DNA from: a virus
Virus record (IMG/VR): IMGVR_UViG_3300019469_000054
Span: 1-58,161 of that record
Strand: one strand, 5' to 3'
Length of the DNA stretch: 58,161 nt
Part shown: piece by piece, positions 1 through 58,161 of the stretch
Position numbering within the stretch: the stretch's first letter is position 1
Layout: every line of letters begins with the position of its first letter
Notes under the pieces: model-generated
Database searches by the model: none
What the model saw: only the letters and a program-made list of their open reading frames with translations
Told to the model about the DNA's origin: nothing
Made by a program: the position numbers and the translations under genes

Positions 1-61
1 CCGCGGCCACGTCCGAGATCGCCTCCACCAAAGCTGTGATGGTTGGCGTGAAGGACAAGGT
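1..61. repeat. 61-bp exact direct repeat of 58101-58161. Interpreted as the overlap of a circular or circularly permuted assembly.
   Basis: Bases 1-61 (ccgcggccacgtccgagatc...aaggacaaggt) are identical to the last 61 bases. An ORF reads in frame through the junction. Confidence 0.95.
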
Positions 62-230
62 CACGTCCCTTGAGACCACGGTCGGGGAGCACACCAGCAA
101 GATCACCGCGCTGGAGAACAAGCCCGGTGGCGGAGCTGGTACGGGTGCGACGGTGCTGGTGCTCGGGCCGACTGAGAACCTTCCGGCGGGCACCAAGCCC
201 GGAACGGTGATTGTTCGAAGGAGCAACTGA
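1..230 (+). CDS. 3' end of the tail-fibre-like gene that starts at 57191 and wraps through the circular junction.
   Basis: Position 36 corresponds to 58136, which is in frame with the ATG at 57191. The coiled-coil text (TSLETTVGEHTSKITALENKP) continues from the window end. The stop TGA at 228-230 overlaps the next ATG. Confidence 0.8.
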   Translation, partial: AATSEIASTKAVMVGVKDKVTSLETTVGEHTSKITALENKPGGGAGTGATVLVLGPTENLPAGTKPGTVIVRRSN

Positions 231-1792
231 TGGCTCTGCCCAAGTGGGTCAAGCAGGTCGAGGTCACGGGTGGCACTGCGAGGCAGCCCAATCCGGTGAC
301 GTTGCTCACCGCGGGTGAGAAGGGCATCGCGCACGACGACTGGGTAGTCATAATTCAGGGTGGTCAGTTCGGCAGCCAGGGAATCCCGGAGTTCATCAGC
401 GATGCGAACTCCGGGTGGTTCGGCAACCAGACTGCCGGTGCTACTAGCCGCAGCCTGGGCGTGTGGGTCAAGAAGGTCGATGACGTCGAGGAGTTCTCGC
501 GGCCCCTCGTCGTCGGGGACTTCCGGGCCTCGTACACCGGGCGTCAGCTCGCTACAGTACTGGTACTGGATGGCTCTGTCGTCAAGAGCTTCAACCACTC
601 GGACGGCGTGACGATCAACACACTGAACAGCAACCAGATCAAGACAGCGGTCGCCAAGCAGAACAAGCCGCACCTGGTCGTGTCGCTCCAGCACTACACG
701 AGCGGAGACCACGCTAGGCCGTTCGAAGGCGCCATTCAGACGATCGATGACGGGCAGAAGACAATGCAGCCCGCACCGAACTCGTCGAGCTCGATCCTAG
801 TGGGCTGGGCCGACAAGGACTACGCCTTCACGGACGCCAGCATCCAGACCTGCGTGGCGACGTGGGCGTTCACCGCAGAAGGGCTCGATCCAACACCACC
901 CAGACCAGAGAGGCACGAGAACTGGTACGTCGTGGGTAAGGACGACACGCACAGGGACCGGTACGCGGCGCTGACTGTTGTCGGGGACGACGGTCAGGAG
1001 AAGGGCACCCTGTCGATGGCGGCGGTGCCCCGGGGTCTGGCGACCTGGCAGGAGCTCATCGACAGGGACAGGAGCGCCCAGAACGGCGGGGAGAACACGG
1101 ATGGGTTCTTCGTGGCCCACAGAGGTGGCAGCAGGTCGTGGGTGGAGCACACCGAAAATGCCTACACGCAGTCCGTGTCGTTCGGCGTGGACGCTCTGGA
1201 GTTCTCCTGCAACGAGTCGAAGGACGGTGTGTGGTTCGGCCTGCACAACAGGACCTTCGAGTCACTGGGCGGCCCGGCGACTGATCCGCACACCATGACG
1301 TGGGACGAGATCAAGGCTGCTCTGCCGGCGAACAAGATTCCTGCGCGTCTGGACTGGCTGCTCGACCGGTACGGGCAGACCCACTGCCTGGTCATCGACC
1401 CGAAGTACCGGGCGGGTGAGTGGAAGCGGCTCCTGAAGTACATCACCGACAGGAACGTGACACCTGCGCAGATCGTTATTAAGTACTACGGCGATTCGAA
1501 CTGGTTGTTCGAGCAGGCGAAGGCCGAGGGCTGCGGGGCCTGGGGCTACGCCTACATGTCGAACACCACTGAGCCCTGGTACGAGACTTTCAAGAGCTCG
1601 ACAGGGCCGTTGGACTTCCTGTCGATGCAGTGGGACGCACCAGCGAACGTGGTGAACGACCTACGAGCCTCTAACAAGCCCGTGGTCGCCCACATCCTCG
1701 ACGATCAGACCCAGTTCGTGCAGGCGACCCGTAAGGGCATGCGCTCCGCGATCGTGGCTGGTGTCAAGGGCGTTCTTCAGCGCCAGTGCTGA
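230..1792 (+). CDS. Tail-associated protein with a C-terminal glycerophosphodiester phosphodiesterase (GDPD) domain.
   Basis: 520-aa ORF with TGATG coupling to the upstream fibre gene. GDPD signature FFVAHRGGSRSWVEHTENAY...DALEFSCNESKDGVWFGLHNRTF. Confidence 0.8.
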   Translation: MALPKWVKQVEVTGGTARQPNPVTLLTAGEKGIAHDDWVVIIQGGQFGSQGIPEFISDANSGWFGNQTAGATSRSLGVWVKKVDDVEEFSRPLVVGDFRASYTGRQLATVLVLDGSVVKSFNHSDGVTINTLNSNQIKTAVAKQNKPHLVVSLQHYTSGDHARPFEGAIQTIDDGQKTMQPAPNSSSSILVGWADKDYAFTDASIQTCVATWAFTAEGLDPTPPRPERHENWYVVGKDDTHRDRYAALTVVGDDGQEKGTLSMAAVPRGLATWQELIDRDRSAQNGGENTDGFFVAHRGGSRSWVEHTENAYTQSVSFGVDALEFSCNESKDGVWFGLHNRTFESLGGPATDPHTMTWDEIKAALPANKIPARLDWLLDRYGQTHCLVIDPKYRAGEWKRLLKYITDRNVTPAQIVIKYYGDSNWLFEQAKAEGCGAWGYAYMSNTTEPWYETFKSSTGPLDFLSMQWDAPANVVNDLRASNKPVVAHILDDQTQFVQATRKGMRSAIVAGVKGVLQRQC

Positions 1793-2743
1793 TCACCAAA
1801 GACTGACGACGAGTTCACTCTTAGCGGGGTTCCCAGGCCGGGGCTGCGTGTCCCAGGTCCGGGCACCCCAATAAGTTTCACCACACTCGTAAAGGTCTTC
1901 TAGCATCGAGCCACAGACATTGACGCGACGGAAACCGTCCTCCGGGTTTACTATCGACACGGGCAGATCGCCCTCATGCTGTCGGACCTCTTCGAGTTCG
2001 GTGATGACGTCGGAACAGGTCAGCGGGCGATCGGGCTCAGCCTTCGACTCCATCGAGTCCAGGCAGTACGAGCGATCGCAGTCCTCGTCGCGCTCGCATT
2101 TGCGGGCGCAGGGCTTGGTCTCGGGCACGACAGGGGCGAGAGAGGGGACGTCCTTCGTGGTGATGACTGGAGAAGCGTTCTCAGCCTTCTTGGCGGGCTT
2201 CTGGACCTCGACACGGGCAGGGTCCACCTGGAGCCCCATAACGGCCTTGGCGAGCCTGGTGAGGGCCTTCTCGTAGGACGACAGGGCGAACTCAGTGAAC
2301 GACAGGGGCTTGGGCTTGCGAACCTTCTTGATCCGCTTGACGATCATGCAGTACTTGAACGGCATGCTGTCGAACTCCCGACCAGTCTCCGACATGATCC
2401 GGTAACGGCTGAGCCCGGCCCTTCCGAGGAACGTGACCTTGTGGCGACCGAAGTAGAACTTGTCGCCCTTGCGGAGCTCACACATCATGACGCGCTCGAT
2501 CTCCTCGGTAAACTCCTCATCGTCATCATCGATGAACTCGACAACGTTGAGGTATGAGTCCTCCGACATGGCGATGACGAAGGGCTTGTAGGTGGGGGTC
2601 ATTACCCAGAACTGGATGATGTCGAGGCTCTCGCACGAGTATCGGGGGTCCGACAGGACCCGGCAATCGCCGAGCCCCTTGATCTCGATGAAGTCCCGCT
2701 TGACGATGCCCCAGCAGTTGACGGGACGGACCTTGCGTGCCAT
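1793..2743 (-). CDS. Hypothetical protein (316 aa) with a Cys-rich acidic C-terminal half. Orphan leftward gene.
   Basis: The track ORF is 1793-2860. The internal ATG at 2743 is preceded by GAGAGGAA about 8 nt upstream, and the sequence upstream of it looks non-coding. Confidence 0.65.
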   Translation of the reverse strand: MARKVRPVNCWGIVKRDFIEIKGLGDCRVLSDPRYSCESLDIIQFWVMTPTYKPFVIAMSEDSYLNVVEFIDDDDEEFTEEIERVMMCELRKGDKFYFGRHKVTFLGRAGLSRYRIMSETGREFDSMPFKYCMIVKRIKKVRKPKPLSFTEFALSSYEKALTRLAKAVMGLQVDPARVEVQKPAKKAENASPVITTKDVPSLAPVVPETKPCARKCERDEDCDRSYCLDSMESKAEPDRPLTCSDVITELEEVRQHEGDLPVSIVNPEDGFRRVNVCGSMLEDLYECGETYWGARTWDTQPRPGNPAKSELVVSLW

Positions 2744-2913
2744 TTGGTGGTTCCTCTCGGTGTCGAAGTCTGGCGTCGGTCTGGTGATGGCGACATCCAG
2801 TTGACCAACGGGTGCAACCCTAGCACGGCTCTCCGACAGGGGCAACGTGTTGCGCGTCACGAGCGCTCACACACGTACGCGTGTACGTGCGCGCGCAGGA
2901 AACCCCAAATCCG

Positions 2914-3076
2914 CTTTTATATACTCTGCATAGAAAAGTATGAGTCCCGTACAGTAATCTGTACCCACAACATAGAATTTTGGATAAAAAAGTATACTAA
3001 GATCCCTAAATATTATATACTAAATATATACTATATACATATATATATTATATACTACGAAGAGAAAATGAGAGTA
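2914..3076. promoter_or_regulatory. AT-rich island 1 with repeated TATATAC/TTATATAC units. Inverted homologue of island 2 (49431-49646).
   Basis: There is a sharp drop in GC. It shares TACGAAGAGAA (3056-3066, reverse complement of 49453-49463) and AATATATACTATATA (3023-3037, reverse complement of 49465-49479) with island 2. Confidence 0.7.
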
Positions 3077-3096
3077 ATGTAGGTACGTACCTACAT
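3077..3096. repeat. Perfect 20-bp palindrome ATGTAGGTACGTACCTACAT (two inverted copies of the ATGTAGGTAC motif).
   Basis: Read directly. The same GATGTAGGTAC half-site recurs at 49291-49301 and 49406-49416. Confidence 0.9.
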
Positions 3097-3209
3097 CTGT
3101 TTCTCCAACCTCGACTTCTTCCCGTCGTTCCAATCAAAAGCCCCTGTCGGGTTCTCCCTCGGCCGACCGATCGGTTGAATACAATGTGTGCTACAAAAAC
3201 GAGATTTTC

Positions 3210-3224
3210 GGGACTCAAGTCCTA
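3210..3224. promoter_or_regulatory. Operator-like site GGGACTCAAGTCCTA (family GGGACnnnnGTCCTA, copy A).
   Basis: Partial dyad GGACT/AGTCC. Related copies lie at 45381-45394, 49163-49177 and 49221-49235, all in non-coding DNA. Confidence 0.5.
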
Positions 3225-3250
3225 AAATTTCAGTTTTTGACCCCTAGCCC

Positions 3251-3297
3251 TTGATAATGAACAAAGGTAAATTTCTATATGTCAAGAAAACTTGACA
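3251..3297 (+). promoter_or_regulatory. Candidate rightward promoter region with an inverted repeat, upstream of the late operon.
   Basis: TTGATA (3251-3256), an 18-19 nt spacer, then CTATAT/TATATG. The dyad TGTCAAG-aaaa-CTTGACA at 3280-3297 contains TTGACA on both strands. Confidence 0.3.
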
Positions 3298-3463
3298 TTT
3301 ACATCCTGTATTCAACCGAGCGGTCAGTATGAGCCATAGAGTGTGTGCAAGAGCACAGAAATCTCTCGGCCCTGTCGTACTCTGTTGGGCCGTATGTGGT
3401 ACAGTTCTATCTGCGACATCCGGGCAACCGGATCAGAACCACCAACCTTGGAAAGGAACCGAC

Positions 3464-3970
3464 ATGCCATTCGTAGCCGGGAAGGACCAGCAGGCCGAGC
3501 GCGCGCGGTACAGGGAGGATGAGCTCGTTGTCGAACGGGCCAAGTACGCCGCGGAGCTCCTCAGGAAGCGCATCAGGCGCGAGGGGGTCATCCAGTCCCA
3601 GTACTGCCAGGTCTTCGGGTTCAAGGCCCAGCAGACGATTCACAATCACTTCCGCTCCGGGAAGGTCACGCTGATCGATCTCATCCGCATCGTCGGCACC
3701 CCGGGGTTCGAGCTCAGCATCGACGACGTGCTCAGGACGGCCATCAGCATCATCCAGACCACCACGGATGTCGAACTCGATGAGGATGGGGAGCCCGTTC
3801 CCAGGCCACGGAAGCCGAAGAAGGACCGGGGGGCCAAGCTCACGACGGAGAAGGCTCCTGCAAGGCCCGCGCTGAAGGGCACCGAGGTTGATGAGGAGCT
3901 CTTCCTGTCGAAGGACTACAGCCGGTTCGCCAACCTCTTCAAGCAGGCCTCCGGCGAGGAGGACGACTGA
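3464..3970 (+). CDS. HTH DNA-binding protein (168 aa). First gene of the rightward operon.
   Basis: The ATG at 3464 is preceded by GGAAAGGAA. The upstream part of the track ORF (from 3329) looks non-coding. HTH-like segment QSQYCQVFGFKAQQTIHNHFRSGKV. Confidence 0.7.
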   Translation: MPFVAGKDQQAERARYREDELVVERAKYAAELLRKRIRREGVIQSQYCQVFGFKAQQTIHNHFRSGKVTLIDLIRIVGTPGFELSIDDVLRTAISIIQTTTDVELDEDGEPVPRPRKPKKDRGAKLTTEKAPARPALKGTEVDEELFLSKDYSRFANLFKQASGEEDD

Positions 3971-6156
3971 TGGCGCGCAACCTGGAGGACGACCTGAACG
4001 AGAAGATCGACAGGGCCATCCTGGAGGAGGCGCAGAAGCCTCGCAGGGAGCGCATGTCGAACGTTGCGCTGGGCCGGATGTTCGACGTCCACGAGACCAC
4101 CATCAGGAGACACAAGCAGGCGCTCCAGAAGGCGCTCAGGCTCCCTGTCGAGCAGGACAGGGACGAGTTCTTCGACATCCCGGTCAACGCCATCACACAG
4201 CGCCGCAGGACCATCAGGCTTGAGGATGGCTCCTACGAGCGCGTTACCTACAATCCTGCTGTCGCAGTAGCCGAGGACGTCCGTGAGGCCTCCTATGAGG
4301 AACTGAAGAAGGTGTTCGACCGGGCTGTCCTCGCGGTGGCCCCCAAAGTCGAGAAGGATCGGCCCAAGACTCTGGTCGTGTGCCTGTCGGACTTCCAGGC
4401 CGGGAAAGCCCTGAAGGACGACACCCCAGTTCTCACAACAGAGGGTTGGGTTGCGCACGGTTCAATCCGTCCCGGCATGAGTGTTTATGGTCGGGACGGT
4501 AAACCGAAGAAGGTCTTGGCTGTTACGGGCTCGACTGAGCAGGACCTCTACGAGGTTGAGTTCGGTGGCGGGCAGACGCTTATCGCTTCGAGCGAGCATC
4601 GGTGGTCCGGATACCGTTCGATGCACACCAAGGATTGGAAGGGTTGGGAGAAGCAGGATATGGTTCTCTCTACCCGAGACCTGGCTATGATCTGCGCTCA
4701 GAAAGCAGCGAAGATTCGACCTTTCAAGGTTTACTCGCACGATCCTGTCGAGTTCGCGCCTGTCGAATTGCCGATTGATCCTTATGTTCTTGGGTTCTGG
4801 CTTGGGGACGGGAAATCAGATAGTGGCTTGATCACTAAGGGGGTTCTTGATGAGGCCCACTTGAAGTCACTTGGGGTCCCGATCAAGGCGAGGCCTGGCC
4901 TCACTACGGTTCGCGTCCCAGGGTTGACCTCGGCGCTTCGGGAGAACGACCTGTTGTCTAATAAGCATGTCCCTGAGGTGTACATCAAGTCTTCTGTCGA
5001 GCAGCGTCTAGCTCTCCTCCAAGGGCTTATGGATTCTGATGGATACTGCCAGCCTAAGTCTGGTTCCATCGAGTTCTCGAATACGAACAAACAGATCGTT
5101 GATTCGGTTGTTGCGATTCTTCACAGTCTTGGAGTCACTCCCCGGGTGATTGAGAGAGTCGGACAATACGACGATGTGACCTGCAAGACCTATTGGCGAG
5201 TCACCTTCCGTTCGGACCTCCCAATGTTCCGCCTTGTCCGCAAAGGTCAATACCAGCGCGAGACTACAGAGCGTAAGGACCACCGACTCTCTGTGAGGTC
5301 TGTGACCCCTGTCGGTCGAGGTAGTGCTCAGTGTCTCACTGTTGAAGGTGGCGAGTACCTCGCGGGTCGGGAACTTACCCTCACTCACAACTGCGACCAA
5401 CTGGGTGGAACACAGGAGACTGTGAACCGGGTCATGGGGGCTCTCAAGCGGATCACCGAGTGGATTCAGGCCGAGGGCTCCTACGAGGAGATCATCGTCG
5501 CGGATGTCGGAGATGTCTGCGAGGGGTTCTGGAACGTCACTTCGCAGCAGCAGACCAACGACCTGTCGCTCACGGATCAGATTCGTGTCGCCCAGCGCCT
5601 TATGGCTGAGGCGGTTGTCATGCTGGCTCCGCTGTGCACCCGAATGACGTACGTGTCGATCCCCTCGAACCACTGCGCCGTGCGGACCGGCAAGGGCAAC
5701 GACAACCGGGCCAACTCACCGGACGACGACTTCGGGCTCCTGATCGCGGACACCATCCAGGCGATCATGTCGGGCCGGGAGCCGTTCAGTCACGTGAACT
5801 TCGCCAAGCCTCAGAAGTGGGAGGAGGCAGTCACGGTGGAGACCGCCGACGGGACCGCCGTGGGCTTCACGCATGGCCATCTGGCGGGCTCTCAGGCGAA
5901 GATCCCGTCCTGGTTCAGGGACCTCGCTTTCGGGCACCGCAGTGGCCTTCATGAGGCCTCGATCCTGGTTCACGGGCACTTCCACAACTTCGGGGTGTCG
6001 CTCGTGGGGGACAACAAGTTCATCATCGGTTGCCCGACCGCGGACAACGGCTCCTCGTGGTTCACGAACCGCACCGGGGACGCCACCGATCCGGCTCTGC
6101 TGACATTCGAGGTTCAGGATAAGAAGGCCAAGAGGTGGGAGCTCTGGTACGAGTGA
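3970..6156 (+). CDS. HTH-domain / calcineurin-like metallophosphoesterase precursor interrupted by an intein.
   Basis: 728-aa ORF coupled by TGATG. N-terminal HTH (MSNVALGRMFDVHETTIRRHKQ). Phosphoesterase motifs LSDFQAGK, GDVCEG, PSNHCA, FTHGH and VHGHFHN are split by an intein at residues 147-474. Confidence 0.85.
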   Translation: MARNLEDDLNEKIDRAILEEAQKPRRERMSNVALGRMFDVHETTIRRHKQALQKALRLPVEQDRDEFFDIPVNAITQRRRTIRLEDGSYERVTYNPAVAVAEDVREASYEELKKVFDRAVLAVAPKVEKDRPKTLVVCLSDFQAGKALKDDTPVLTTEGWVAHGSIRPGMSVYGRDGKPKKVLAVTGSTEQDLYEVEFGGGQTLIASSEHRWSGYRSMHTKDWKGWEKQDMVLSTRDLAMICAQKAAKIRPFKVYSHDPVEFAPVELPIDPYVLGFWLGDGKSDSGLITKGVLDEAHLKSLGVPIKARPGLTTVRVPGLTSALRENDLLSNKHVPEVYIKSSVEQRLALLQGLMDSDGYCQPKSGSIEFSNTNKQIVDSVVAILHSLGVTPRVIERVGQYDDVTCKTYWRVTFRSDLPMFRLVRKGQYQRETTERKDHRLSVRSVTPVGRGSAQCLTVEGGEYLAGRELTLTHNCDQLGGTQETVNRVMGALKRITEWIQAEGSYEEIIVADVGDVCEGFWNVTSQQQTNDLSLTDQIRVAQRLMAEAVVMLAPLCTRMTYVSIPSNHCAVRTGKGNDNRANSPDDDFGLLIADTIQAIMSGREPFSHVNFAKPQKWEEAVTVETADGTAVGFTHGHLAGSQAKIPSWFRDLAFGHRSGLHEASILVHGHFHNFGVSLVGDNKFIIGCPTADNGSSWFTNRTGDATDPALLTFEVQDKKAKRWELWYE
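4408..5391 (+). mobile_element. Class-3-type intein (328 aa) with a LAGLIDADG homing endonuclease domain.
   Basis: Block A ALKDDTPVLTTEGW (Ala1). Block B GQTLIASSEHRW (Trp at B:12). LAGLIDADG motifs LGFWLGDGKSD and LLQGLMDSDGY. Block F AQCLTVEGG (Cys at F:4). Block G LTLTHN followed by Cys+1. Confidence 0.85.
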
Positions 6157-6227
6157 TCTTTGTTGTGGGTTTCCTCATGATCGTGGCGTTCGTCATGATC
6201 GCGGACGAGTACGGGGATGATCAGTGA
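6153..6227 (+). CDS. Possible 24-aa hydrophobic peptide.
   Basis: The GTG overlaps the upstream stop (GTGA). VIFVVGFLMIVAFVMIADEYGDDQ. Its stop overlaps the next ATG (TGATG). Below the ORF-track cutoff. Confidence 0.3.
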   Translation: MIFVVGFLMIVAFVMIADEYGDDQ

Positions 6228-6397
6228 TGTTGTGGACTCTCTCAGTTCTCGCCGCGTGCGTCCTGTCGGGCGGACTCGGGTACTTCGTCGGGTCGGAGGT
6301 GAAGGGGCTGCGCGATGAGGCTATCTTCGCGGCGTTCCTCAAGGAGGTCTCCGACGAGTCCGAGCAGATGAAACTGCTCCTGGATTTGGACGACTGA
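6227..6397 (+). CDS. Small membrane protein (56 aa).
   Basis: MLWTLSVLAACVLSGGLGYFVG... has one TM helix followed by an acidic tail. Coupled by TGATG at both ends. Confidence 0.45.
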   Translation: MLWTLSVLAACVLSGGLGYFVGSEVKGLRDEAIFAAFLKEVSDESEQMKLLLDLDD

Positions 6398-6573
6398 TGA
6401 AGGGACGTTCGGTTCCGGCCCTCAGTGCCCTGTCGTACGCTTACGGCAGAGGGCTGGGGGCCGAGTCGGTCGAGGAGCTGCTGGGCTTCTGGGCCTGTTA
6501 TGTTTTCGGATCCCAGTGGCGAGTGATAGGAATTCTCAATGAAAAGAACCGCGGAAGAGCAGAAAGCCATTGA
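6397..6573 (+). CDS. Possible 58-aa protein overlapping the terS start.
   Basis: MKGRSVPALSALSYAYGRGLGAESVEELLGFW... The ATG is coupled to the upstream stop. Uncertain. Confidence 0.3.
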   Translation: MKGRSVPALSALSYAYGRGLGAESVEELLGFWACYVFGSQWRVIGILNEKNRGRAESH

Positions 6574-7093
6574 TCTCCAGAGGAAGAGCCTGGTCATCCG
6601 GGCCTTGCTGAGGGGCAAACCGCGCAGCGAGGTGGCGGAAAGGTTCCAGCTCTCCGAGGCTGAGGTCTTCCGTATCGAGGAGGACTACTACTCCAGCCAG
6701 GAATCTCTCTCCGAGCACGCCCAGCTCATGAAGCAACTCACCCGTCTTGAGAAGCTCCTGGATGCGCTCTGGGATTCTGTCGTCGAGAATCCCCTGGCGA
6801 CCAACCCGGACAACGTCAAGACGGCCCTGGCGACCATCGAGGCGGTCAGCGATCTGGCTGGGCTGAAGAAGACGAAGGTTGAGGCGGAGATCAAGCTGAT
6901 CCAGCAGCAGCAGATTCCGGTCATCGTCGCCTTTGTCGAGTCCGTCCAGAACAACATGGAGCAGCGTTTGTTTCCCCTTCTTACAAAACGGGGGCAGAAG
7001 CAGCTCGAAGCGCACCGCGAGGAGTGGCTCGCTGATGCCACCTCCAGTTCGGCCAGTATCCTGGAGGAGCCCAAGGCCGATATGACTATCTGA
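6539..7093 (+). CDS. terS: Terminase small subunit (probable).
   Basis: 184 aa. N-terminal HTH (PRSEVAERFQLSEAEVFRIEE) plus a coiled-coil. Lies immediately upstream of terL. Confidence 0.7.
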   Translation: MKRTAEEQKAIDLQRKSLVIRALLRGKPRSEVAERFQLSEAEVFRIEEDYYSSQESLSEHAQLMKQLTRLEKLLDALWDSVVENPLATNPDNVKTALATIEAVSDLAGLKKTKVEAEIKLIQQQQIPVIVAFVESVQNNMEQRLFPLLTKRGQKQLEAHREEWLADATSSSASILEEPKADMTI

Positions 7094-7214
7094 GCGTGAG
7101 CAACATCATACTCTGGAGAGTCAACGGGCTTCTAAGGTGTGCTACTATTATCCATGCAGGCAGGGGGTTGCGACCCGCTTCGGCGGCCCCTGGAGCGTTT
7201 AGCCTTTCGGCTCT

Positions 7215-7262
7215 CGCCCATCTGGTGTTTTCGGTTCCGCCAGATGGGCGATCCTGTTTTTA
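7215..7262 (+). terminator. Strong hairpin plus T-tract between terS and terL.
   Basis: CGCCCATCTGG (7215-7225) pairs with CCAGATGGGCG (7240-7250) and is followed by atcctgttttta. It is preceded by the nested hairpins at 7161-7192. Confidence 0.55.
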
Positions 7263-7286
7263 TAGACTTGTCTCGAAGGAGGACCG

Positions 7287-8855
7287 ATGGCGGAGAAGAT
7301 AGACTTTCGGGCTGTCGCAGATCAGTTCGGCACGCGCTCGCACGAGCGGGCAATGCGAGAGGATCCCGTTCTCTGGGCTCAAGATCGGCTCGGGGATCAC
7401 TTGTGGTCGAAGCAGCGTGAGGTTCTTCACTCTTTGCAGACTAATAAGCGCACCCTTGTCGCGTCTTGTCACGCTTCGGGCAAGACTTTCCTGGCCTCCC
7501 GGGCTATCGGGTGGTGGCTCGATGCCCATCCGCACGACCCTACCGAGACCCGCGTGATCACCACGGCCCCGTCGTGGAACCAGGTGAAGAACGTCATGTG
7601 GTCCTATGTCGAGGACCTCCAGTCCAAGGCGAACATGCCGGGACGCATCACTGGTAAAGCGGAGTGGACCTTCCCCGGGTTCAAGACGGCCACTGCGTTC
7701 GGGCGAAAGCCGGCGGACTATGACGAGTCCACCTTTCAGGGATTCCACTCCACCTACGTCCTCGCCGTTGTCGATGAGGCTGGCGGTGTAGCGGAGAACA
7801 TCTTCACCTCTGTCGAGACCATCACCACGAACAAGCACGCCCGTATCCTCGCCATCGCGAACCCGGACGATCCGAACTCGTACATGGCGAAGATCTGGCG
7901 AGACGAGTCGAAGCTCCCGCCTTCGGAACGGAAGTGGAACCTCATCACCATCTCCGCGTTCGACACGCCGAACTTCACCGGCGAGGAGGTGCCGGAGAAG
8001 GCGCAGGACAATCTGCTCCAGAAGGAGTGGGTCGATGACGCTGAGCGCCGTTGGGGCAAGGACGATCCCCGGTACGTGTCGAAGGTTCTCGCTCGGTTCC
8101 CCGACATCGGAGATGACGGGCTGTTCAATCTCGGACGCGTGCTCCAATCCATGAACGAGTGGGCTGATGACGAGTGGAACACGACCGCACCGGTCCACAT
8201 CGGTGTTGACGTCGGTCTGTCCACCACTGGTGACTTCAGTGTGATCTCCACCTGCCAGGATGGCCATGTCGAGGTCGTCGAGCGGGTGAAAGGCTATGAC
8301 GGGAACAGGCTCTCCCGGCTTATCGGGCAGCATGCCAAGCGTCTGCGGGCGGAAGGGCTCGACGTGGACATCCGTATCGACGCCGTGGGTGTCGGACGAG
8401 GTGTCCAGGCTGTCATCGACAACCATGTGCCCGAGGAGATTCCGGTCTACTGGATCGTCGGCAATGCTGCTTCGCCGGATAACCTGAAGTGGTACAACTT
8501 CCGCGCGGCGATGTACGACTCCGTCGCTCAGGCGATCAATGTTGGCGAGTTGTCGGTTCCGCCTGATGAGGCCTCTGGAGAGAAGACCGAGGGGCTCTTC
8601 GACGAGTTCCGCTCGATCCTCTACGAGTACAGGGGGACCAAGCTCCTGATCCGCGGGAAAGATGAACTGAAGAGGAAGGGCGAACCATCGCCTGACGTTC
8701 TAGACTCGATCTGCTACGCGTCGATGCCGAGCAGCCTTTTAACAGATGGGACCGACTCTCTCATCGAGGCTGATACCCTAATGGAGAGTACGGATTCCGA
8801 GTACTCGCCTATAGACGAGTGGGGTAACGAGGAGTGGACCTTCGCCCCAGCCTGA
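7287..8855 (+). CDS. terL: Terminase large subunit.
   Basis: 522 aa. RBS GAAGGAGG. Walker A-like SCHASGKTF. Typical TerL ATPase and nuclease layout, upstream of the portal gene. Confidence 0.9.
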   Translation: MAEKIDFRAVADQFGTRSHERAMREDPVLWAQDRLGDHLWSKQREVLHSLQTNKRTLVASCHASGKTFLASRAIGWWLDAHPHDPTETRVITTAPSWNQVKNVMWSYVEDLQSKANMPGRITGKAEWTFPGFKTATAFGRKPADYDESTFQGFHSTYVLAVVDEAGGVAENIFTSVETITTNKHARILAIANPDDPNSYMAKIWRDESKLPPSERKWNLITISAFDTPNFTGEEVPEKAQDNLLQKEWVDDAERRWGKDDPRYVSKVLARFPDIGDDGLFNLGRVLQSMNEWADDEWNTTAPVHIGVDVGLSTTGDFSVISTCQDGHVEVVERVKGYDGNRLSRLIGQHAKRLRAEGLDVDIRIDAVGVGRGVQAVIDNHVPEEIPVYWIVGNAASPDNLKWYNFRAAMYDSVAQAINVGELSVPPDEASGEKTEGLFDEFRSILYEYRGTKLLIRGKDELKRKGEPSPDVLDSICYASMPSSLLTDGTDSLIEADTLMESTDSEYSPIDEWGNEEWTFAPA

Positions 8856-8866
8856 GGAGTTGAACT

Positions 8867-10312
8867 GTGAAATTCGGCACATTTCAGATTGGTGGGTCCA
8901 CCCAGCGCGTCCAGGCCCGGCTGACTGAGGCGTCCAAGGCGTACGCTGCGGTCACCCGCGGGGCTGTCGCATCCCTCAACCGCGAGGACATCGGTTGGTC
9001 CCGCTGGGGCGATGAGGACGCCACCTCCGATGTAGTATCTCTCACAGTCATCAAGGAGCACTCGCTGAGGGCTCGCAGGCTCGCTGCTTACAACCCGCTG
9101 GTGAAGCGCGGTATTGGTATCCGCAACGCCTACATGTGGAGTGAGATTCCTCGCATTTCCGGGATCAAGACGCCCGAGACCGCGGCGCTCTATGACACCG
9201 TCCTCTCCCGCACCGCTCGCGCCCGGGATGAGGCAGCCTTCTGCACCGACGGTATCGTGCTCTACACCGTTCGCCGGACCGACAAGCGAGTGGCGCCCGT
9301 GCCCCTGTCGCGCATCCGTGGCATTGCCCGAGCCCTGGACGCCACCGATGAGGCCGACATCTTCGCCTTCCTGATCGACCCGGTACCCGTGTCGGACACC
9401 CTCTCCACAGCGGAGCAGGAGCGGCGTAAGCCGGAGTGGCACGTCGTCAATGGCAAGGACTGGGCGCCTGTCAAAGACGAGAAGGGCTACAGGACAGTCC
9501 ACGATGATCGGGTCGTCTACGAGATGGTCAACCGACAGATCGGCGAGCAGTGGGGTAAGCCCGAGCTCATGGGCGCCGTGTACTGGGCACAGGCCTACAA
9601 GGAGTTCCTCGAGGCCAGTCACGTCATGACCAAGGCTCTCGCCAGAATTGCGTTCAAAGTCACATCCGCCACGGCCAAGCAGCAGCAGGCCGTTATCCAG
9701 CAGATGTCGAATGCCCAGGGCATCGGCGGCCTCGCCTCGCTCGGCGCGGGCCAGGAGTTCACCGCCGTCTCCAAGGCCGGAGCGGGCATTGACTTCGGGG
9801 CCGGTACCCCGCTTGCCTCCATGGTCGCTAGCGCACTCGATGTGCCCCTGTCGGTCCTCCTCACAGACGGTTCGGCCGGTGGACGACAGGGCGCTGAGAT
9901 GGCTCTGGAGGATCCCACCTTCAAGGCTTTCGAGTTCCGTAGGCAGATTCACAAGAGCCTCATCCAGAAGATATTCCTGGCTCTTGGTCGGAAGGTCGAG
10001 GTTGAGCTCGCGCCGTTGTCGAACGAGCTCATTCAGCGCTGGGGCCAGGTCGTCACCCTCGGTCTTCAGAACGGAATCCTCCACAAGACCGAGGCGCGCA
10101 GCCTCTTCCTCGACAGGCTCCAGCCGATCAACGCCAGGCCGATCAACGATCTGCCCGTGTCGGAGGAGATTCTCGCTGCGAAGAGCCTAGCCGACCCCAA
10201 CGCCGTGCAGGACAGCGTCGCCAAGAAGAGCAACTCTCGCACCGGTGTGGGCGCCATGTCGGACGGCACGAACGCCAACCGTGATGAGTCCGGTGGCGAG
10301 ACTCTCGCCTGA
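8867..10312 (+). CDS. Portal protein.
   Basis: 481 aa. GTG start preceded by GAGGAG. Lies after terL, with portal-like size and composition. Confidence 0.85.
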   Translation: MKFGTFQIGGSTQRVQARLTEASKAYAAVTRGAVASLNREDIGWSRWGDEDATSDVVSLTVIKEHSLRARRLAAYNPLVKRGIGIRNAYMWSEIPRISGIKTPETAALYDTVLSRTARARDEAAFCTDGIVLYTVRRTDKRVAPVPLSRIRGIARALDATDEADIFAFLIDPVPVSDTLSTAEQERRKPEWHVVNGKDWAPVKDEKGYRTVHDDRVVYEMVNRQIGEQWGKPELMGAVYWAQAYKEFLEASHVMTKALARIAFKVTSATAKQQQAVIQQMSNAQGIGGLASLGAGQEFTAVSKAGAGIDFGAGTPLASMVASALDVPLSVLLTDGSAGGRQGAEMALEDPTFKAFEFRRQIHKSLIQKIFLALGRKVEVELAPLSNELIQRWGQVVTLGLQNGILHKTEARSLFLDRLQPINARPINDLPVSEEILAAKSLADPNAVQDSVAKKSNSRTGVGAMSDGTNANRDESGGETLA

Positions 10313-10331
10313 ATGAAAAGGAGTTCCTGAA

Positions 10332-11402
10332 ATGCGCACGGAGTACAGGTCCGCTTTCCACGGAGGGGTGACCGCTCTTCTGGAGGCGGCCACTCCGGAC
10401 GTGTTGTCCGGTGAGAAGCCCGGGCGGTACCGTATCCGAATCATCTGCCCGGGGCAGGGCTCCAGTGGCACCTACTCGGAGGCCAACCTCGCCGCCTCTG
10501 TCGGGCACTTCCCCGCCGGGACGCAGATGTTCATGGATCACCCGTCGAAGGACGAGGACGTGAACCGCCCCGAGCGATCCGTGAAGGACCTCGCGGGGCG
10601 GCTGGTGACCGACGCCGTTGTCGGTCTCGATGGAGCACTATACGCCGAGTGCGAGGTGTATCCGTCCTTCAACGACATCATCCGCGAGAAGTGGCAGGAC
10701 ATCGGGGTGTCGATCAATGCCTGGTCGGAGAACGGTCTGGACGCCGACGGCATTGTACCGGTATTCGATGGAGTCACTTCTGTAGACTTCGTAACGAAGG
10801 CGGGCGCAGGTGGCGCTTTGCTGGAGGTGCTGGAATCCCAGCGCGTCAGTTCCGATGAGGAGAACCATATGAACGAGGAGACGATCCGTCAGGCCATCGC
10901 CACTGCGGTGACCGAGGCTCTCGCCCCGCTTCTTGAGCTTCTCGCCAAGGACAATCTTCCGGGAGAGCAGCCGGTCGCCCCTGAGGCTCCCGCCGGCGAG
11001 GCCCCGGGCGAGGACCCTGAGCGGAAGCCCGAGGAGCCCGCAGACAAGCCCGAGGCCCCTGAGCCGACCCCCGAGCGCAAGCCCGAGGCGCCCGGCGAGA
11101 AGACCGACGACAAGCCACCCGCCGCTTCGGGTGAGAAGAAGCCCGACGACGACGAGGACGAGAAGAAGCGCAAGGCCCGTAAGGAGTCCGCTGCTGAGGC
11201 CTTCGTCATCGCCACCCGCCTGCTCGACTCCGGTCTGCCCTCCGTCGCCCAGAAGCGGGTCATCGACGCTGTCGAGTCCGGTACCGAGCTGAAGGAGGCC
11301 ATCTCGGCCGAGCAGCACTACCTGACTTCGGTCAAGGCATCCACGGCTGGGGAGATTCGCGAGGCGAGCTCCGAGCCTTACAAGATCAAGAACTTCAAGT
11401 GA
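10332..11402 (+). CDS. Head scaffolding / maturation-protease-like protein with a Pro/Glu/Lys-rich linker.
   Basis: 356 aa. Conserved-looking N-domain (ICPGQGSSGTYSEANL...FPAGTQMFMDHPS). Low-complexity PEAPxE repeats. Lies between the portal and capsid genes. Confidence 0.65.
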   Translation: MRTEYRSAFHGGVTALLEAATPDVLSGEKPGRYRIRIICPGQGSSGTYSEANLAASVGHFPAGTQMFMDHPSKDEDVNRPERSVKDLAGRLVTDAVVGLDGALYAECEVYPSFNDIIREKWQDIGVSINAWSENGLDADGIVPVFDGVTSVDFVTKAGAGGALLEVLESQRVSSDEENHMNEETIRQAIATAVTEALAPLLELLAKDNLPGEQPVAPEAPAGEAPGEDPERKPEEPADKPEAPEPTPERKPEAPGEKTDDKPPAASGEKKPDDDEDEKKRKARKESAAEAFVIATRLLDSGLPSVAQKRVIDAVESGTELKEAISAEQHYLTSVKASTAGEIREASSEPYKIKNFK

Positions 11403-11417
11403 GGTAAGGAGATCACA

Positions 11418-11894
11418 ATGGTACAGATCAACTCTTTCGGCGCCAAGAAGATTTCTGACATCCAGGTCTTCGAGTACTCCGACACCCTGTCCCTTCCTGT
11501 GGACCTGTCGAAGTACGGCAAGAGCCACATCGGCGATGTCGTTCAGGTCGGTGGCCTGCTCGGCGTCCTCGTGACTGAGATCGCCCCGTCCGCTCAGGAT
11601 CAGGCCAAGCTCGGCCAGGACCCGCTGTGGAACCCGCTGACCAAGCCGACCTGGGGCAACAACGGCCCGGGCTACGCTTCGGTCCGCATCGCCGGTGGCG
11701 TCTTCAAGCTCCAGGTAAACCTGACCGGGGTCGGTGTCGAGCCGGGTGCCCTGATCTACGCGAAGCCCGCTGCCAATGGCAGGATGGAGCTCACCAACGA
11801 CAAGGCCGCTGGTACTGCTGGGCTCGTCGGTTACGCCTACTCCAAGATCACTGGTACGGGTGCCCAGACGGTTCCCGTCATCCTCGCTCGCTGA
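11418..11894 (+). CDS. Head decoration / capsid cement-like protein.
   Basis: 158 aa. RBS AAGGAG. Lies directly upstream of the major capsid gene. Gly/Val-rich beta-type sequence. Confidence 0.6.
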   Translation: MVQINSFGAKKISDIQVFEYSDTLSLPVDLSKYGKSHIGDVVQVGGLLGVLVTEIAPSAQDQAKLGQDPLWNPLTKPTWGNNGPGYASVRIAGGVFKLQVNLTGVGVEPGALIYAKPAANGRMELTNDKAAGTAGLVGYAYSKITGTGAQTVPVILAR

Positions 11895-11912
11895 AAGGAA
11901 TGATGGGGCAAA

Positions 11913-13121
11913 ATGTTCACTTCTTACACTGAGTTCGCCAAGACTCTTGAGTCCGCTATCGGTGGTGACCGGGCGGCCCAGGGCCAGCTGAAGAACGCGA
12001 TCCTGGAGGCTGACTCCTCGCGCGACCGCGGCACCTTCCGTGAGGCCGTCACCTCGGACATGCTCGCTCCCTGGTTCACCCAGGCCGTGCAGCCCGCCTT
12101 CGAGGACGCCTACAAGGACCAGGAGGAGACCTGGAAGGAGTTCGCCAGCGAGGAGCTGCTGAACGACTTCCGCCCGGTTCAGCTCCTGTCGCTGGACCAT
12201 GACATCGACGCCACCCTTCTGCGGGACAACGGTGGTTTCGTGGCCCCGGCCGGCACCCTGCCGAAGATTCCGGAGCTCACCCCGTACCCGACCTTCGGCT
12301 ACAAGGCTTCGGGTCGCTGGATCGACACCGCCAAGCACGGTGCTCGCCTCCAGTTCTCGTGGGAGGCTTTCATCAACGACGACTACGGCCTCATCGAGCG
12401 GTTCCCCTCGGACGCCGCCAAGCTGGCCGCCCGCACCGTTGACGCTGCCTGCTACGGTGCGCTGTTCTCGCTCGACCCGAGCACCCCGGGCTTCAACTCC
12501 GGTGTGATCTCGGACTCGCTCGGCACCGTCCTGAAGGCCCGCAACGCGGATGGCGTTCTGATCAACAACAACGTTCCGAAGAACGCCCCCCTGTCGTACG
12601 ACGCCATCAAGGCCGCCATGCAGCAGGTCGCGGAGACCAAGGTCGATGGCCGGTATGTCACTGTCCCCTCCTACGTCCTCCTGGTTCCTCCGGCTCTGGA
12701 GAACCTGGCCAACATGGTGGTCAACACCCGCACTGTCGAGCGCGTTGTCGCTGGGCAGAAGGCGGGCGACCAGATGAAGTTCATCGAGGAGAACGGCCTG
12801 ACCGCCAAGGTCAAGGTTGTCGTCTCCGACCTGGTCGCCATCCTCGGTGGCGCCTCGCAGGGCGGCACCAACTGGGTCCTGGCTCCGGCTGGTGGTCGTA
12901 CCTCCGCCAAGCGCACCATCGTCCGCACCGCTCTCCGTGGCTACGACAAGCCCGAGCTGCGTGTGAAGAACGCTGGTGGCCTGTACCTGGGTGGCGGCGA
13001 GGTTCCCTACACCGCGGGTTCGTTTGACAACGACGACGCTCAGGCTCGCGTCCGCCTCACCACCGGTGCCGGAGTCCTTAACGTGGAAGGCCTGGTTGCT
13101 TCCACCGGTAAGGGCGTCTGA
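11913..13121 (+). CDS. Major capsid protein (HK97-like).
   Basis: 402 aa. RBS GAAAGGAA. Position and size fit, and a strong terminator follows. Confidence 0.85.
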   Translation: MFTSYTEFAKTLESAIGGDRAAQGQLKNAILEADSSRDRGTFREAVTSDMLAPWFTQAVQPAFEDAYKDQEETWKEFASEELLNDFRPVQLLSLDHDIDATLLRDNGGFVAPAGTLPKIPELTPYPTFGYKASGRWIDTAKHGARLQFSWEAFINDDYGLIERFPSDAAKLAARTVDAACYGALFSLDPSTPGFNSGVISDSLGTVLKARNADGVLINNNVPKNAPLSYDAIKAAMQQVAETKVDGRYVTVPSYVLLVPPALENLANMVVNTRTVERVVAGQKAGDQMKFIEENGLTAKVKVVVSDLVAILGGASQGGTNWVLAPAGGRTSAKRTIVRTALRGYDKPELRVKNAGGLYLGGGEVPYTAGSFDNDDAQARVRLTTGAGVLNVEGLVASTGKGV

Positions 13122-13151
13122 TTTATGCGACATCCCTAATCGCGGTCCCTC

Positions 13152-13184
13152 GGAACCCCGCCCCTGTCGAAGGGGCGGGGTTCC
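13152..13184 (+). terminator. Intrinsic terminator after the capsid gene.
   Basis: Perfect 14-bp stem GGAACCCCGCCCCT / AGGGGCGGGGTTCC with loop gtcga. Confidence 0.8.
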
Positions 13185-13224
13185 GCTGTAAACTACTGTA
13201 AAAGCGTTGACAGAAGGAGACACC

Positions 13225-13611
13225 ATGGCGTCCCTGGACTACAGCCAGCCAGTCAATCAGGTGCGTCTACTGATCCCTGACATTGTCAAGTTGGAGGATC
13301 CCAAGGACCTGCGGAAGCCGCCATCCTATATCTTCAGTGACATGGAGCTTTTCGGTTTCCTCGCCATCGAAGGTGGTAACGTCAAGAAGGCTGCCTCCCG
13401 AGCCCTTATGGCGATCGCTACGTCCGAGACGCTGATTCTCAAGGTCATCTCCACGGACAACAAGTCCACCAACGGAGCGACGCTAGGTGCGGAACTCAGG
13501 GCGCAGGCCAAGAGGCTGTGGGACGAGGCCAAGGAGGCCGAGCTCAACGATGTGGGCTTCGACTTCATCCCCGGTGTCGTTCCCCCGGGGGAGGACTGGG
13601 CATGGCACTGA
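13225..13611 (+). CDS. Head-tail connector/adaptor protein.
   Basis: The ATG at 13225 is preceded by GAAGGAGA (the track start at 13207 is TTG). 128 aa. First gene after the capsid terminator. Confidence 0.7.
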   Translation: MASLDYSQPVNQVRLLIPDIVKLEDPKDLRKPPSYIFSDMELFGFLAIEGGNVKKAASRALMAIATSETLILKVISTDNKSTNGATLGAELRAQAKRLWDEAKEAELNDVGFDFIPGVVPPGEDWAWH

Positions 13612-14096
13612 GCGTCCTGCACAACAAGGATCCCCGTTTCGATTCGGGGGCGTACTGGCCGCTGGGCTTGTTCTGCAACTGCCTCGTGGTCATCACAGAG
13701 CCCCCGGGCACGAAGAGCCACGAGTGGACAGAGGACGGCCCTGTCGATATCCCCCTGAAGGAGCTCTGGAAGGGCTACGCAGCGGTCAACCCGAACATCG
13801 CCTGGCGCGCCCGTGATCGTCGGTCGGCCTACGACGACACCGCAGTCCACGCCTACTACGTGCACCTGAACCACATCGACAAGAACCTGCTCGTATCCAA
13901 GGAGAAGTGGGGTGACAGGTCGCTGAGGTTCGTGCCTGGCTACGGGCAGGTCGTCAAGGTTCTGGAGAACAACTCGGATCCGCGGAACGTGGGTCTGCGC
14001 CTTGTCGTGCGCAACGCCCCGTCGGACTCCGACTACTGGCAGCCAACCTTGCTGTGCGACATCGACGTGGACGACTCCAAGGGCGGGACGCACTGA
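13602..14096 (+). CDS. Head-tail joining protein (hypothetical, 164 aa).
   Basis: The ATG at 13602 is preceded by GGGGGAGGA and overlaps the upstream stop by 10 nt. Confidence 0.65.
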   Translation: MALSVLHNKDPRFDSGAYWPLGLFCNCLVVITEPPGTKSHEWTEDGPVDIPLKELWKGYAAVNPNIAWRARDRRSAYDDTAVHAYYVHLNHIDKNLLVSKEKWGDRSLRFVPGYGQVVKVLENNSDPRNVGLRLVVRNAPSDSDYWQPTLLCDIDVDDSKGGTH

Positions 14097-14530
14097 TGGA
14101 CCTCGTTCGAGCCTCCTTAAGACGAAAGTCACAGGACTTCAATCAGGTGACGAGCGGGCTCAGTCGGTTCCAGGAAAAGGTCATCACTGACGCGTTCCGT
14201 GCCACCGAGGCCGCCGCGAAGGCCGGAGGCGATGTCGTCATCAGGACGGTGGACACTTCGGGTGCTGGGATGCCCTACAAGCACGACCCCACCACGGACG
14301 CTCGTGTGTGGACCGGGCACATGCGCTCGACCGCCGGGGACGGCACCGGATACCGCGTGAATGTGAGGAACCTCTCAGGCGGGAAGTTCTCCGCCTCTGT
14401 CGGGTTCACCGACGCCGACGAGAAGTACATCGGCTACCAGGAGGAGGGCACCTCGAAGCTTCGAGGGATGCTCGCCCTTCAGTCCGCGCGCACAGCCACT
14501 GATCAGGCGATGAAGGAGGCCGGATTCTGA
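14096..14530 (+). CDS. HK97 gp10-like head-tail joining protein.
   Basis: TGATG coupling. 144 aa. Position and general gp10-like pattern. Confidence 0.65.
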   Translation: MDLVRASLRRKSQDFNQVTSGLSRFQEKVITDAFRATEAAAKAGGDVVIRTVDTSGAGMPYKHDPTTDARVWTGHMRSTAGDGTGYRVNVRNLSGGKFSASVGFTDADEKYIGYQEEGTSKLRGMLALQSARTATDQAMKEAGF

Positions 14531-14964
14531 TGCTCGAACCCTTCGAGGGCGCCACTGTCGAGAAGTTCGACGAGGCCGCCATGAAGGAGCTGGAGACCCT
14601 CAAGGGCGTGCGGGTCTTCGACTCGCTCCGACCCGACGGCGATAATGACGGCAAGGACTACGTCGTCTACATGCCCGGGGATGTGACGCCTGGGGCCATG
14701 AGGAAGTACGGCTCGATCGTTGGTGCGACGCAGGCCGCTGTGATCCACCAGTTCGGCGTGCTTATCTCCTCCGTGTCGCCCAAGGCTCGGAACCACCTGC
14801 TCGCCGCTGTTCGCAGGCGGCTGCTGGGCTTCCAGATCCCGGGCACGAGTGAGGCCTTCGAGACCGGGGCGCTCAACTCGTATGGGAACACGGATAGTAC
14901 CGTAAGGCCGGTTCGATACACTTCTTACGTCACCTTCCAGGTGACGGTGGACAGGAGTGTGTGA
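14530..14964 (+). CDS. Tail terminator / neck protein (probable).
   Basis: 144 aa. TGATG coupling at both ends. Position upstream of the major tail gene. Confidence 0.6.
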   Translation: MLEPFEGATVEKFDEAAMKELETLKGVRVFDSLRPDGDNDGKDYVVYMPGDVTPGAMRKYGSIVGATQAAVIHQFGVLISSVSPKARNHLLAAVRRRLLGFQIPGTSEAFETGALNSYGNTDSTVRPVRYTSYVTFQVTVDRSV

Positions 14965-15188
14965 TGCCAAAGTACGCGACCGTTGAAGGTGTGGTCTTCG
15001 AGTACACCGAGGACTACGCTAATGCGATTAACACCGATGGCCGCTTGACTCGTGTCCCCGACGACACCCCTGTGTCGCCCCGGGAATGCTGCGGGGGCAC
15101 TGGTTGGATCGTCAACGGCGAGGTTGTTCATCTCGGCGATGGCGCCCCGCACAGCAATTATGTTCCTCGTCATAGGAAGGACGACTGA
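14964..15188 (+). CDS. Hypothetical protein (74 aa).
   Basis: The ATG overlaps the upstream stop (TGATG). Coding-like composition. Confidence 0.55.
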   Translation: MPKYATVEGVVFEYTEDYANAINTDGRLTRVPDDTPVSPRECCGGTGWIVNGEVVHLGDGAPHSNYVPRHRKDD

Positions 15189-15190
15189 TC

Positions 15191-15775
15191 ATGGCACAGG
15201 CTGCCGTTAAGAAGATGATGCCTCCGGGGACCACGATCTGGTGGGTCCCGATCGCGGACGCCCCGACGGTCAGGGATGTCGTCAAGGCCGCGCTCTACAA
15301 CTCCACTCCGGCTGGTGGTGGTGGTACCCCGACTCCGGCGAAGGCCAAGGACATTTCCTGCGCTGTCGTCTCGGGCTTCACCCTGAACCCGACCGACTCG
15401 GAGACGGACGACACCACGACCATCTGCGACTCTGCGGCGTCCAACACTCCGACCCGTGACGCCTACGAGGCTTCTCTCACCTTCCTGCGTGAGGCCCTCG
15501 ACGAGGCCTCCGGCAAGGGTAACCCGGACTCCCCCGCCTCTGTCGCGTTCGAGTTGTTCAAGAAGGGTGGTGTCTCCGCCAACGTCACCGGCTGGCTGGT
15601 GAAGCGCATCGGCTACAAGAACACCACGCCTGCCAAGGCCGGTCAGCTCGTTTCCGCGTTCCTCGTCATGCCTGACAACCCGCGTGACGAGGTCGGTGAG
15701 GGCAAGCAGCCCATCCAGATGACTGTTCCCTTCCTTCCTCAGGGCACCATGGTCATCAACGAGCCCCTCGTCTGA
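15191..15775 (+). CDS. Major tail protein.
   Basis: 194 aa. RBS AGGAAGGA. A strong terminator follows. Lies upstream of the chaperone and tape measure genes. Confidence 0.8.
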   Translation: MAQAAVKKMMPPGTTIWWVPIADAPTVRDVVKAALYNSTPAGGGGTPTPAKAKDISCAVVSGFTLNPTDSETDDTTTICDSAASNTPTRDAYEASLTFLREALDEASGKGNPDSPASVAFELFKKGGVSANVTGWLVKRIGYKNTTPAKAGQLVSAFLVMPDNPRDEVGEGKQPIQMTVPFLPQGTMVINEPLV

Positions 15776-15792
15776 TCGTCGGGTTCTGAGTC

Positions 15793-15825
15793 AAAAGCCC
15801 CGCTCTCACAAGGAGCGGGGCTTTT
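15793..15825. terminator. Intrinsic terminator after the major tail gene.
   Basis: AAAAGCCCCGCT ... AGCGGGGCTTTT, a perfect 12-bp stem flanked by A- and T-tracts. Confidence 0.85.
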
Positions 15826-15872
15826 GGTATACTCGTCTGGATCGATTGACGAATCGAAAGATTGGATGATTG

Positions 15873-16490
15873 ATGTCTGACGACAAGCTGACTTCTGCTG
15901 AGACCGAGGACGAGCTCCTCGACCTCGATGGGCTTCTTGACAACGTGAAGCAGACCCAGCGGGAGGTCACCGTCTACCCGGATGCCACCCTCGCCCAGCG
16001 GGCCATGGAGCTTCAGGAGCAGATTCTTGAGGAGCGTCAGTCCACCGAGAAGCCGGTGCGCGCGCTCAACGAGAAGACTCCGGAGACCGAGCTCGCTGAG
16101 ATTCTGGAGACGATGGAGAAGACCGCCATCGTCTTCACCCTTCGCGCCCTGGCTTCCGCTGAGATCTCCGCCATCCGCAACCACATCGTGGCGACCGTTC
16201 CGATCAAGAAGAACGCTACCGCTGATGAGACCAACGAGCTTCGTGAGACCCGGCAGCAGATCGCCTACGAGCACTACCTGTCGCACTCCGTGATCGGTAT
16301 CAAGTCCGGAGGCAAGTCCAAGAAGGGCTTGACTTCCCGCGAGGCTGCCAAGATGCGTCAGCGTCTCCCTGAGGCCGAGTGGGTCAAGCTCATCGAGAGC
16401 TTCGACAAGACGCAGGTTGCCACTGCGGCTCTTGAGCAGGTGATGGCCGACCCCACGTTTCGTTGGGCCATCACTGACGAGGAAGAGTAA
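15873..16490 (+). CDS. Tail assembly chaperone (G-like product).
   Basis: 205 aa, acidic. Canonical slot between the major tail and tape measure genes. Confidence 0.8.
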   Translation: MSDDKLTSAETEDELLDLDGLLDNVKQTQREVTVYPDATLAQRAMELQEQILEERQSTEKPVRALNEKTPETELAEILETMEKTAIVFTLRALASAEISAIRNHIVATVPIKKNATADETNELRETRQQIAYEHYLSHSVIGIKSGGKSKKGLTSREAAKMRQRLPEAEWVKLIESFDKTQVATAALEQVMADPTFRWAITDEEE

Positions 16491-16950
16491 CCAGAAGTTC
16501 GTCATCGCCCTGAAGACCGCCTGGCACTCGCACCTTCCGCCAACGCTCTACCTCCCCTCTGTCGGCAGGTACAGCAGATCCGTCCCGGTCTGGGACGAGA
16601 TCGATAACGACTGGAGGCGCGAGCCCCTGCCGCAGGACTTCAGGAACGAGCTCGACGTCCGCCTGGAGATGGCCTGGCAGTACTACACCGACTCCTGCTG
16701 CCCCAAGTGCGGGACCCCGGTCTGGTATGGACGAACCACTGACAACAGAGTTCAGTTCGACATCCAGGACACCATCTGCTACGGATGCGAGACCTTGGAG
16801 AAGGACGAGGCGGACAGGGAGCGCCGCAAGGAGCGGAAGCAGCCCGGTGTGACTAAGATCGCCGTTCCTGTCGGAGTCTCCTACGATGAGACCGGCGAGT
16901 TCGAGCCCCTGCCGACTCCATGGGAGGCCATGGCCTCCGTCCCGACCTGA
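16444..16950 (+). CDS. Tail assembly chaperone frameshift extension (T-like part), reached by a +1 or -2 shift from 15873-16490.
   Basis: The +1 frame is open from 16444 to 16950 and is coding-like well before its first ATG (16669). The -1 frame stops after 8 codons. Contains CCPKCG...CYGC zinc-ribbon-like cysteines. Confidence 0.6.
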   Translation, partial: WPTPRFVGPSLTRKSNQKFVIALKTAWHSHLPPTLYLPSVGRYSRSVPVWDEIDNDWRREPLPQDFRNELDVRLEMAWQYYTDSCCPKCGTPVWYGRTTDNRVQFDIQDTICYGCETLEKDEADRERRKERKQPGVTKIAVPVGVSYDETGEFEPLPTPWEAMASVPT

Positions 16951-17020
16951 CACGAGGCTATGAAACCCGGATTGATATTCTTAGCAGTATCAATCCGGGT
17001 TTTCTATTAAGGGGACGACA

Positions 17021-20000
17021 GTGGCCGACCAGTCGAAGCTCTCGTACGAGGTTGAACTCGACGCTTCCGGTTTCATCCAGGGCTCCTCTAAAATCCAGTC
17101 CTCCGCCGCACAGGCCGTCAATGCGGTCGGTGCGATGGGCGCCGCCATGAAGTCGCTCACACAGGCGAGCCGTGGCGGCTCCTGGATGGACAAGAACATC
17201 ATGTCTTCGTCTGACGCGAAGGCGATGTCCACCAACATCCAGGTCTACCAGCAGGCCGCCAAGCTCACCAAGGACCTGACCGCCGCTTCGCAGGCCCTCG
17301 GACGGACCGATGTCTCCTCGACCATCAAGGCCACCACGAGCGCCATCGAGGGCATGTCGCAGGCCCTCAACAACGCCACCATCGCCGACAGCAAGCAGGT
17401 CTCCGCGCTCAAAGAGCAGGTCGCCCTTTACGAGCGTATGGCCCGTGTCGCCAGGCAGCTCGGCACCGATATGCAGGGCATGTCGAGGACCTCCGGGATC
17501 GACAACAACTTGGGCGGCCGCTCCAAGACGGAGATCGAAGCCCAGCGCCAGCTCAACGAGGTCCGCAAGCAGGCCAGGGAGGCCGCTCTTGAGCAGGCCG
17601 TCACTGAGCAGAAGGCCACTGCGGCCACGACTGCCGGGGCCTCCGAGCGTGTCGCTGCCCTCCAGCGGGTCATCGATGCGGAGCAGAAGCTCGCCGACGT
17701 CACTGACAAGGCCTACGCCGCGCAGTACCGCAAGGCCGCCAACCAGTCCGCGATCCAGACCAACCAGGCCGCTGTGGACACTGGCCGCGCGGCTGCGAAG
17801 CTGGAGGCTGCTGCTGAGCAGGACCGGGCCGCCGCCCTCCGGGCCTCTGTCGCAGCCGCTCATGAGGCCGTGCAGGCGAACACCGCGCACATCCACTCGT
17901 TGGAGAATATGAGGTTCGCCTCGCAGGAGGTCCGTAACAACCTGACGGTGCTGGCCGCCGGTGTGACGGCGCTCGCCACCTCGGTTGTCAAGGCCGCAGC
18001 CGACCAGGACCGTGCCTTCGCGGACATCGCCCGTACGACCCAGCTGGATCAGACCAGCGGGGCGCTTCAGGCCCTCCGTGACCAGTACAGGCAGATGTCC
18101 ACCGACATCAGCAAGTCGTTCTCCGAGCTCTCGCAGATTGGCACGCTCGGTGCTCAGATGAACATTCCTGCGGAGAAGCTTGGGGACTTCACCCGCGCTG
18201 TCGCAGAGTTCTCCATGGTGACCGGCACCACGACCGAGAAGGCCTCCGAAGATTTCGGTCGATTGATCAACACGTTCAGCCAGGCCGGGATGGCGTTGAA
18301 CGGCGGCGACAAGGCCTACGAGCAGATGGCCTCCCAGGTTGCCGAGCTCGGTGCGAAAGCGGTCGCTACTGAGGACGAGATCCTCACGATGGCGAACAGC
18401 ATCTCGACCACCACCGTGTCGGCAGGCATCGGGCAGGACGCCACCCTTGCCTACGCCACGGCGCTGACCTCTGTTGGTGTGAAGGCCGAGTGGGCCCGCG
18501 GTTCGCTCCAGCGCATCTTCGGGAACTTCAACAAGGCCGCGGCCCAGGGCGCTGAGGGCATGGCCGACTTCGCCCAGCAGATGCACATCTCCAACGAGGA
18601 GGCCCTGGAGCTCTGGAAGAACGACCCCTCGAAGTTCTTCAACCAGCTCATCGAGTCCATTTCCAAGGCTGGGAACGGTGTGGAGATGACTCAGATGCTC
18701 TCCGACATCGGTCTGAAGTCCACCCGCGACATCGAGCTCGTGAAGCGCCTCGCGGTGAACTTCGACCTGCTCAAGGAGACCATGGATAACTCCGCGGAGG
18801 CCGGATCGAACACCGGCTTCCTGGAGCAGTCCATGGAGAAGCTGAACGCCACCATGGCCGAGACCATCTCGCAGACCAAGAACGCGCTGGAGAACATGAT
18901 GGCCTCCTTCGGCGAGCCGTTCCTAGCTCCGCTGAAGCTGATCCTAGACGGTGTCCAGGCCCTTGCCAACGCCTTGTCGAGCCTGGGGGAGACTCCGGTC
19001 GGGCGGGTCATCGCGGCCTTCGCCGGGGGAGTGACGATCTTCGTCGCCCTCCAGACCGGGGCCAAGCTCCTCCAGGCCGGGGTCCTGTCGGTCGCCTCCT
19101 CGATGATGCAGGTCCGCAAGAACATGGTCGAGGCGGGTCTCTCCGGGCAGCTGTCCTGGAGCAACATCGCTAAGGCCATCCAGCAGGCCAACACGGCCCT
19201 CGCCGAGCAGCCCGCTCTGTACGCCCGAGTGAAGGCCGCTCAGGCCGAGGTCGCCCAGCAGCGACTCACTGGGAGCACCGCGGGCACATCGGCCATGTCG
19301 GCAGGAGCCACCGCTTCCGAGGCCGCAGCCCACAACGCGGCTACGACAGCCATCAAGGCCGAGACGGCTGCTCAGGAGAGCCTGGGCGCCGCACGCAGCG
19401 TAGCCACCTCTGCGGCCTCCGCGTCCACCGCGGCTACCCGAGCCCTGGGGACCGGTATTTCGGCCGTCTCCGGGGCTATGGCGGCCGCTGGGACCGCAGT
19501 GAAAGGTTTCTTCGCTTCGCTCGGTCCGGCCGGTTGGGCTTCCCTCGCCCTGTCGGCACTGCCCGCGATTGCTGAGGGCTACAACCAGATCGCCAATGCT
19601 GAGGAGATCGCCGCTGAGAAGGCCCAGAAGGCCGGAGCGGAGATGCTGTCGGCCATGGGCGGTGCCGCGGAGGTCCAGAAGGCCGTCCTCGCTGACACAC
19701 AGGACATCGCCAACGGCTCGCAGCGCAGCCTCGGCGAGCTGATGATCTCCGCTGATGGGGCTGGGGACGCGTACAAGAGTGCATCAGAGAAGTCCTACTA
19801 CTTCGTGAACGCCCAGGGCGAGATCGTCCGGGCCACGCGCGAGGTCGCCCAGCAGATGGGCTACACCACGCTCCAGATCGGTAAGAACACCGCTGAGCTC
19901 ATTCGCAACGCGATCGCCGGGTCTGAGGGCTTCAAGAAGCTCACCGGTGACCAACTCAACGGCCTGAAGGAGCTCGGCTTCGACTGGGGTGAGTACGCCA

Positions 20001-23000
20001 GGAAGGCTGCGACAGAGGGTCAGGGCGCTGCCTCTGCGTATGTGCAGGGTTTCATCGACCAGCTGAACCAGAAGAAAGCTGACCTCGATGCTGCTCAGTC
20101 GCAGACCTTCAAGGACCCCAACATGCAGGCGGGTGGTAAGGCCCACACCAAGGCCACTGATGACCAGACGAACGCAATCAATAACCAAATCAACGCTCTG
20201 AAGGGTCTTCAGGATGCCAACGACGGTGTCGGTGCCGCCGTCTCGCAGGCCATGGGTTCTCAGGACGCCCAGAAGCAGATTCTCCAGGGTCTCGGCCTGT
20301 CGGCGGATGAGGCCAACGGCGCGCTCCAGGGAATGGGCGATGCCGCGGACGGCAATGCCAGTGCCGCCGACAAGGCCGCTGAGGCCTGGGACAAGTGGAA
20401 GTCCGCAGTGGACTCGGCGATCGACAGGGCCTTCGGGTTCGAGAACGCCGAGGCCGCCATGTTCGACGCCCTGGACAAGTTCAACCAGGGCCTCCAGGAC
20501 AACGGCAATGTGATCAACACCACGACTGAGGGCGGTAGGCAGAACCTTCAGAACCTTCAGACCTACCTGAAGGCCGTGGCGGAGAACGCCATGCAGGTCG
20601 CTCAGAACCTGGGTCTGACCGGTGCCGAGGCCCAGAAGTACGTGCAGGACTATGTGCAGGCCGCCATCGACCAGATCGGCCAGCAGGGCATTGACACTTC
20701 GCAGGTTCAGCAGGCCATGAACAACGTCGGGGCCATGCTTGGTCAGACGCTGCCCGGCCCGCAGGTGGACAACACTCCGACCCAGCAAGGGGTTGACCAA
20801 GCCCAGCAGGTGGCCCAGCAGGGAGTTGATGGGGTTGCTGCCACCACCGACCAGACGGTCCCCGGAATCTCGATCGACCCCACCGCCACACTGTCGAGTG
20901 TTCAGGAGCAGCTGGGTATCAGCGAGCAGGGGATGTCAGATATCTACAACGTCTTCAACCAGACGATCCCTGGCGCGAACATCGACGGCTCGACGACGTT
21001 CTCCGACCTCCAGAAGATGTTGAGCGTCTCTGACCAGGACATGGGCGTTCTCTGGCAGATCATCTCCAAGAACATCAATGGCCCCGGGGTCAACTACAAT
21101 GGACTCAAGGTCGATCTGAAGAACATGAAGGTCGAGACCGACTCCGTTGTCGGGCAGATCATTCAGCGCCTGTCGCTCGCCAAGGCGATGCTCGCGGGCG
21201 CCAAGACCGGTGCTGCGGTGGGCAAGATCGGCGGTCAGCTCACCAAGAAGGGTAAGGGTGCGGGCAACGCGAAGGCCGCGTTCCAGTCCGCCATGGGCCG
21301 CTACCAGCCGACGCCCCGCAAGTCCCGTGGCGGCGGTGGTGGCGGAGGCGGTGGCGGTGGTCACACACCCCGTTCGCACACTCCTCGCAGGTCCTCCACG
21401 CCTCGGTCTCACACGCCTCGGTCTCACACACCCAGGTCTCATACGCCTACTGGCGGCTCTTCCAAGTCGAAGCAGAAGGAGAAGTCGCCTGCCGAGCTCT
21501 TCAAGGACTTCCTGTCGCGCCTCTCCACCGCGATGAAGGAGAGTATGGAGAAGTGGTGGAAGTCCCGTTCTGCGAAGGACAACTACCACTCGCAGCTCAA
21601 CACGATGCGGAAGAAGATCGAGGACGCTCGCAAGACCATCGCGGACGCCAAGAAGTCGATCGAGGACCTCAACACCACCCTGTCGGAGCAGCAGCAGGAA
21701 CTCCGCGACGCCAAGTACTTCAACGAGATCGCGAAGAAGTACGGCGACAAGGAGCGTATTCAGTCCACTCAGACTGACATTGACAAGGCGAACAAGAACA
21801 TCAACGACACTCGCTCCCAGATCGCTGACAAGGAGAAGGAGATCGCTGAGGCCCAGAAGGGCATGTTCGCCCTCAAGGGCTACACGCAGGCCGCCATCGA
21901 GAACAGGGCTGCACTCAAGCAGTTGCAGTCCACCATGATGGAGATGATCGAGGCCTACGCCGCCACAGGTGCCTCGAACGAGCAGGTCGCGGCTTACGCG
22001 CGCCAACTCAAGGAGGAGTTCATCAACCAGGCGGTTCAGATGGGCTTCAACCGCGGTGAGGTCACCGAGCTGGCCGGTGGGTTCGACAGCCTGGCATCCA
22101 CGATTCAGAGCGTCCCCCGCTCTGTCGAGGAGAGCGTCACCGACAACGGCACTGCTGCGGCGACTCAGCAGGCCATCGAGGATGTCGCCAACGGCGACTA
22201 CGGCCCGGCGGAGATTCCGACCGAGCTCGATGAGCCTTCCGCCGCGGAGACCGGTGGGGCTCTCGATGACATGGCCGAACCCCGTGAGGCGGAGTACAAG
22301 CCCGATGTCGTTCGCGACGCCAAGAGTTTCGTCTTGGAAGAACTTGACGCCTTGGCCAATGGCGACAAAGCGAATGCTGAGGGTCGCCCTGTCCAGTACA
22401 TCCCGGAGATGGACGAGACTGGTAAGGCCCGGTTTAACGCGGAGGCGAAGGAAATCGCCTTCGACATGTACAAGCGGTACATTCCGACCGCTGCAAACGA
22501 GGAGTTCGACGAGACCAAGAACTACCTCGAAGAGCTCGCCAAGCCAGAGAACAAGCAGTACCTCCCCGAGATCAACTCGGAGATGTTCGGCCTCACTCAG
22601 GAGGACCTCGACGCCCTGTCTCAGGAACGCACGGCGAACTACAACTCCGATGTCGATGACGAGACGTACAACACCGCGCTGGAGCAGCTGAATGCCGCTG
22701 GGGCGGATCAGGATGTCGAGTACAAACCTGAGGTCAACGAGGGGGATAACCAGGGGACCAAAGAGGAGCTCGACGAGACCGGTGAGCCTCGGGAGGCCGA
22801 GTACAAGCCGGACGTCAACGAGGGCGATAAGAACAACACCAACAAGGAGCTCGACGAGACTGCCGAGGATCGTGATGCGGAGTACGAGCCTAAGACGAAC
22901 GAGAGCAAGAAACGCTCCGTCACTGAGGCCCTGAATAAGGCCGCCGAGGACAGGGAGGCCTATTTCAAAGCGAAGAAGGATGAGGGTTCCTACTGGGGAG

Positions 23001-23551
23001 TCATGAATGCCTTCACCCAACTGGCTACCACGCGCACGGTCCAGTTCGTCGCGCAGCAGGTCGGCTCGGCCTGGAACACGGTCAAGTCCTGGTTCCACAA
23101 CGGTGGTCAGATTCCGGCTTATGCCAACGGTGGTCCGATCCGGTCCCGTGTCGGAATCGCTCTGGGTGCACCGATCACCGGGTTCGCCGGGGGCGGCCCC
23201 GCAGGCGGGATGATCCCGGGCAACCCAGGTGGGAACTACCACACGGACAATCTGCTCGCGATGAACCCGACAGGGTCCTTGTTCGCGATCCGCAGCGGGG
23301 AGTACGTCATCAACCGGAGCGCCGTGGAGACCTACGGCTCCGGGATGTTCGACGCGATCAATGCTAGGCGCTACGCCCCGTCCGTGTCGTACTCCGGCGG
23401 CGGGATTCCGCGCGGCGGAGTGGACCTCTCCTCTCGGACCATCGCGGCGCTCGCCCGGTCCATGTCGAGCATGATCACACTCGACGGGCGCGTGATCTCC
23501 ACATCCGTTAACCGATACAATGCGGTTAACGGACAGAGGGGGTCGTACTGA
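17021..23551 (+). CDS. Tape measure protein (2176 aa).
   Basis: GTG start preceded by AAGGGGA. Very long Ala/Gln-rich coiled-coil protein located after the chaperone. Confidence 0.95.
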   Translation: MADQSKLSYEVELDASGFIQGSSKIQSSAAQAVNAVGAMGAAMKSLTQASRGGSWMDKNIMSSSDAKAMSTNIQVYQQAAKLTKDLTAASQALGRTDVSSTIKATTSAIEGMSQALNNATIADSKQVSALKEQVALYERMARVARQLGTDMQGMSRTSGIDNNLGGRSKTEIEAQRQLNEVRKQAREAALEQAVTEQKATAATTAGASERVAALQRVIDAEQKLADVTDKAYAAQYRKAANQSAIQTNQAAVDTGRAAAKLEAAAEQDRAAALRASVAAAHEAVQANTAHIHSLENMRFASQEVRNNLTVLAAGVTALATSVVKAAADQDRAFADIARTTQLDQTSGALQALRDQYRQMSTDISKSFSELSQIGTLGAQMNIPAEKLGDFTRAVAEFSMVTGTTTEKASEDFGRLINTFSQAGMALNGGDKAYEQMASQVAELGAKAVATEDEILTMANSISTTTVSAGIGQDATLAYATALTSVGVKAEWARGSLQRIFGNFNKAAAQGAEGMADFAQQMHISNEEALELWKNDPSKFFNQLIESISKAGNGVEMTQMLSDIGLKSTRDIELVKRLAVNFDLLKETMDNSAEAGSNTGFLEQSMEKLNATMAETISQTKNALENMMASFGEPFLAPLKLILDGVQALANALSSLGETPVGRVIAAFAGGVTIFVALQTGAKLLQAGVLSVASSMMQVRKNMVEAGLSGQLSWSNIAKAIQQANTALAEQPALYARVKAAQAEVAQQRLTGSTAGTSAMSAGATASEAAAHNAATTAIKAETAAQESLGAARSVATSAASASTAATRALGTGISAVSGAMAAAGTAVKGFFASLGPAGWASLALSALPAIAEGYNQIANAEEIAAEKAQKAGAEMLSAMGGAAEVQKAVLADTQDIANGSQRSLGELMISADGAGDAYKSASEKSYYFVNAQGEIVRATREVAQQMGYTTLQIGKNTAELIRNAIAGSEGFKKLTGDQLNGLKELGFDWGEYARKAATEGQGAASAYVQGFIDQLNQKKADLDAAQSQTFKDPNMQAGGKAHTKATDDQTNAINNQINALKGLQDANDGVGAAVSQAMGSQDAQKQILQGLGLSADEANGALQGMGDAADGNASAADKAAEAWDKWKSAVDSAIDRAFGFENAEAAMFDALDKFNQGLQDNGNVINTTTEGGRQNLQNLQTYLKAVAENAMQVAQNLGLTGAEAQKYVQDYVQAAIDQIGQQGIDTSQVQQAMNNVGAMLGQTLPGPQVDNTPTQQGVDQAQQVAQQGVDGVAATTDQTVPGISIDPTATLSSVQEQLGISEQGMSDIYNVFNQTIPGANIDGSTTFSDLQKMLSVSDQDMGVLWQIISKNINGPGVNYNGLKVDLKNMKVETDSVVGQIIQRLSLAKAMLAGAKTGAAVGKIGGQLTKKGKGAGNAKAAFQSAMGRYQPTPRKSRGGGGGGGGGGGHTPRSHTPRRSSTPRSHTPRSHTPRSHTPTGGSSKSKQKEKSPAELFKDFLSRLSTAMKESMEKWWKSRSAKDNYHSQLNTMRKKIEDARKTIADAKKSIEDLNTTLSEQQQELRDAKYFNEIAKKYGDKERIQSTQTDIDKANKNINDTRSQIADKEKEIAEAQKGMFALKGYTQAAIENRAALKQLQSTMMEMIEAYAATGASNEQVAAYARQLKEEFINQAVQMGFNRGEVTELAGGFDSLASTIQSVPRSVEESVTDNGTAAATQQAIEDVANGDYGPAEIPTELDEPSAAETGGALDDMAEPREAEYKPDVVRDAKSFVLEELDALANGDKANAEGRPVQYIPEMDETGKARFNAEAKEIAFDMYKRYIPTAANEEFDETKNYLEELAKPENKQYLPEINSEMFGLTQEDLDALSQERTANYNSDVDDETYNTALEQLNAAGADQDVEYKPEVNEGDNQGTKEELDETGEPREAEYKPDVNEGDKNNTNKELDETAEDRDAEYEPKTNESKKRSVTEALNKAAEDREAYFKAKKDEGSYWGVMNAFTQLATTRTVQFVAQQVGSAWNTVKSWFHNGGQIPAYANGGPIRSRVGIALGAPITGFAGGGPAGGMIPGNPGGNYHTDNLLAMNPTGSLFAIRSGEYVINRSAVETYGSGMFDAINARRYAPSVSYSGGGIPRGGVDLSSRTIAALARSMSSMITLDGRVISTSVNRYNAVNGQRGSY
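21362..21452 (+). repeat. 15-bp tandem repeats encoding HTPRS units after a Gly11 run, inside the tape measure gene.
   Basis: Translation SRGGGGGGGGGGGHTPRSHTPRRSSTPRSHTPRSHTPRSHTPTGG. Confidence 0.85.
22706..22905 (+). repeat. About three tandem ~66-bp (22-aa) repeats inside the tape measure gene.
   Basis: Units of the form (D/E)xEYKP(D/E)VNEGDxxxTxxELDETxE. A further partial copy (EPREAEYKPDVV) lies near 22270. Confidence 0.8.
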
Positions 23552-24846
23552 TGGCAGTCCTGGATAACCGATGCGTGCTCGGGGTCGGGGACAAGAATCT
23601 TGTTCTTCCGGCTCCGGCCAAGGATGCCGCTATTCAAGCGACACCTTGGGGGCAGGTCACCCAGCTCGTTAACGGGGCGAATGGGATGACCCCGTCTCGA
23701 TACGCTGCGAAGGCGTACAAGCTCTCCTGGAACGTGATGGCTCCGGCGGACTACGTGGCACTCATGGACCTGATCTCGACAGCGGGCTCGAACCCTATTC
23801 GGTACGTGGATTGCCTGAACAGGCCGGACCTCAACGTCTTGTCGCCTTTCCTTGGGAAGCCGTTCCTCCTGGTGGACACCCTGTCGCCTATCGCCTTCGC
23901 GAAGGACGGCACGGTGCTCGCCCAGATGGACACTCGCTCTGGCACGGGTCCTGAGTACGCGCTGCGGATGACAGGTAAGGCTACGACAGCTCCGGCCTCC
24001 TACACGGAAACCATATTGATTCCGCCGGGCTACACCTTCTACGTGCAGACCGTCGGGGACGACACGCAGAAGTTCGTGTTCAAGGACGGCTCTCCATTGC
24101 CCCCATATGAGACGAAGATCGTGCCGAACGATACGGACACGGTTCAGCGTGCGACTATCACGATCAAGCCCGCAGAGGCTAACGGATCGGGCCTTCTGCA
24201 TTGGGTCCGGGGAGTGCTCGATGCTGGATCCGGTTATTCGGACCTCGACCCTCATGCTCCATGGTCACTGTTCACCAACCCAGAAATGATCCCCGGGGGT
24301 GTGCTGATTGGTGAGGGCACGAGCGAGCGCGCCCCTGTTGGCAATGCCAGACTGCTGAATGTTCGGGACCATTACATTCCAGAGGAGTACTACTCGGCTC
24401 TGAAGGGTGGGGACAGGATCGACATCGAGGTGAAGGCCAAGGTCCTCAAGGGATCAAAGACTTTCAAGGGCGGTGTGAGGTATCTCAGAGCGAATGGCAC
24501 CTCGGGGCTCACCGATGTCGGTCTCCAGAAGCGCGAGGAGCTCGGCGATGGCTGGGCTCAGTGGTCCGGCGGGTGGACCGTACCCGCAGACGCTGTGAAA
24601 GCCGGACCTTGGCTGCACATCGACCAGGACGCCTGGACCCCCGACACTCAGATTCTCGTGTGCGACCTGCATGTGAAGAACTCCACGATGATGAATCGTC
24701 TCAGTGCAGGTCCGGACATCACGTCCTACGCTCCGCCGATGGGGTTCACGTCGATGATGGTCGATCCCGGTTCGATTCAGATCGAGTCCAACAAGCGATT
24801 CCACAAGGTTGAGTTCTCGGTGAAGGAGGTCTGGCCGTGGCTGTGA
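23551..24846 (+). CDS. Minor tail protein (distal-tail-protein position).
   Basis: 431 aa. TGATG-coupled to the tape measure gene. Confidence 0.75.
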   Translation: MAVLDNRCVLGVGDKNLVLPAPAKDAAIQATPWGQVTQLVNGANGMTPSRYAAKAYKLSWNVMAPADYVALMDLISTAGSNPIRYVDCLNRPDLNVLSPFLGKPFLLVDTLSPIAFAKDGTVLAQMDTRSGTGPEYALRMTGKATTAPASYTETILIPPGYTFYVQTVGDDTQKFVFKDGSPLPPYETKIVPNDTDTVQRATITIKPAEANGSGLLHWVRGVLDAGSGYSDLDPHAPWSLFTNPEMIPGGVLIGEGTSERAPVGNARLLNVRDHYIPEEYYSALKGGDRIDIEVKAKVLKGSKTFKGGVRYLRANGTSGLTDVGLQKREELGDGWAQWSGGWTVPADAVKAGPWLHIDQDAWTPDTQILVCDLHVKNSTMMNRLSAGPDITSYAPPMGFTSMMVDPGSIQIESNKRFHKVEFSVKEVWPWL

Positions 24847-26318
24847 GGTTCACTGGGGTAGACAACTCCACAGTCTCCTCCTGGTCAGTTGCTGAGGATG
24901 CTACGTCGCTCGACAGGGGCGCCTCGGACACCGGGGTTCCCCAGTTGCAGGTGCAGGGCATCGGGTACCAGCCGAACCTTATGACGATGCTCGGTCAGAG
25001 CATGACTGTGATCTCGAACGAGTACGGCTCGACCGAGTTCCGCATCACCGACATCGAGGGCTCCGAGTCGGGGTGGACTCTCACTGGAGGCTCCCCCCTA
25101 TCGGCGCTCGTCCAGGCGGGCACCATCCCCAGCATGACTCAGCAGCCGATTGAGGCCGTTATCGAGATGTTCTTCAACGCTGTTGGGATCAAGCGCTCGC
25201 AGTACATCCTGGAGATCGACAAGTCGCTGTTGAAGGAGAAGTACGACGTTCCTACTCAGCGGGTTGTCGTCTGGCAGGCTATGAAGCAGTGGCTCAGTGC
25301 CAACGAGATTGACATGTCGTGGGAGGTCGGCAGACTCCGGTTCCAGCCACTTCGCAATCGGATCATGTACGTGAACGACGTTGTCTCCGGCTACAACCAC
25401 ACGATGAGTTCTTCGCAGAAGGTGAAGAACATCGATGTGAACGTCTACCACCGCCGCGCCTTTAGGCACGACGTGATCTGGCCTCCGGCGCCCTTGCTCT
25501 ACCCGGACGCCAAGACGACGTTCGGGCAGACCGACACACCCGTGATCACGGTGAATGCTGGGGAGCAGACGGTAACCACGCTCCAGCTCCCCTGCGAGGT
25601 GTCCTCAGTGCGGCAGCCCCGTCAGGTGATGGCGATTCCGGTTGTGAATAAGGCCCCGCTAGTGGACAACCAGAACACGCCGAATGGTATCTATATGGTT
25701 GTCGGCAAGGACAACAAGGCGATCACTCCTGCTCAGTGGTACGACATGGGCGGGGGCCTTGAGGTGCGCCTCAACAAGGACAAGCGCTCTGTCGATGTCA
25801 TCGTCACCGGCATGCTGTTCGACGAGCTCAGTCCCTACCGCATCTGCGAGTCCGACGGGAAGACCGACTACAACGGCCTCTTCCTGCTCGGGGAGAACGG
25901 CACTTACGTCGATATCGAGACGATTCCCTTCCACACCGGAACACCCGGGACGGACGAGGAGCAGACGATCGACAATCAGTGCATCACCACGCGCACTCAG
26001 GCCTACCACGCTGCTCAGTGGGCCGCGGACCAGTACAGCGGGCACGCCTTGAACTCCACATGGCAGGGCGCCAATCCGCTTCGAGATACTGAGGCCAACG
26101 GCGAGCGCCAGGTCTTCGGCCGCCTTGCGGGGGTCCGATACAAGCAGGACGGACACTGGTGGCGTGTATCGAACGCCTCCCTGTCGGATAATAATGCTCA
26201 GTTGACCTCCGCCAGAGATACAACCTTAGGTGACGTCCAGCGCGTGTACCCGAAGGTTCGGATGCTTTCCGGTGGTGGTCAGACGCTTCAGCAGATCAGC
26301 GACAAGGGGATTCTATGA
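24837..26318 (+). CDS. Minor tail protein (tail tip/hub position).
   Basis: 493 aa. The GTG start overlaps the upstream gene end. Position in the tail module. Confidence 0.7.
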   Translation: MAVRFTGVDNSTVSSWSVAEDATSLDRGASDTGVPQLQVQGIGYQPNLMTMLGQSMTVISNEYGSTEFRITDIEGSESGWTLTGGSPLSALVQAGTIPSMTQQPIEAVIEMFFNAVGIKRSQYILEIDKSLLKEKYDVPTQRVVVWQAMKQWLSANEIDMSWEVGRLRFQPLRNRIMYVNDVVSGYNHTMSSSQKVKNIDVNVYHRRAFRHDVIWPPAPLLYPDAKTTFGQTDTPVITVNAGEQTVTTLQLPCEVSSVRQPRQVMAIPVVNKAPLVDNQNTPNGIYMVVGKDNKAITPAQWYDMGGGLEVRLNKDKRSVDVIVTGMLFDELSPYRICESDGKTDYNGLFLLGENGTYVDIETIPFHTGTPGTDEEQTIDNQCITTRTQAYHAAQWAADQYSGHALNSTWQGANPLRDTEANGERQVFGRLAGVRYKQDGHWWRVSNASLSDNNAQLTSARDTTLGDVQRVYPKVRMLSGGGQTLQQISDKGIL

Positions 26319-28084
26319 GCCGGGACTACGAGGGTCACCTGTACCCCGCACCGAACGTCTCGAAGCAGACGCAGTCCTGGACCTGCGCCATCGAGCGGAA
26401 GATCAACAAGCTGGAGCAGCGAACCAGCGACGCTATCGTCTCCGCGAACCATGCTGCGAACCGCTGGGCGCCTATGGCCGGTGAGATCGCGCAGATGCGT
26501 GACAAGCTCGCGGACAACGAGTCCATCGAGCGCGTGTCGCGCCTCGCCCAGGACGCGGTGACCTGGTCCACTCGCCCGCCGGTGAACCGCACCCCAGGTG
26601 TGCAGAAGGAGAAGCCGGACTACCCGCTTCACCCTAATGCGGTCTGGTACGTCTACGTCGGAGACAAGAACAACGTCACCGAGATCTGGCGCTGGGAGCA
26701 GGCCTCCATGAAGCGCGTCGGCGACAAGGCCGAGAACTTCAAGCTCGACATGGCCGGGAAGTGGGTCAGGCAGACCTACGGTACGGGCACGTTGGGTGAG
26801 GGTGCCGTTGATCTGAAGAACCTCTCCAAGTCCCTGTCGGACAACCTGGAGGAGGCTCACAACGGCGTTGTTCAGCTTCAGAAGCGCGCAGATGAGGCGG
26901 ACAAGAAGTACGACAAGACCAAGGCCGATCTTGAGAAGCAGATTAAGGACATCAAGGAGAAGGCCGGTAGTGATGGTCGTGTGATCGTCTCGCCGACCGA
27001 GCCCGCTGGGGCCGACCGTGTCGAGGGCAACCTGTGGATCAACACTGCGGACGGGAAGAACGAACCTTACCGCTATGACAAGACCACTGACAAGTGGGTG
27101 CCGATCAAGGATCCGGACATCGTCGAGGCTGCTAAGAAGGCAGCCCAGGCGCAGACCGAGGCGAACCAGGCGCTGAAGAAGGCGCAGGGCTTGGAGGATA
27201 TGGCGACGGCCGCCAAGCTCGCTGCGGAGCAGGCGCAGAAGAGTGCGGACGGTAAGAACACCATCTTCTACCGGCCGGACAAGCCGCCGCTCGCTGGACG
27301 TAAGCAAGGTGACCTGTGGTTCGACACGGACGATGGCTACCGGATGTACTCCTACGACCAGTCCCGCCAAGACTTCGTGGACGTCACACCCAAGACCTCC
27401 ATGTCGGATGAGGACCGTGCTGCACTGGAACGTCTCCGCTCGGGCACCTCGGACATCCTCGACGCCACGTTCCCTGTCGCCTGGACCACTGCTACAACAC
27501 CGTCGAACTGGCGAATCGAGACTGATTACCCGGGGCGCTACCACTGGGTCGGCGGCGACACGTCGGGCGGGGCCAGGCGTCTGCTGATCCTTCCGCCGAA
27601 GGTGAAGCGTGCCACGAAGAATGACACGTACACGTTCGCATTCTCGCTGAGGAATGAGTCCACCCAGACCGCGCAGTTCCAGGTGGGCTTCGACTTCTAC
27701 TCCGACAACGCGTGGAAGCGCAACGTCAACCCGAGTCCGAACATCTTCGTGGTTCCCCCGGACGGGCAGTCGCACATCTTCAAGACGACCATCATCGCGG
27801 CCTACGACCCCAACAATCGTGAGAACGTGGTGGTTCCCTGGATCGACGGCCTGTCGTCACTGGCGAACAACGTCTGGCTCATGGGCGTTGAAATGACGAA
27901 CAACGACAACCTCCAGGCCAGGCTCGCCCAGGCCAGCCAGGGCGTCGCTGATACGTTCCGCCGTATCGAAGGCCAGGTGCTCACTTCCCCCTACCCGCCG
28001 TCGAAGGGCGTCGTTAATACTTCTGTATGGATGTCTCCCGACGGTAAACTGTTCCGCATGAGGAAGGCGGGGAAGGAAGACTAA
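26315..28084 (+). CDS. Minor tail protein with a central coiled-coil.
   Basis: 589 aa. ATGA overlap with the upstream gene. The Lys/Ala/Glu-rich coiled segment (residues ~170-310) is typical of fibre-like proteins. Confidence 0.7.
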   Translation: MSRDYEGHLYPAPNVSKQTQSWTCAIERKINKLEQRTSDAIVSANHAANRWAPMAGEIAQMRDKLADNESIERVSRLAQDAVTWSTRPPVNRTPGVQKEKPDYPLHPNAVWYVYVGDKNNVTEIWRWEQASMKRVGDKAENFKLDMAGKWVRQTYGTGTLGEGAVDLKNLSKSLSDNLEEAHNGVVQLQKRADEADKKYDKTKADLEKQIKDIKEKAGSDGRVIVSPTEPAGADRVEGNLWINTADGKNEPYRYDKTTDKWVPIKDPDIVEAAKKAAQAQTEANQALKKAQGLEDMATAAKLAAEQAQKSADGKNTIFYRPDKPPLAGRKQGDLWFDTDDGYRMYSYDQSRQDFVDVTPKTSMSDEDRAALERLRSGTSDILDATFPVAWTTATTPSNWRIETDYPGRYHWVGGDTSGGARRLLILPPKVKRATKNDTYTFAFSLRNESTQTAQFQVGFDFYSDNAWKRNVNPSPNIFVVPPDGQSHIFKTTIIAAYDPNNRENVVVPWIDGLSSLANNVWLMGVEMTNNDNLQARLAQASQGVADTFRRIEGQVLTSPYPPSKGVVNTSVWMSPDGKLFRMRKAGKED

Positions 28085-28929
28085 TGCCTTACGAACGGAA
28101 CGCGAACTGGGTTGACGGCGAGGGTGCTCAGGCCACGCCCATCACCGCTGTCAAGTTGAACAAGGTCGAAGATGGCGTTGTCGCAGCGTCCAAGAATGCT
28201 GAGGCGGCGGTTGCGTCCGCAGCCGAGAACAAGACTGCTGTGGTCAAGGCTCAAGCTGACGCTACACAGGCCTTGAAGAACGACGCGGATCATTGGAACT
28301 CCGCACAATCCACCTTCGCTAAGTCCACAGAGGTGAAGGCCGTCCAGGACGCCATCAACACGCTGAAGACCTACATCGATGGCAACGAGTTCCTGATCAA
28401 GCTGGAGAAATACTTCCTCCGGCCTTTCACCAATGGGCCCACCGTCCCTGTCGGCGCGGTATTCGCCTGGGTCGGGGTGCAGGTTCCGGAGAATTATTTC
28501 TTGTGCGATGGGCGCAAAGTCAACAAGTCCCAGTACCCCCAGCTCTACTCGGTGTGCCGTAACCTTTACGGTCCTGAGGAAGGAGGCAACTTCGTGCTGC
28601 CCAACCTTCAGGGTATGGTTCTTGTCGGTCGCGATGAAACCAATTCAGTGTTCCGAAATCTGAACAACAAGGGCGGCGAGATCACTCATACTCTGACCGT
28701 TGCGGAGATGCCGTCCCACGAGCACAAGCTCGGTAACCCTTCGGTGGCTAACTGGGGTGATATGGGTATCTGGGGATCGAACGTCTCCGGGGGTACCCAA
28801 TGGAATATCGCCTCCGGTACTGCTGGCGGTTCTATGGGCGAGCTGAAGGCTCAGCCCGTCGGTGCGAACAACCCGCACAACAACATGCCCCCGTACACGG
28901 TTCTGAACTACATCATCCGGGCGAAGTGA
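28084..28929 (+). CDS. Tail fibre protein with a phage tail-collar-like C-terminal domain.
   Basis: 281 aa. Pattern PVGAVFAWVG...YFLCDGRKVNKSQYPQLYSV...FVLPNLQGMVLVG...GGEITHTLTVAEMPSHEH matches the tail-collar fibre family from memory. Confidence 0.75.
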   Translation: MPYERNANWVDGEGAQATPITAVKLNKVEDGVVAASKNAEAAVASAAENKTAVVKAQADATQALKNDADHWNSAQSTFAKSTEVKAVQDAINTLKTYIDGNEFLIKLEKYFLRPFTNGPTVPVGAVFAWVGVQVPENYFLCDGRKVNKSQYPQLYSVCRNLYGPEEGGNFVLPNLQGMVLVGRDETNSVFRNLNNKGGEITHTLTVAEMPSHEHKLGNPSVANWGDMGIWGSNVSGGTQWNIASGTAGGSMGELKAQPVGANNPHNNMPPYTVLNYIIRAK

Positions 28930-28930
28930 C

Positions 28931-30733
28931 ATGGGTTCTTACGAGTACATCACTTGGCCTGGCAATCGAACGACGCCAGGCTCTGACCTGTTCCCGGGCT
29001 GGAATCCATCCGCTCATGGCTCGCAGCTTGTTCATGGGCACAATGGCTCGGAGTGGGTCGAGGTCGATCCGAAACAAGATCCCGAGGCGTTCAATATCGC
29101 CAAGCGTGCGGACAAGCTCCGTAACGACATCCTGGAGATGGTACGACAGGACGGCGGGCGTGTCTTCTACTACGATGGCGCTGGCTTCCCGCCTCTTCGC
29201 GGGTACAACCCGGGCGACACGGCGCGTGGCCGTGAACCCAAGACGGGCTCCATCCTTGTCGAGTACCGCTGGAGCGGGCTGGAATGGATCCAGCAGCGCT
29301 TGACCGACGGTATGATCTCCACCCTCGATGTCGGTAAGCTCACGGCGGGCACGGCTCAGATTCAGAAGGTTGTAGCCGACACGATCTGGGCCGGGATCAT
29401 TCAGGCGAAGTCTATCGTCGCCAACAAGATCACCGGCGAGCTCATCGAAGCGAACACGATTCGCGGAGCACACATTGCTGCGGGCTCGATATCCGCGGAC
29501 AAGCTTCAGGCCGGTACCATCACCGTTGAGTCCGGAGTGATTGGAAGCCTCGACGCAGGTACCATCACGACGGGTCTGCTGAACGGCCAGCGTATCGCCG
29601 CAGGTTCGATCACTGCGGCTAAGCTCGCAGCAGGCACCATCACTGCGGACAGTGGCGTGGTCGCGTCTTTGGACGCGAACAAGATCGTCACCGGTACCTT
29701 GAACGCCTCGCTGATCGACTCCGACACCTTGAAGGGTCAGACCTTCATCGGTGGGCGGTTCATCGGCGGTGACTTCCTGCTCGACCCCGAGAAGACAAGA
29801 CAGAATATTCGCTTCGGTACGGGATCCAACCTGCCGGTCATCGACAGCAAGCAATCTATCAACGGACGCATTTCCGGTCTGCTCGCGTATGACCCCGAGA
29901 CCGACAAACCGCAGATGGCTATCGGCATCTGGTCCAGGACCCCGTTGGTGAATCTCTACCACACCTTCGGCGATACCCTCCGTGTCGGTACGCAACTTAC
30001 GCCGGGTCGTATTGAGCTCACTCCTTACGGTGGGTATCCGGGGCAGTGTTCTCGTATCTCGGCCATGAATGACGGCTTGCGCATCAACGCCTTGGACTTC
30101 AACGCGAACGAAAAGGACCTCGCACAGCTCAACCTGTCGAAGCACACATTCCTCGTCGAGGGCAGTTACGACTCGAACCGAATCCGAGGTTGGCACCTCT
30201 CCATGTCGCCCACGAACTCGTACTTCATCACGAAGGGGGTTCTCAACTTTCAAGCGGGTAAGGCCGTCCATTTCAGCGGCAAGGGGAACTTCCTCGACGG
30301 GCTGACCGTGAGTGGGGGCTTCCACGCCAACCAGCCGAAGACCTTCGTGGAGGCCCACCCGCTCGACAAGGAGAAGATTCTCGTCCACGGGTGCACCGAG
30401 TCCCCGCATGACGGTATCGAGTACTGGGGCAACGAGACTCTTCCGGAGTCCGGTCGTATGACCGTGTCCCTGCCCGACTACTTCGAACCCCTTCACCGGT
30501 CGGACGTCCCGGTCTCCGTATTCACCTCGAATGGTGTGAAGGTCCTCGGCCCTGTCGAGGGCGGTGAGTTCGAGGTCGAGGGCGAAGCAGGCACCTGGTT
30601 CTCCTGGCAAGTCAAAGCGGCCCGTCGGATTCCTGGGGGCAACGTCACCCGCGCGGAGATTACCCGCAAGGAAGCGATAGACTCGGGCTATCTAAGCAAA
30701 GAGTTCGTGGAGGGTCTTACATGGGAGCCATAG
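28931..30733 (+). CDS. Tail fibre / minor tail protein with short ITxG/AGSIxAxKL repeats.
   Basis: 600 aa. Repetitive beta-helix-like segment (AGSISADKLQAGTITVESGVIGSLDAGTITTGLLNGQRIAAGSITAAKLAAGTITADSG). Confidence 0.75.
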   Translation: MGSYEYITWPGNRTTPGSDLFPGWNPSAHGSQLVHGHNGSEWVEVDPKQDPEAFNIAKRADKLRNDILEMVRQDGGRVFYYDGAGFPPLRGYNPGDTARGREPKTGSILVEYRWSGLEWIQQRLTDGMISTLDVGKLTAGTAQIQKVVADTIWAGIIQAKSIVANKITGELIEANTIRGAHIAAGSISADKLQAGTITVESGVIGSLDAGTITTGLLNGQRIAAGSITAAKLAAGTITADSGVVASLDANKIVTGTLNASLIDSDTLKGQTFIGGRFIGGDFLLDPEKTRQNIRFGTGSNLPVIDSKQSINGRISGLLAYDPETDKPQMAIGIWSRTPLVNLYHTFGDTLRVGTQLTPGRIELTPYGGYPGQCSRISAMNDGLRINALDFNANEKDLAQLNLSKHTFLVEGSYDSNRIRGWHLSMSPTNSYFITKGVLNFQAGKAVHFSGKGNFLDGLTVSGGFHANQPKTFVEAHPLDKEKILVHGCTESPHDGIEYWGNETLPESGRMTVSLPDYFEPLHRSDVPVSVFTSNGVKVLGPVEGGEFEVEGEAGTWFSWQVKAARRIPGGNVTRAEITRKEAIDSGYLSKEFVEGLTWEP

Positions 30734-31413
30734 ACAGCAACGGGGTCTACAAGTACTCCGCGGACGACACGGTCAACACCTGGGAGAACTTCCTCAACCT
30801 GGGCATGAACTCCGTGTCGAACGCTATCCAGAACCTCCGGTACAACGGGGTCTACTGTGTGACCAACATCCAGGGCGCCACGACCAAGCGCATGGAGCTG
30901 GAACGCACGGGTCTCAAGCCGACCACCGACAACCCGTTCCTCTTCTACCTGAAGAACAACGGCAAGTTCATCACGTGGGACGGCGCCGGCTGGAAGATGA
31001 ACGGCGATTCAATCGCCTCCTGGATGGTGAATGGCAACGAGACCTTCACCCCCGCTACGCCCTGCTATGGCAGGATTCTGTGGGGCAAGCAGGGCGAGGA
31101 ATCGAAGTTCCGACAGGAGATGGGCGTCTCCGTCCTGAGGATCACTGAGTGGTCCTACTATGGCAACGACCAGACCACGGACTCCGCCTTCGCCTATCTG
31201 CCACTGAAGAACACCTACACCGGTGTTGCGGTGACGCTGATCACCAATGGCAACGCGGAAGAGTGGCCTGGCGCTTTCAGTGCGGACAACAACAACTGGC
31301 ATCAGTTCTCCGAGAAGGACGGCACAATCAAACGGATCCGGATCATCGTCCCCCGCGGCATCGTCGGCCACCTCATCACGACGAACTACGTCATCTATGG
31401 GTGGGTCAAATGA
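30721..31413 (+). CDS. Hypothetical tail-module protein (230 aa).
   Basis: Overlaps the upstream gene end by 13 nt. Coding-like. Position after the fibre genes. Confidence 0.65.
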   Translation: MGAIDSNGVYKYSADDTVNTWENFLNLGMNSVSNAIQNLRYNGVYCVTNIQGATTKRMELERTGLKPTTDNPFLFYLKNNGKFITWDGAGWKMNGDSIASWMVNGNETFTPATPCYGRILWGKQGEESKFRQEMGVSVLRITEWSYYGNDQTTDSAFAYLPLKNTYTGVAVTLITNGNAEEWPGAFSADNNNWHQFSEKDGTIKRIRIIVPRGIVGHLITTNYVIYGWVK

Positions 31414-31841
31414 GCGCCTACGTCTCCGCCCCGCCGTGGCAGCGTCACCTCGACCGGTTCTCTCGCGCCCTGTCGTACGGCTCCCTGTCGGCCTACGCCA
31501 TCTCGCGACTCCACGGCCCTCGGCACTTCATGGACATTCCCGAGCTCGCGGTGCACTACCACATGATGCTGTTCCTGGGGATTTTCGTCACTGCTCTGTG
31601 CGCTATGTTATTCGTCCTACGGCGCATGTCGCAGTTCGAGTACGTGGCTCTCACGCCGCTCCTGGGCTTCATGGCGGCCAGCGGTATCATAGCCCTGAAC
31701 GGCCCCGGGTCCCGACCCCATGCGCTCCTTCTGTGGGCTCTGTGGTTCTTCCTGGTTGCACGGTGGAACGTCCTCCACTCTGCTGTGAAACGTGCCCGTT
31801 CAGTCCAGGACGCGAAGGATGCGATCGAGCGGAGGCCCTGA
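31410..31841 (+). CDS. Integral membrane protein (143 aa, 3-4 predicted TM segments).
   Basis: ATGA overlap at 31410. Hydrophobic stretches LFLGIFVTALCAMLFVL, LLGFMAASGIIAL and LLLWALWFFLVA. Confidence 0.65.
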   Translation: MSAYVSAPPWQRHLDRFSRALSYGSLSAYAISRLHGPRHFMDIPELAVHYHMMLFLGIFVTALCAMLFVLRRMSQFEYVALTPLLGFMAASGIIALNGPGSRPHALLLWALWFFLVARWNVLHSAVKRARSVQDAKDAIERRP

Positions 31842-31842
31842 G

Positions 31843-32094
31843 GTGAGCGCCACAATTACATCGATTATTGCGCTCACCACAGCCCTTGCTGCTTCCATCC
31901 CACAGATCATGAAGGTCTTGGCCGACAGGAAGCGGGGCATTCGGGAGTCCGAACTCCAGAGGTCTAAGCAGGACACTGAGACCTGGGCTGAGATCATCAA
32001 GGCCAAGGATTCCCTGCTCAAGCAGTACACGGATGAACTGACCCGGCTTCACAAGCGCGTCACTGAGCTTGAGGCCGAGCTCGACGAAGAGTGA
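31843..32094 (+). CDS. Small membrane-anchored coiled-coil protein (83 aa).
   Basis: GTG at 31843 preceded by GGAGG. N-terminal TM segment (ITSIIALTTALAASIPQIM), then a charged helix. Confidence 0.55.
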   Translation: MSATITSIIALTTALAASIPQIMKVLADRKRGIRESELQRSKQDTETWAEIIKAKDSLLKQYTDELTRLHKRVTELEAELDEE

Positions 32095-32096
32095 CA

Positions 32097-32128
32097 AGAA
32101 GACCCCCGGCGGCAACCGAGGGTCTTCT
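32097..32128. terminator. Bidirectional terminator between the convergent late and leftward blocks.
   Basis: AGAAGACCC (32097-32105) pairs with GGGTCTTCT (32120-32128). Confidence 0.7.
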
Positions 32129-32147
32129 CATGCAAACTAGGAAGATA

Positions 32148-32846
32148 TCAGCACTTGATGGCCTTGTCCAGGTACCACCTCGCCTTCTTCAGGTCCTGCT
32201 TCCTGTCGTCCTTGCGGCCAGCCCGGAGCAAGTACTTGCCAACTTGCCACAGAAGCGGGTCCTTGTTGAAGGCGGCCATGAGCACATGGAAGACCTCGAC
32301 ATCGCCGACGTTCTCGACCTGCTCGGCCAGTGCGTTACCCAGCCACGCATAGTGCTTCGGGGCGTTCACGACGTCGGGCTTCTCCTCGACAGGCGCCATC
32401 TGCTCCAGCGGCATTCGGGTGTAGTTCGAGCCTACACACACAGCACCATACTCGTTGATGCGGAAGTAGTCCTCGATCTGCGAGCCCCCCTGTCGAGCGT
32501 CCCAGGTCCCGACGTAGTCGTAGCCCGGGCCCGTGCAATCCTCAGTCAGATAGAAAGCCGGCTCATTCACCGCGTAGACGATCGTGCGAATCTGGGTGAG
32601 CATCTGGCGTACATCGCTCGCTGAGACACAGCGCGTCTTGCGGAAGAAGGTGTAGCCGTTGTGCTGAACGCATCCGACGAGCGTGTCGCCCCTGTAGTGG
32701 ATAGCGATCACACAGGGCGTGTTACTGACGCAGAAGTCGTACCGGTACATGAACGGCTTGTCGTCGATGTCGGTGTGCTCCTGCCCGGCAGCGACTCCGA
32801 GCTGCTCATCGCAAATCTCCTGGAACCAATCAATCGGCGTTGACAT
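32148..32846 (-). CDS. Hypothetical protein with a DUF3310-like C-terminus (232 aa).
   Basis: ATG at 32846 preceded by GGGAGG. C-terminal pattern KHYAW...FNKDPLLWQVGKYLLRAGRKDDRKQDLKKARWYLDKAI. Confidence 0.7.
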   Translation of the reverse strand: MSTPIDWFQEICDEQLGVAAGQEHTDIDDKPFMYRYDFCVSNTPCVIAIHYRGDTLVGCVQHNGYTFFRKTRCVSASDVRQMLTQIRTIVYAVNEPAFYLTEDCTGPGYDYVGTWDARQGGSQIEDYFRINEYGAVCVGSNYTRMPLEQMAPVEEKPDVVNAPKHYAWLGNALAEQVENVGDVEVFHVLMAAFNKDPLLWQVGKYLLRAGRKDDRKQDLKKARWYLDKAIKC

Positions 32847-33339
32847 GACGACCTCCCATTCGTGCGGCCAGACTGGCATCGTGGCATGTCTTGATCGAGT
32901 AGTAGTAGAAGTGGCGTGCAGCATCCCGCACGTCGTCGGCGTCAGGACAACCGACATGCTTGCCTGTGGGCCAGAAACCCAGGGCCTTGAGCGTCTTGTC
33001 GGTGATGACTCCCTTGGCCTGCCCGGGGGTCTGCCAGACGATTCGAGCATTCGGGTTCCATGCGGTGGCGCAGTACGACAGGGTGCTGTTGACCTTGACG
33101 GTGGTGAGGTCCGCGCGGAACTTGTTGTTGGGTCGGAGGTCGAACTGCTCGATGACGAGGGTGGTCGGCTCGCTGGTGAGCTTGGTCAGGAGCTCGGTGA
33201 CCGTCTCCTCCCAGCGCTCGCTGCGGAACTGACCGAAGTCGAGAATCTCCGAGCCCTCGTCGTACGGATTGCTGGGCTGCTGACCCAGGACCCAACCCGT
33301 GGAGACTCCGGCATCGACAGCCAGGATGCGCTCACTCAT
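32830..33339 (-). CDS. RuvC-like Holliday junction resolvase.
   Basis: 169 aa. RILAVDAGVSTGW, LVIEQF and DADDVRDAARH acidic catalytic-type motifs. Confidence 0.75.
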   Translation of the reverse strand: MSERILAVDAGVSTGWVLGQQPSNPYDEGSEILDFGQFRSERWEETVTELLTKLTSEPTTLVIEQFDLRPNNKFRADLTTVKVNSTLSYCATAWNPNARIVWQTPGQAKGVITDKTLKALGFWPTGKHVGCPDADDVRDAARHFYYYSIKTCHDASLAARMGGRHVNAD

Positions 33340-33559
33340 CGGTCTCCTCCTTTCCGGTCACCTTGTTCACCGATGTGTACCGAGTACTGTACGTGTGGAA
33401 ACGGACGTTGACCTCGGGGAACTCCCAGGTCACCTTGCACAGCCCCTTGTCGTTGGGCGGCTCGATGTCGATGAGAGTAGCGGCCAGCTCGACGGGCATG
33501 AGCACCTTCTCACCGATCTTGAGTGAGCCGAGGGCCTGAGGTTGTGTCTTGAACTTCAT
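33332..33559 (-). CDS. Hypothetical protein (75 aa).
   Basis: ATG at 33559 preceded by GAAGGAGA. 8-nt overlap with the downstream gene start. Confidence 0.65.
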   Translation of the reverse strand: MKFKTQPQALGSLKIGEKVLMPVELAATLIDIEPPNDKGLCKVTWEFPEVNVRFHTYSTRYTSVNKVTGKEETDE

Positions 33560-33747
33560 CGATTCTCCTTCTTGTGTTCGTTGATCCACTGTGAGATCGC
33601 GGCGGATGCGGGCGGCACAGGCTGCCAGATGGCCCACAGTCGGCAGGCGTCTGCGACGACCTGATCACGCCCGGCATCAGTGGTAGCGAGATTGTAGTTA
33701 TCCTCCAGGACGGCGATGAAGCGGTCCACGGCGAATGGGAGATGCAT
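33556..33747 (-). CDS. Hypothetical protein (63 aa).
   Basis: TGATG coupling at 33747. Coding-like. Confidence 0.55.
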   Translation of the reverse strand: MHLPFAVDRFIAVLEDNYNLATTDAGRDQVVADACRLWAIWQPVPPASAAISQWINEHKKENR

Positions 33748-33998
33748 CAGAGGTGCTCCGTCTCGAAGGTGGCGTCCAGGTCCTTGTCGGAGTAGAACTC
33801 GACGTTCTTGTCGGGCCAGATCACCATCCACTGCCCGTAGAAGAACTCGGGGTCGCGGAGGCTGACACCGTAACGACGGGCGACAGTGCGGGCCGCTTCG
33901 ATGGAGCGCTCCTCGATCTTGATGGCCCAGCAGGTTCGCGGGCGCGGACGAACGAAGCGTTCGACCAGTGTGTCGTCAGGATGTGCGGGGTAGTTCAT
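33747..33998 (-). CDS. Hypothetical protein (83 aa).
   Basis: ATG at 33998 preceded by GGAAGGA, 2 nt after the polA stop. Confidence 0.6.
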   Translation of the reverse strand: MNYPAHPDDTLVERFVRPRPRTCWAIKIEERSIEAARTVARRYGVSLRDPEFFYGQWMVIWPDKNVEFYSDKDLDATFETEHL

Positions 33999-34000
33999 GG

Positions 34001-37000
34001 TCAGTCCTTCCGGTATCTCTGTGTCGTGTAACCGGCCGCCTCGACCGGCAGTCCCTCTGCCCAGTCCGGTAGGTCGCACATGAGCGAGGATAGTCTCTCT
34101 ACGGTCAATCCGCCAGTAGTCTCTGTAACGATCTCATCATGGACATGCGTGACCGTTCGGAACCCGGCTCGCTCGACATTGACGAGAGCGTGTGTAAGCA
34201 GGTCTCTGCCAATGGCCTGGATGATGTTCTCGACCTGCGTGGGCCCACCGACAATGCGTCGCTGCGTACCATTGCCCACCACAGCGTCACAGACCCACGC
34301 CCGACGTCGATAGGACAGCGGTTTGCCGTTGCGGTCCTTGGGCTGCACGTACTCGCGGCGGCAGTTGTGGTAGACGAGCGCTCTGCCCGAGGGGAGCCAG
34401 ACATAGCGGTCGTTGCCCACAATCTCGACATCCACAGGGATTCGCCGCGAGGCCGGGCCGCCCTTGTCGAAGGCGGTATGCACCTGCTTCCACCACGAAA
34501 CAATGTGCGGGTGGGCGACTCGCCAGGTCTCAACCAGTGAGGTGAGCCCTTTCCAGATCACATCATCCGGTGTGCCTTTGGGGTATATTTTCGCCCCGCC
34601 AAGGTTGAGGAGCGCTCCTGCTCCGCCACCAAAACCGCAGTTGTGCACAAGTACGTCCGACACGGTGAATCGATGGCGTGGGCCCGAGTTCAAAATGTCA
34701 TAGACTGCAACCGTCTCTCGATCCTGCGCCAGTTCTTGCGCTTCTCCTTCACTGCGAGTCGCGCCTGCTCGATAATCTGCTCCCGAGTATATCCCTCGCG
34801 AAGCTTCCGTCGAGTTGTTCGTTCCTCGTAGGGCCACTCCCCTTGATGAAACTCGGCCAGAATAGTGTTCCGCCGATTGGCTTGGTTCTGTGCACGAGTC
34901 GCCCAACGAAGGTTCCCAGGAGCATACCCCCTGTCGTTGTCTACACGGTCGAGTTCGTGCTTCGGGGGACGCCCCCCAAGATTCTCCAGAATCCAGAGCC
35001 CGGCTTCTGTCACTGATGGGAAGTCGAAGGTGATCCCCCGAGCTCCGTACCGACACCAGTTCGGGTCGTTTGGGTTCGTACATCGCTGCTTGGCGGCTGT
35101 AAGAATCTGATCCAGATACCTCGGTAGCGTTCGTTGACTGCTGCACGACTGGCAACCTTTTGAGCGCCCCAGTCGAAGACTCTCCAGGTTCGACCATTGC
35201 TGTCGCCCGCACCCAGTGCATTCGGTCAGCATCATCGGCGTGTGCCAGCCCTTCCGGGTGTAGCGAACTTCGGAGTTGATGATCTTCACCCAGCCGTACT
35301 GGAGACCCACTCGATCCGGTGCGTACGAGACGTGCTCCGCAGGCGGCGGCGTAGTCGAGTCGTACCGCCCGAGATTCCCCTTCGAACGAGGCCCATACTT
35401 TGTGGTCCGGTGTTGCAGTGAGGCTGTCATAAGTCATCACTTCTTTCTGTCCTTTGTAGATGACACCTTCATGCCGCACAAACTCTACCCCATCCCAGAC
35501 CTTATCTGCAATCCCAACGTTCTCAATCGGAACCAGGCCTCGTTCTGTGAGGACCGACGAGCCTTCCGCTATGCAACCGAGAGTAGCGGATTTCCCGCGC
35601 TGCCGATCGAACCCAGCTTTCGCCCCACCCATACGCTCAGCGGTGGCGACATAGATATCCTCTCCCTTGCGGAAGGACTCCAGCACGCTGTCCTCACCAG
35701 CGGCCCAGGCAGTCAGACGCGCTTCAATCGCGCTGTAATCCGACACGGTGAAGGGTCCCATGAGTAGTGGGCGCACGAGCTTTTTGAGGTCCTCCGAGCC
35801 CACGGGCACACCAGCCAGCAACTTATCGATCGCTGCCTGCTCGGCCTCCGTGTCGTGCTCTCCGTCAGCGTCCGTGAAGTGATCGCGGGGTAGATTGTGA
35901 GGGCTCAATGTGACCCCGGTCATACGACCGGTGTTAGCATTGCTGTACTTGATCGTTCCACGCAACCGGCCGTCTGAGTTGGTCGAGCCCTGTGCGATGA
36001 CGTACTTGGTCGCTGCCGACAGAGCCGCCAACTGCTTCCGCTCGACGGCCTCACGAACTTCGTCTGGGAGATCGTCTCGCTCCAGAAGCTCGGCGACATG
36101 CGCCTTGTCGATGGATTCCATCTCGAAGCCCTGAGCCGCGAGCCAACCCTTGAACTGTTGCACACTATTCGGATTGTCCAGCCTTGTGATCTCCTTGACC
36201 CGAGCCAGGTCCCGTGCCTTGTTCGCCTCGTACTGACGGTGAGCAGCCCCCGCCAGGTCCGTATCGATCTTGATGCCTCTGTCATTGATCCGCGTGGCAG
36301 TGATCCAAGCCTCGTACTCCTCTGCCGATGGGAACCCTTTGCCGAGCCTGTAGATGTTGTCTCGCATGGAGATGACGTCTTGCCGGTTGTACTCGACATA
36401 GGCGTCCCAGTCCGCAGGGCGCTCCTCAGGCAGCGTACGTCCGCCCTTGCGGTTGGGCATCGAGAACATGTTGATGAGTCGCCCGCCGGCCTCGTCCTTA
36501 GCCTCACCACCGACGACCTTGCAGAACCCCTTCAGGGAACGAGGGTAGCCCCACAGCGAGGCCAGCACGGCCGTGTCGATGTACTCCTCAGGATCGATGT
36601 ATGTGCCGACCGGAAGACCTTTCAGCGCGCTGAAGTTGATCCGCTCGAAGTCGCTGTTGTGCGCGATCTTCTTCACCGCGGGGTCGAACAGACCGGGGAT
36701 AGCTTTGATCTCCTCGTGCCCGAACGCGGTGTGGATGTCTCCTTGACCGACACACCACGAACAAATGAGGATCATCCAGTGTTCATCTTCGACGTATCGA
36801 TAGACAGTGTTCTTCTTCAGATCGACACTGGAGTAGGTCTCGATGTCCAGGTGGAGCTCGGTTCCGTCGAAAATATCCTCGAACCCGTAGGTTCCTGAGG
36901 AACGACCCTCGGTTCGTGCCGCCCTGTCGAGCTGGTCCAGGCTCCAGGTCCCCGGCGCTCCGAAGGCACCCACGGTGAACCTATTGCCCGGAGTAGCGCG

Positions 37001-37108
37001 GTCAGTCACTTCGAGTGGACCCTCGATGCCCGCGTCCTTCTTGGCCTGCTGGAGCGCAACGAATTGCTCACCCGTCAGGCCGTTGACGTCTGGTACCACT
37101 ATCTGCAC
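34001..37108 (-). CDS. Family A DNA polymerase (PolA-like, with 3'-5' exonuclease domain) precursor containing an intein.
   Basis: The GTG at 37108 is preceded by GAGGAGGG. The track start at 37168 is a TTG inside a hairpin loop. Exo motif LDIETYS. Motif B RQRGKSATLG / CGFGGGAG is split by a 312-aa insert. C-terminal HVHDEI. Confidence 0.9.
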   Translation of the reverse strand: MQIVVPDVNGLTGEQFVALQQAKKDAGIEGPLEVTDRATPGNRFTVGAFGAPGTWSLDQLDRAARTEGRSSGTYGFEDIFDGTELHLDIETYSSVDLKKNTVYRYVEDEHWMILICSWCVGQGDIHTAFGHEEIKAIPGLFDPAVKKIAHNSDFERINFSALKGLPVGTYIDPEEYIDTAVLASLWGYPRSLKGFCKVVGGEAKDEAGGRLINMFSMPNRKGGRTLPEERPADWDAYVEYNRQDVISMRDNIYRLGKGFPSAEEYEAWITATRINDRGIKIDTDLAGAAHRQYEANKARDLARVKEITRLDNPNSVQQFKGWLAAQGFEMESIDKAHVAELLERDDLPDEVREAVERKQLAALSAATKYVIAQGSTNSDGRLRGTIKYSNANTGRMTGVTLSPHNLPRDHFTDADGEHDTEAEQAAIDKLLAGVPVGSEDLKKLVRPLLMGPFTVSDYSAIEARLTAWAAGEDSVLESFRKGEDIYVATAERMGGAKAGFDRQRGKSATLGCIAEGSSVLTERGLVPIENVGIADKVWDGVEFVRHEGVIYKGQKEVMTYDSLTATPDHKVWASFEGESRAVRLDYAAACGARLVRTGSSGSPVRLGEDHQLRSSLHPEGLAHADDADRMHWVRATAMVEPGESSTGALKRLPVVQQSTNATEVSGSDSYSRQAAMYEPKRPELVSVRSSGDHLRLPISDRSRALDSGESWGASPEARTRPCRQRQGVCSWEPSLGDSCTEPSQSAEHYSGRVSSRGVALRGTNNSTEASRGIYSGADYRAGATRSEGEAQELAQDRETVAVYDILNSGPRHRFTVSDVLVHNCGFGGGAGALLNLGGAKIYPKGTPDDVIWKGLTSLVETWRVAHPHIVSWWKQVHTAFDKGGPASRRIPVDVEIVGNDRYVWLPSGRALVYHNCRREYVQPKDRNGKPLSYRRRAWVCDAVVGNGTQRRIVGGPTQVENIIQAIGRDLLTHALVNVERAGFRTVTHVHDEIVTETTGGLTVERLSSLMCDLPDWAEGLPVEAAGYTTQRYRKD
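34640..35575 (-). mobile_element. Class-1 intein in PolA motif B (312 codons in the polymerase frame).
   Basis: Cys1 block A CIAEGSSVLTERG. Block B TATPDHKVW. Block F VAVYDILNSGPRHRF. Block G VLVHN followed by Cys+1. The central ~190 codons in this frame are Ser/Arg/Gly-rich low complexity. Confidence 0.85.
34690..35430 (-). CDS. HNH homing endonuclease ORF nested in the PolA intein, in the +1 frame.
   Basis: 246-aa ORF. Cys pairs CTGCGRQQW...CQSCS and the HNH core HELDRVDNDRGYAPGNLRWATRAQNQANRR. (37168-35430) mod 3 = 1 relative to polA. Confidence 0.75.
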   Translation of the reverse strand: MTASLQHRTTKYGPRSKGNLGRYDSTTPPPAEHVSYAPDRVGLQYGWVKIINSEVRYTRKGWHTPMMLTECTGCGRQQWSNLESLRLGRSKGCQSCSSQRTLPRYLDQILTAAKQRCTNPNDPNWCRYGARGITFDFPSVTEAGLWILENLGGRPPKHELDRVDNDRGYAPGNLRWATRAQNQANRRNTILAEFHQGEWPYEERTTRRKLREGYTREQIIEQARLAVKEKRKNWRRIERRLQSMTF

Positions 37109-37154
37109 GGTTCCCTCCTCATTGGTTGGTACATATGTATAGTACACAGAGAGA

Positions 37155-37176
37155 ACCCCGGGTCGCAACCCGGGGT
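37155..37176 (-). terminator. Hairpin between the primase-helicase and polA genes (possible attenuator).
   Basis: ACCCCGGGT-cgca-ACCCGGGGT, a perfect 9-bp stem. Confidence 0.4.
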
Positions 37177-37185
37177 CCTCACAAA

Positions 37186-39519
37186 TCAGTCTCGTTGCTT
37201 TAGCGAGACCATCCTGACCTTCTTCCCTGCTTCGTTTCTCACGACTGGTGCGGCGAGACGCCCCATGCGAGTACCTGCATCGACGATCTCATCAGCCCGT
37301 CGAGTGTTGTCGATCCGGCGGAGGAGGTGACCCAACACCGCGTCACGCGTTGCGGTCTTGTTGGGCTGGGCTGCCAGGAAGGCTTCAACCTGAGCTACAT
37401 CCTTGCTGATGTCGGAATCCGCAGCGCAGGCGACGAATGCCTCGAAGGCCTTCAGGTGAACGTCTGCCAATTGAATGGCCTTCACTGCGTGGCGCATCTT
37501 GACTGTGTGCTGCTGCTCAGCAGCGGCGATCAAAGCCGCCATACGAAGGATTGACAAGCCCAGACGTTCAACGCAGGGGACCAGGTACTCGCTGTACAGC
37601 GGGTGTTGGTCCGCGAGTACTGCGCACATGTTCCCCGCGTCACGGATACGATCCAGGGCCTTCTCCTCGAAGGCGATGAGAGCACGCGCATCCTCGCCCT
37701 CAACCGTGAAGGGCTCCAGTGCCTCGCGCTCCTGACGCCAGTGGTGCTTGGCGAGCGTCAGAAGACGGAGGTTCAGGTTAAACATATTGTCCTGTCGTTG
37801 GAGCGTCTCGTCGTCAGTGTCCGACAGAATGGTGAAGTCGTCCATGGTCCTCGCAGGATCGAACTCCGTGGACTCGGGCAGAACGGGGAGACACCTTGGG
37901 ACGAACCCTGAAGCGATCTTCTCCACCTTCAGGTTCCCCGCCGCCTGATCCAGGATCCCCATGCACAGGATCGACAGGGAGAAGGGTGTCTCCTTGCGGT
38001 ACTTATGACCCTTCTGCTTCCGAGCTATCGAAGGAATGTAGCCATCATAGGCCTTCGTGAGGAACCCGATCTCACCGTCCATGTACGAACCAGAGCGCAT
38101 GGCTCGGGCGAACAGGTCCTGCACCTCGTCCAGGATCACGAGGAGCGACCCCCCGGGCATCTCTCCGCAGTGCTGAGCCAGAGCTTCGGGTGTGTGATCC
38201 TCGGGGCCGATGAGATCCAAGCTGAACTCCGCTCCGACACGACGGAGGAAGTGCTTCACATAACTGGCCGTGGTTGACTTCTTGTCACGGGTCGTTCGCC
38301 CCAGAAGAAGTGTGTAGAGGTTGCAACTCAACCTGCCGAACGACGTGCGAACTCGGATGTCCGATCCGAGCACTGCGGAGAGGATCGACATGGCCGCTGC
38401 GTAGTTGAACTGCTTCGATGTGCGTGACGACATGTCGCTCATGTACTGAGCCAACGAGTCCACCACAGTATCCTGCGGAACTTTATCGAACTTATCGTTG
38501 ATCAGGCGGACGTCACCCCAGAACAATCCATTGCGCTCGTCCTGTAACCGGGGAATACGGATCGACTCCCCGTTGATCGCCTCGATAGCAATCGCGTCAG
38601 CGAGATCGGCTTGAACCTCCTGGTCATCATCCCAACGCGCCTTGTCGCGCTGAATCTGAATCCACAGGTCGCTGTCCGGGCGCCCGTCACGTTTGTACTT
38701 GTTGCAGCCAGCGTCCTGAACAACAGTAAAGACATCAGCGAGCTCGACACCGGCCTCGAACAGGGAACACTCCAAGGAGTACATAAGAGCCGACCAGTCG
38801 TCTGACGGCAGAGGATCATCTGCATACAGCGCCGTGATCTTGTTGTCCTTGAGGCGATTAATGATCGCCACGGCCCCGTCCTGATCGACCTCGGGCATCT
38901 CCATGATGAGATCGACCTTAGGGGTCGAGGCCGGCGAATACGCCGCGGTGAACTCCCTGACCGAGTAGGACTTCCTGTCATTGAACTTGACAGTGACCTG
39001 GGTCGGGAGTCCGTACTTGGGCTTCGTGTTCATGGTTCCAGGCACACGGAGCTTCTTCGCCAGTGGCCAGCCCCGATCCACACCCGTGTCGGCATGTGTC
39101 TGATAGACGCCTCGGTTGAGTTGCTCGATGTCGAGGTTCCCCTGTGAGCGGTAGTCCGACAGGCGCCAATAGGCGTGGTAATGATCGGGGCTCGACTTCA
39201 CGAGAACTGTGGGCTTCAGGAACAGGTCATCCGGGTGAAGGCCATCCAGATCCGCATAGACACAGGCCAACTGCTTCACGTTCTTCTTCGTCGCGTGGCG
39301 TGCGGAAGACAGGGTGGAGGGCTTGTGGAAGAGCATAGGCGACCAATAGACGTCCTTGTCGGACATCTTCTCGACGACCTCGCACATCCGCTCTGCTTCG
39401 GTCGGCCAGTGGTACCACTGGCAACGAGACAGTCCGCCGCCGGGACCCAGGCTCATGATGGGCACCCACCCTTCATCGTCGGGAAGGATGCGCTCGAAGA
39501 ACTGTTGTAACTGGCTCAT
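37186..39519 (-). CDS. Bifunctional primase-polymerase / helicase-like replication protein.
   Basis: 777 aa. ATG at 39519. Prim-pol-like N-terminus (VYADLDG...SSPDHYHAYWRL). P-loop-like LLLGRTTRDKKSTT in the C-terminal half. Confidence 0.8.
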   Translation of the reverse strand: MSQLQQFFERILPDDEGWVPIMSLGPGGGLSRCQWYHWPTEAERMCEVVEKMSDKDVYWSPMLFHKPSTLSSARHATKKNVKQLACVYADLDGLHPDDLFLKPTVLVKSSPDHYHAYWRLSDYRSQGNLDIEQLNRGVYQTHADTGVDRGWPLAKKLRVPGTMNTKPKYGLPTQVTVKFNDRKSYSVREFTAAYSPASTPKVDLIMEMPEVDQDGAVAIINRLKDNKITALYADDPLPSDDWSALMYSLECSLFEAGVELADVFTVVQDAGCNKYKRDGRPDSDLWIQIQRDKARWDDDQEVQADLADAIAIEAINGESIRIPRLQDERNGLFWGDVRLINDKFDKVPQDTVVDSLAQYMSDMSSRTSKQFNYAAAMSILSAVLGSDIRVRTSFGRLSCNLYTLLLGRTTRDKKSTTASYVKHFLRRVGAEFSLDLIGPEDHTPEALAQHCGEMPGGSLLVILDEVQDLFARAMRSGSYMDGEIGFLTKAYDGYIPSIARKQKGHKYRKETPFSLSILCMGILDQAAGNLKVEKIASGFVPRCLPVLPESTEFDPARTMDDFTILSDTDDETLQRQDNMFNLNLRLLTLAKHHWRQEREALEPFTVEGEDARALIAFEEKALDRIRDAGNMCAVLADQHPLYSEYLVPCVERLGLSILRMAALIAAAEQQHTVKMRHAVKAIQLADVHLKAFEAFVACAADSDISKDVAQVEAFLAAQPNKTATRDAVLGHLLRRIDNTRRADEIVDAGTRMGRLAAPVVRNEAGKKVRMVSLKQRD

Positions 39520-39560
39520 GTGTACCTCGATTCTGTGAAACGACTCGCCACTACCCACAA

Positions 39561-39600
39561 CGCTAGCAGCCCTCGACGGTTTTGTCGAGGGCTGCTAGCG
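39561..39600 (-). terminator. Intrinsic terminator.
   Basis: Perfect 17-bp stem CGCTAGCAGCCCTCGAC / GTCGAGGGCTGCTAGCG with a 6-nt loop, just downstream of the 39614 stop. Confidence 0.8.
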
Positions 39601-39613
39601 TATCAGGCGATCG

Positions 39614-40195
39614 TTACATGAGCGTGATCTTGGCGGAAGAGGTCTTCTTCGGGTCGAAGGTCAGACGCTTCACCGAGTTCGAGGGGTTCCAGGTGTCCTG
39701 GATCAGGTTCCCGCTCTCATCTGTGATGGGCTCGCCGTCCTCGTCCAGCTTGTAGACGGGCTGGCCATTCTGGTCGAAGCGCTTGCGTCCCTCATCCACG
39801 GCGATGTCGAGCGTGGCGCCGACGCCCTCCAGGCCCTCCTCGACAGCCTGCACGGTGCTGTCGATCTGAGCGGGGGAGAGCTTGGCCTTGAGCTCGGCCG
39901 GGTTGCTCGGCCACTGACCGGCAGCACCGAAGTACTTGGGGAGGTTGAAGTGAATCTGCTCCTTGCCGGTGCGCTTGCTCTTGATGGTGAAGACCGTGCG
40001 GTCGAGCACGGTCTTGCCCGCCTCAGTGTCGTCCCCGTCCACGGTCCACTCGACGACGAGCATCGGCTTCCCGCTGGACTTGGACTCGGTGACCTCGACG
40101 CTGGAGACGTAGGCGTGGTGCTTCCCGGGCTTGATGAGCTCGAAGGCCCCACCCTCACGGGCAACGTCCATGTCGGAGAGGTTGATGGACAGCAT
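39614..40195 (-). CDS. DUF669-like protein (putative ssDNA-binding/annealing accessory).
   Basis: 193 aa. Lies next to the Sak4-like ATPase. N-terminal pattern GAFELIKPGKHHAYVSSVEVTESKSSGKPMLVVEW. Confidence 0.6.
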   Translation of the reverse strand: MLSINLSDMDVAREGGAFELIKPGKHHAYVSSVEVTESKSSGKPMLVVEWTVDGDDTEAGKTVLDRTVFTIKSKRTGKEQIHFNLPKYFGAAGQWPSNPAELKAKLSPAQIDSTVQAVEEGLEGVGATLDIAVDEGRKRFDQNGQPVYKLDEDGEPITDESGNLIQDTWNPSNSVKRLTFDPKKTSSAKITLM

Positions 40196-40230
40196 GCTGG
40201 TTCTCTTTCTGTTGTTGGGTTGCTGTTCGG

Positions 40231-41001
40231 TCAGTTGGTCTTGTTCAGGGCCTGCTTGATGAAGCCGTAGAACTTCGACATGGTGGGGTTCCCGATGGCC
40301 TCGGGGAACCCGGTGATGCGCTGCTTGGTCAGGGTTGACTTCTCCTGGGTGAACAGCGCGGGCACGAGCACATCATTCCCTTTCTCGTCCTGTGTGTCAA
40401 CCCAGGACATGTATCCGACGAAGTCGAACAGCGAGGGGAGCTTGCGGATGGACTTCTTCCCTTCGAACGAAGGGCTCACGAGCGTGGCGCCGGTAACCTC
40501 GTTGGTCTCCCGCTCCGCGTGCGTGATCGCGATGAGCGACACGCCCTTGGCGTCCGACAGGGCCTTGATGATGGAGCGAGGCGCCTCGTAGGCGGCGGCC
40601 CAGGCGGCGAAGGTGTCCTTCGGGTTGATGGTCTGGAAGTGGTTGACTACGAGCTCCTGAAGCTGATCGAGCGTGTCGATCACCACAGTCTTGAACGGGA
40701 ACTCACCCTTGTCGATCGAGGGCTTGATCACGTTCTCGAAGAGCTTGACGCAGTCGTTCCACGAGTCGCAGTGGACGATGGTGGTCTTGTCGAGGTCTCC
40801 CCACTGACCCAGTGGCATGGTGCCGTTCTCGAAGTCGATGTACAGCACAGGCGCCAGGTCCTCGCACTTCGAGGCTGTAGCAGCGAGCGAACTCTTGCCT
40901 GTACCGGCCAGACCGAACAGAAGCAGCGAGAACGTGGAGAGATCCTCGGGCTGCACCTCCCTCAACCCCGACTTCTTGAACAGGTCGTTGAATGTTGACA
41001 T
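40231..41001 (-). CDS. RecA-like AAA ATPase (Sak4-type recombinase).
   Basis: 256 aa from the ATG at 41001 (RBS GAGAGGAAG). Walker A LLFGLAGTGKSSL and Walker B VVIDTLD. Confidence 0.8.
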   Translation of the reverse strand: MSTFNDLFKKSGLREVQPEDLSTFSLLLFGLAGTGKSSLAATASKCEDLAPVLYIDFENGTMPLGQWGDLDKTTIVHCDSWNDCVKLFENVIKPSIDKGEFPFKTVVIDTLDQLQELVVNHFQTINPKDTFAAWAAAYEAPRSIIKALSDAKGVSLIAITHAERETNEVTGATLVSPSFEGKKSIRKLPSLFDFVGYMSWVDTQDEKGNDVLVPALFTQEKSTLTKQRITGFPEAIGNPTMSKFYGFIKQALNKTN

Positions 41002-41240
41002 TAGTCGGCTTCCTCTCGAGCCCTGTCGTTCTCGATCTTGGCTCGCTCCCACACAGCGTTGTTGAGCGCCTGCGTCACAGCAAATGCCGTCAGGCGTGGC
41101 CCGTACTCCTGAACGTATTGGACTGTGAACCCAACACCGACACCGCCAATGGCTGGATTCGTCTGATGGTTCTGAACTCGGACGGGCGGGCCCATGCGCT
41201 CCATCCCGCTCTCCATGTCCCAGACGGGATTGTCTTTCAT
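41001..41240 (-). CDS. Hypothetical protein (79 aa).
   Basis: ATG at 41240 preceded by GGAGG. TAATG junction with the downstream gene. Confidence 0.6.
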   Translation of the reverse strand: MKDNPVWDMESGMERMGPPVRVQNHQTNPAIGGVGVGFTVQYVQEYGPRLTAFAVTQALNNAVWERAKIENDRAREEAD

Positions 41241-41241
41241 T

Positions 41242-41382
41242 TCAACCTCCAAAGATGACGGTTCCGATGACCAGGGTGACTACCCCGGCGAAGATGACGC
41301 TCCCGATGACGATACCTTCGCCGATCATGAGGAGCCAGTCGTCCTTGTCAGGATGCTTCCGTTTCTGTCGTGCGTGACGCAT
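41242..41382 (-). CDS. Small membrane protein (46 aa).
   Basis: MRHARQKRKHPDKDDWLLMIGEGIVIGSVIFAGVVTLVIGTVIFGG. Tightly packed between neighbouring genes. Below the ORF-track cutoff. Confidence 0.5.
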   Translation of the reverse strand: MRHARQKRKHPDKDDWLLMIGEGIVIGSVIFAGVVTLVIGTVIFGG

Positions 41383-41383
41383 C

Positions 41384-42151
41384 TCAGCCTTTCATGTAGT
41401 GGATCGGTCTGTACTTACTACAGTAGAAGCACTCAGGGGCGCTGTCAAGAGTTGTGATCAGATCGTCACTCTCCTTCGCTTTCTTGTAGATTAGCCCTGC
41501 CCGCCCCAGAGCGTAGATAGCGAGGTCCCTGTCGTATGGCATCGACAGGGCGGTGAGCTCGGACTCGACCACGTGGATCGTGGCGTCCCGAGGTAGGAGC
41601 AGCAGTGTGACGTTGTTCACGTCGTAGCCCTGGTCTTCCATGCCCTTTCCGTACAGGCAGAGCTGTATGTAGTACTGGAGGAACTGAGCAGCGCCGTAGT
41701 CCTCGACGATGGCGTCGAAGCCGCTCCTCTGAGATTTGCGGTACAACCGCTTGAAGGCGTCCCGCTTCTTCAGGGAGACGAGCTTCCAGTCCATTACCTC
41801 CGCTCCCTCGATGTCGAACCTGTCGAGCGTTCCCTTGATTGGGCCGTAGCCACCGACATCACCAACCTGGACCGGCTGCTCTACGAGAACCTCGGCCTCC
41901 CGCTCCATGTCGCGACTGCGTTTCTCGCACAACAGGTGAAATGCCGTCCCGAGCAGCGGGGCGATAGGCGTCTTCTCGTTCTCCCCTGGGCGCTGGATAC
42001 CCATTAAGTCCTCGCCTAGACAAAGGTCACAGCACTTGCCGAGACCTGAAGGTCCGACACGGCGCTGCTTGTCCCGCTTGGAGCGAGCGGTCAAGAGATG
42101 ACGAGCCTGGTCAATGGCTGCGGTAGAAGTCAAGAGCCTCAGCCTCCTCAA
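41384..42151 (-). CDS. PD-(D/E)XK exonuclease, Cas4/RecB-like.
   Basis: About 250 aa. N-terminal Cys cluster KCCDLC and C-terminal CFYC. DxK-type core (DRFDIEG...MDWKLV). The start is uncertain (TTG at 42151 or 42133). Confidence 0.7.
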   Translation of the reverse strand: MRRLRLLTSTAAIDQARHLLTARSKRDKQRRVGPSGLGKCCDLCLGEDLMGIQRPGENEKTPIAPLLGTAFHLLCEKRSRDMEREAEVLVEQPVQVGDVGGYGPIKGTLDRFDIEGAEVMDWKLVSLKKRDAFKRLYRKSQRSGFDAIVEDYGAAQFLQYYIQLCLYGKGMEDQGYDVNNVTLLLLPRDATIHVVESELTALSMPYDRDLAIYALGRAGLIYKKAKESDDLITTLDSAPECFYCSKYRPIHYMKG

Positions 42152-42368
42152 TCGCGATCTGCGCTTCCTTGATGAGCTGGCTCAGGACAGGATCATCGGA
42201 AATCGTCTCGGCCAGATCCTCGACGAACTCAAGTCTCGGGTCCCCGATATGGACACGTTCGGTGACCAGGTACGGTCCCCTGATCGCAGCATCGAGCGCG
42301 TTCGGCAGAGACTTGAAGGACCAGGCGACCTCGTTGATCTTGTCGAACCAGACGTCGTATCGTTTCAT
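42111..42368 (-). CDS. Hypothetical protein (85 aa).
   Basis: ATG at 42368 preceded by GGAAGGA. A promoter-like element lies just upstream. Confidence 0.65.
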   Translation of the reverse strand: MKRYDVWFDKINEVAWSFKSLPNALDAAIRGPYLVTERVHIGDPRLEFVEDLAETISDDPVLSQLIKEAQIAIEEAEALDFYRSH

Positions 42369-42394
42369 AGGAAATCCTTCCTGTAGGTGCCCCC

Positions 42395-42423
42395 ACCCTA
42401 CGGGGTTTTGGCTCCCAAGTCAA
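42395..42423 (-). promoter_or_regulatory. Sigma-70/SigA-like promoter reading leftward.
   Basis: On the minus strand: TTGACT (42423-42418), a 17-nt spacer, then TAGGGT (42400-42395), about 27 nt before the ATG at 42368. Confidence 0.55.
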
Positions 42424-42555
42424 GGGAGGAAATCACCCCCCGAAGCCGAAGTTTTTCGCGGGCTGTGGGCTCCCAACTCGGCTGGGTTTTTTGGGCGAAG
42501 CAGAACCGCCCAGCCCCGAAGGACCAGGCGGTTCCGACTCCCGCTGATGTGAGAC

Positions 42556-43602
42556 TCACCTCATTCGGAAGAGCTCCTCAACAGGGTTCTTGATCTCGTC
42601 GAGGACCTCGCCCTCCCACGCCTCGATCTCCTTGCGGTACATAGGTCCGAAGATGTTCGTAAGCTTAACGTCCTCGATCCTAATCCGCACTCGGAACACC
42701 CGGAACGGCCGCTCGTACTCCTGTCCCCGCGAGATCGCATGAGCCAGGGTCGGAGTGAAGAACAGACCCCGGTTCGGTGTCGTGCGTTTCTCCTCCGGGA
42801 CTGACACAATCTTGCCGACCTCCCACTTAATGGGCTCACCATAGAGTTGCCCCGTAAGACCATCTGCACTAGTCGTCTTGTAGACAAGGTATTCGGTCTC
42901 GAAAGAATTCAGTGGGAGGGCCAGGCGATTCAGAAACCCCCGAGTTGCAGTGAAAAGGCTTCCTTTATCTTCATTGCTCCCGAAGCACTGAATCTTTCCG
43001 TCGCCGTGAACAATAGCGCCCGACTCGTGCTGAACAACTGACATATCAGAGACGGCGTTAATTCGCGAATCCTTGTACGCAATAGCCCGCGAGGTGTCGA
43101 GCAGAACACCGGATGAATTACCGTAGAACTCCCCGTCTGCACGATCGAAAAGCATCACACGTGTGTCCTTGCAGGCCTGGAAACTGGCGGAATCGTAGGC
43201 CTCGACACCAGAGCAATACCACATCTCGGCGGATGACGACTCATAGAGCTCGACACCCTTGCATCCGATGAGGTGCGTTGTTGAACGACCCCAAACACGC
43301 ACTCGTTTGCAATCTTCGCACGTACTTATAGCACCCTGCGCAGTATTGATCTCCACCAGATCCACGTTAACGATTCGAGCTTCGAGCTCGCCGAGGAGTT
43401 CCAACTCACCTCCCCAGCCCAAAATTTCAAGCCCCGCGTTCCCGAAACCCTTCACCTGCAAGTAATGCACGGACTCGGGAATCTCGGAGCCATCAAGACG
43501 TATATATTCGTCCCCATACAGCCCCAATTTTTTGTCCTTCGCATTCCCGAAATGCTTCAGGTTTTCCAGGATTTCGTCCCGGCTTCTCTTTCCCCAAGAC
43601 AT
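42556..43602 (-). CDS. Hypothetical protein (348 aa) with a repetitive beta-rich N-terminal half.
   Basis: ATG at 43602 preceded by GAAAGG, 8 nt after the dcd stop. The longer track ORF (to 44091) overlaps dcd out of frame and is rejected. Confidence 0.7.
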   Translation of the reverse strand: MSWGKRSRDEILENLKHFGNAKDKKLGLYGDEYIRLDGSEIPESVHYLQVKGFGNAGLEILGWGGELELLGELEARIVNVDLVEINTAQGAISTCEDCKRVRVWGRSTTHLIGCKGVELYESSSAEMWYCSGVEAYDSASFQACKDTRVMLFDRADGEFYGNSSGVLLDTSRAIAYKDSRINAVSDMSVVQHESGAIVHGDGKIQCFGSNEDKGSLFTATRGFLNRLALPLNSFETEYLVYKTTSADGLTGQLYGEPIKWEVGKIVSVPEEKRTTPNRGLFFTPTLAHAISRGQEYERPFRVFRVRIRIEDVKLTNIFGPMYRKEIEAWEGEVLDEIKNPVEELFRMR

Positions 43603-43609
43603 GAAATTG

Positions 43610-44134
43610 TTACCTTTCTGCAATGTTCGGAGCGGTTGTGGTAGCGATTTGATGCTGATAGTGGGAGCCCAAGGACTTATCCCCGTAAGGGACGATCGGC
43701 GGCGTGTCGAGTTCCAGAATCGACAACTGAGCAATGGCACAACCCATGGGCAACTCCAACGGTTTTGCTGCGAGATTGCAGAGCTCCAGCGTGATCGTGC
43801 CATAGAAACCAGGATCGATGAAGCCGGCCGTGATGTGCACCAAAAGCCCGCGCCGTGCCCAGGAGGACTTGCCCTCGACACGGGCAACGAGATGCGCAGG
43901 AATGCCCACCGTCTCCGTCGTCCGAGCCAGTGCGAACTCCCCGGGCTTGAGGAGAATGGCGTCCGTGACCTTGTCATCACGATGCTCAGTGGGCAGTCCG
44001 ACGTCGCGAACGACATCGCGATGAAGGTGCATCTCCACGCTCGCTGGCTGAATCGCGCCGGCCGACAGTGGCGTAATGGTGAGCACTCCACTGTCGAGGA
44101 GGCGCGTAATGGTGGTCGAAGAGAGCATGCTCAT
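43610..44134 (-). CDS. dcd: dCTP deaminase family protein.
   Basis: 174 aa. Patterns ILLKPGEFALARTTE, VEGKSSWARRGLLVH and GFIDPGFYGTITLELCN are typical of Dcd/dUTPase-fold deaminases. Confidence 0.85.
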   Translation of the reverse strand: MSMLSSTTITRLLDSGVLTITPLSAGAIQPASVEMHLHRDVVRDVGLPTEHRDDKVTDAILLKPGEFALARTTETVGIPAHLVARVEGKSSWARRGLLVHITAGFIDPGFYGTITLELCNLAAKPLELPMGCAIAQLSILELDTPPIVPYGDKSLGSHYQHQIATTTAPNIAER

Positions 44135-44183
44135 TCGGGTACCTATCTGCCCCGGCCAGAGCGCCGGGGCGTGGTTGGATCGG

Positions 44184-44477
44184 TTAGATTGTGTGATGTA
44201 TCGTAAGCGCTTCAGGTATCTCGGTTCTGTAACTTCCTCTCGCCATTCCTATCGAGCGCATCGTCGGTACGGACAGTACTTCATGTTCTGCTAGTGCTTT
44301 CAGTTCTCCTAGTGTCCATACCGCACCGCGGTCAAGCCGTGCCTGTAGGGTCCCTCTCCTCCATCCGACAACGCGTGAGACCTCCGCTGCTCCACCGTGT
44401 CGTTCGATCTCCTCTTTCACTAGCCGGGCTATGCGCTCATCCTCCTCTGCTACTGACTCGGATAGTGCTCGTTTCAC
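44184..44477 (-). CDS. HTH DNA-binding protein (97 aa).
   Basis: The GTG start overlaps the upstream stop. HTH-like AAEVSRVVGWRRGTLQARLDRG. Confidence 0.65.
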   Translation of the reverse strand: MKRALSESVAEEDERIARLVKEEIERHGGAAEVSRVVGWRRGTLQARLDRGAVWTLGELKALAEHEVLSVPTMRSIGMARGSYRTEIPEALTIHHTI

Positions 44478-44812
44478 TGCATCTCCGCATCGTGCTGTCG
44501 AATCTTCTCGTCGTCCTGTCCGATCACGTGCGCCTCGAATGCTTGGTGCTCGCGAGCATCCTGGTCGGCTTCGTACTGCACGCGAGTCATCACGAAAGCC
44601 TCGCCAATACCGTCGCCGTCAACGGCGGGGTCCCAGATGCACACGTCCTCACCATCGGGAAGCGCTCCGTCGTCCGACAGACAGTGCGCAATGTCCTGCA
44701 CTTCCGTTGCGCCGGTCCGCGAGTGGTGCACCGTCCCCAGTGCGATGCCGATGATCGTGCCGACCAGGGCGGGGACGATGATGAAGGCCAGGATCTTGTG
44801 GGTGAGTGTCAT
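44474..44812 (-). CDS. Membrane protein (112 aa).
   Basis: ATG at 44812 preceded by GAAAGGAA. N-terminal TM segment ILAFIIVPALVGTIIGIALG. Confidence 0.65.
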   Translation of the reverse strand: MTLTHKILAFIIVPALVGTIIGIALGTVHHSRTGATEVQDIAHCLSDDGALPDGEDVCIWDPAVDGDGIGEAFVMTRVQYEADQDAREHQAFEAHVIGQDDEKIRQHDAEMQ

Positions 44813-44840
44813 TGTTCGGTTCCTTTCAAGGGTTAGGGGT

Positions 44841-45131
44841 TCAGTTCTCAGTGAGCCAGGCCGCCGCCGACTCAGCGTCCTCGGGATCAACCATATCGCG
44901 GTGGAGCGTCTCGCGCAACGGGTCACAGGTCTCGACTACGACACTGACCGGGAAGCCAATGCTATCGAACCAGGTCACATCGCAATCGACCCTCTTGTCG
45001 TCGCTCTGAACGACCCAATCCTCGACGTAGTCCATGTCGTCCGGGGTTCCTGCGAATCGATGCGTCGTCCACTCCACATCGCCGGGCAGCGCATCGATGA
45101 AGATGTCCTGTGCTTCTCCGAGAGTCAGCAT
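44841..45131 (-). CDS. Small acidic protein (96 aa).
   Basis: ATG at 45131 preceded by GGAAGGAG. Asp/Glu-rich. Confidence 0.65.
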   Translation of the reverse strand: MLTLGEAQDIFIDALPGDVEWTTHRFAGTPDDMDYVEDWVVQSDDKRVDCDVTWFDSIGFPVSVVVETCDPLRETLHRDMVDPEDAESAAAWLTEN

Positions 45132-45380
45132 CGTGTGCTCCTTCCTGTTCGATTCCTTTGACGACTCCATACTGCCCTACATCTTGTAGTCGCGCAACCC
45201 TCCACTACGTGACACCGCTCACTTATCAATCATTGGTCTCGATACGACACGGGCGCCTCCTCGCCGGCTGAAGGCCTCGCCCGCCCATATCTGCACACCT
45301 TGTACAGTTCACAGTCTGAGATTTTGCACCATGCATTGTGTCAAAAGTGACAGCGACCTCTGAAATGAACAGTTCAATAA

Positions 45381-45394
45381 GGACTGTGGTCCTA
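45381..45394. promoter_or_regulatory. Operator-like site GGACTGTGGTCCTA (copy B), followed directly by GGTAC.
   Basis: Lies in the 45132-45597 divergent intergenic region and matches the GGGACnnnnGTCCTA family. Confidence 0.45.
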
Positions 45395-45597
45395 GGTACT
45401 GCGTCATATTTCAGGCTCCAAACAAACCACTCTGTCCATATAACGAGAATTCTCCCCGCGGTGTAGCACTACAAAGCCCTGAAAACCACTTATAAATCGG
45501 TAGTACAACTCTCAACAACCGCATGATTCCAACGAATTTGACACGCGTGGTCCTCTATAGGCGTCCAACCGAACACCCGAACCGAAAGGGAAACCCC

Positions 45598-45858
45598 ATG
45601 CACGCCTCCATCTCCTCCATCATCGCCCGCCTCGACAGCGACGTTTACCTCGACCGCAGTGACGCCATGTACGACATCGAGATGGGCGGCCGCCACATCA
45701 AGCCCGCCGATCGAGCCGTCATCGTCGGCCGCCTCGTGGGTCTGCGCGAGCGGGCCATCGAGGGCGCGCTCAGCCGCGGCTGCCCGAGCCGGGCCGCCGC
45801 CGAGGAGCGGGACTTGGGAGTCCTCCGCATCGATGAAGTCATCGACACGCTCTGCTGA
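45598..45858 (+). CDS. Hypothetical protein (86 aa). The only rightward gene inside the leftward block.
   Basis: ATG at 45598 preceded by GAAAGGGAAA. Followed by a terminator. Confidence 0.6.
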   Translation: MHASISSIIARLDSDVYLDRSDAMYDIEMGGRHIKPADRAVIVGRLVGLRERAIEGALSRGCPSRAAAEERDLGVLRIDEVIDTLC

Positions 45859-45872
45859 GCGCCCCACCAACA

Positions 45873-45906
45873 GCCCCCGTCGGGATCATCCGGCGGGGGC
45901 TTTCTC
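45873..45906 (+). terminator. Intrinsic terminator after the 45598 gene.
   Basis: GCCCCCGTCGG / CCGGCGGGGGC stem (one G-U pair), loop gatcat, then TTTCTC. Confidence 0.7.
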
Positions 45907-45942
45907 ATGCCTGCGCGCCTAAGGCCGCGGGAGGCCCGTAGA

Positions 45943-45984
45943 CGGCACAGAAAGGCGCCCCTAGTACTAGGTACCGGGGGCGCC
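45943..45984 (-). terminator. Intrinsic terminator after the helicase gene.
   Basis: GGCGCCCC / GGGGCGCC stem. On the minus strand it is followed by TTTCTGTG. Confidence 0.65.
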
Positions 45985-45995
45985 CTGAAAGGCGC

Positions 45996-47450
45996 TCAGA
46001 TGAGCCCTGAGACCTTCAGATCCGCATACCGCTGGTCAAGCCTAGGAATCACAGATTCGGTATCGACAGTGCTCGGGCACTGGAGCAACCACCTGACCAC
46101 GGTGCCCGTCTGGCCCGTTCGATGCAGCCGGCCCTGTGCCTGCACGCAGCGCACCACCGATGGATCAAGCCCGACCCACACTTCATGACGACAGACCCGC
46201 TGTAGTCCGTCAACACCTTCGGCGACGGCAGGGATCACCGCGCAGAGAATCTGTGGGCCGTCCTTGTCGAGGAATCGCTTCCACTCGTCCTTGTGCTCAC
46301 CATCCACTCGTGCGCACGAGTAGCCCGCCTTCTGCAACTGAGCAACCAACGGCGCCTGGAACTTTTTCGACGGCGAGTAGACGACGACTTTCTCATCACC
46401 GATGTCGCGCAAGATATCGAGCAATGCCGTGATCTTGCCGCTTCGCGAACCAGGATCGAAGTACCACTCGTCCTCTCCGCCATCACCGACACGCACGCTC
46501 ATCTGCCCGAGCGTCGCCTGCCGCAGCCTCATGTCGCGCGTCACCGGGAGTCCGACAACGGCGGGATGATCATCCATCCACGCCACGCTCTCATCGCGCA
46601 ATTGCTTGTACTGCCTGCGCTGTTCCGCGGTCATCGCGCAGTCCACGCGGCGGATATCCACCGGTGGCAGCGCCCCGGCAACATCCTCAATCCGCATGTC
46701 CTGCCACTCGCCCCGTGCCTTGTGCCCTTTCGACAACAGCCCTGGTCGCTTCTCAGCGCCATACGTCACCGAGTACGGCCCACCGAAATAGCAAGGCTCA
46801 CTCGTGAAGAATGCTTGCGCGAACTTGGTGAAGCCCGGGTATTTTTTGGGCCACAAATATTTCAGTGCACCGTAGATGTTCACGGGCTGACCGCCCGCCG
46901 GCGTAGCGCTGAGCGCCAAACGATGCCGCGCCTTCACCTTGCACAGCACTTGCGACGTAACAGTCCTGAAGTTGCAAGCCCTGTGAATCTCATCGCCGAT
47001 GACCCAATCGAACTCAATACCGCCCAGCACTCTTGTCGTCGCCTTGCTCTTCACCTTTCCCGCTCGTGCGTCATAACCCTTCCTCTTCGACACACTCGCC
47101 AGTAGTTCCCAGCCGATGAACGACACACCCCGGAGCTTGTCGCCGTTCAGTAGTGATTCAAGCGCCTCACGTTCAGTCTTCCTACGCTTACTCAGCACAT
47201 TGAACTGAACCTTTCCGTCGGGCCAGACCTGACCCACCGCACGACGCCAGCCGCTCTCCGTGCGCAGCGGGGCTACCACGAGTATCGATAGATCGCCGGG
47301 CTCAACTCCCTCCTGTCGTGCCGTACGGTCAATAACCCACAGCGACATGAGCGTCTTGCCGCACCCTGTTCCCGCGCTCACAAGGCCCGTGCCGCCCGCG
47401 GCCACAAGACCACGGATGGCGCGTTCCTGAGCCTCAACCGGCTCAATCAT
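45996..47450 (-). CDS. SNF2/DEAD-like superfamily 2 helicase.
   Basis: 484 aa. Walker A GTGCGKTLMS, DEXH box VIGDEIHRACN, and C-terminal helicase motifs (QAQGRLHRTGQ). Confidence 0.85.
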   Translation of the reverse strand: MIEPVEAQERAIRGLVAAGGTGLVSAGTGCGKTLMSLWVIDRTARQEGVEPGDLSILVVAPLRTESGWRRAVGQVWPDGKVQFNVLSKRRKTEREALESLLNGDKLRGVSFIGWELLASVSKRKGYDARAGKVKSKATTRVLGGIEFDWVIGDEIHRACNFRTVTSQVLCKVKARHRLALSATPAGGQPVNIYGALKYLWPKKYPGFTKFAQAFFTSEPCYFGGPYSVTYGAEKRPGLLSKGHKARGEWQDMRIEDVAGALPPVDIRRVDCAMTAEQRRQYKQLRDESVAWMDDHPAVVGLPVTRDMRLRQATLGQMSVRVGDGGEDEWYFDPGSRSGKITALLDILRDIGDEKVVVYSPSKKFQAPLVAQLQKAGYSCARVDGEHKDEWKRFLDKDGPQILCAVIPAVAEGVDGLQRVCRHEVWVGLDPSVVRCVQAQGRLHRTGQTGTVVRWLLQCPSTVDTESVIPRLDQRYADLKVSGLI

Positions 47451-48297
47451 CGATGCTCCTCACCCACGCGTACGCCTCGCCGGCCATCCGACGGACGTCC
47501 TCCTCGTCCTCGGGCAGCAGCTCGTCATAGGGCATCCACTCCCCGGATCCAATCCGGTGCTCCAACTCGATCCGGCCCTCCCCGTAGCCGACACTCTCGT
47601 AGTACGCCCTACGGCTCAGGTTGAACGTGATAGAGGATCGTGTCCACACGGTCATCTGGTCCTCGGACGAGCGCACAGCCCAGCCATCCTCCGCAGTCTC
47701 CACAGCCACGGTCTCAACCCACGCTTCGACCATCTGGTCTTTCGCGCACTCAGTCATCGCATCGATCACAGCGTCTGCGTCGTCGGAAGCATCACCGTCG
47801 AGGTAATCCGCTGTCTCCGGGTTGCACACCGACCACACGAACGCGCCGTCCTTGTCGTAGTAGCCCCGCACCATCACGTCTCCCCACGTGATCGTCCAGG
47901 AGTCGCCCTTCTCGTCCTGCGGTCCGAGAATGTCGTAGGCCTCACCCCGGTGCTCCAACCACGACACAACTTCGTCGCGAATATCCGCATCGCACCAATG
48001 CTGCCACTCCATCGTTGTTCGAGCGGCATCCTTCACGGCGTCCTCCAGGTGCGAGTACCCGTCCACATCGAACGGCGTACCGCCCGCCGTCACTTCTACC
48101 GCGATCCAATCCTCCTGCCCATCGCCGTACGGGTCGCGCATCCACTCCACCGACACGGGCCCCATGCGCAGCCAGCCACGCGTGTCGTCATCGCTCCAGC
48201 CGCAATCGACCCCTCCATTGCCGAGCACGTACGCCTCATTGGTCCATTCCAGTGCCCTGCACAGATCCTCAGCCTTGTCCGCGATCTTCTCGTTCAT
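47443..48297 (-). CDS. Strongly acidic, Trp-rich hypothetical protein (284 aa).
   Basis: ATG at 48297 preceded by GAGGAGAG. Its end overlaps the helicase start by 8 nt. Confidence 0.7.
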   Translation of the reverse strand: MNEKIADKAEDLCRALEWTNEAYVLGNGGVDCGWSDDDTRGWLRMGPVSVEWMRDPYGDGQEDWIAVEVTAGGTPFDVDGYSHLEDAVKDAARTTMEWQHWCDADIRDEVVSWLEHRGEAYDILGPQDEKGDSWTITWGDVMVRGYYDKDGAFVWSVCNPETADYLDGDASDDADAVIDAMTECAKDQMVEAWVETVAVETAEDGWAVRSSEDQMTVWTRSSITFNLSRRAYYESVGYGEGRIELEHRIGSGEWMPYDELLPEDEEDVRRMAGEAYAWVRSIDD

Positions 48298-48337
48298 GGT
48301 TCTCTCCTCAGCCCTTCGTAAGTATGTGTGTGTGTGC

Positions 48338-48565
48338 TCAGTTCTCGTGCGCAGCGGCGTAGAGGTATTCCGCTGCGATCTCGACATCGGCCTCATCGGT
48401 GATCCAACCCTCTCCCTCTTCGCCGCAGCGCCACCATGCCCCGGCCAGGCACTCCGTCTCGTCATCATCGATCTCGTAGTAGTCGTGCAGCCAGTCCTCG
48501 AGGATGATGCTCCCCGCGTCGCCCCGCGTGTCGGTCACGACCCGTCCGGTCCATTGCGTCTTCAT
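48338..48565 (-). CDS. Small acidic protein (75 aa).
   Basis: ATG at 48565 preceded by CAGGAGGAA. Asp/Glu/Trp-rich. Confidence 0.65.
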   Translation of the reverse strand: MKTQWTGRVVTDTRGDAGSIILEDWLHDYYEIDDDETECLAGAWWRCGEEGEGWITDEADVEIAAEYLYAAAHEN

Positions 48566-48644
48566 TCTCGGTTCCTCCTGTTGGTCCGGGCTCTGCGACA
48601 AGCCCTCTCGGTTTGTTGTTGTGCTCTCAGTCTAACTACATCAT

Positions 48645-48660
48645 GTCGTCCAGATCAACT
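48645..48660 (-). promoter_or_regulatory. Conserved 16-mer (minus strand GGACGACATGATGTAG) preceded by TTGATC. Candidate promoter/operator.
   Basis: Identical 16-mer at 49052-49067. Both copies lie upstream of leftward genes and share the flanking TTGAyn/TCAAC. Confidence 0.45.
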
Positions 48661-48662
48661 TC

Positions 48663-48899
48663 TCACTCTGTGATACTCATCACCGTCCATACCTCCCCGT
48701 CCGGCGTCTCGTCCGGAAGCCTCCTCATGTCGCCCCCGAGCCTGGAGACCACCGTGCTCGCCATCCTCAGCCACGACAGCATCTCGGTCCACTGCAACAT
48801 GTACAACTCGTCCTCCTCGTCGGCCCCCAGGGCTTCGACAACGGCCCGAACGTCCGACAGGTCAACGGCCACCCCGCTCCGCGTAATCAGCACGTGCAT
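48663..48899 (-). CDS. Hypothetical protein (78 aa). First clear gene of the leftward middle operon.
   Basis: ATG at 48899 preceded by GAAGGAGGA. Confidence 0.65.
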   Translation of the reverse strand: MHVLITRSGVAVDLSDVRAVVEALGADEEDELYMLQWTEMLSWLRMASTVVSRLGGDMRRLPDETPDGEVWTVMSITE

Positions 48900-49051
48900 C
48901 ACACATCCTCCTTCATAAGCATCTCGATGGCCCGCATGATCACGGGCCCGGGTACGCACGACAGGTCCCCGCCGGCTCTCTCCCGCACCCTCGTCTCCTT
49001 CCTCTCGCTACCGGGCAGGGCGTCTCCCTTCCGGCTTCGAGATCTACTCTC

Positions 49052-49067
49052 CTACATCATGTCGTCC
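49052..49067 (-). promoter_or_regulatory. Second copy of the conserved 16-mer (GGACGACATGATGTAG on the minus strand), preceded by TTGACG.
   Basis: Exact repeat of 48645-48660. Confidence 0.45.
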
Positions 49068-49162
49068 CCGTCAACCCTGCCCGACATGACCCCGCTCACA
49101 CTCACTGACTGTCATGACACAACCTTCGACAGAGAGCTCTGACCTCTGTGCACTAGCCCATC

Positions 49163-49177
49163 GGGACCAAGGTCCTA
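49163..49177. promoter_or_regulatory. Operator-like site GGGACCAAGGTCCTA (copy C).
   Basis: Perfect dyad GGACC-aa-GGTCC. Part of a ~35-bp direct repeat with copy D. Confidence 0.5.
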
Positions 49178-49220
49178 TGGAGGTTGACTACCTAGTGACG
49201 ATATGGCTCAAGCCCAAGTT

Positions 49221-49235
49221 GGGACTAAGGTCCTA
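49221..49235. promoter_or_regulatory. Operator-like site GGGACTAAGGTCCTA (copy D).
   Basis: 58 bp from copy C. The flanks also align (…GAG(T)GGTTrACTAmsTAGT). Confidence 0.5.
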
Positions 49236-49290
49236 AAGAGTGGTTACTAAGTAGTTAGTAGGTAGTGATGCGGTGGTGACGACACGGGCA

Positions 49291-49301
49291 GATGTAGGTA
49301 C
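49291..49301 (+). promoter_or_regulatory. GATGTAGGTAC motif copy.
   Basis: Same 11-mer as at 49406-49416 and as both halves of the 3077-3098 palindrome (cAGATGTAGGTAC on the minus strand there). Confidence 0.4.
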
Positions 49302-49405
49302 ATCCACCGGGGAGGGTACCCCGGAGTACGACAGGCCCGCGATAGCAACGATTATGTATCGAACAGGTGTTCGAAAGAGAGGGCTGAGACGGGGTGGAAA
49401 TGGGC

Positions 49406-49416
49406 GATGTAGGTAC
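49406..49416 (+). promoter_or_regulatory. GATGTAGGTAC motif copy.
   Basis: Exact repeat, 36 nt upstream of TTCTCTTCGTA and the AT-rich island. Confidence 0.4.
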
Positions 49417-49430
49417 AAAAATCCCAAATG

Positions 49431-49646
49431 TTTCAATTATGTTACGGCCCAATTCTCTTCGTACTATATAGTATATATTATTATATTATATAAATATTAT
49501 ATACAGAATATAATGATAGTAGTATAAATACTTGGTATCTAGTATAGTATCTTGTACCATACATTAATGTCATAGTAGTATAATATTCTATACTACTCTT
49601 ATATATTCTGAGTACGATATATACAAATGCATACATAGGGTATATA
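49431..49646. promoter_or_regulatory. AT-rich island 2 (TATATA/AGTATA repeats). Inverted homologue of island 1.
   Basis: Sharp GC drop. Shares TTCTCTTCGTA (49453-49463) and TATATAGTATATATT (49465-49479) with the reverse complement of 3023-3066. Confidence 0.7.
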
Positions 49647-50433
49647 GGGGGTTCTGGTTCGCCATCGCCCGTGTCGCCACGTGATCGATCGTTCGCTCGT
49701 TCGAACACGAGAACAAAAGAACGAAAGATGAACACACAAGAGTCATCGCCCTTGTCGCGCTCTGTCGGCAGGCCCGTGTCGGGCCCCGTAGGCCGACCCG
49801 CCCACCGGGTACGGGTCCCCCGTCCTGTCGCACCCGGCTACCGTCCCGCCTCAGATACCTCTCAGACGCGTTGTAAGCCAATCTGAGACGATTTCAGCCC
49901 TGAGTCAGTGCAGGACACTGGAGAGCCCCCTAGAGGCCGTCTACGGGCCTTACAGCACGTCAGCCCCCCTGTGCACGACACAGCGCGATCGATTCGACAG
50001 GGGCACGAACGAGGACGGAGACTGAACAGCCCCTCTCGCCCGTGTCGCCAGGGCCACGAGGGTTGCGATCTTAACAGCGTTAACGAGACAGAAATCACAC
50101 CACACGAAGCCGAATTTCGAGGCGAAGGAAATCGGTTGCTACCGAGTGCGGGGCGGGGGGAGGGGGTGCGACCCCGCACGCCCGTACGAGGGAGGACCCC
50201 GCAATGGAAGACCCGCGAGAGATCAACGCTATGGAGTTGTCAACGAACCCTGCTCCGGCCCTGTCGAGCCCCTACTGCTGGACCTCCTTTCTATAAATAA
50301 GTATAGGCTCAATCCCTGCCCCGGTCAACCCCCCGCAGAGCCTCGTTACACGTTCGTAACAGCCGGGTTGTGCTACTCTTGAAGACTCTTCGACACCCCA
50401 CCCAGCAGGCCGCTGCAACGGCCCCGGGCATGA

Positions 50434-50470
50434 CACCGCCCCTGTCGTCTTGTGAACAACAGGGGCGGTG
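50434..50470 (-). terminator. Terminator hairpin at the end of the early leftward operon.
   Basis: CACCGCCCCTGT / ACAGGGGCGGTG, a perfect 12-bp stem with a 13-nt loop, 13 nt after the stop at 50483. Confidence 0.65.
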
Positions 50471-50482
50471 CTTCGTCGGTTG

Positions 50483-50692
50483 TCAGACCAGGCGGAGGGC
50501 TCGGAACTTGCGGTCCCGACTAACAGTGGTGCGGAGGTCTGAGTGACCGTCACAGCCGTACTCCAGAACGATCTCGAACTCGGTCAGAGAGACCGGCTCG
50601 ATCAGTCCAATGCGCCAGGAGGTGTTTGCCCACAGGACAATGTCGCCTTTGATCAGGCGCTCGGCCCGGATCAGGATCGAGTCTTCAGTCAT
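50483..50692 (-). CDS. Hypothetical protein (69 aa).
   Basis: ATG preceded by GAAAGGAA. Confidence 0.65.
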   Translation of the reverse strand: MTEDSILIRAERLIKGDIVLWANTSWRIGLIEPVSLTEFEIVLEYGCDGHSDLRTTVSRDRKFRALRLV

Positions 50693-50753
50693 GTCAGTTC
50701 CTTTCGCTCGGTTGCGGCATCAGTATCACATGTTTCTTAGTCGTTGTCCACCC

Positions 50754-51548
50754 CTAGACTGCGACAGGCGCTCGAAGAACACCGCCGTGGCGGTAGCCCT
50801 CGGAGGCGTCGATGTCCTCGAGGACGTAGTCGTCGATCGAATCCCGCTTCTTGAGCCGCAGACGGGGGAACGGGAAGACCTCACGAGTGAGCTGCTCCTT
50901 CACCTGCTCCACGTGGTTGTCGTAGATGTGGCAGTCGCCCCCGGTCCAGATGAGCTCGCCGACCTCCAGATCGGCGAGCTGGGCGAGCATGTGGGTGAGC
51001 AGGGCGTAGGAGGCGATATTGAAGGGCACGCCCAGGAACAGGTCGGCGGAGCGCTGATAGACCTGGAGCGACAAGCGCCCCTCCCCACTGACGTAGCACT
51101 GGAAGAAGGCGTGGCAGGGGGCCAGGGCCATCTCCCCCAAGTCACCGACGTTCCAGGCGGACACCAAGTGACGGCGGGAGTGCGGATCCGCCCGCAGGCC
51201 GTGAATGAGTTTCTTGATCTGATCATGGGCGCTGCCCCAGTTGCGCCACTGGACGCCGTAGAGGGGCCCGACATAGCCGTCCGTGTCGGCCCAGTCGTCC
51301 CAGATGTGCACGTCCTGCCCCTGGAGCCACGAGATGTTATCCTCACCGCGGAGGAACCAGAGGAGTTCCGCCTTGATCGGCTTCATGGGGACGTACTTGG
51401 TGGTGATCCGGGGGAAACCCTTCATCAGGTCGTACCTCAGCTGACGACCGAAGACGGCGCGGGTGCCGACACCGGTGCGGTCCTGTCGTGATTCGCCGTT
51501 GTCGAGGATGTCCTTCAGCAAGCGCTCGTACTGGTCGTCAATAACCAT
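50754..51548 (-). CDS. thyA: Thymidylate synthase (ThyA type).
   Basis: 264 aa. [12 protein letters not shown] and [26 protein letters not shown] match ThyA active-site regions, including the Asn of PFNIASY. Confidence 0.95.
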
Positions 51549-51760
51549 CAGAACAGACCCCCTCGATCAACGACCTTCAGCACCCGATCGAATGGGCCGC
51601 ACCTGAAGGTCTCCGGTAGCCCGTACCTGTCGTAGTATTCGAAGTACGTACCTCCGAAGCCATCGGGCCGGATAAAAGTAACCTGAACGACCCCCTCTGT
51701 TCTGTGAAGGATTTTGTTGCCAGGCATGATCTGCCATGGAAGGACGGGTTTGATCTGCAT
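51548..51760 (-). CDS. Hypothetical protein (70 aa).
   Basis: TGATG coupling at both ends. The longer track ORF start is rejected. Confidence 0.6.
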
Positions 51761-51966
51761 CAGAACAGTGCCTCCTGCGAGCCCCAGACGTTGACGGGGT
51801 CCAGGGCGTCGTAGGTGTCGAGGCGGGGGTTCTCGCCGGCGAGATCGGTGGTGCGGAACGCCCGGGTCTCTTCGTCGTGTGTGATGTCGGTGATAATGCG
51901 GCTCTCCTTGTTCTTGAAGAGGAGAATGTCGCCTACGCGACAGTTGCGGGCTTGCTTGGTAGGCAT
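51760..51966 (-). CDS. Hypothetical protein (68 aa).
   Basis: TGATG coupling at both ends. Confidence 0.6.
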   Translation of the reverse strand: MPTKQARNCRVGDILLFKNKESRIITDITHDEETRAFRTTDLAGENPRLDTYDALDPVNVWGSQEALF

Positions 51967-52838
51967 CAGAGGTTCCTTTCGTTGTTGATAGCAGTGAGTC
52001 CGCGCTGGAGCATGAGGCGGGCCTGGAGTCTGACGACCGCGTTGCCCGCGAGGCGAATGGAGGCGGTGCGGGACAGGCCGACGGCATGGGCGGAGGGCAG
52101 GCCCATGAGCCATTCGACGAAAGCAGCGTTCAGTCGGCCTTCGTCGTCCTTGAGTCGAGGCTCGGGGAGGCCTGTAGCGTTCGTCCAAAGGGCAGAATCG
52201 AGTGGAGGGGGGCGGTTGCCTTCATGGACCCAGGTCTGAAGGTTGGGACCACCGCCTCGACCTGAGCGACTGGGCCCTGTCGAGGACGATGCGGTGGGTG
52301 ACGGCACCATGTGTCGAGGTACGACTTTACGGACGACATTGATGCGACGAGGTTCGAAGCAACGCCGGGCCGCGACGAGCATGATGCGCTCACGGCGGTG
52401 CGGAGCCCCGATCTCCCAGGCTCCCCCGGACGCTACGGTAGCGCGGTAGCCGTGCGTGATCATCAGCCAGACAGCCAGATCGAGGTAGGTGCGGTAGCCG
52501 CCAGGGACGTTCTCCGCGACGATGAGGTCCGCCCTACCTGCCACGGCCATGTCGAGGGCCTCGTGGATGAGGCTGCTTCGGGTTCCGGAGCCCTTACCCG
52601 CGACGGGAAGGTCCTGGCAGGGCGCCCCGAGGGTGACGATGGAGCCCTCCGGGACGTCCTGGTCGCGGAAGTCCGAGTGGATCTTCACGTTGCGGAAGCG
52701 GGCCTTCAGGTACTTGCGGGCGGGTCCGTAGTTGTCGGAGAACGACTGGAAGCAGGTGAACTCATTCAGGCCGTCGGCAACGGCCCGGGCGAGCTCGCCG
52801 GTGCCGGAGAACATGTCGATAATCGGTGTGGAGGTCAT
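51966..52838 (-). CDS. DNA (cytosine-5) methyltransferase.
   Basis: 290 aa from the ATG at 52838. Motif I IDMFSGTG, motif IV GAPCQDLP and motif VI ENVPG. Confidence 0.85.
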   Translation of the reverse strand: MTSTPIIDMFSGTGELARAVADGLNEFTCFQSFSDNYGPARKYLKARFRNVKIHSDFRDQDVPEGSIVTLGAPCQDLPVAGKGSGTRSSLIHEALDMAVAGRADLIVAENVPGGYRTYLDLAVWLMITHGYRATVASGGAWEIGAPHRRERIMLVAARRCFEPRRINVVRKVVPRHMVPSPTASSSTGPSRSGRGGGPNLQTWVHEGNRPPPLDSALWTNATGLPEPRLKDDEGRLNAAFVEWLMGLPSAHAVGLSRTASIRLAGNAVVRLQARLMLQRGLTAINNERNL

Positions 52839-52839
52839 G

Positions 52840-53049
52840 TCAGTCACCCTTGCACTCGATCTCGACCTCACCAGTGGCCTCGAAGATGTTGATCCGGGTG
52901 ATCCTGTAGGTCTCATTCCCCCTCCGAATGCGAACCGGTGCACCACAGGCGGCTCGTGGGTCGAGAAGGTCGTCAGCGAGCTCAAATACGGTGGGCGGCT
53001 CCGAGTCGTAGCTGAGGTGGGTAACAGCCTCGGTCGTTGAAGAGTACAT
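52840..53049 (-). CDS. Hypothetical protein (69 aa).
   Basis: The ATG at 53049 has GGAGGA 10 nt upstream. The ATG at 53058 is too close to the RBS. Confidence 0.55.
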   Translation of the reverse strand: MYSSTTEAVTHLSYDSEPPTVFELADDLLDPRAACGAPVRIRRGNETYRITRINIFEATGEVEIECKGD

Positions 53050-53050
53050 T

Positions 53051-53271
53051 TCAGACATTCCTCCAGATGAGGGCCTTCATGTGGATGCGGTCGGGATCGC
53101 CATCATCGGGCTCCCAGTAGTCAACGTCATCTGCGATCACGACCGACACGGGCTCGAAGGTGAGGCGCTCTCGCATGTCGATGAGAGCGGAGTCGTCTCG
53201 AAGCGCGGGGAGTAAATGATGTCGCCTTCCTTGAGTTCCGTAACAAGGACTGGTTCCACTAGGTGGCGCAT
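53051..53271 (-). pseudogene. Small gene (~73 aa) that needs a 1-nt frame correction at a C4/G4 run.
   Basis: The span is 221 nt, not a multiple of 3. The N-terminal frame (MRHLVEPVLVTELKEGDIIYSP) and C-terminal frame (ALRDDSALIDMRERLTFEPVSVVIADDVDYWEPDDGDPDRIHMKALIWRNV) both look coding and join at GGGG 53207-53210. Confidence 0.5.
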
Positions 53272-53272
53272 A

Positions 53273-53521
53273 TCAGATCTCCTCGTAGGTCTCTTCGAAG
53301 ATGTCCTTCAGGCAGGGGTAAAACTCCCCACGGACACCTTTGATGATGTAGTCGCCTTCGTCAAACCACATGGGGCCTTCGAGCGTGTAGACGCAGATGG
53401 CGTCGTCGTTGTAGTCAGAGAGCGCTACGTGATCGTCGCTCCAGTCCTGGAGTTCCAGAAAGTTGTCCCCAGTGTACTGGCGGGCCTCGAGGGGGATCGG
53501 CTTCTTGCGGTAGTACGGCAT
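53273..53521 (-). CDS. Hypothetical protein (82 aa).
   Basis: Clean ORF. C-terminal pattern GDYIIKGVRGEFYPCLKDIFEETYEEI. Confidence 0.7.
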   Translation of the reverse strand: MPYYRKKPIPLEARQYTGDNFLELQDWSDDHVALSDYNDDAICVYTLEGPMWFDEGDYIIKGVRGEFYPCLKDIFEETYEEI

Positions 53522-53532
53522 GACGGTTCCTT

Positions 53533-53742
53533 TCAGTTGATTCGAGAGATTCTTTCGTTCCAGCGGAATAGCTGCCAGGTGCGTTCTCTGCGACCCTGCT
53601 CCATGCAGTTGATGCAGAACCCGATCTCGCTCCCACTCCTCACAGGGACGAGGTTCTTGCTAAGGACGATGTAGTGCCTTCTATCCAAGATGATGTGGTC
53701 GAAGCTCCTGATCTCCCAAGCGGTAACGACCTGTGTCTCCAT
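53533..53742 (-). CDS. Hypothetical protein (69 aa). First gene of the early leftward operon.
   Basis: ATG at 53742 preceded by GAAGGAG. The promoter lies 30-60 nt upstream. Confidence 0.65.
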   Translation of the reverse strand: METQVVTAWEIRSFDHIILDRRHYIVLSKNLVPVRSGSEIGFCINCMEQGRRERTWQLFRWNERISRIN

Positions 53743-53772
53743 GTTGGCTCCTTCGGTTCGGTTGATGATCCC

Positions 53773-53802
53773 AGCATAGAGAAGTACCGGGCGGGGTGTC
53801 AA
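53773..53802 (-). promoter_or_regulatory. Sigma-70/SigA-like early promoter reading leftward.
   Basis: On the minus strand: TTGACA (53802-53797), an 18-nt spacer, then TATGCT (53778-53773). Confidence 0.6.
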
Positions 53803-53848
53803 GCCCAGGGTTCGTTACGCTTGGATCACGACGACGAGAGGAGGTCGT

Positions 53849-55186
53849 ATGGGCAACGTGGCACACTACGCGGCCGCCTGCGCGAGATACTACGCGATGG
53901 CGGACATCGGGTACAGCCAGCCCGACAGGTGGACGTTCTACGACAGGAGCGACTGGGACGGCTGGCTGGTCAGGTCCCCAGCCAACGCGGACTGCTCGGC
54001 ACTGGTGTCGGGGTGCTACAACATCGCCGCGCACCATGAGTGGGGCGAACCCTTCACGGCGGGGTACTTCCCCCGGGACACGTGGACGGGGAACATCCGA
54101 GAGTACGCTCTGGAGCGGAATTTTGCCGATATCAGCGACTCGTGGGTAGGTAATGTACCTACCGGGGGCTGGTACGCGGGCGACATCGTGCTGTCGGAGG
54201 GCGCGAGTGGTGGTCGTGGCCATGTGGCGATGATCATCAACGGCGGTTCCGGGCCCGACAGCGATGGCGCGCTGCTGGCCGAGGCGTGGATCGCCGAGGA
54301 CGGCAGCATCGACGGCTGGGAGGGCGACCAGACAGGTGACGAGGTTCGCATCATTGCGTACAACGACCATCCGTACACCCAGCAGGCCGCTTGGACGCAC
54401 GCTCTGAGGCGCCGGGACAACCCGAGCCCGCTGACGACAGGGGGTGGGGGCTCTGCTGCGGCGCCCGCACCCGCACCGAGCGGAGGTGAGAGCGTTCAGG
54501 CCGCGGTTCTGAGGGCTGCGGATGATGTGGGGCTGCACTGGGCGGTGGCACTGGGCCTGGCCGACCAGGAGAGCAACTGCGAGAACGTGTACGGTCACGA
54601 CGTGGGTGGGGCGTGCTCCGGTTGGGGTGAGGTGACGAGGGAGAACTTCCTGAACCACTTCCTGCCCGCGGTGATGGACTGGGAGACCAGCAACGGTGTG
54701 GGCCCGACGCAGGTGACTTATAACGGCTACTTCATCAACGACCCGAACAGGGCGTGGTGGGACCCGCACGAGTCCAGCGTTGTCGGGCTGTCGATCCTGA
54801 GGGACTACCTCGGGGGCGACTACAGCGCCGACAGCATCCGGAGGGCCGGCAGCCGGTACAACTGCGGCAACGAGAGTGATCAGTACTGGGGCTACGGTGA
54901 GAGCCTGCTTCAGCACATCAACAGCTGGTGGTACTCGGAGCGCCCCAGCGGTGGAACAATGGACGAGGTTGAGAGGATCATCATGGCCAATGGCGACGAC
55001 ATCGTGAACGCGATCAACGCGGTTCGCGGGGAGCTGCGGTACGGCAAGGCGAATGAGCGACAGGCCGGGGACGTTATCTGGGGCGTGGAGCAGAACAGGC
55101 TCCTGCTGACCCAGGCGGTCGCTGCGCAGAAGGAGACCAACGGGCTCATCAAGGAGCTCGTCGAGGCGATCAAGAAGGGGAAGTGA
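53849..55186 (+). CDS. Endolysin: N-terminal NlpC/P60- or CHAP-like peptidase plus a lytic transglycosylase-like domain.
   Basis: 445 aa. RBS GAGAGGAGG. Cys/His peptidase pattern (ADCSALVSGC...GRGHVAMII), a Gly/Ala/Pro linker and an SLT-like GLADQESNCENVYG. Confidence 0.8.
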   Translation: MGNVAHYAAACARYYAMADIGYSQPDRWTFYDRSDWDGWLVRSPANADCSALVSGCYNIAAHHEWGEPFTAGYFPRDTWTGNIREYALERNFADISDSWVGNVPTGGWYAGDIVLSEGASGGRGHVAMIINGGSGPDSDGALLAEAWIAEDGSIDGWEGDQTGDEVRIIAYNDHPYTQQAAWTHALRRRDNPSPLTTGGGGSAAAPAPAPSGGESVQAAVLRAADDVGLHWAVALGLADQESNCENVYGHDVGGACSGWGEVTRENFLNHFLPAVMDWETSNGVGPTQVTYNGYFINDPNRAWWDPHESSVVGLSILRDYLGGDYSADSIRRAGSRYNCGNESDQYWGYGESLLQHINSWWYSERPSGGTMDEVERIIMANGDDIVNAINAVRGELRYGKANERQAGDVIWGVEQNRLLLTQAVAAQKETNGLIKELVEAIKKGK

Positions 55187-55194
55187 GAGCGAGA

Positions 55195-55482
55195 ATGCTT
55201 ACCACGATTCAGAAGCCCGAGGTTCGCAAGGCCGCCTACGGCGTTGTCGCGGCGGTCATGACGCTGTTGACGGTGCTGGGGATTGTCAAGGCGGATGCTG
55301 CGGCGCAGTACTTGGACTCCATCAGCCAGGTCGCTGGTGTCGTGTTCCTGCTCATCGCCCGCTACTTCGTGCCCTCGCCCGAGGACAAGGCGGCCGCGGT
55401 GACCCAGGACGGCGAGCTTGAGCGCCCGACCGTGATCAACCCTGTTCGCTACGGCGCTGGGGACGGCCCCGAGAAGGCGTGA
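55195..55482 (+). CDS. Holin-like membrane protein (two TM segments).
   Basis: Directly follows the endolysin. TM segments AAYGVVAAVMTLLTVLGIV and VAGVVFLLIARYFV. The start could also be the GTG at 55183. Confidence 0.65.
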   Translation: MLTTIQKPEVRKAAYGVVAAVMTLLTVLGIVKADAAAQYLDSISQVAGVVFLLIARYFVPSPEDKAAAVTQDGELERPTVINPVRYGAGDGPEKA

Positions 55483-55519
55483 TATACTGAGGTCCTTCCT
55501 TTCGGGAGTGTGTTGGGTC

Positions 55520-55563
55520 AGAAGAAGCCCCCGAGGTCGGTGAGGACTTCGGGGGCTTCTTCT
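55520..55563. terminator. Bidirectional terminator between the holin and nrdH genes.
   Basis: Perfect 15-bp stem AGAAGAAGCCCCCGA / TCGGGGGCTTCTTCT. Confidence 0.8.
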
Positions 55564-55565
55564 TG

Positions 55566-55796
55566 TCACTTGGCGGAGTAGCGACCTCGGATCTTGGAGG
55601 GATTGTAGCCGCCCCATATGTTGCCGTGGTCGTCGGTGACGACAGGGGCCGAGGTGTAACCGGCCTTGATGGCCTTGTCGAGGATGTCCGGGCTGTCGGC
55701 GAGGGCCCGCTCGACGTAGGGGACACCCATCTTGTCGGCGTAGCACTTGGTGGCGCGGCACTGCGGGCAGTTAGGCTGGGTGTAGATGGTGAGCAT
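55566..55796 (-). CDS. nrdH: NrdH-like glutaredoxin.
   Basis: 76 aa. MLTIYTQPNCPQCRATK CxxC motif and ...SAPVV pattern. Confidence 0.85.
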   Translation of the reverse strand: MLTIYTQPNCPQCRATKCYADKMGVPYVERALADSPDILDKAIKAGYTSAPVVTDDHGNIWGGYNPSKIRGRYSAK

Positions 55797-55922
55797 TCAG
55801 TCTCCTTGGAAGACCGCCAGAAAGGCGGCGACGATTGCGATGGCGGTGAGGATGGCAAAAGACACGGTGGAGATCAGGACGATCGCAGTTGCGAACCGGT
55901 CCTCGTCCTAGTGGGAGTACAT
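55797..55922 (-). other. 42-codon reading frame for a hydrophobic peptide, interrupted by an in-frame TAG at codon 5.
   Basis: The ATG is coupled to the upstream stop (TGATG) and the stop abuts the nrdH ATG (TGAATG). MYSH*DEDRFATAIVLISTVSFAILTAIAIVAAFLAVFQGD. Confidence 0.3.
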
Positions 55923-56404
55923 CAGTCCTTCTCCGTGTCGATGGTGATGAGACGAACATGCTTCGCAAGCTCGTACTTATCGACGATGCAGTACTCGAAG
56001 GCGTCGCCATTGTCCACGAGAGCAATCGCGTCCCCATAGTGAGCGATATCACCGCTTTCCAGGGGGAGCGAGCCGTCGCTGCGGACCGAGGAACCCACAT
56101 AGTCGGCAACGATCTCCTTGTGAGCACTGATGTAAACGGCTACGGCCAGCATGTTGGAGCCCTTGTCGTCGCAAGGCTCGACGGCGAAGATCGGGATGGT
56201 GACGCAACGGAACAAGTAGCCGGGGTTGCGGAGGACCTCAACGCGGGTGAGGGGACCGTCGCTGAGGTAAGGCTTGATGAGCAGGCTGGCAACATGCTCG
56301 CCATCAACGGTGAGACGCTGCTCACTCACGACGTGGAGTGTGTTCGTGTAGATGATGAGGTCGCCGATCCACAACTCGTCGGCAGTCTTGAGAACAGATT
56401 GCAT
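55922..56404 (-). CDS. Hypothetical protein (160 aa).
   Basis: ATG at 56404 preceded by GAGAGGAA. Confidence 0.7.
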   Translation of the reverse strand: MQSVLKTADELWIGDLIIYTNTLHVVSEQRLTVDGEHVASLLIKPYLSDGPLTRVEVLRNPGYLFRCVTIPIFAVEPCDDKGSNMLAVAVYISAHKEIVADYVGSSVRSDGSLPLESGDIAHYGDAIALVDNGDAFEYCIVDKYELAKHVRLITIDTEKD

Positions 56405-56441
56405 ACTGGTTCCTCTCGGTTGCTTGGACGGCTCCAGTATA

Positions 56442-56462
56442 GCCCCTTCGACAGGGGCGGGG
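56442..56462. repeat. 21-bp exact inverted copy of the core of the capsid terminator (13156-13176).
   Basis: The reverse complement of 56442-56462 is CCCCGCCCCTGTCGAAGGGGC, identical to 13156-13176. It forms the short hairpin GCCCCT-tcgac-AGGGGC. Confidence 0.85.
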
Positions 56463-56509
56463 CGATAGACTGCGAGTGAGTAATACCATCTTGACTTCAG
56501 GAGTCTGCG

Positions 56510-57187
56510 ATGCTAGGCACTGAGCCGCCCCAGGCGCCCTATGCGAGGGTCGTGGGGCAGATTCTCACGCCGGACGATATGCGACCGGCTGGCGACGTCA
56601 CAGTCGTCTTCACGTACGGGCCCTATGTCGTCTCCTACGGCACGGCCTACATCGAGCGCAGGGTCGAGGTGGGGGTGGACCCGTCCGGGGCGCTGTACGA
56701 TCCCGCGACGGGCAAGAACTACGTCGATCTGATCGCCCCGGGGGCGGGGGTGACGCCCGCAGGGCAATGGTTGTGGCACATCGACGTCGTCGCGAGCGGG
56801 GACTACCTGCTTCAGGGCGATCTGGCACTGCGACAGGGCACTGTGGTGGACGTTGCGAGCGTCCTGACGAACGGGGACGGCATGCTGGCCAACCCGTTCG
56901 CCCGTCAGAGGCCCACTGCCGGGGGTGCGGGGGCCGCTGACCCGGCGCTACCCGGCCCGACACCGCCCGCGGGGGACCTGGCGGAGCTCACGGCGCGTGT
57001 CGAGAACCTCACGCAGGCCTTGAACGGGCTGAGGACCGAGATCGCGGACAACAAGAGGGCGATCGCCGAGTTGAAGGCGCAGCCCCCGGGCGGCGGGGAC
57101 GGCAACGAGGTCGAGATGATCGACAACGGCGACGGAACAGTGACGTACAAGGACAAGACTGTGCCGCAGGGCACGCCGGAGGGCTGA
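56510..57187 (+). CDS. Minor tail / fibre-associated protein (225 aa).
   Basis: RBS AGGAG. C-terminal coiled segment (LAELTARVENLTQALNGLRTEIADNKRAIAELKAQ). Followed by fibre-like genes. Confidence 0.65.
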   Translation: MLGTEPPQAPYARVVGQILTPDDMRPAGDVTVVFTYGPYVVSYGTAYIERRVEVGVDPSGALYDPATGKNYVDLIAPGAGVTPAGQWLWHIDVVASGDYLLQGDLALRQGTVVDVASVLTNGDGMLANPFARQRPTAGGAGAADPALPGPTPPAGDLAELTARVENLTQALNGLRTEIADNKRAIAELKAQPPGGGDGNEVEMIDNGDGTVTYKDKTVPQGTPEG

Positions 57188-57190
57188 GGA

Positions 57191-58161
57191 ATGGCTAAGC
57201 AGTTCGTGGGGAAGGCCACAAGTTACACGGTTGACGGCGCTGAAGCGCGTTTCATCGACAACGACGAGCAGACGCAGGCACTCAACACGCTTCGGAACGA
57301 GGTGCCTGGTCTTGCGGATGCAAGAATCGAGGCTCGGATCGAGGCGTACAAGCAGGAGGTCAACGCGAAATTCGCCCTCAAGAGCGCTCTGGACGGCCTT
57401 CTGAAGGCTGCGGACGCCGCTGCGACCTACGCCCCCAAGGCGGCGCTGGAGGGGCTCCTGAAGGCCACGGATGCCGCCGCTACTTATGCATCCAAGGGCG
57501 ACCTGGCGGCGGCCAAGGAGGCGCTGGAGAAGGGCCTGAAGGAAAACACGGATACCGACACGAGGCGTTGGAGCGTCATCCGCACCAACAAGACAGATGT
57601 CGCCGACCTGAAGACCCGGGTGAAGGCCCTTGAGGACAAGCCCGCGGCCCCCGGCGGCCAGGGCGGAGGCGTGCAGGCAGGCGACACGGGCTGGGTGGAC
57701 ATCGCTCAGGGCCAGATCGGCGCGGGACAGTACCAGTACCGCGTTGTCGGAGCCATGATGTTCTTCCGGAAGAAGGGCGATGAGTGGCGAGCGCTTCCGA
57801 AGTCCGCGACAACTGTGACGCACGTCGCCACGCTGCCGCAGACCTACGGGAAGCTGGAGCGGGCGAGCACATTGGTCGTCAAGAAGGGCGACGGTGATGC
57901 GTGGACCTCGGACGGCTCGATGATCGAGATCTGGCCGAACTGGACCGTGAAGTACACCTGCCTGGATCTTCAGGGTACCTACGCCATGGACCTGCTCAAG
58001 ACCACGGTCGAGAAGCCGCTGCTCACCCCGGCCCAGCCCGGGGGCGGCGTCACCGAGGAGAAGCTCAACGAGCTCAAGACCAATCTTAAGGTGAAGATCG
58101 CCGCGGCCACGTCCGAGATCGCCTCCACCAAAGCTGTGATGGTTGGCGTGAAGGACAAGGT
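57191..58161 (+). CDS. Tail-fibre-like coiled-coil protein, 5' part. It continues through the circular junction to 230, about 379 aa in total.
   Basis: ATG at 57191 preceded by GGAGGG. No stop before the window end. Repeats of the LKxxDAAATYAxK type and ALEDKP/ALENKP coiled segments. Confidence 0.8.
   Translation, partial: MAKQFVGKATSYTVDGAEARFIDNDEQTQALNTLRNEVPGLADARIEARIEAYKQEVNAKFALKSALDGLLKAADAAATYAPKAALEGLLKATDAAATYASKGDLAAAKEALEKGLKENTDTDTRRWSVIRTNKTDVADLKTRVKALEDKPAAPGGQGGGVQAGDTGWVDIAQGQIGAGQYQYRVVGAMMFFRKKGDEWRALPKSATTVTHVATLPQTYGKLERASTLVVKKGDGDAWTSDGSMIEIWPNWTVKYTCLDLQGTYAMDLLKTTVEKPLLTPAQPGGGVTEEKLNELKTNLKVKIAAATSEIASTKAVMVGVKDK
58101..58161. repeat. Terminal copy of the 61-bp overlap (identical to 1-61).
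   Basis: Exact identity on reading. Confidence 0.95.

What the first reader, a model, noticed from the sequence alone, without database searches (positions are those of the whole stretch)
1..58161. Genome-wide over-representation of the non-palindromic octamer CCCTGTCG, maintained in several reading frames with uncommon codons
Scanning by eye I count at least 49 copies. There are 29 on the + strand, at 1008, 3142, 3370, 4143, 5307, 6428, 9303, 9846, 12589, 13162, 13739, 19548, 21678, 23879, 26179, 26832, 27472, 28446, 30550, 31468, 31483, 32488, 34929, 36922, 41021, 41527, 50259, 50440 and 52275. There are 20 as CGACAGGG, at 1060, 1599, 2128, 2279, 2300, 2834, 4008, 9884, 20422, 23268, 24911, 33076, 37972, 40555, 41543, 49995, 54435, 55640, 56449 and 56831. 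A back-of-envelope expectation from base composition is only about 3-5 for both strands together. That assumes roughly 60-65% GC and is not a computed value. The 6-mer core CTGTCG occurs roughly 140 times. About a third of those copies carry the CC prefix, against the ~10% expected. The motif is not one peptide. It is read as xCC-CTG-TCG (Leu-Ser) and as CCT-GTC-G (Pro-Val, with the A/T-ending CCT codon). On the opposite strand it is read as GAC-AGG-G (Asp-Arg with AGG, e.g. 1060, 4008, 20422, 24911, 36922, 41021, 41527), CGA-CAG-GG (Arg-Gln-Gly) and xCG-ACA-GGG (Thr-Gly). Codons that look rare in this genome are used repeatedly to spell it, which points to selection at the DNA level. It also sits in non-coding hairpins (13162, 50440, 56449). 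At 41527-41550 two copies form a perfect inverted pair, CCCTGTCG-n8-CGACAGGG. The stretch 41551-49994 has none, which may reflect mosaic origin. Possible roles are a Chi-like signal for the host RecBCD/AdnAB/AddAB nuclease, a target for DNA modification or nicking, or a recognition site for a replication or packaging protein.
Basis: partly seen in the sequence, partly recalled or inferred. Interest (0 to 1): 0.8.

Follow-up and report, generated by a model that had tools for sequence, protein, structure and literature searches.

The report
Likely primase start sites, genome-wide
The octamer CCCTGTCG really is about ten times too common in this phage genome and is preserved by selection on the DNA itself. 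It most likely marks where the phage's own primase starts new DNA strands, and related phages each carry their own version of the word.

Summary
In detail: CCCTGTCG occurs exactly 49 times at the listed coordinates, against about 4-5 expected. In coding DNA there are 41 copies against 6.6 after synonymous-codon shuffling. Third-codon positions inside the word are 84-99% conserved among about 50 related metagenomic phages, against a 76% baseline.

The octamer is the tip of a hierarchy. The 3' core TGTCG is invariant (424 copies vs 239 expected) and the 5' flank is graded (CCC > CCG > TCC).

The word follows the phage lineage, not the host:
- 80 actinobacterial chromosome segments and six unrelated phages lack it.
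- Three phages of one Arthrobacter strain differ: Amigo has GTGTGC, Jasmine has CTGTGG, DrRobert has nothing comparable.
- In 11 of 12 genomes encoding a homologue of this phage's RepB'-like primase domain, an S-TGT-S-S hexamer ranks 1-7 of 2080. In nine controls it ranks 51-581.

Characterised primases of this superfamily (pRN1, phage NrS-1) need a cryptic 5'-GTG(N)-3' and start the primer just 5' of it. That is the same anatomy.

Best explanation (about 55%, inferred, not shown biochemically): these are selected initiation sites of the phage primase-helicase encoded at 37186-39558. A host Chi role is not supported. Modification or nicking was not tested.

The parts
37186..39558 (-). Candidate reader of the motif: a 790-aa primase-helicase. 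It has a RepB'-like AEP catalytic domain (~16-210), a helix-bundle domain (~226-327), and an MCM-like AAA+ helicase with a C-terminal helical/winged-helix part (~365-790).
   Evidence: PHROG DNA primase 1.8e-82. Weak Pfam RepB_primase hit. Homologues carry PF16793+PF13148. D103/D105 are invariant. AF2 model pLDDT 84.9. Foldseek hits RepB' 3H20 at E 1.2e-5 and MCM at E 4e-7.
1008..1015 (+). CCCTGTCG copy, sense in gene 230-1792 (ACC CTG TCG)
1060..1067 (-). CCCTGTCG copy, antisense (GAC AGG G)
1599..1606 (-). CCCTGTCG copy, antisense (TCG ACA GGG)
2128..2135 (-). CCCTGTCG copy, sense in gene 1793-2860(-)
2279..2286 (-). CCCTGTCG copy, sense in gene 1793-2860(-)
2300..2307 (-). CCCTGTCG copy, sense in gene 1793-2860(-)
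2834..2841 (-). CCCTGTCG copy, sense in gene 1793-2860(-)
3142..3149 (+). CCCTGTCG copy, non-coding, just right of the AT-rich tract
3370..3377 (+). CCCTGTCG copy, sense (CCT GTC G)
4008..4015 (-). CCCTGTCG copy, antisense
4143..4150 (+). CCCTGTCG copy, sense
5307..5314 (+). CCCTGTCG copy, sense
6428..6435 (+). CCCTGTCG copy, sense
   Evidence: intact in 27/29 relatives
9303..9310 (+). CCCTGTCG copy, sense in portal gene
   Evidence: intact in 27/31 relatives
9846..9853 (+). CCCTGTCG copy, sense in portal gene
   Evidence: intact in 28/30 relatives
9884..9891 (-). CCCTGTCG copy, antisense in portal gene
   Evidence: intact in 29/30 relatives
12589..12596 (+). CCCTGTCG copy, sense in capsid gene
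13162..13169 (+). CCCTGTCG copy in a 15-bp-stem hairpin after the capsid gene. CCCT lies in the stem and GTCGA forms the loop.
   Evidence: -22 kcal/mol, z -6.2. 20 of 26 relatives have TCCTGTCG here.
13739..13746 (+). CCCTGTCG copy, sense
19548..19555 (+). CCCTGTCG copy, sense in tape-measure gene
20422..20429 (-). CCCTGTCG copy, antisense
21678..21685 (+). CCCTGTCG copy, sense
23268..23275 (-). CCCTGTCG copy, antisense
23879..23886 (+). CCCTGTCG copy, sense
24911..24918 (-). CCCTGTCG copy, antisense
26179..26186 (+). CCCTGTCG copy, sense
26832..26839 (+). CCCTGTCG copy, sense
27472..27479 (+). CCCTGTCG copy, sense
28446..28453 (+). CCCTGTCG copy, sense
30550..30557 (+). CCCTGTCG copy, sense
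31468..31475 (+). CCCTGTCG copy, first of a tandem pair 15 bp apart, outside my gene calls
31483..31490 (+). CCCTGTCG copy, second of the tandem pair
32488..32495 (+). CCCTGTCG copy, antisense in gene 32148-33050(-)
33076..33083 (-). CCCTGTCG copy, outside called genes
   Evidence: intact in 19/21 relatives
34929..34936 (+). CCCTGTCG copy, antisense in the DNA polymerase gene
36922..36929 (+). CCCTGTCG copy, antisense in the DNA polymerase gene
37972..37979 (-). CCCTGTCG copy, sense in the primase gene
40555..40562 (-). CCCTGTCG copy, sense in the AAA_24 gene
41021..41028 (+). CCCTGTCG copy, antisense
41527..41534 (+). CCCTGTCG copy, left arm of the inverted pair CCCTGTCG-N8-CGACAGGG inside the exonuclease gene
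   Evidence: The fold is not significant (z -1.6).
41543..41550 (-). CCCTGTCG copy, right arm of the inverted pair
49995..50002 (-). CCCTGTCG copy, sense in a small ORF
50259..50266 (+). CCCTGTCG copy, non-coding
50440..50447 (+). CCCTGTCG copy in a 12-bp-stem hairpin
   Evidence: z -2.35
52275..52282 (+). CCCTGTCG copy, antisense in the C5-methyltransferase gene
54435..54442 (-). CCCTGTCG copy, antisense in the lysin-like gene
55640..55647 (-). CCCTGTCG copy, sense
56449..56456 (-). CCCTGTCG copy in a short hairpin with the same GTCGA loop as the one at 13162
   Evidence: weak, z -1.2
56831..56838 (-). CCCTGTCG copy, antisense
   Evidence: intact in 11/11 relatives
1..58161 (.). The wider family: 424 TGTCG cores, 88 CCTGTCG, 34 CCGTGTCG, 24 CCTTGTCG, 19 TCCTGTCG, on both strands across the whole genome

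Best explanation
CCCTGTCG is the preferred long form of a short single-strand template signal, 5'-(C/G)(C/G)N-T-GTCG-3'. I propose that the phage's own primase-helicase reads it. That protein is gene 37186-39558: a RepB'-like archaeo-eukaryotic-type primase domain, a helix-bundle domain and an MCM-like helicase.

By analogy with the characterised relatives pRN1 ORF904 and phage NrS-1 PrimPol, the helix-bundle domain would bind the invariant 3' part (GTCG here, GTG+N in the relatives), which is not copied. Primer synthesis would start at the base just 5' of it (T, giving an A start) and run into the 5' flank. CCC would then give a strongly pairing 5'-AGGG primer, and CCG would give 5'-ACGG.

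A primase that needs 5-8 specific bases would find too few sites by chance. Selection has therefore seeded and kept sites on both strands, in whatever reading frame the proteins allow. There is roughly one strong site per 1.2-1.7 kb per strand, plus many weaker TGTCG sites.

What is shown: the excess, its independence from coding, purifying selection on the word, its invariant-3'/graded-5' anatomy, its co-variation with the primase lineage and not with the host, and the fold of the protein.
For: 1. The excess is real and lies at the DNA level. There are 49 copies vs 4.4-5.3 expected. Coding DNA has 41 vs 6.6 after codon shuffling, and sense and antisense strands are enriched equally at 6.0x and 6.5x.

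2. There is purifying selection on exactly these 8 bases. The word is intact in 75-78% of relatives, against 44% for control coding 8-mers (permutation p < 1e-4). Third-codon-position identity is 0.84-0.99 inside the word, against a 0.76 baseline, and drops sharply at +1. Sibling words show the same footprint.

3. The anatomy fits. All single-base variants at positions 1-3 are enriched 1.0-4.4x. Variants in TGTCG are at or below expectation. The same invariant-3'/variable-5' pattern appears in every related lineage.

4. The word follows the phage, not the host.
- It is absent from 80 actinobacterial chromosome segments and from other oral actinophages.
- It is kept in clades whose primase is 65% and 37% identical, and in a 54%-GC sister clade.
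- On a single host strain, Amigo has GTGTGC (92 vs 25), Jasmine has CTGTGG (89 vs 14), and DrRobert has nothing comparable.

5. The word is linked to the primase domain. An S-TGT-S-S hexamer ranks 1-7 of 2080 in 11 of 12 genomes with the homologous N-terminal primase domain, including Pseudomonas phage PMBT14 and Mycobacterium phage FF47. It ranks 51-581 in 9 controls, including T7 and DrRobert, whose primases are unrelated. All of these excesses survive codon shuffling, z 6.4-17.9.

6. The protein fits. It has a DxD catalytic pair and a helix bundle, and its fold matches the sequence-specific primase RepB' (3H20).

7. There is precedent. pRN1 primase needs a cryptic 5'-GTG-3' plus a critical base 3' of it, and starts immediately 5' of the motif. 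Bases 5' of the motif do not affect efficiency, and the minimal template is 5'-CTTCTTCTGTGC-3' (PMC2034472). NrS-1 PrimPol prefers 5'-GTGG/GTGA-3' and starts at the first upstream base, and the helix-bundle domain binds the site (PMC8718748).

8. In Amigo and Jasmine the sites are spaced more evenly than random on each strand separately (CV 0.52-0.74, P from below 2e-4 to 0.026). The per-strand spacing is more even than that of both strands pooled (CV 0.74-0.78). This points to a strand-specific, distance-limited function at about 1 site per kb per strand.
Against: - No biochemical or in-vivo data exist. The link to the primase is correlative, and the whole replication module (PolA, SNF2 helicase, Sak4-like ATPase, Cas4-like exonuclease) is co-inherited with it.
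- In the window itself the sites are not more evenly spaced than random (CV 0.9-1.15). The exact octamer leaves an 8.4-kb gap.
- The core here is GTC-G, not the GTG of the characterised enzymes.
- CN1A departs from the S-TGT-S-S class (CCGTGCG).
- Two distant genomes show only about a 2.2-2.6x excess.
- T7, whose primase sites are known, shows little genomic excess. Enrichment of primase sites is therefore not a general rule.
- An MCM-like helicase tracks on the leading-strand template, so how a fused primase reaches lagging-strand sites is unexplained.
- The orientation of sites along the genome is mostly accounted for by gene orientation.
- The gene set used for shuffling is my own crude call.
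Confidence: 0.55

Rival explanations
1. A private, phage-encoded Chi-like or self-identity signal. The word would be read on single-stranded DNA by the phage's own nuclease/helicase machinery (Cas4/RecB-like exonuclease 41384-42151, Sak4-like ATPase, MCM-like helicase). Reading it would switch that machinery from degradation to recombination, or spare phage DNA while host DNA is destroyed. Each lineage would have its own word.
For: - It is the most frequent octamer, with abundant near-variants, as Chi is in phages LLS and P1 (1 per 1.9 kb; PMC12315714).
- The word is phage-specific.
- Spacing in Amigo and Jasmine is strand-specific.
- All motif-bearing phages with annotation encode a Cas4/RecB-like exonuclease.
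Against: - DrRobert has a Cas4-family exonuclease and a RecA-like recombinase but no enriched word.
- FF47 has no annotated Cas4-like nuclease.
- Sites are evenly spread rather than clustered near the ends or held in one orientation as in LLS (20:3).
- No phage-encoded Chi-reading nuclease is known.
- The GTG/GTC-centred anatomy matches primase sites specifically.
Confidence: 0.1
2. Binding or loading sites for another function of the same or a co-inherited protein. Examples are dispersed origin-like loading sites for the MCM-like helicase through its C-terminal winged-helix part, or sites for an unidentified DNA-binding protein that organises or compacts the genome.
For: - The helicase part has a C-terminal helical/winged-helix region.
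- An unrelated phage contig (L207) carries an iteron-like array of CCCCTGTCG-N4-CGACAGGGG palindromes, so proteins that read this half-site on duplex DNA probably exist.
- The window has one inverted pair (41527/41543).
Against: - Per-strand spacing is more regular than the pooled spacing in Amigo and Jasmine. That is the opposite of what an orientation-blind duplex site would give.
- Sites are single, non-palindromic and mostly inside genes.
- The invariant-3'/graded-5' profile is typical of template-directed initiation, not of a duplex operator.
Confidence: 0.12
3. A target for sequence-specific DNA modification or nicking by a phage enzyme (for example the C5-methyltransferase 51966-52985, or an unidentified nickase), kept because the mark is needed for packaging, protection or replication restart.
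For: - The window encodes a C5 cytosine methyltransferase, and Amigo also encodes a methyltransferase.
- Some phages have site-specific nicks (T5 and others; from my own knowledge).
- Other words are strongly avoided (CTCGAG 10 vs 62), which shows that restriction pressure shapes this genome.
Against: - PMBT14, FF47 and Jasmine have no annotated methyltransferase in the regions read, yet have equally strong words.
- Other oral phages with C5 methyltransferases (L135, L137) have no such word.
- C5 methyltransferase targets are usually 4-6 bp palindromes (from my own knowledge).
- A modification target does not in itself need to be over-represented.
Confidence: 0.08
4. A mutational or repair drive rather than selection for a function. 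For example, DNA primers laid down by the primase could be retained in the genome and write the primase's own preferences into the flanks, or a very-short-patch-like repair could convert near-sites into sites.
For: - Near-variants are abundant, and the differences among relatives are mostly C>T / G>A transitions.
- AEP primases of this kind make DNA-containing primers (PMC2034472), which could be retained.
- The 5' flank preference is graded rather than strict.
Against: - A drive acting on flanks cannot create or maintain the invariant, uncopied 3' core.
- The conservation footprint is strongest in TGTCG itself.
- One-mismatch variants in the core are not specifically depleted in a transition-only pattern.
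- Even spacing in Amigo and Jasmine implies selection on position.
Confidence: 0.07
5. A host-determined word (host Chi for RecBCD/AddAB/AdnAB, a DNA-uptake sequence, or the general host oligonucleotide signature) that the phage mimics.
For: - The density (1 per 1.2 kb), use of both strands, use of all frames and occasional placement in terminator hairpins resemble uptake sequences and Chi.
- The true host of the window was never identified, so its genome could not be counted.
Against: - 80 actinobacterial chromosome segments of about 20 kb show 0-5 copies, as expected by chance.
- Other oral actinophages with related lysins lack it.
- Clades with 54%, 57% and 60% GC, presumably on different hosts, keep TGTCG.
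- On one Arthrobacter strain, three phages have three different outcomes.
- Related words occur in phages of Pseudomonas and Mycobacterium. The Pseudomonas Chi is GCTGGCGC (PMC12315714).
Confidence: 0.03

Closest known systems
Template recognition site of the pRN1 ORF904 primase (AEP prim-pol plus helix-bundle domain): 5'-GTG-3'
   Same: - A short cryptic core on the 3' side of the template site.
- The base 3' of the core matters.
- The primer starts immediately 5' of the core.
- 5' bases are free to vary (PMC2034472).
- The minimal template ends in CTGTGC, which is the very hexamer enriched in Curtobacterium phage Yappy.
- The window's protein has the same catalytic-plus-helix-bundle layout.
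   Different: - The core here is GTCG, not GTG.
- The effective site is longer (5-8 nt) and has a 5' preference for CC(C/G).
- The word is over-represented and conserved genome-wide. I found no report of that for pRN1 or any AEP primase.
- No biochemical data exist for this protein.
Phage NrS-1 primase-polymerase recognition sites 5'-GTGG-3' / 5'-GTGA-3'
   Same: A phage AEP enzyme whose helix-bundle domain reads GTG+N and which starts at the first upstream base (PMC8718748). GTGG is the 3' end of the words enriched in Jasmine, PMBT14 and FF47.
   Different: NrS-1 is described as flexible in site choice. Its helicase is a separate protein. No genome-wide excess has been reported.
RepB' primase of plasmid RSF1010 (PDB 3H20) and its ssiA/ssiB initiation sites
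   Same: It is the best structural match for the N-terminal half (E 1.2e-5) and the Pfam family of the homologues (PF16793). RepB' is a strictly sequence-specific primase (from my own knowledge).
   Different: RepB' recognises two roughly 40-nt hairpin sites at one origin (from my own knowledge), not a short word dispersed about 50-400 times. Only three of the window's copies sit in hairpins.
T7 gp4 primase sites 5'-(G/T)(G/T)GTC-3'
   Same: The same layout: an invariant GTC core with a cryptic 3' base and a graded 5' flank that is copied into the primer (PMC12839067 abstract). The window's core contains GTC.
   Different: T7 primase is DnaG/zinc-finger type and unrelated in fold. In the T7 genome the sites are barely enriched (GGGTC 94 vs 57, TGGTC 141 vs 125).
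Chi sites in Chi-rich phages (LLS, P1, MD8)
   Same: Chi is the most frequent octamer of those genomes, at about 1 per 1.9 kb, and the next most frequent octamers overlap it (PMC12315714).
   Different: - Chi is defined by the host enzyme and shared with the host genome.
- It is strongly one-oriented (20:3, 32:0) and clustered near one end.
- It is found in phages lacking a recombination module.
- None of these holds here.
Stoperators of cluster A mycobacteriophages (13-bp asymmetric repressor sites; from my own knowledge)
   Same: A phage-specific asymmetric word present at tens of sites across an actinophage genome, with a TGTC core in the L5 consensus.
   Different: Stoperators are intergenic, in one orientation relative to transcription, and belong to temperate phages with a repressor. 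Here 41 of 49 copies are inside genes, on both strands and equally enriched.

Membership tests
Initiation sites of sequence-specific AEP primases (pRN1 / NrS-1 / RepB' type) | Short template signal with an invariant, uncopied 3' core (GTG-like plus the next base) and a free or graded 5' flank that is copied | tested here: met
   Variants at positions 1-3 are tolerated or enriched, and variants in TGTCG are not. The pattern holds in 8 lineages. The reference anatomy is in PMC2034472 and PMC8718748. The core is GTC-G rather than GTG.
Initiation sites of sequence-specific AEP primases (pRN1 / NrS-1 / RepB' type) | A cognate primase with an AEP catalytic domain and a helix-bundle domain is encoded by the same genome | tested here: met
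   Gene 37186-39558: DxD invariant, helix bundle at 226-327, Foldseek match to RepB' 3H20, and PF16793 in homologues.
Initiation sites of sequence-specific AEP primases (pRN1 / NrS-1 / RepB' type) | The word changes with the primase lineage and is independent of the host | tested here: met
   11 of 12 genomes with the domain against 0 of 9 controls. Same-host contrast among Amigo, Jasmine and DrRobert. Caveat: the primase is co-inherited with the rest of the replication module.
Initiation sites of sequence-specific AEP primases (pRN1 / NrS-1 / RepB' type) | Primers actually start at the site (in vitro or in vivo) | not testable with these tools
   Needs primase assays or Okazaki-fragment 5'-end mapping.
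Chi sites (host RecBCD/AddAB hotspot) | The same word is over-represented in the host chromosome and in unrelated phages of that host | tested here: not met
   80 actinobacterial segments are at expectation. Other oral actinophages are at expectation. Arthrobacter phages on one strain differ. The window's own host is not identified.
Chi sites (host RecBCD/AddAB hotspot) | Strong single orientation relative to the DNA end, and terminal clustering | tested here: not met
   29:20 overall. The regional bias is largely explained by gene orientation. Physical ends are unknown (61-bp assembly overlap). In Amigo and Jasmine, whose ends are known, the sites are evenly spread.
Chi sites (host RecBCD/AddAB hotspot) | Chi-rich phages lack their own recombination module | tested here: not met
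   The window encodes AAA_24 (Sak4-like), DUF669 and a Cas4-like exonuclease. The criterion comes from PMC12315714.
DNA uptake sequences (DUS/USS) | Genome-wide presence at about 1 per kb in a naturally competent host | tested here: not met
   Tested only by proxy. The word is absent from sampled actinobacterial chromosomes and tracks phage lineage across hosts.
Restriction-modification or methyltransferase target | A short, usually palindromic target that is avoided or neutral in frequency, with a cognate methyltransferase present wherever the word is | tested here: not met
   The word is non-palindromic and enriched. A methyltransferase is present here but none is annotated in Jasmine, PMBT14 or FF47. 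Actual modification was not tested.
Stoperator-type dispersed repressor sites | Intergenic, in one orientation relative to transcription, in a temperate phage with a repressor | tested here: not met
   41 of 49 copies are intragenic, and sense and antisense are equally enriched. No integrase or repressor was found among the proteins scanned.

The most novel reading that the evidence does not exclude
The words are lineage-private 'self' marks. Each phage of this group would carry a password, read on single-stranded DNA by its own replication-recombination machinery (primase-helicase together with the Cas4-like exonuclease). The password would do two jobs: license priming or recombination on phage DNA, and distinguish phage DNA from host DNA during host-genome degradation. 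That would make it a phage-encoded analogue of Chi whose specificity co-evolves with the helix-bundle domain.
Probability: 0.1. Interest if true: 0.9.

Novelty: new variant of a known kind. Interest (0 to 1): 0.72.

Why it matters
If the reading is right, genome statistics alone reveal the template specificity of a whole, biochemically uncharacterised family of phage primase-helicases: RepB'-like AEP domain plus helix bundle, fused to an MCM-like or DnaB-like helicase.

Predicted specificities:
- TGTCG for this oral phage group.
- GTGTGC for Arthrobacter phage Amigo.
- CTGTGG for Jasmine.
- CTGTGC for Curtobacterium phage Yappy.
- GTGTGG for Pseudomonas phage PMBT14 and Mycobacterium phage FF47.

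It would also show that a primase with a long recognition site imposes a measurable cost on its genome. Tens to hundreds of sites are maintained by purifying selection through synonymous and non-synonymous choices in every gene.

I found no description of such a footprint in the searched literature. It can be tested directly in cultivable phages. It bears on synthetic recoding of phage genomes, on host-range-independent phage classification, and on how lagging-strand priming is organised by AEP-MCM fusion enzymes.

Tried and rejected
- Identity by nucleotide search: megablast of 20 kb against 50,697 phage records found nothing. Identity came from protein searches instead.

- Host identification failed.
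  - ThyA neighbours point to Actinomyces at 69% identity.
  - Lysin homologues were all metagenomic phages.
  - My guess of Rothia rests on GC content (54% and 60%) and on the Micrococcaceae-phage relatives. It comes from memory and was not tested.

- Codon or dipeptide artefact: rejected by within-gene and genome-wide synonymous shuffles.

- Conserved longer element or repeat family: rejected. Flanks are unconserved apart from S at -2 and little C at +1.

- RNA-level or transcription-coupled role: rejected, because sense and antisense strands are equally enriched.

- Uptake-sequence and host-Chi ideas: considered seriously, then rejected on the same-host and cross-phylum comparisons.

- Thymidine hypermodification (ThyA plus a DUF3310 'kinase'): dropped. 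The ThyA is a conventional thymidylate synthase (E 2e-106, 69% identical to bacterial ThyA).

- Regular spacing in the window itself: not found.

- Strand switch at the AT-rich tract near 3.0 kb as an origin signature. Raw counts look striking (25:9 vs 4:11, Fisher p 0.004), but the codon-shuffle expectation shows the same skew, so the result is inconclusive.

- Sequence search of the primase against PDB: no hit. Only the fold comparison worked.

- Literature searches found nothing describing this phenomenon. They covered the octamer, the related hexamers with 'primase', and over-represented primase sites. The Arthrobacter phage paper does not mention such words.

Full report
**Check of the observation.** One hundred dinucleotide-preserving shuffles give a mean of 4.4 and a maximum of 11. 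An order-2 Markov model expects 5.3. It is the single most abundant 8-mer in the window.

**Null models that keep the proteins.** I called 59 genes crudely from ORF length and the GC3 > GC1 > GC2 pattern. I then permuted synonymous codons within genes or across the genome.
- The shuffled genomes hold 14.4 or 12.9 copies on average, of which 8 are fixed non-coding copies. The maximum over 1000 shuffles is 23.
- In coding DNA the count is 41 against 6.6. The excess is the same on the sense strand (6.0x) and the antisense strand (6.5x).
- It is present in each of the five frames the amino-acid sequence allows, at 4-17x.
- The codons involved are minor rather than rare: AGG 16% and CGA 14% of Arg, CCT 17% of Pro, ACA 12% of Thr.

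**Anatomy of the word.** The octamer is the tip of a hierarchy.
- Against the codon-shuffle null, TGTCG is 424 vs 239 (z 17.6), CTGTCG 144 vs 62, CCTGTCG 88 vs 27 and CCGTGTCG 34 vs 10.
- Every single-base variant at positions 1-3 is at or above expectation (1.0-4.4x). Every variant within TGTCG is at or below expectation.
- Outside the eight bases, only position -2 (G or C in 44 of 49 copies) and position +1 (C in only 4 of 49) show any preference.
- The signal is therefore an invariant 3' core with a graded 5' flank, not a repeat element.

**Selection.** Two scans of viral contigs returned 52 loci from close relatives in human-associated metagenomes, 83-93% identical in DNA. All have the same density of the word.
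- The window's copies are intact in 75-78% of relatives, against 44% for control coding 8-mers (permutation p < 1e-4).
- Identity at third codon positions is 0.84-0.99 inside the word, against a baseline of 0.76. It falls back to baseline at the first base beyond it.
- CCGTGTCG, CCTTGTCG, CCATGTCG and TCCTGTCG show the same footprint.
- This is direct evidence for a constraint on the DNA word itself.

**What the genome is.** It is a siphovirus-like phage genome assembled as a circle: a 61-bp exact overlap joins its ends, so the start is arbitrary. There is no near relative among 50,697 phage records at the nucleotide level.
- It is syntenic with Arthrobacter phage Amigo, Curtobacterium phage Yappy and Clavibacter phage CN1A. 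Structural genes run rightward. A leftward replication module follows, with PolA (34001-37168), primase-helicase (37186-39558), DUF669, an AAA_24/Sak4-like ATPase, a Cas4-like exonuclease and an SNF2 helicase.
- It also encodes ThyA and a C5 methyltransferase.
- The host was not identified.

**Host or phage?** Several lines point to the phage.
- Eighty chromosome segments of about 20 kb from diverse Actinobacteria hold 0-5 copies each, as expected by chance.
- Other oral actinophages with related lysins have none in excess.
- Within the phage lineage the signal persists as divergence grows. A clade with 65% primase identity has 14 vs 1.5. A clade with 37% identity has TGTCG at 138 vs 61. A 54%-GC sister clade of about 50-kb genomes has TGTCG at about 165 vs 65 per 21 kb, and all of its top 8-mers contain TGTCG.
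- The decisive comparison uses three phages isolated on the same strain, Arthrobacter sp. ATCC 21022. Amigo is enriched in GTGTGC (92 vs 25), the podovirus Jasmine in CTGTGG (89 vs 14, z 19.8), and DrRobert in nothing comparable.
- A host-defined signal (Chi, uptake sequence, host signature) cannot give that result.

**The link to the primase.** The N-terminal domain of the window's primase has homologues in Amigo, Yappy, CN1A, Jasmine (25% identity, E 2e-10), Pseudomonas phage PMBT14 and Mycobacterium phage FF47. DrRobert's Prim-Pol/PriCT primase is unrelated (hhalign probability 0.2%), and T7's is DnaG-type.
- Each genome with the domain has its own strongly enriched word, and the words are alike: window and sister clades (C/G)TGTCG, Amigo GTGTGC, Yappy CTGTGC, Jasmine CTGTGG(G), PMBT14 and FF47 GTGTGG, two distant metagenomic relatives CTGTGG and CTGTGC, and CN1A CCGTGCG.
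- A hexamer of the class S-TGT-S-S ranks 1-7 of 2080 in 11 of these 12 genomes. It ranks 51-581 in nine controls.
- All of these excesses survive synonymous shuffling, z 6.4-17.9.
- In every lineage the 3' part is fixed and the 5' neighbours vary.

**The protein.**
- Homologues carry Pfam RepB_primase and DUF3987.
- A 42-sequence alignment keeps a DxD pair (D103, D105) and an R-x-P-x-T-x-N-x-K motif invariant.
- The AlphaFold model (mean pLDDT 84.9) shows an alpha/beta catalytic domain, a helical bundle at about 226-327, and a P-loop domain with a helical C-terminus.
- Against the PDB, the C-terminal half matches MCM helicases (E 4e-7). The N-terminal half matches RepB', the sequence-specific primase of plasmid RSF1010 (3H20, E 1.2e-5).

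**Precedent.**
- The pRN1 primase (AEP domain plus helix bundle) strictly needs 5'-GTG-3' in the template. The base 3' of GTG is critical. Bases 5' of it set only primer length. Synthesis starts at the first base 5' of the motif, and the motif is not copied. Its minimal template is 5'-CTTCTTCTGTGC-3' (PMC2034472).
- Phage NrS-1 PrimPol prefers 5'-GTGG-3' or 5'-GTGA-3' and starts at the first upstream base. The helix-bundle domain binds the site (PMC8718748).
- T7 primase uses 5'-(G/T)(G/T)GTC-3' (PMC12839067).
- The words found here contain GTG or GTC followed by a fixed base, preceded in most lineages by T, with a free or graded 5' flank. That is the same layout.
- For the window this predicts primers beginning 5'-AGGG (from CCCT) or 5'-ACGG (from CCGT). 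This is an inference.

**Spacing and orientation.**
- In Amigo and Jasmine the sites on each strand are more evenly spaced than random. The CV of gaps is 0.52 and 0.68 in Amigo, and 0.63 and 0.74 in Jasmine, with P from below 2e-4 to 0.026.
- Each strand alone is more regular than the two strands pooled (0.74 and 0.78). That argues for a strand-specific function with a distance requirement of about one site per kb per strand.
- In the window this regularity is not seen (CV 0.9-1.15), and the exact octamer leaves an 8.4-kb gap.
- The + orientation predominates from 3 to 49.5 kb and the - orientation elsewhere (25:9 vs 4:11). The codon-shuffle expectation is skewed the same way, so no conclusion on fork direction is justified.

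**Rivals.**
- A private Chi-like signal for the phage's own nuclease remains possible. It fits less well, because DrRobert has the nuclease without a word and the sites are not terminally clustered.
- A duplex-binding or architectural protein is disfavoured by the per-strand regularity.
- A modification or nicking target cannot be excluded without long-read data. However, methyltransferases do not co-occur with the words.
- A mutational drive cannot maintain an uncopied core.
- The Chi-rich phages LLS and P1 (PMC12315714) share the 'most frequent octamer' property. They differ in host dependence, in orientation and in lacking a recombination module.

**Caveats.**
- The association is correlative, and the replication module is inherited as a block.
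- The gene models for shuffling are my own.
- Relatives used for conservation are not independent lineages.
- Only parts of many genomes (15-50 kb) were read.
- T7 shows that known primase sites need not be enriched.

**Verdict.** The most likely meaning is a selected set of initiation sites for the phage's own RepB'-like primase-helicase, about 55% likely. I found no description of this genomic footprint in the searched literature. Cultivable relatives allow a direct test.

Noticed in passing
window, whole genome: Strong avoidance of several palindromes against the codon-shuffle null: CTCGAG 10 vs 62, GCCGGC 34 vs 83, CAGCT(G) 72 vs 137, and GGATC-containing words. This is the usual signature of restriction avoidance and hints at the host's restriction enzymes (XhoI-, NaeI- and PvuII-like).
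   Followed up: no
L139 and L140 (ENA contigs k141_70427 / k141_13143, ~44.8 kb oral phage), whole 21.4-kb loci: A different oral actinophage carries the palindrome CCTCGAGG at 20 sites in 21 kb (counted 40 on both strands, vs 2.3 expected), and TCGAGG 83 vs 25. The density is comparable to the window's word, but the word is palindromic and contains the site the window avoids. CTCGAG/CCTCGA/CGAGGA are also about 2-2.8x enriched in PMBT14 and FF47. Unexplained.
   Followed up: partly
L207:13416-13575 (IMGVR_UViG_3300029893_000507, GC 68%, unrelated phage): Iteron-like array of eight CCCCTGTCG half-sites. Several form CCCCTGTCG-N4-CGACAGGGG palindromes at a contig end. It looks like an origin or operator array that uses the same word as a duplex half-site.
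   Followed up: partly
window 2915-3055 and 49472-49610: Two very AT-rich tracts (for example TATATATTATTATATTATATAAATATTATATA) in a 60%-GC genome, at the two divergent or early-region boundaries. They are candidate promoters, origin-unwinding elements or terminal-repeat boundaries. TATATA is the most enriched 6-mer by the Markov model (30 vs 1.4).
   Followed up: no
window 3970-6156 (+): A 728-aa protein with terminase-like/ATPase and exonuclease PHROG hits is interrupted by a LAGLIDADG/homing-endonuclease domain (residues ~334-416), probably an intein. CN1A's counterpart is annotated 'exonuclease, contains intein'. The 1055-aa PolA (34001-37168) also has an insert between its two polymerase matches.
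   Followed up: no
window, 12 and 13 sites (e.g. 5325, 20092, 25730, 26012; 5937, 19494, 20403): Secondary enriched 8-mers sharing CAGT(G): TGCTCAGT 12 vs 1.4 and CCGCAGTG 13 vs 2.8 under the codon-shuffle null. All are inside genes and on both strands. This may be a second, weaker DNA-level word.
   Followed up: partly
L337 (Arthrobacter phage Amigo), L341 (Jasmine), L338 (Yappy), L342 (PMBT14), L343 (FF47): Cultivated phages each carry a strongly enriched hexamer: GTGTGC, CTGTGG, CTGTGC, GTGTGG and GTGTGG. In Amigo and Jasmine the sites are evenly spaced at about 1 per kb per strand. The Arthrobacter phage description paper does not mention it.
   Followed up: yes
L347:11796-15189 (Logan SRR31724285 contig, primase 27% identical): A distant relative encodes a QueC/PTPS/radical-SAM/GTP-cyclohydrolase I cluster (7-deazaguanine DNA-modification genes) next to the primase. 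It also has a separate repeated word, GAGTCTAATG (12 vs 0.5).
   Followed up: no
L340 (Arthrobacter phage DrRobert) 34642-35781: It encodes a PurA-like adenylosuccinate synthetase (PurZ-type, suggesting a 2-aminoadenine genome). Its enriched words are palindromes containing GATC/GATATC rather than a TGT-type word.
   Followed up: no
window 13147-13185 and 56442-56463: Two hairpins share the same loop GTCGA closed by CCCCT/AGGGG, so the motif core is displayed single-stranded. The first is a strong terminator-like stem after the capsid gene. Whether hairpin display matters (compare the RepB' ssi sites) was not examined.
   Followed up: partly

What the first reader, a model, noticed from the sequence alone, without database searches (positions are those of the whole stretch)
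2914..3297. Composite regulatory module 1: AT-rich island, 20-bp perfect palindrome, operator-like dyad and promoter-like dyad upstream of the late operon
A ~160-bp AT-rich island in otherwise GC-rich DNA is packed with TATATAC units. It is followed by TACGAAGAGAA, then the perfect palindrome ATGTAGGTACGTACCTACAT (3077-3096), then GGGACTCAAGTCCTA (3210-3224). After that come TTGATA/TATAT promoter-like elements and the dyad TGTCAAG-aaaa-CTTGACA (3280-3297). The same ordered set (AT-rich, TACGAAGAGAA, GTACCTACATC, GGGAC..GTCCTA sites) occurs in mirror orientation at 49163-49646, upstream of the leftward replication operon. The two largest operons therefore appear to be headed by copies of one ~400-bp control region. 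That suggests coordinated activation or repression by a phage-encoded factor, or paired replication-origin-like elements. The island also faces the orphan leftward gene 1793-2743.
Basis: seen in the sequence. Interest (0 to 1): 0.65.

Follow-up and report, generated by a model that had tools for sequence, protein, structure and literature searches.

The report
Mirrored AT-rich control/origin-like module pair
Two long gene-free stretches of a 58-kb GC-rich phage genome carry mirror-image copies of one AT-rich unit about 300 bases long with protein-binding palindromes; the pair is real and conserved, most likely a pair of replication origins or control regions of a familiar kind, but its function is not shown.

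Summary
Every motif sits at the stated coordinates, and the two regions are true paralogues in mirror orientation. A profile of module 1 from 15 relatives hits 49691-49370 (minus strand) at E=1.6e-13. The reciprocal search hits 2855-3115 at E=1e-15. Composition-preserving shuffles reach at most 2.9 bits, against 42.6.

These are the only strong AT-rich islands in the complete 58.1-kb IMG/VR phage genome. Both are conserved in all close relatives that carry the site.

The shared unit is about 260-320 bp, not 400. It holds a GC flank, the AT island, TACGAAGAG and GTACCTACATC.

The conserved promoters are extended -10 elements near the genes: TGCTAGGGT (2825-2817, minus) and TGGTACAGT (3397-3405, plus).

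Best reading (about 0.4): paired origin-type unwinding elements with flanking protein-binding sites, as in SPP1 oriL/oriR. Rival (about 0.3): a strong promoter/leader module. This is an ordinary kind of element in a new, abundant, uncultured phage clade.

The parts
2817..2845 (-). Proximal promoter of the leftward gene 1793-2743: TTGCCC, 17 nt, TAGGGT, with a TG extension (TGCTAGGGT)
   Evidence: Read from the sequence. It is the only minus-strand TGnTAnnnT in the intergenic region. Block 2784-2829 has 0.95 pairwise identity in 15 relatives and is kept in subclade B.
2868..2897 (.). 30-nt perfectly alternating pyrimidine/purine GC tract (Z-DNA-prone) at the left edge of the shared unit
   Evidence: The sequence varies among relatives (0.715 identity) but the alternation is kept.
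2907..3055 (+). AT-rich island of module 1 (GC about 0.19-0.25) with four TATACTA copies on the + strand. Conserved sub-blocks: CATAGAAAAGTATG, AATATTATATA, AAATATATACTATATAC
   Evidence: Overall identity is 0.806, about equal to codon position 3 (0.755-0.80); the sub-blocks reach 0.91-0.96.
3056..3066 (+). TACGAAGAGAA boundary motif, preceded by the -10-like TATA[C/T/G]T
   Evidence: Only two copies in the window. Kept in most relatives in both modules. Lost from module 1 in L018, L019 and subclade B.
3077..3096 (.). 20-bp perfect palindrome ATGTAGGTAC|GTACCTACAT. The 16-bp core GTAGGTACGTACCTAC is invariant apart from one base in L019
   Evidence: (0.957 identity). In IMG/VR the core is found in 17 contigs, all but one already among the relatives fetched here; the other was not examined.
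3097..3160 (+). Pyrimidine-rich, G-poor tract on the operon-sense strand. A mirror counterpart lies at 49405-49240 on the minus strand
   Evidence: GC skew -0.22 here, +0.32 at 49201-49400.
3165..3183 (+). Left arm of an internal inverted repeat, GACCGATCGGTTGAATACA
   Evidence: nhmmer self-hit at E=3e-5. Identity 0.874. Changes in the two arms are not compensatory, so these look like two DNA sites rather than an RNA stem.
3210..3224 (.). Dyad GGGACTCAAGTCCTA, a member of the TAGGAC-N4-GTCC[C/T] family
   Evidence: Only 0.756 identity in relatives. Kept in subclade B, absent from G013.
3254..3297 (.). ATAATGAACA block, then TTTCTATATGTCAAG-N4-CTTGACA dyad
   Evidence: The arms have 0.91-0.96 identity and the N4 spacer 0.39. 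The 35-bp dyad block is deleted in subclade B. No sigma-70-type match was found.
3308..3328 (-). Right arm of the internal inverted repeat (reverse complement CTGACCGCTCGGTTGAATACA)
   Evidence: 0.854 identity.
3371..3382 (+). CCTGTCGTACTC, shared with module 2 (49335-49324, minus strand)
3397..3405 (+). Extended -10 promoter TGGTACAGT of the late operon. The predicted start is near 3412-3413, followed by the conserved GCGACATCCGG and the hairpin ATCCGG-GCAA-CCGGAT (3418-3433)
   Evidence: (0.93 and 0.99 identity). The distant relative G016 has TTGACG, 17 nt, TACGTT with TGTGG at the same place.
45380..45394 (.). Fourth dyad of the family (AGGACTGTGGTCCTA), in a third conserved intergenic region
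   Evidence: GGTCCTAGGT is invariant in 14 genomes.
49046..49074 (-). Proximal promoter of the replication operon: TTGACG, 17 nt, GAGAGT
   Evidence: The block TTGACGGGGACGACATGATGTAGGAG has 0.98 identity. Variants GAGGAT and GAGGGT keep A2 and T6.
49163..49235 (.). Two dyads, TAGGACCTTGGTCCC (49177-49163) and TAGGACCTTAGTCCC (49235-49221), 58 bp apart
   Evidence: 0.86-0.89 identity.
49291..49416 (-). Two GTACCTACATC half-sites (49301-49291 and 49416-49406), same orientation, 115 bp apart, with CCTGTCGTACTC between them
49417..49452 (-). Hypervariable spacer, replaced by unrelated palindromes in several relatives
   Evidence: The window's own copy has no structure (z = +1.97); G010/G011 fold at z = -4.7.
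49453..49463 (-). TACGAAGAGAA, mirror copy
49464..49691 (-). AT-rich island of module 2 (GC 0.17-0.26) plus its GC flank. Four TATACTA copies lie on the minus strand. This is the end of the region homologous to module 1

Best explanation
Each module is a long intergenic region containing one copy of an anciently duplicated unit of about 260-320 bp. The unit consists of a GC flank, a 150-240-bp AT-rich island at about 20% GC, the boundary motif TACGAAGAG, and GTACCTACAT sites. The two copies lie in mirror orientation, about 11.7 kb apart on the circular map.

The most likely function is a pair of replication-origin-type elements. Under this reading:
- The AT island is the easily melted unwinding element.
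- The adjacent palindrome or half-sites and the TAGGAC-N4-GTCCC dyads are binding sites for phage proteins (an initiator or regulators).
- Module 2, next to the replication operon, would play the oriL role. Module 1, at the head of the packaging/structural operon, would play the oriR role, as in Bacillus phage SPP1.

The flanking genes are transcribed from separate sigma-A-type promoters near the genes (extended -10 in module 1), which lie outside the shared unit.

Shown: the duplication, its orientation, its conservation, and the position and conservation of the promoter-like elements.
Inferred: unwinding, protein binding and initiation of replication.
For: (1) These are the only strong AT islands in a 61% GC genome. 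At least seven other gene starts carry correctly oriented extended -10 motifs without any AT island. The islands are therefore not the generic promoter context.

(2) The two units are homologous by reciprocal profile search, at E=1.6e-13 and 1e-15, against at most 2.9 bits for composition-preserving shuffles.

(3) The AT island is the one shared feature kept in every lineage and both modules that I could examine. The flanking motifs come and go: G013 module 2 lacks the half-sites and dyads, and subclade B and L018/L019 lack TACGAAGAG in module 1.

(4) AT-richness is maintained although most island positions evolve at about the synonymous rate. Only sub-blocks are constrained.

(5) Repeated protein-site-like elements flank the island. 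The palindrome core is invariant apart from one base in L019 and seen only in this clade's contigs in IMG/VR. Two half-sites lie 115 bp apart and two dyads 58 bp apart.

(6) The conserved promoters lie outside the shared unit, which sits between them.

(7) GC skew changes sign sharply at module 2, and the cumulative minimum falls there. The leftward genes on either side have opposite skew.

(8) There is a precedent. SPP1 has two origins about 13 kb apart on the circular genome, with similar organisation (repeats plus an AT-rich unwinding element). One lies in the replication genes and one in the late region (PMC6316719).
Against: - No initiator protein could be recognised. The small flanking proteins have no Pfam, NCBIfam, PHROG or PDB match, and the AlphaFold models were unusable.
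- There are no DnaA boxes.
- The skew switch extends only about 3 kb to the left and stems from three genes with atypical composition.
- The GTACCTACAT sites are missing from module 2 of G013, so they cannot be a universal initiator box for both copies.
- The distant relative G016 (about 61% identity in the one protein compared) has only a 90-bp (TA)n patch and no second island.
- Some features also fit a transcribed element. Both copies face their operons. TATA[C/T/G]T directly precedes ACGAAGAG. Both are followed by a sense-strand pyrimidine tract.
- No replication or coverage data could be obtained.
Confidence: 0.4

Rival explanations
1. Purely transcriptional module. The AT island is a strong host-RNA-polymerase promoter cluster or upstream activating region. 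Its last -10-like hexamer, TATA[C/T/G]T, starts transcription within ACGAAGAG. The following palindrome or hairpin, GTACCTACATC and the C-rich tract form a regulatory leader (5' stabilising hairpin, attenuator, or nut/put-like antitermination site). The leader is duplicated so that one phage factor controls both large operons.
For: - Both copies point toward their operons.
- TATA[C/T/G]T, varying only at position 5, directly precedes ACGAAGAG in 24 of 29 sequences.
- Four TATACT(A) copies face the operon in each island.
- Four weak sigma-70-type matches lie in the module 2 island, against 0.7 expected.
- The palindrome passes the terminator-like scan on both strands.
- Outer stems with G-T pairs fold better on the sense strand.
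- A C-rich, G-poor tract follows in both modules.
Against: - The scan found no promoter in module 1.
- TACGAAGAG is lost from module 1 in three lineages.
- The U-tract after the palindrome is replaced by C-rich sequence in subclade B, so the terminator is not conserved.
- RNAalifold found almost no covariation.
- The module 2 hairpin is absent in the window and in G002.
- There is no Rfam match.
- Conserved promoters already exist next to the genes.
- Co-regulating late and replication operons from one promoter type is not an obvious design.
Confidence: 0.3
2. Architectural or silencing target. The islands are bound by an AT-preferring nucleoid protein of the GC-rich host (Lsr2-like) or of the phage. 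That protein bridges the two copies or insulates the divergent promoters.
For: Extreme AT islands in GC-rich DNA are the known preference of such proteins (general knowledge). There are two copies in inverted orientation. The composition is maintained while most positions drift.
Against: - No Lsr2, H-NS or HU-like gene was found among the proteins scanned.
- The host is unknown.
- There is no A-tract phasing.
- Sequence-specific sub-blocks and boundary motifs are conserved, which composition alone does not explain.
Confidence: 0.1
3. Remnant of a mobile or recombinogenic repeat (MITE-like element or a recombination site) that landed in two intergenic regions and is tolerated rather than used.
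For: There are two inverted copies with defined boundaries (AG(G)AA(A)CCCC ... TACGAAGAG). A hypervariable spacer lies next to one boundary. Several relatives' contigs end inside the islands.
Against: - Each copy is orthologously conserved in position, orientation and sequence in every close relative that carries the site. The paralogues are much more diverged from each other, so the duplication is old and has been kept.
- There are only two copies per genome.
- The core palindrome occurs only in this clade's contigs in IMG/VR.
- Contig breaks are expected at AT-rich inverted repeats for assembly reasons.
Confidence: 0.07
4. Packaging recognition site (cos/pac). Module 1 lies directly upstream of the packaging genes, and the symmetric palindrome would be the cleavage site.
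For: The position is just upstream of the HTH protein gene 3464, the probable small terminase 6539 and the large terminase 7287. The site has two-fold symmetry.
Against: - A second homologous copy next to the replication genes has no role in packaging.
- The record's 61-bp terminal repeat lies inside a gene far from the module, which is an assembly overlap.
- No read-end data were available.
Confidence: 0.05

Closest known systems
Bacillus phage SPP1 oriL / oriR (gp38-binding repeats plus an AT-rich unwinding element)
   Same: Two distant loci of similar organisation lie about 12-13 kb apart on the circular map. One is at the replication genes and one in the late region. They are the strongest AT-rich islands of the genome, with repeats next to the AT region (PMC6316719).
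   Different: There is no sequence or protein homology, and no gp38-like initiator was recognised. Here the copies are inverted and both intergenic, whereas SPP1 oriL lies inside gene 38. The host is GC-rich. Function is untested.
Lambda ori (iterons, AT-rich region, palindrome) and the lactococcal c2/936-type intergenic origins
   Same: An AT-rich stretch sits beside dyad-symmetric repeats and a palindrome, and lies between divergently transcribed gene blocks (from my own knowledge, not tested here).
   Different: Lambda ori lies inside gene O and has four regularly spaced iterons. Here the repeats are few, of two kinds and irregularly spaced.
Lambda nutL/nutR and HK022 putL/putR (mirror-image cis elements in the leaders of two divergent operons)
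   Same: The same ordered element is present once in each of two oppositely oriented operon leaders: a linear motif followed by a hairpin, then a C-rich tract.
   Different: No covariation supports an RNA structure. No N-like protein or boxA sequence is present. The hairpin sequence is invariant as DNA in module 1 and absent in the window's module 2. The elements lie 350-500 bp upstream of the conserved promoters rather than downstream of them.
Operator families of phage repressors (for example lambda OL/OR, or the mycobacteriophage L5 stoperators)
   Same: The TAGGAC-N4-GTCC[C/T] dyad occurs four times and only in three intergenic regions.
   Different: The dyads do not overlap the conserved promoters; they lie 90-175 bp upstream. 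No cognate repressor was identified. The whole family is absent from relative G013.

Membership tests
Phage replication origin (initiator repeats + unwinding element; SPP1 or lambda kind) | An AT-rich, easily melted segment much below genome GC | tested here: met
   GC is 0.17-0.26 over 150-240 bp, against 0.61 for the genome. These are the lowest-GC 100-bp windows of the genome.
Phage replication origin (initiator repeats + unwinding element; SPP1 or lambda kind) | Repeated binding-site-like sequences directly beside the AT region | tested here: met
   There are palindrome or half-sites, dyads, and four TATACTA copies per island. Actual protein binding was not tested.
Phage replication origin (initiator repeats + unwinding element; SPP1 or lambda kind) | An origin-binding initiator encoded by the phage | tested here: inconclusive
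   No initiator family was recognised among the flanking proteins, and many remain unknown. The structure models were unusable.
Phage replication origin (initiator repeats + unwinding element; SPP1 or lambda kind) | Strand-composition switch at the site | tested here: inconclusive
   There is a sharp sign change and the cumulative minimum at module 2. It is driven by three atypical genes and does not extend further. Nothing comparable occurs at module 1.
Phage replication origin (initiator repeats + unwinding element; SPP1 or lambda kind) | Initiation of DNA synthesis at the site | not testable with these tools
This needs experiments.
Sigma-70 / sigma-A promoter | -35 and -10 hexamers at 16-18 nt, or an extended -10 | tested here: met
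This is met for the proximal elements: 2817-2845 (-), 3397-3405 (+) and 49046-49074 (-). They are conserved in relatives. Inside the islands there are only weak matches, and only in module 2.
Sigma-70 / sigma-A promoter | A mapped transcription start | not testable with these tools
Intrinsic terminator / attenuator (the palindrome) | A stable stem-loop followed by a U-tract, kept among relatives | tested here: not met
   The window passes the simple scan. In subclade B the tract after the same palindrome is C-rich (CCTACACCCCCTCG).
nut/put-like antitermination RNA | A conserved RNA secondary structure supported by compensatory changes | tested here: not met
   Zero of 6 and 2 of 14 pairs show compensatory change. 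The module 2 hairpin is absent in the window and in G002.
Repressor operator family (TAGGAC-N4-GTCCC) | Several copies of one dyad, confined to regulatory DNA | tested here: met
   There are four sites with at most 1 mismatch, all intergenic. The copies in module 2 and region 3 are conserved.
Repressor operator family (TAGGAC-N4-GTCCC) | Overlap with the promoter it controls | tested here: not met
   The dyads lie about 90-160 bp (module 2) and about 175 bp (module 1) upstream of the conserved promoters.
Any described RNA family (Rfam 15) | A match at or near the gathering score | tested here: not met
   There was no match in the whole window or in either module at E up to 5, apart from one chance miRNA hit.

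The most novel reading that the evidence does not exclude
The two mirrored units are a functional pair. Module 2 fires theta replication. Module 1, carrying the full palindrome as a tight protein-binding site at the head of the packaging operon, stalls or redirects forks, or couples late transcription to replication. This would be an SPP1-like oriL/oriR switch evolved independently in an abundant, uncultured clade of GC-rich phages. Alternatively, the units are DNA/RNA elements of a so far undescribed antitermination system shared by both operons.
Probability: 0.15. Interest if true: 0.6.

Novelty: new member of a known kind. Interest (0 to 1): 0.36.

Why it matters
The phage belongs to a very abundant uncultured group. 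There are hundreds of 56-58-kb contigs in ENA, Logan and JGI data, none of its regulatory proteins has a recognisable family, and no host is known. This work pins down its non-coding control DNA: two paralogous AT-rich units, an almost invariant clade-specific palindrome, a four-member dyad family and a set of extended -10 promoters. That gives concrete targets for origin cloning, DNA pull-downs and promoter mapping once a host is found. It also gives a marker (GTAGGTACGTACCTAC) for recognising the clade. In kind, however, AT-rich repeat-bearing intergenic origins and control regions are well known in phages.

Tried and rejected
- **RNA-seq and read evidence.** Transcription starts, genome ends and coverage gradients were not tested.
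- **blastn against isolated phages.** There was no match. The portal is only about 30% identical to Arthrobacter and Microbacterium phages.
- **Prophage or host search in bacterial and archaeal genomes with the portal.** Nothing was found.
- **Rfam, at gathering and permissive thresholds.** Nothing was found. There are no tRNAs.
- **RNA structure of the TACGAAGAG-to-GTACCTACATC segment.** Individual relatives fold into unrelated hairpins, but the window and G002 do not. RNAalifold finds almost no covariation. I rejected this as firm evidence for an RNA element.
- **Internal inverted repeat 3165-3183 / 3308-3328 as an RNA stem.** Rejected, because the substitutions are not compensatory.
- **Palindrome as a conserved terminator.** Rejected, because the U-tract is lost in subclade B.
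- **TGAACA-N17-GTC (ECF-like) promoter idea.** There are only 7 matches genome-wide, 2 of them in the regions of interest, and no sigma factor was found. I dropped it.
- **Resemblance of TATAG..GAAGAG to single-subunit RNA polymerase promoters.** No RNA polymerase gene is present, so I dropped it.
- **DnaA boxes and A-tract phasing.** None were found.
- **GC3 skew as an origin test.** Ambiguous.
- **AlphaFold models of the two flanking proteins.** pLDDT was 50 and 36. No fold search was made.
- **Module 2 of subclade B.** Its records are not held, so it could not be fetched. The lower-identity relatives I picked (L098/L099) have a module 2 like that of the main group.
Full report
**What the window is.** The window is a complete IMG/VR virus record. 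It is 58,100 bp plus a 61-bp assembly overlap, with 1-61 identical to 58101-58161. GC content is 61%.

It is a siphovirus-type genome:
- A rightward packaging/structural operon runs from 3464: an HTH-like 168-aa protein, a 728-aa P-loop/nuclease protein, a probable small terminase, the large terminase at 7287, the portal at 8867, the protease, the capsid, and a 2176-aa tape measure.
- A leftward replication operon runs from 48959 down to about 32148. It includes an SNF2-type helicase, a dCTP-deaminase-like protein, exonuclease, AAA_24, DUF669, primase and DNA polymerase.

No isolated phage matches at the DNA level. The portal is about 30% identical to those of Arthrobacter and Microbacterium phages. 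No prophage relative was found in bacterial genomes, so the host is unknown. The Shine-Dalgarno sequences and promoter types fit a GC-rich Gram-positive host.

**The observation.**
- TACGAAGAGAA occurs only at 3056 (+) and 49453 (-).
- GTACCTACATC occurs at 3087 (+), 49291 (-) and 49406 (-). Its palindromic partner at 3077 makes a 20-bp perfect palindrome, the longest in the genome.
- Windows of 30 bp with at most 30% GC exist only at 2907-3316, 49407-49648 and a 34-bp patch at 50284-50317.

The similarity of the two regions is far beyond chance:
- The longest inverted repeat of the whole window joins 2993-3066 and 49453-49526.
- There are five shared exact words of 11 nt or more, against 0.2 expected and a maximum of 3 in 1000 composition-preserving shuffles.
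- A profile HMM built from module 1 of 15 genomes finds 49691-49370 on the minus strand at E=1.6e-13.
- The reciprocal profile finds 2855-3115 at E=1e-15.
- Block shuffles of module 2 reach at most 2.9 bits, against 42.6 for the real sequence.

The shared unit is therefore about 260-320 bp. It consists of a GC flank, the boundary AG(G)AA(A)CCCC, the AT island, TACGAAGAG, a spacer, GTACCTACATC, and the start of a pyrimidine-rich tract. Further downstream only scattered words are shared (CCTGTCGTACTC and the dyads).

**Conservation.** Nineteen close relatives at about 80% protein identity were fetched from IMG/VR, and more from ENA and Logan. The clade is very abundant: 577 homologues of one neighbouring protein and hundreds of 56-58-kb contigs. 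Module 1 (alignment A1) and module 2 (A2) are present at the same places and in the same orientation in every close relative that carries the site.

Pairwise identity compares as follows:

| Element | Pairwise identity |
|---|---|
| Third codon positions of flanking genes | 0.755-0.80 |
| Palindrome (3077-3096) | 0.957 |
| TGTCAAG / CTTGACA arms | 0.91-0.96 |
| N4 spacer between those arms | 0.39 |
| Promoter blocks | 0.93-0.99 |
| AT island overall | 0.806 |
| Sub-blocks within the island | 0.91-0.96 |
| Dyad at 3210 | 0.756 |

- The 16-bp palindrome core is invariant across all the module 1 sequences examined, subclade B included, apart from one base in L019.
- In IMG/VR the core occurs in 17 contigs. 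All but one are relatives already fetched, and the other was not examined.

A second subclade (L091, L094; 68% identity in the HTH protein) has the same gene order and a 706-bp intergenic region. It keeps the palindrome core, the island, the dyad and both promoter blocks. It has lost TACGAAGAG, the T-rich tract after the palindrome, and the whole 35-bp TTTCTATATGTCAAG-N4-CTTGACA block.

Relative G013 keeps both islands and TACGAAG but lacks the half-sites and all dyads in module 2. The more distant G016 has only a 90-bp (TA)n patch upstream of the late operon and none of the motifs. The island itself is thus the one shared feature kept everywhere I could look. The flanking sites are lineage-specific.

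**Where the promoters are.**
- The consensus scan finds no sigma-70-type promoter in module 1, and only weak ones inside the island of module 2.
- Module 1 contains exactly two extended -10 motifs (TGnTAnnnT), each pointing at its gene. TGCTAGGGT (2825-2817, minus strand, with TTGCCC 17 nt upstream) serves gene 1793-2743. TGGTACAGT (3397-3405, plus strand) sits 58 nt before the ATG at 3464.
- Both lie in the most conserved blocks and survive in subclade B.
- G016 has TTGACG, 17 nt, TACGTT preceded by TGTGG at the same place.
- The same motif type sits, correctly oriented, in front of the genes at 6539, 7287, 15870, 17021 and 39558.
- Module 2 has an almost invariant TTGACG, 17 nt, GAGAGT at 49074-49046.

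The roughly 525 bp between the two divergent promoters of module 1, which contains the shared unit, is therefore upstream of both promoters and not needed for them. The stretch 3329-3463 is not coding, because relatives differ by indels of 2, 10 and 11 nt.

**RNA or DNA element?**
- Rfam gives nothing.
- The palindrome passes a terminator-like scan in the window, but its U-tract is not conserved.
- In module 2 the spacer between TACGAAGAG and GTACCTACATC is hypervariable. In several relatives it is replaced by unrelated palindromes, and folding is usually better on the operon-sense strand. The window itself (z=+1.97) and G002 have no structure there.
- RNAalifold finds almost no compensatory change.
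- The inverted repeat 3165-3183 / 3308-3328 changes without compensation.

I conclude that the conserved elements act mainly as double-stranded DNA sites. A transcribed leader cannot be excluded.

**Other tests.**
- GC skew switches sign sharply at module 2, which is also the cumulative minimum.
- Third-position skew shows that the leftward genes right of module 2 behave like all other genes. The three genes at 45996-48959 are reversed. The effect is local, so it is only weak support for an origin.
- There are no DnaA boxes and no A-tract phasing.
- None of the small flanking proteins has a Pfam, NCBIfam, PHROG or PDB relative.
- AlphaFold models of the 168-aa and 316-aa proteins were too poor to use.
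- The N-terminal 95 residues of the 168-aa protein, with an HTH-like segment, are almost invariant across both subclades, as is the palindrome 370 bp upstream of its gene. This is a lead, not evidence.

**Interpretation.** Two readings remain.

Origin-type reading (about 0.4). This rests on five points:
- The islands are unique and extreme, while ordinary promoters in this genome have none.
- Composition is maintained with only partial sequence constraint.
- Repeated site-like elements lie beside the island.
- The unit lies outside and between the conserved promoters.
- The layout closely parallels SPP1, whose two origins have similar organisation (repeats plus an AT-rich unwinding element). 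They lie about 13 kb apart on the circular genome, one at the replication genes and one in the late region, and they are among its strongest AT islands (PMC6316719). Here the copies are about 11.7 kb apart.

Transcriptional reading (about 0.3). This rests on three points:
- Both copies are oriented toward their operons.
- The -10-like TATA[C/T/G]T sits directly before ACGAAGAG.
- A sense-strand C-rich tract follows in both.

The two readings are not exclusive, since transcription-activated origins are known. I rate architectural binding, a tolerated repeat and a packaging site lower. Chance is excluded.

**Verdict.** The element is a new member of a known kind, a phage intergenic origin or control region with an AT-rich core and protein-binding repeats, in a previously undescribed and abundant phage clade. 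Interest is moderate.

Noticed in passing
whole window, e.g. 3142, 3370, 2834(-), 49329(-), 13163, 50440: The octamer CCCTGTCG occurs 49 times (29 on the + strand, 20 on the - strand), against about 4 expected from base composition. Relative G013 has 47 copies; the more distant G016 has only 5. It also forms the stems of terminator-like hairpins (CCCCTGTCG...CGACAGGGG).
   Followed up: partly
48960-50482: About 1.5 kb has no credible ORF: no codon-position GC pattern, no 3-periodic conservation, and junk translations. It contains a good minus-strand promoter-like site, TTGACC-17-TATACT (50328-50300), in a 34-bp AT patch. That patch is present in 9 of 13 relatives and deleted in 4. A hairpin terminator of the upstream leftward operon lies at 50437-50469.
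   Followed up: partly
2868-2897: A 30-nt perfectly alternating pyrimidine/purine GC tract (Z-DNA-prone) abuts the AT island. The sequence differs among relatives but the alternation is kept.
   Followed up: partly
3287-3290: The 4-nt spacer of the TGTCAAG/CTTGACA dyad is far more variable than synonymous sites (AAAA, TTTT, GGAA, AAAG, CGTC), while the arms are nearly invariant. The whole block is missing in subclade B.
   Followed up: yes
48960-48990: The window lacks 28 bp that all 13 aligned relatives have, including the ATG and the first codons of the first gene of the replication operon. Here the gene must start at GTG 48959.
   Followed up: no
45996-48959: The three genes next to module 2 have a G-rich coding strand (GC3 skew +0.21 to +0.34 on their own strand). 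This is the opposite of every other gene in the genome.
   Followed up: partly
45171-45597: This third conserved intergenic region has long invariant blocks: GGTGTAGCACTACAAAGCCCTGAAAACCAC, AATTTGAC...CCTCTATAGGCGTCCAAC, a TGTCAAAAGTGACA dyad, and GTACAGTTC as in module 1. It also holds the fourth TAGGAC-N4-GTCCT dyad.
   Followed up: partly
43610-44134, 50754-51548, 51966-52985, 32148-33050: A set of nucleotide-metabolism genes is present: dCTP-deaminase-like, thymidylate-synthase-like, C5-cytosine-methylase-like, and DUF3310/nucleotide-kinase-like. It hints at modified DNA bases.
   Followed up: no
L005, L007, L014, L016 (contig ends): Several relatives' contigs end inside or next to the module 1 AT island. 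The likely cause is assembly breaks at an AT-rich inverted repeat, but real DNA ends were not excluded.
   Followed up: no
relatives: The clade is very abundant and diverse in public metagenomes, with hundreds of 56-58-kb contigs and 14 variants in one IMG sample. It has no cultured member and no host assignment.
   Followed up: no
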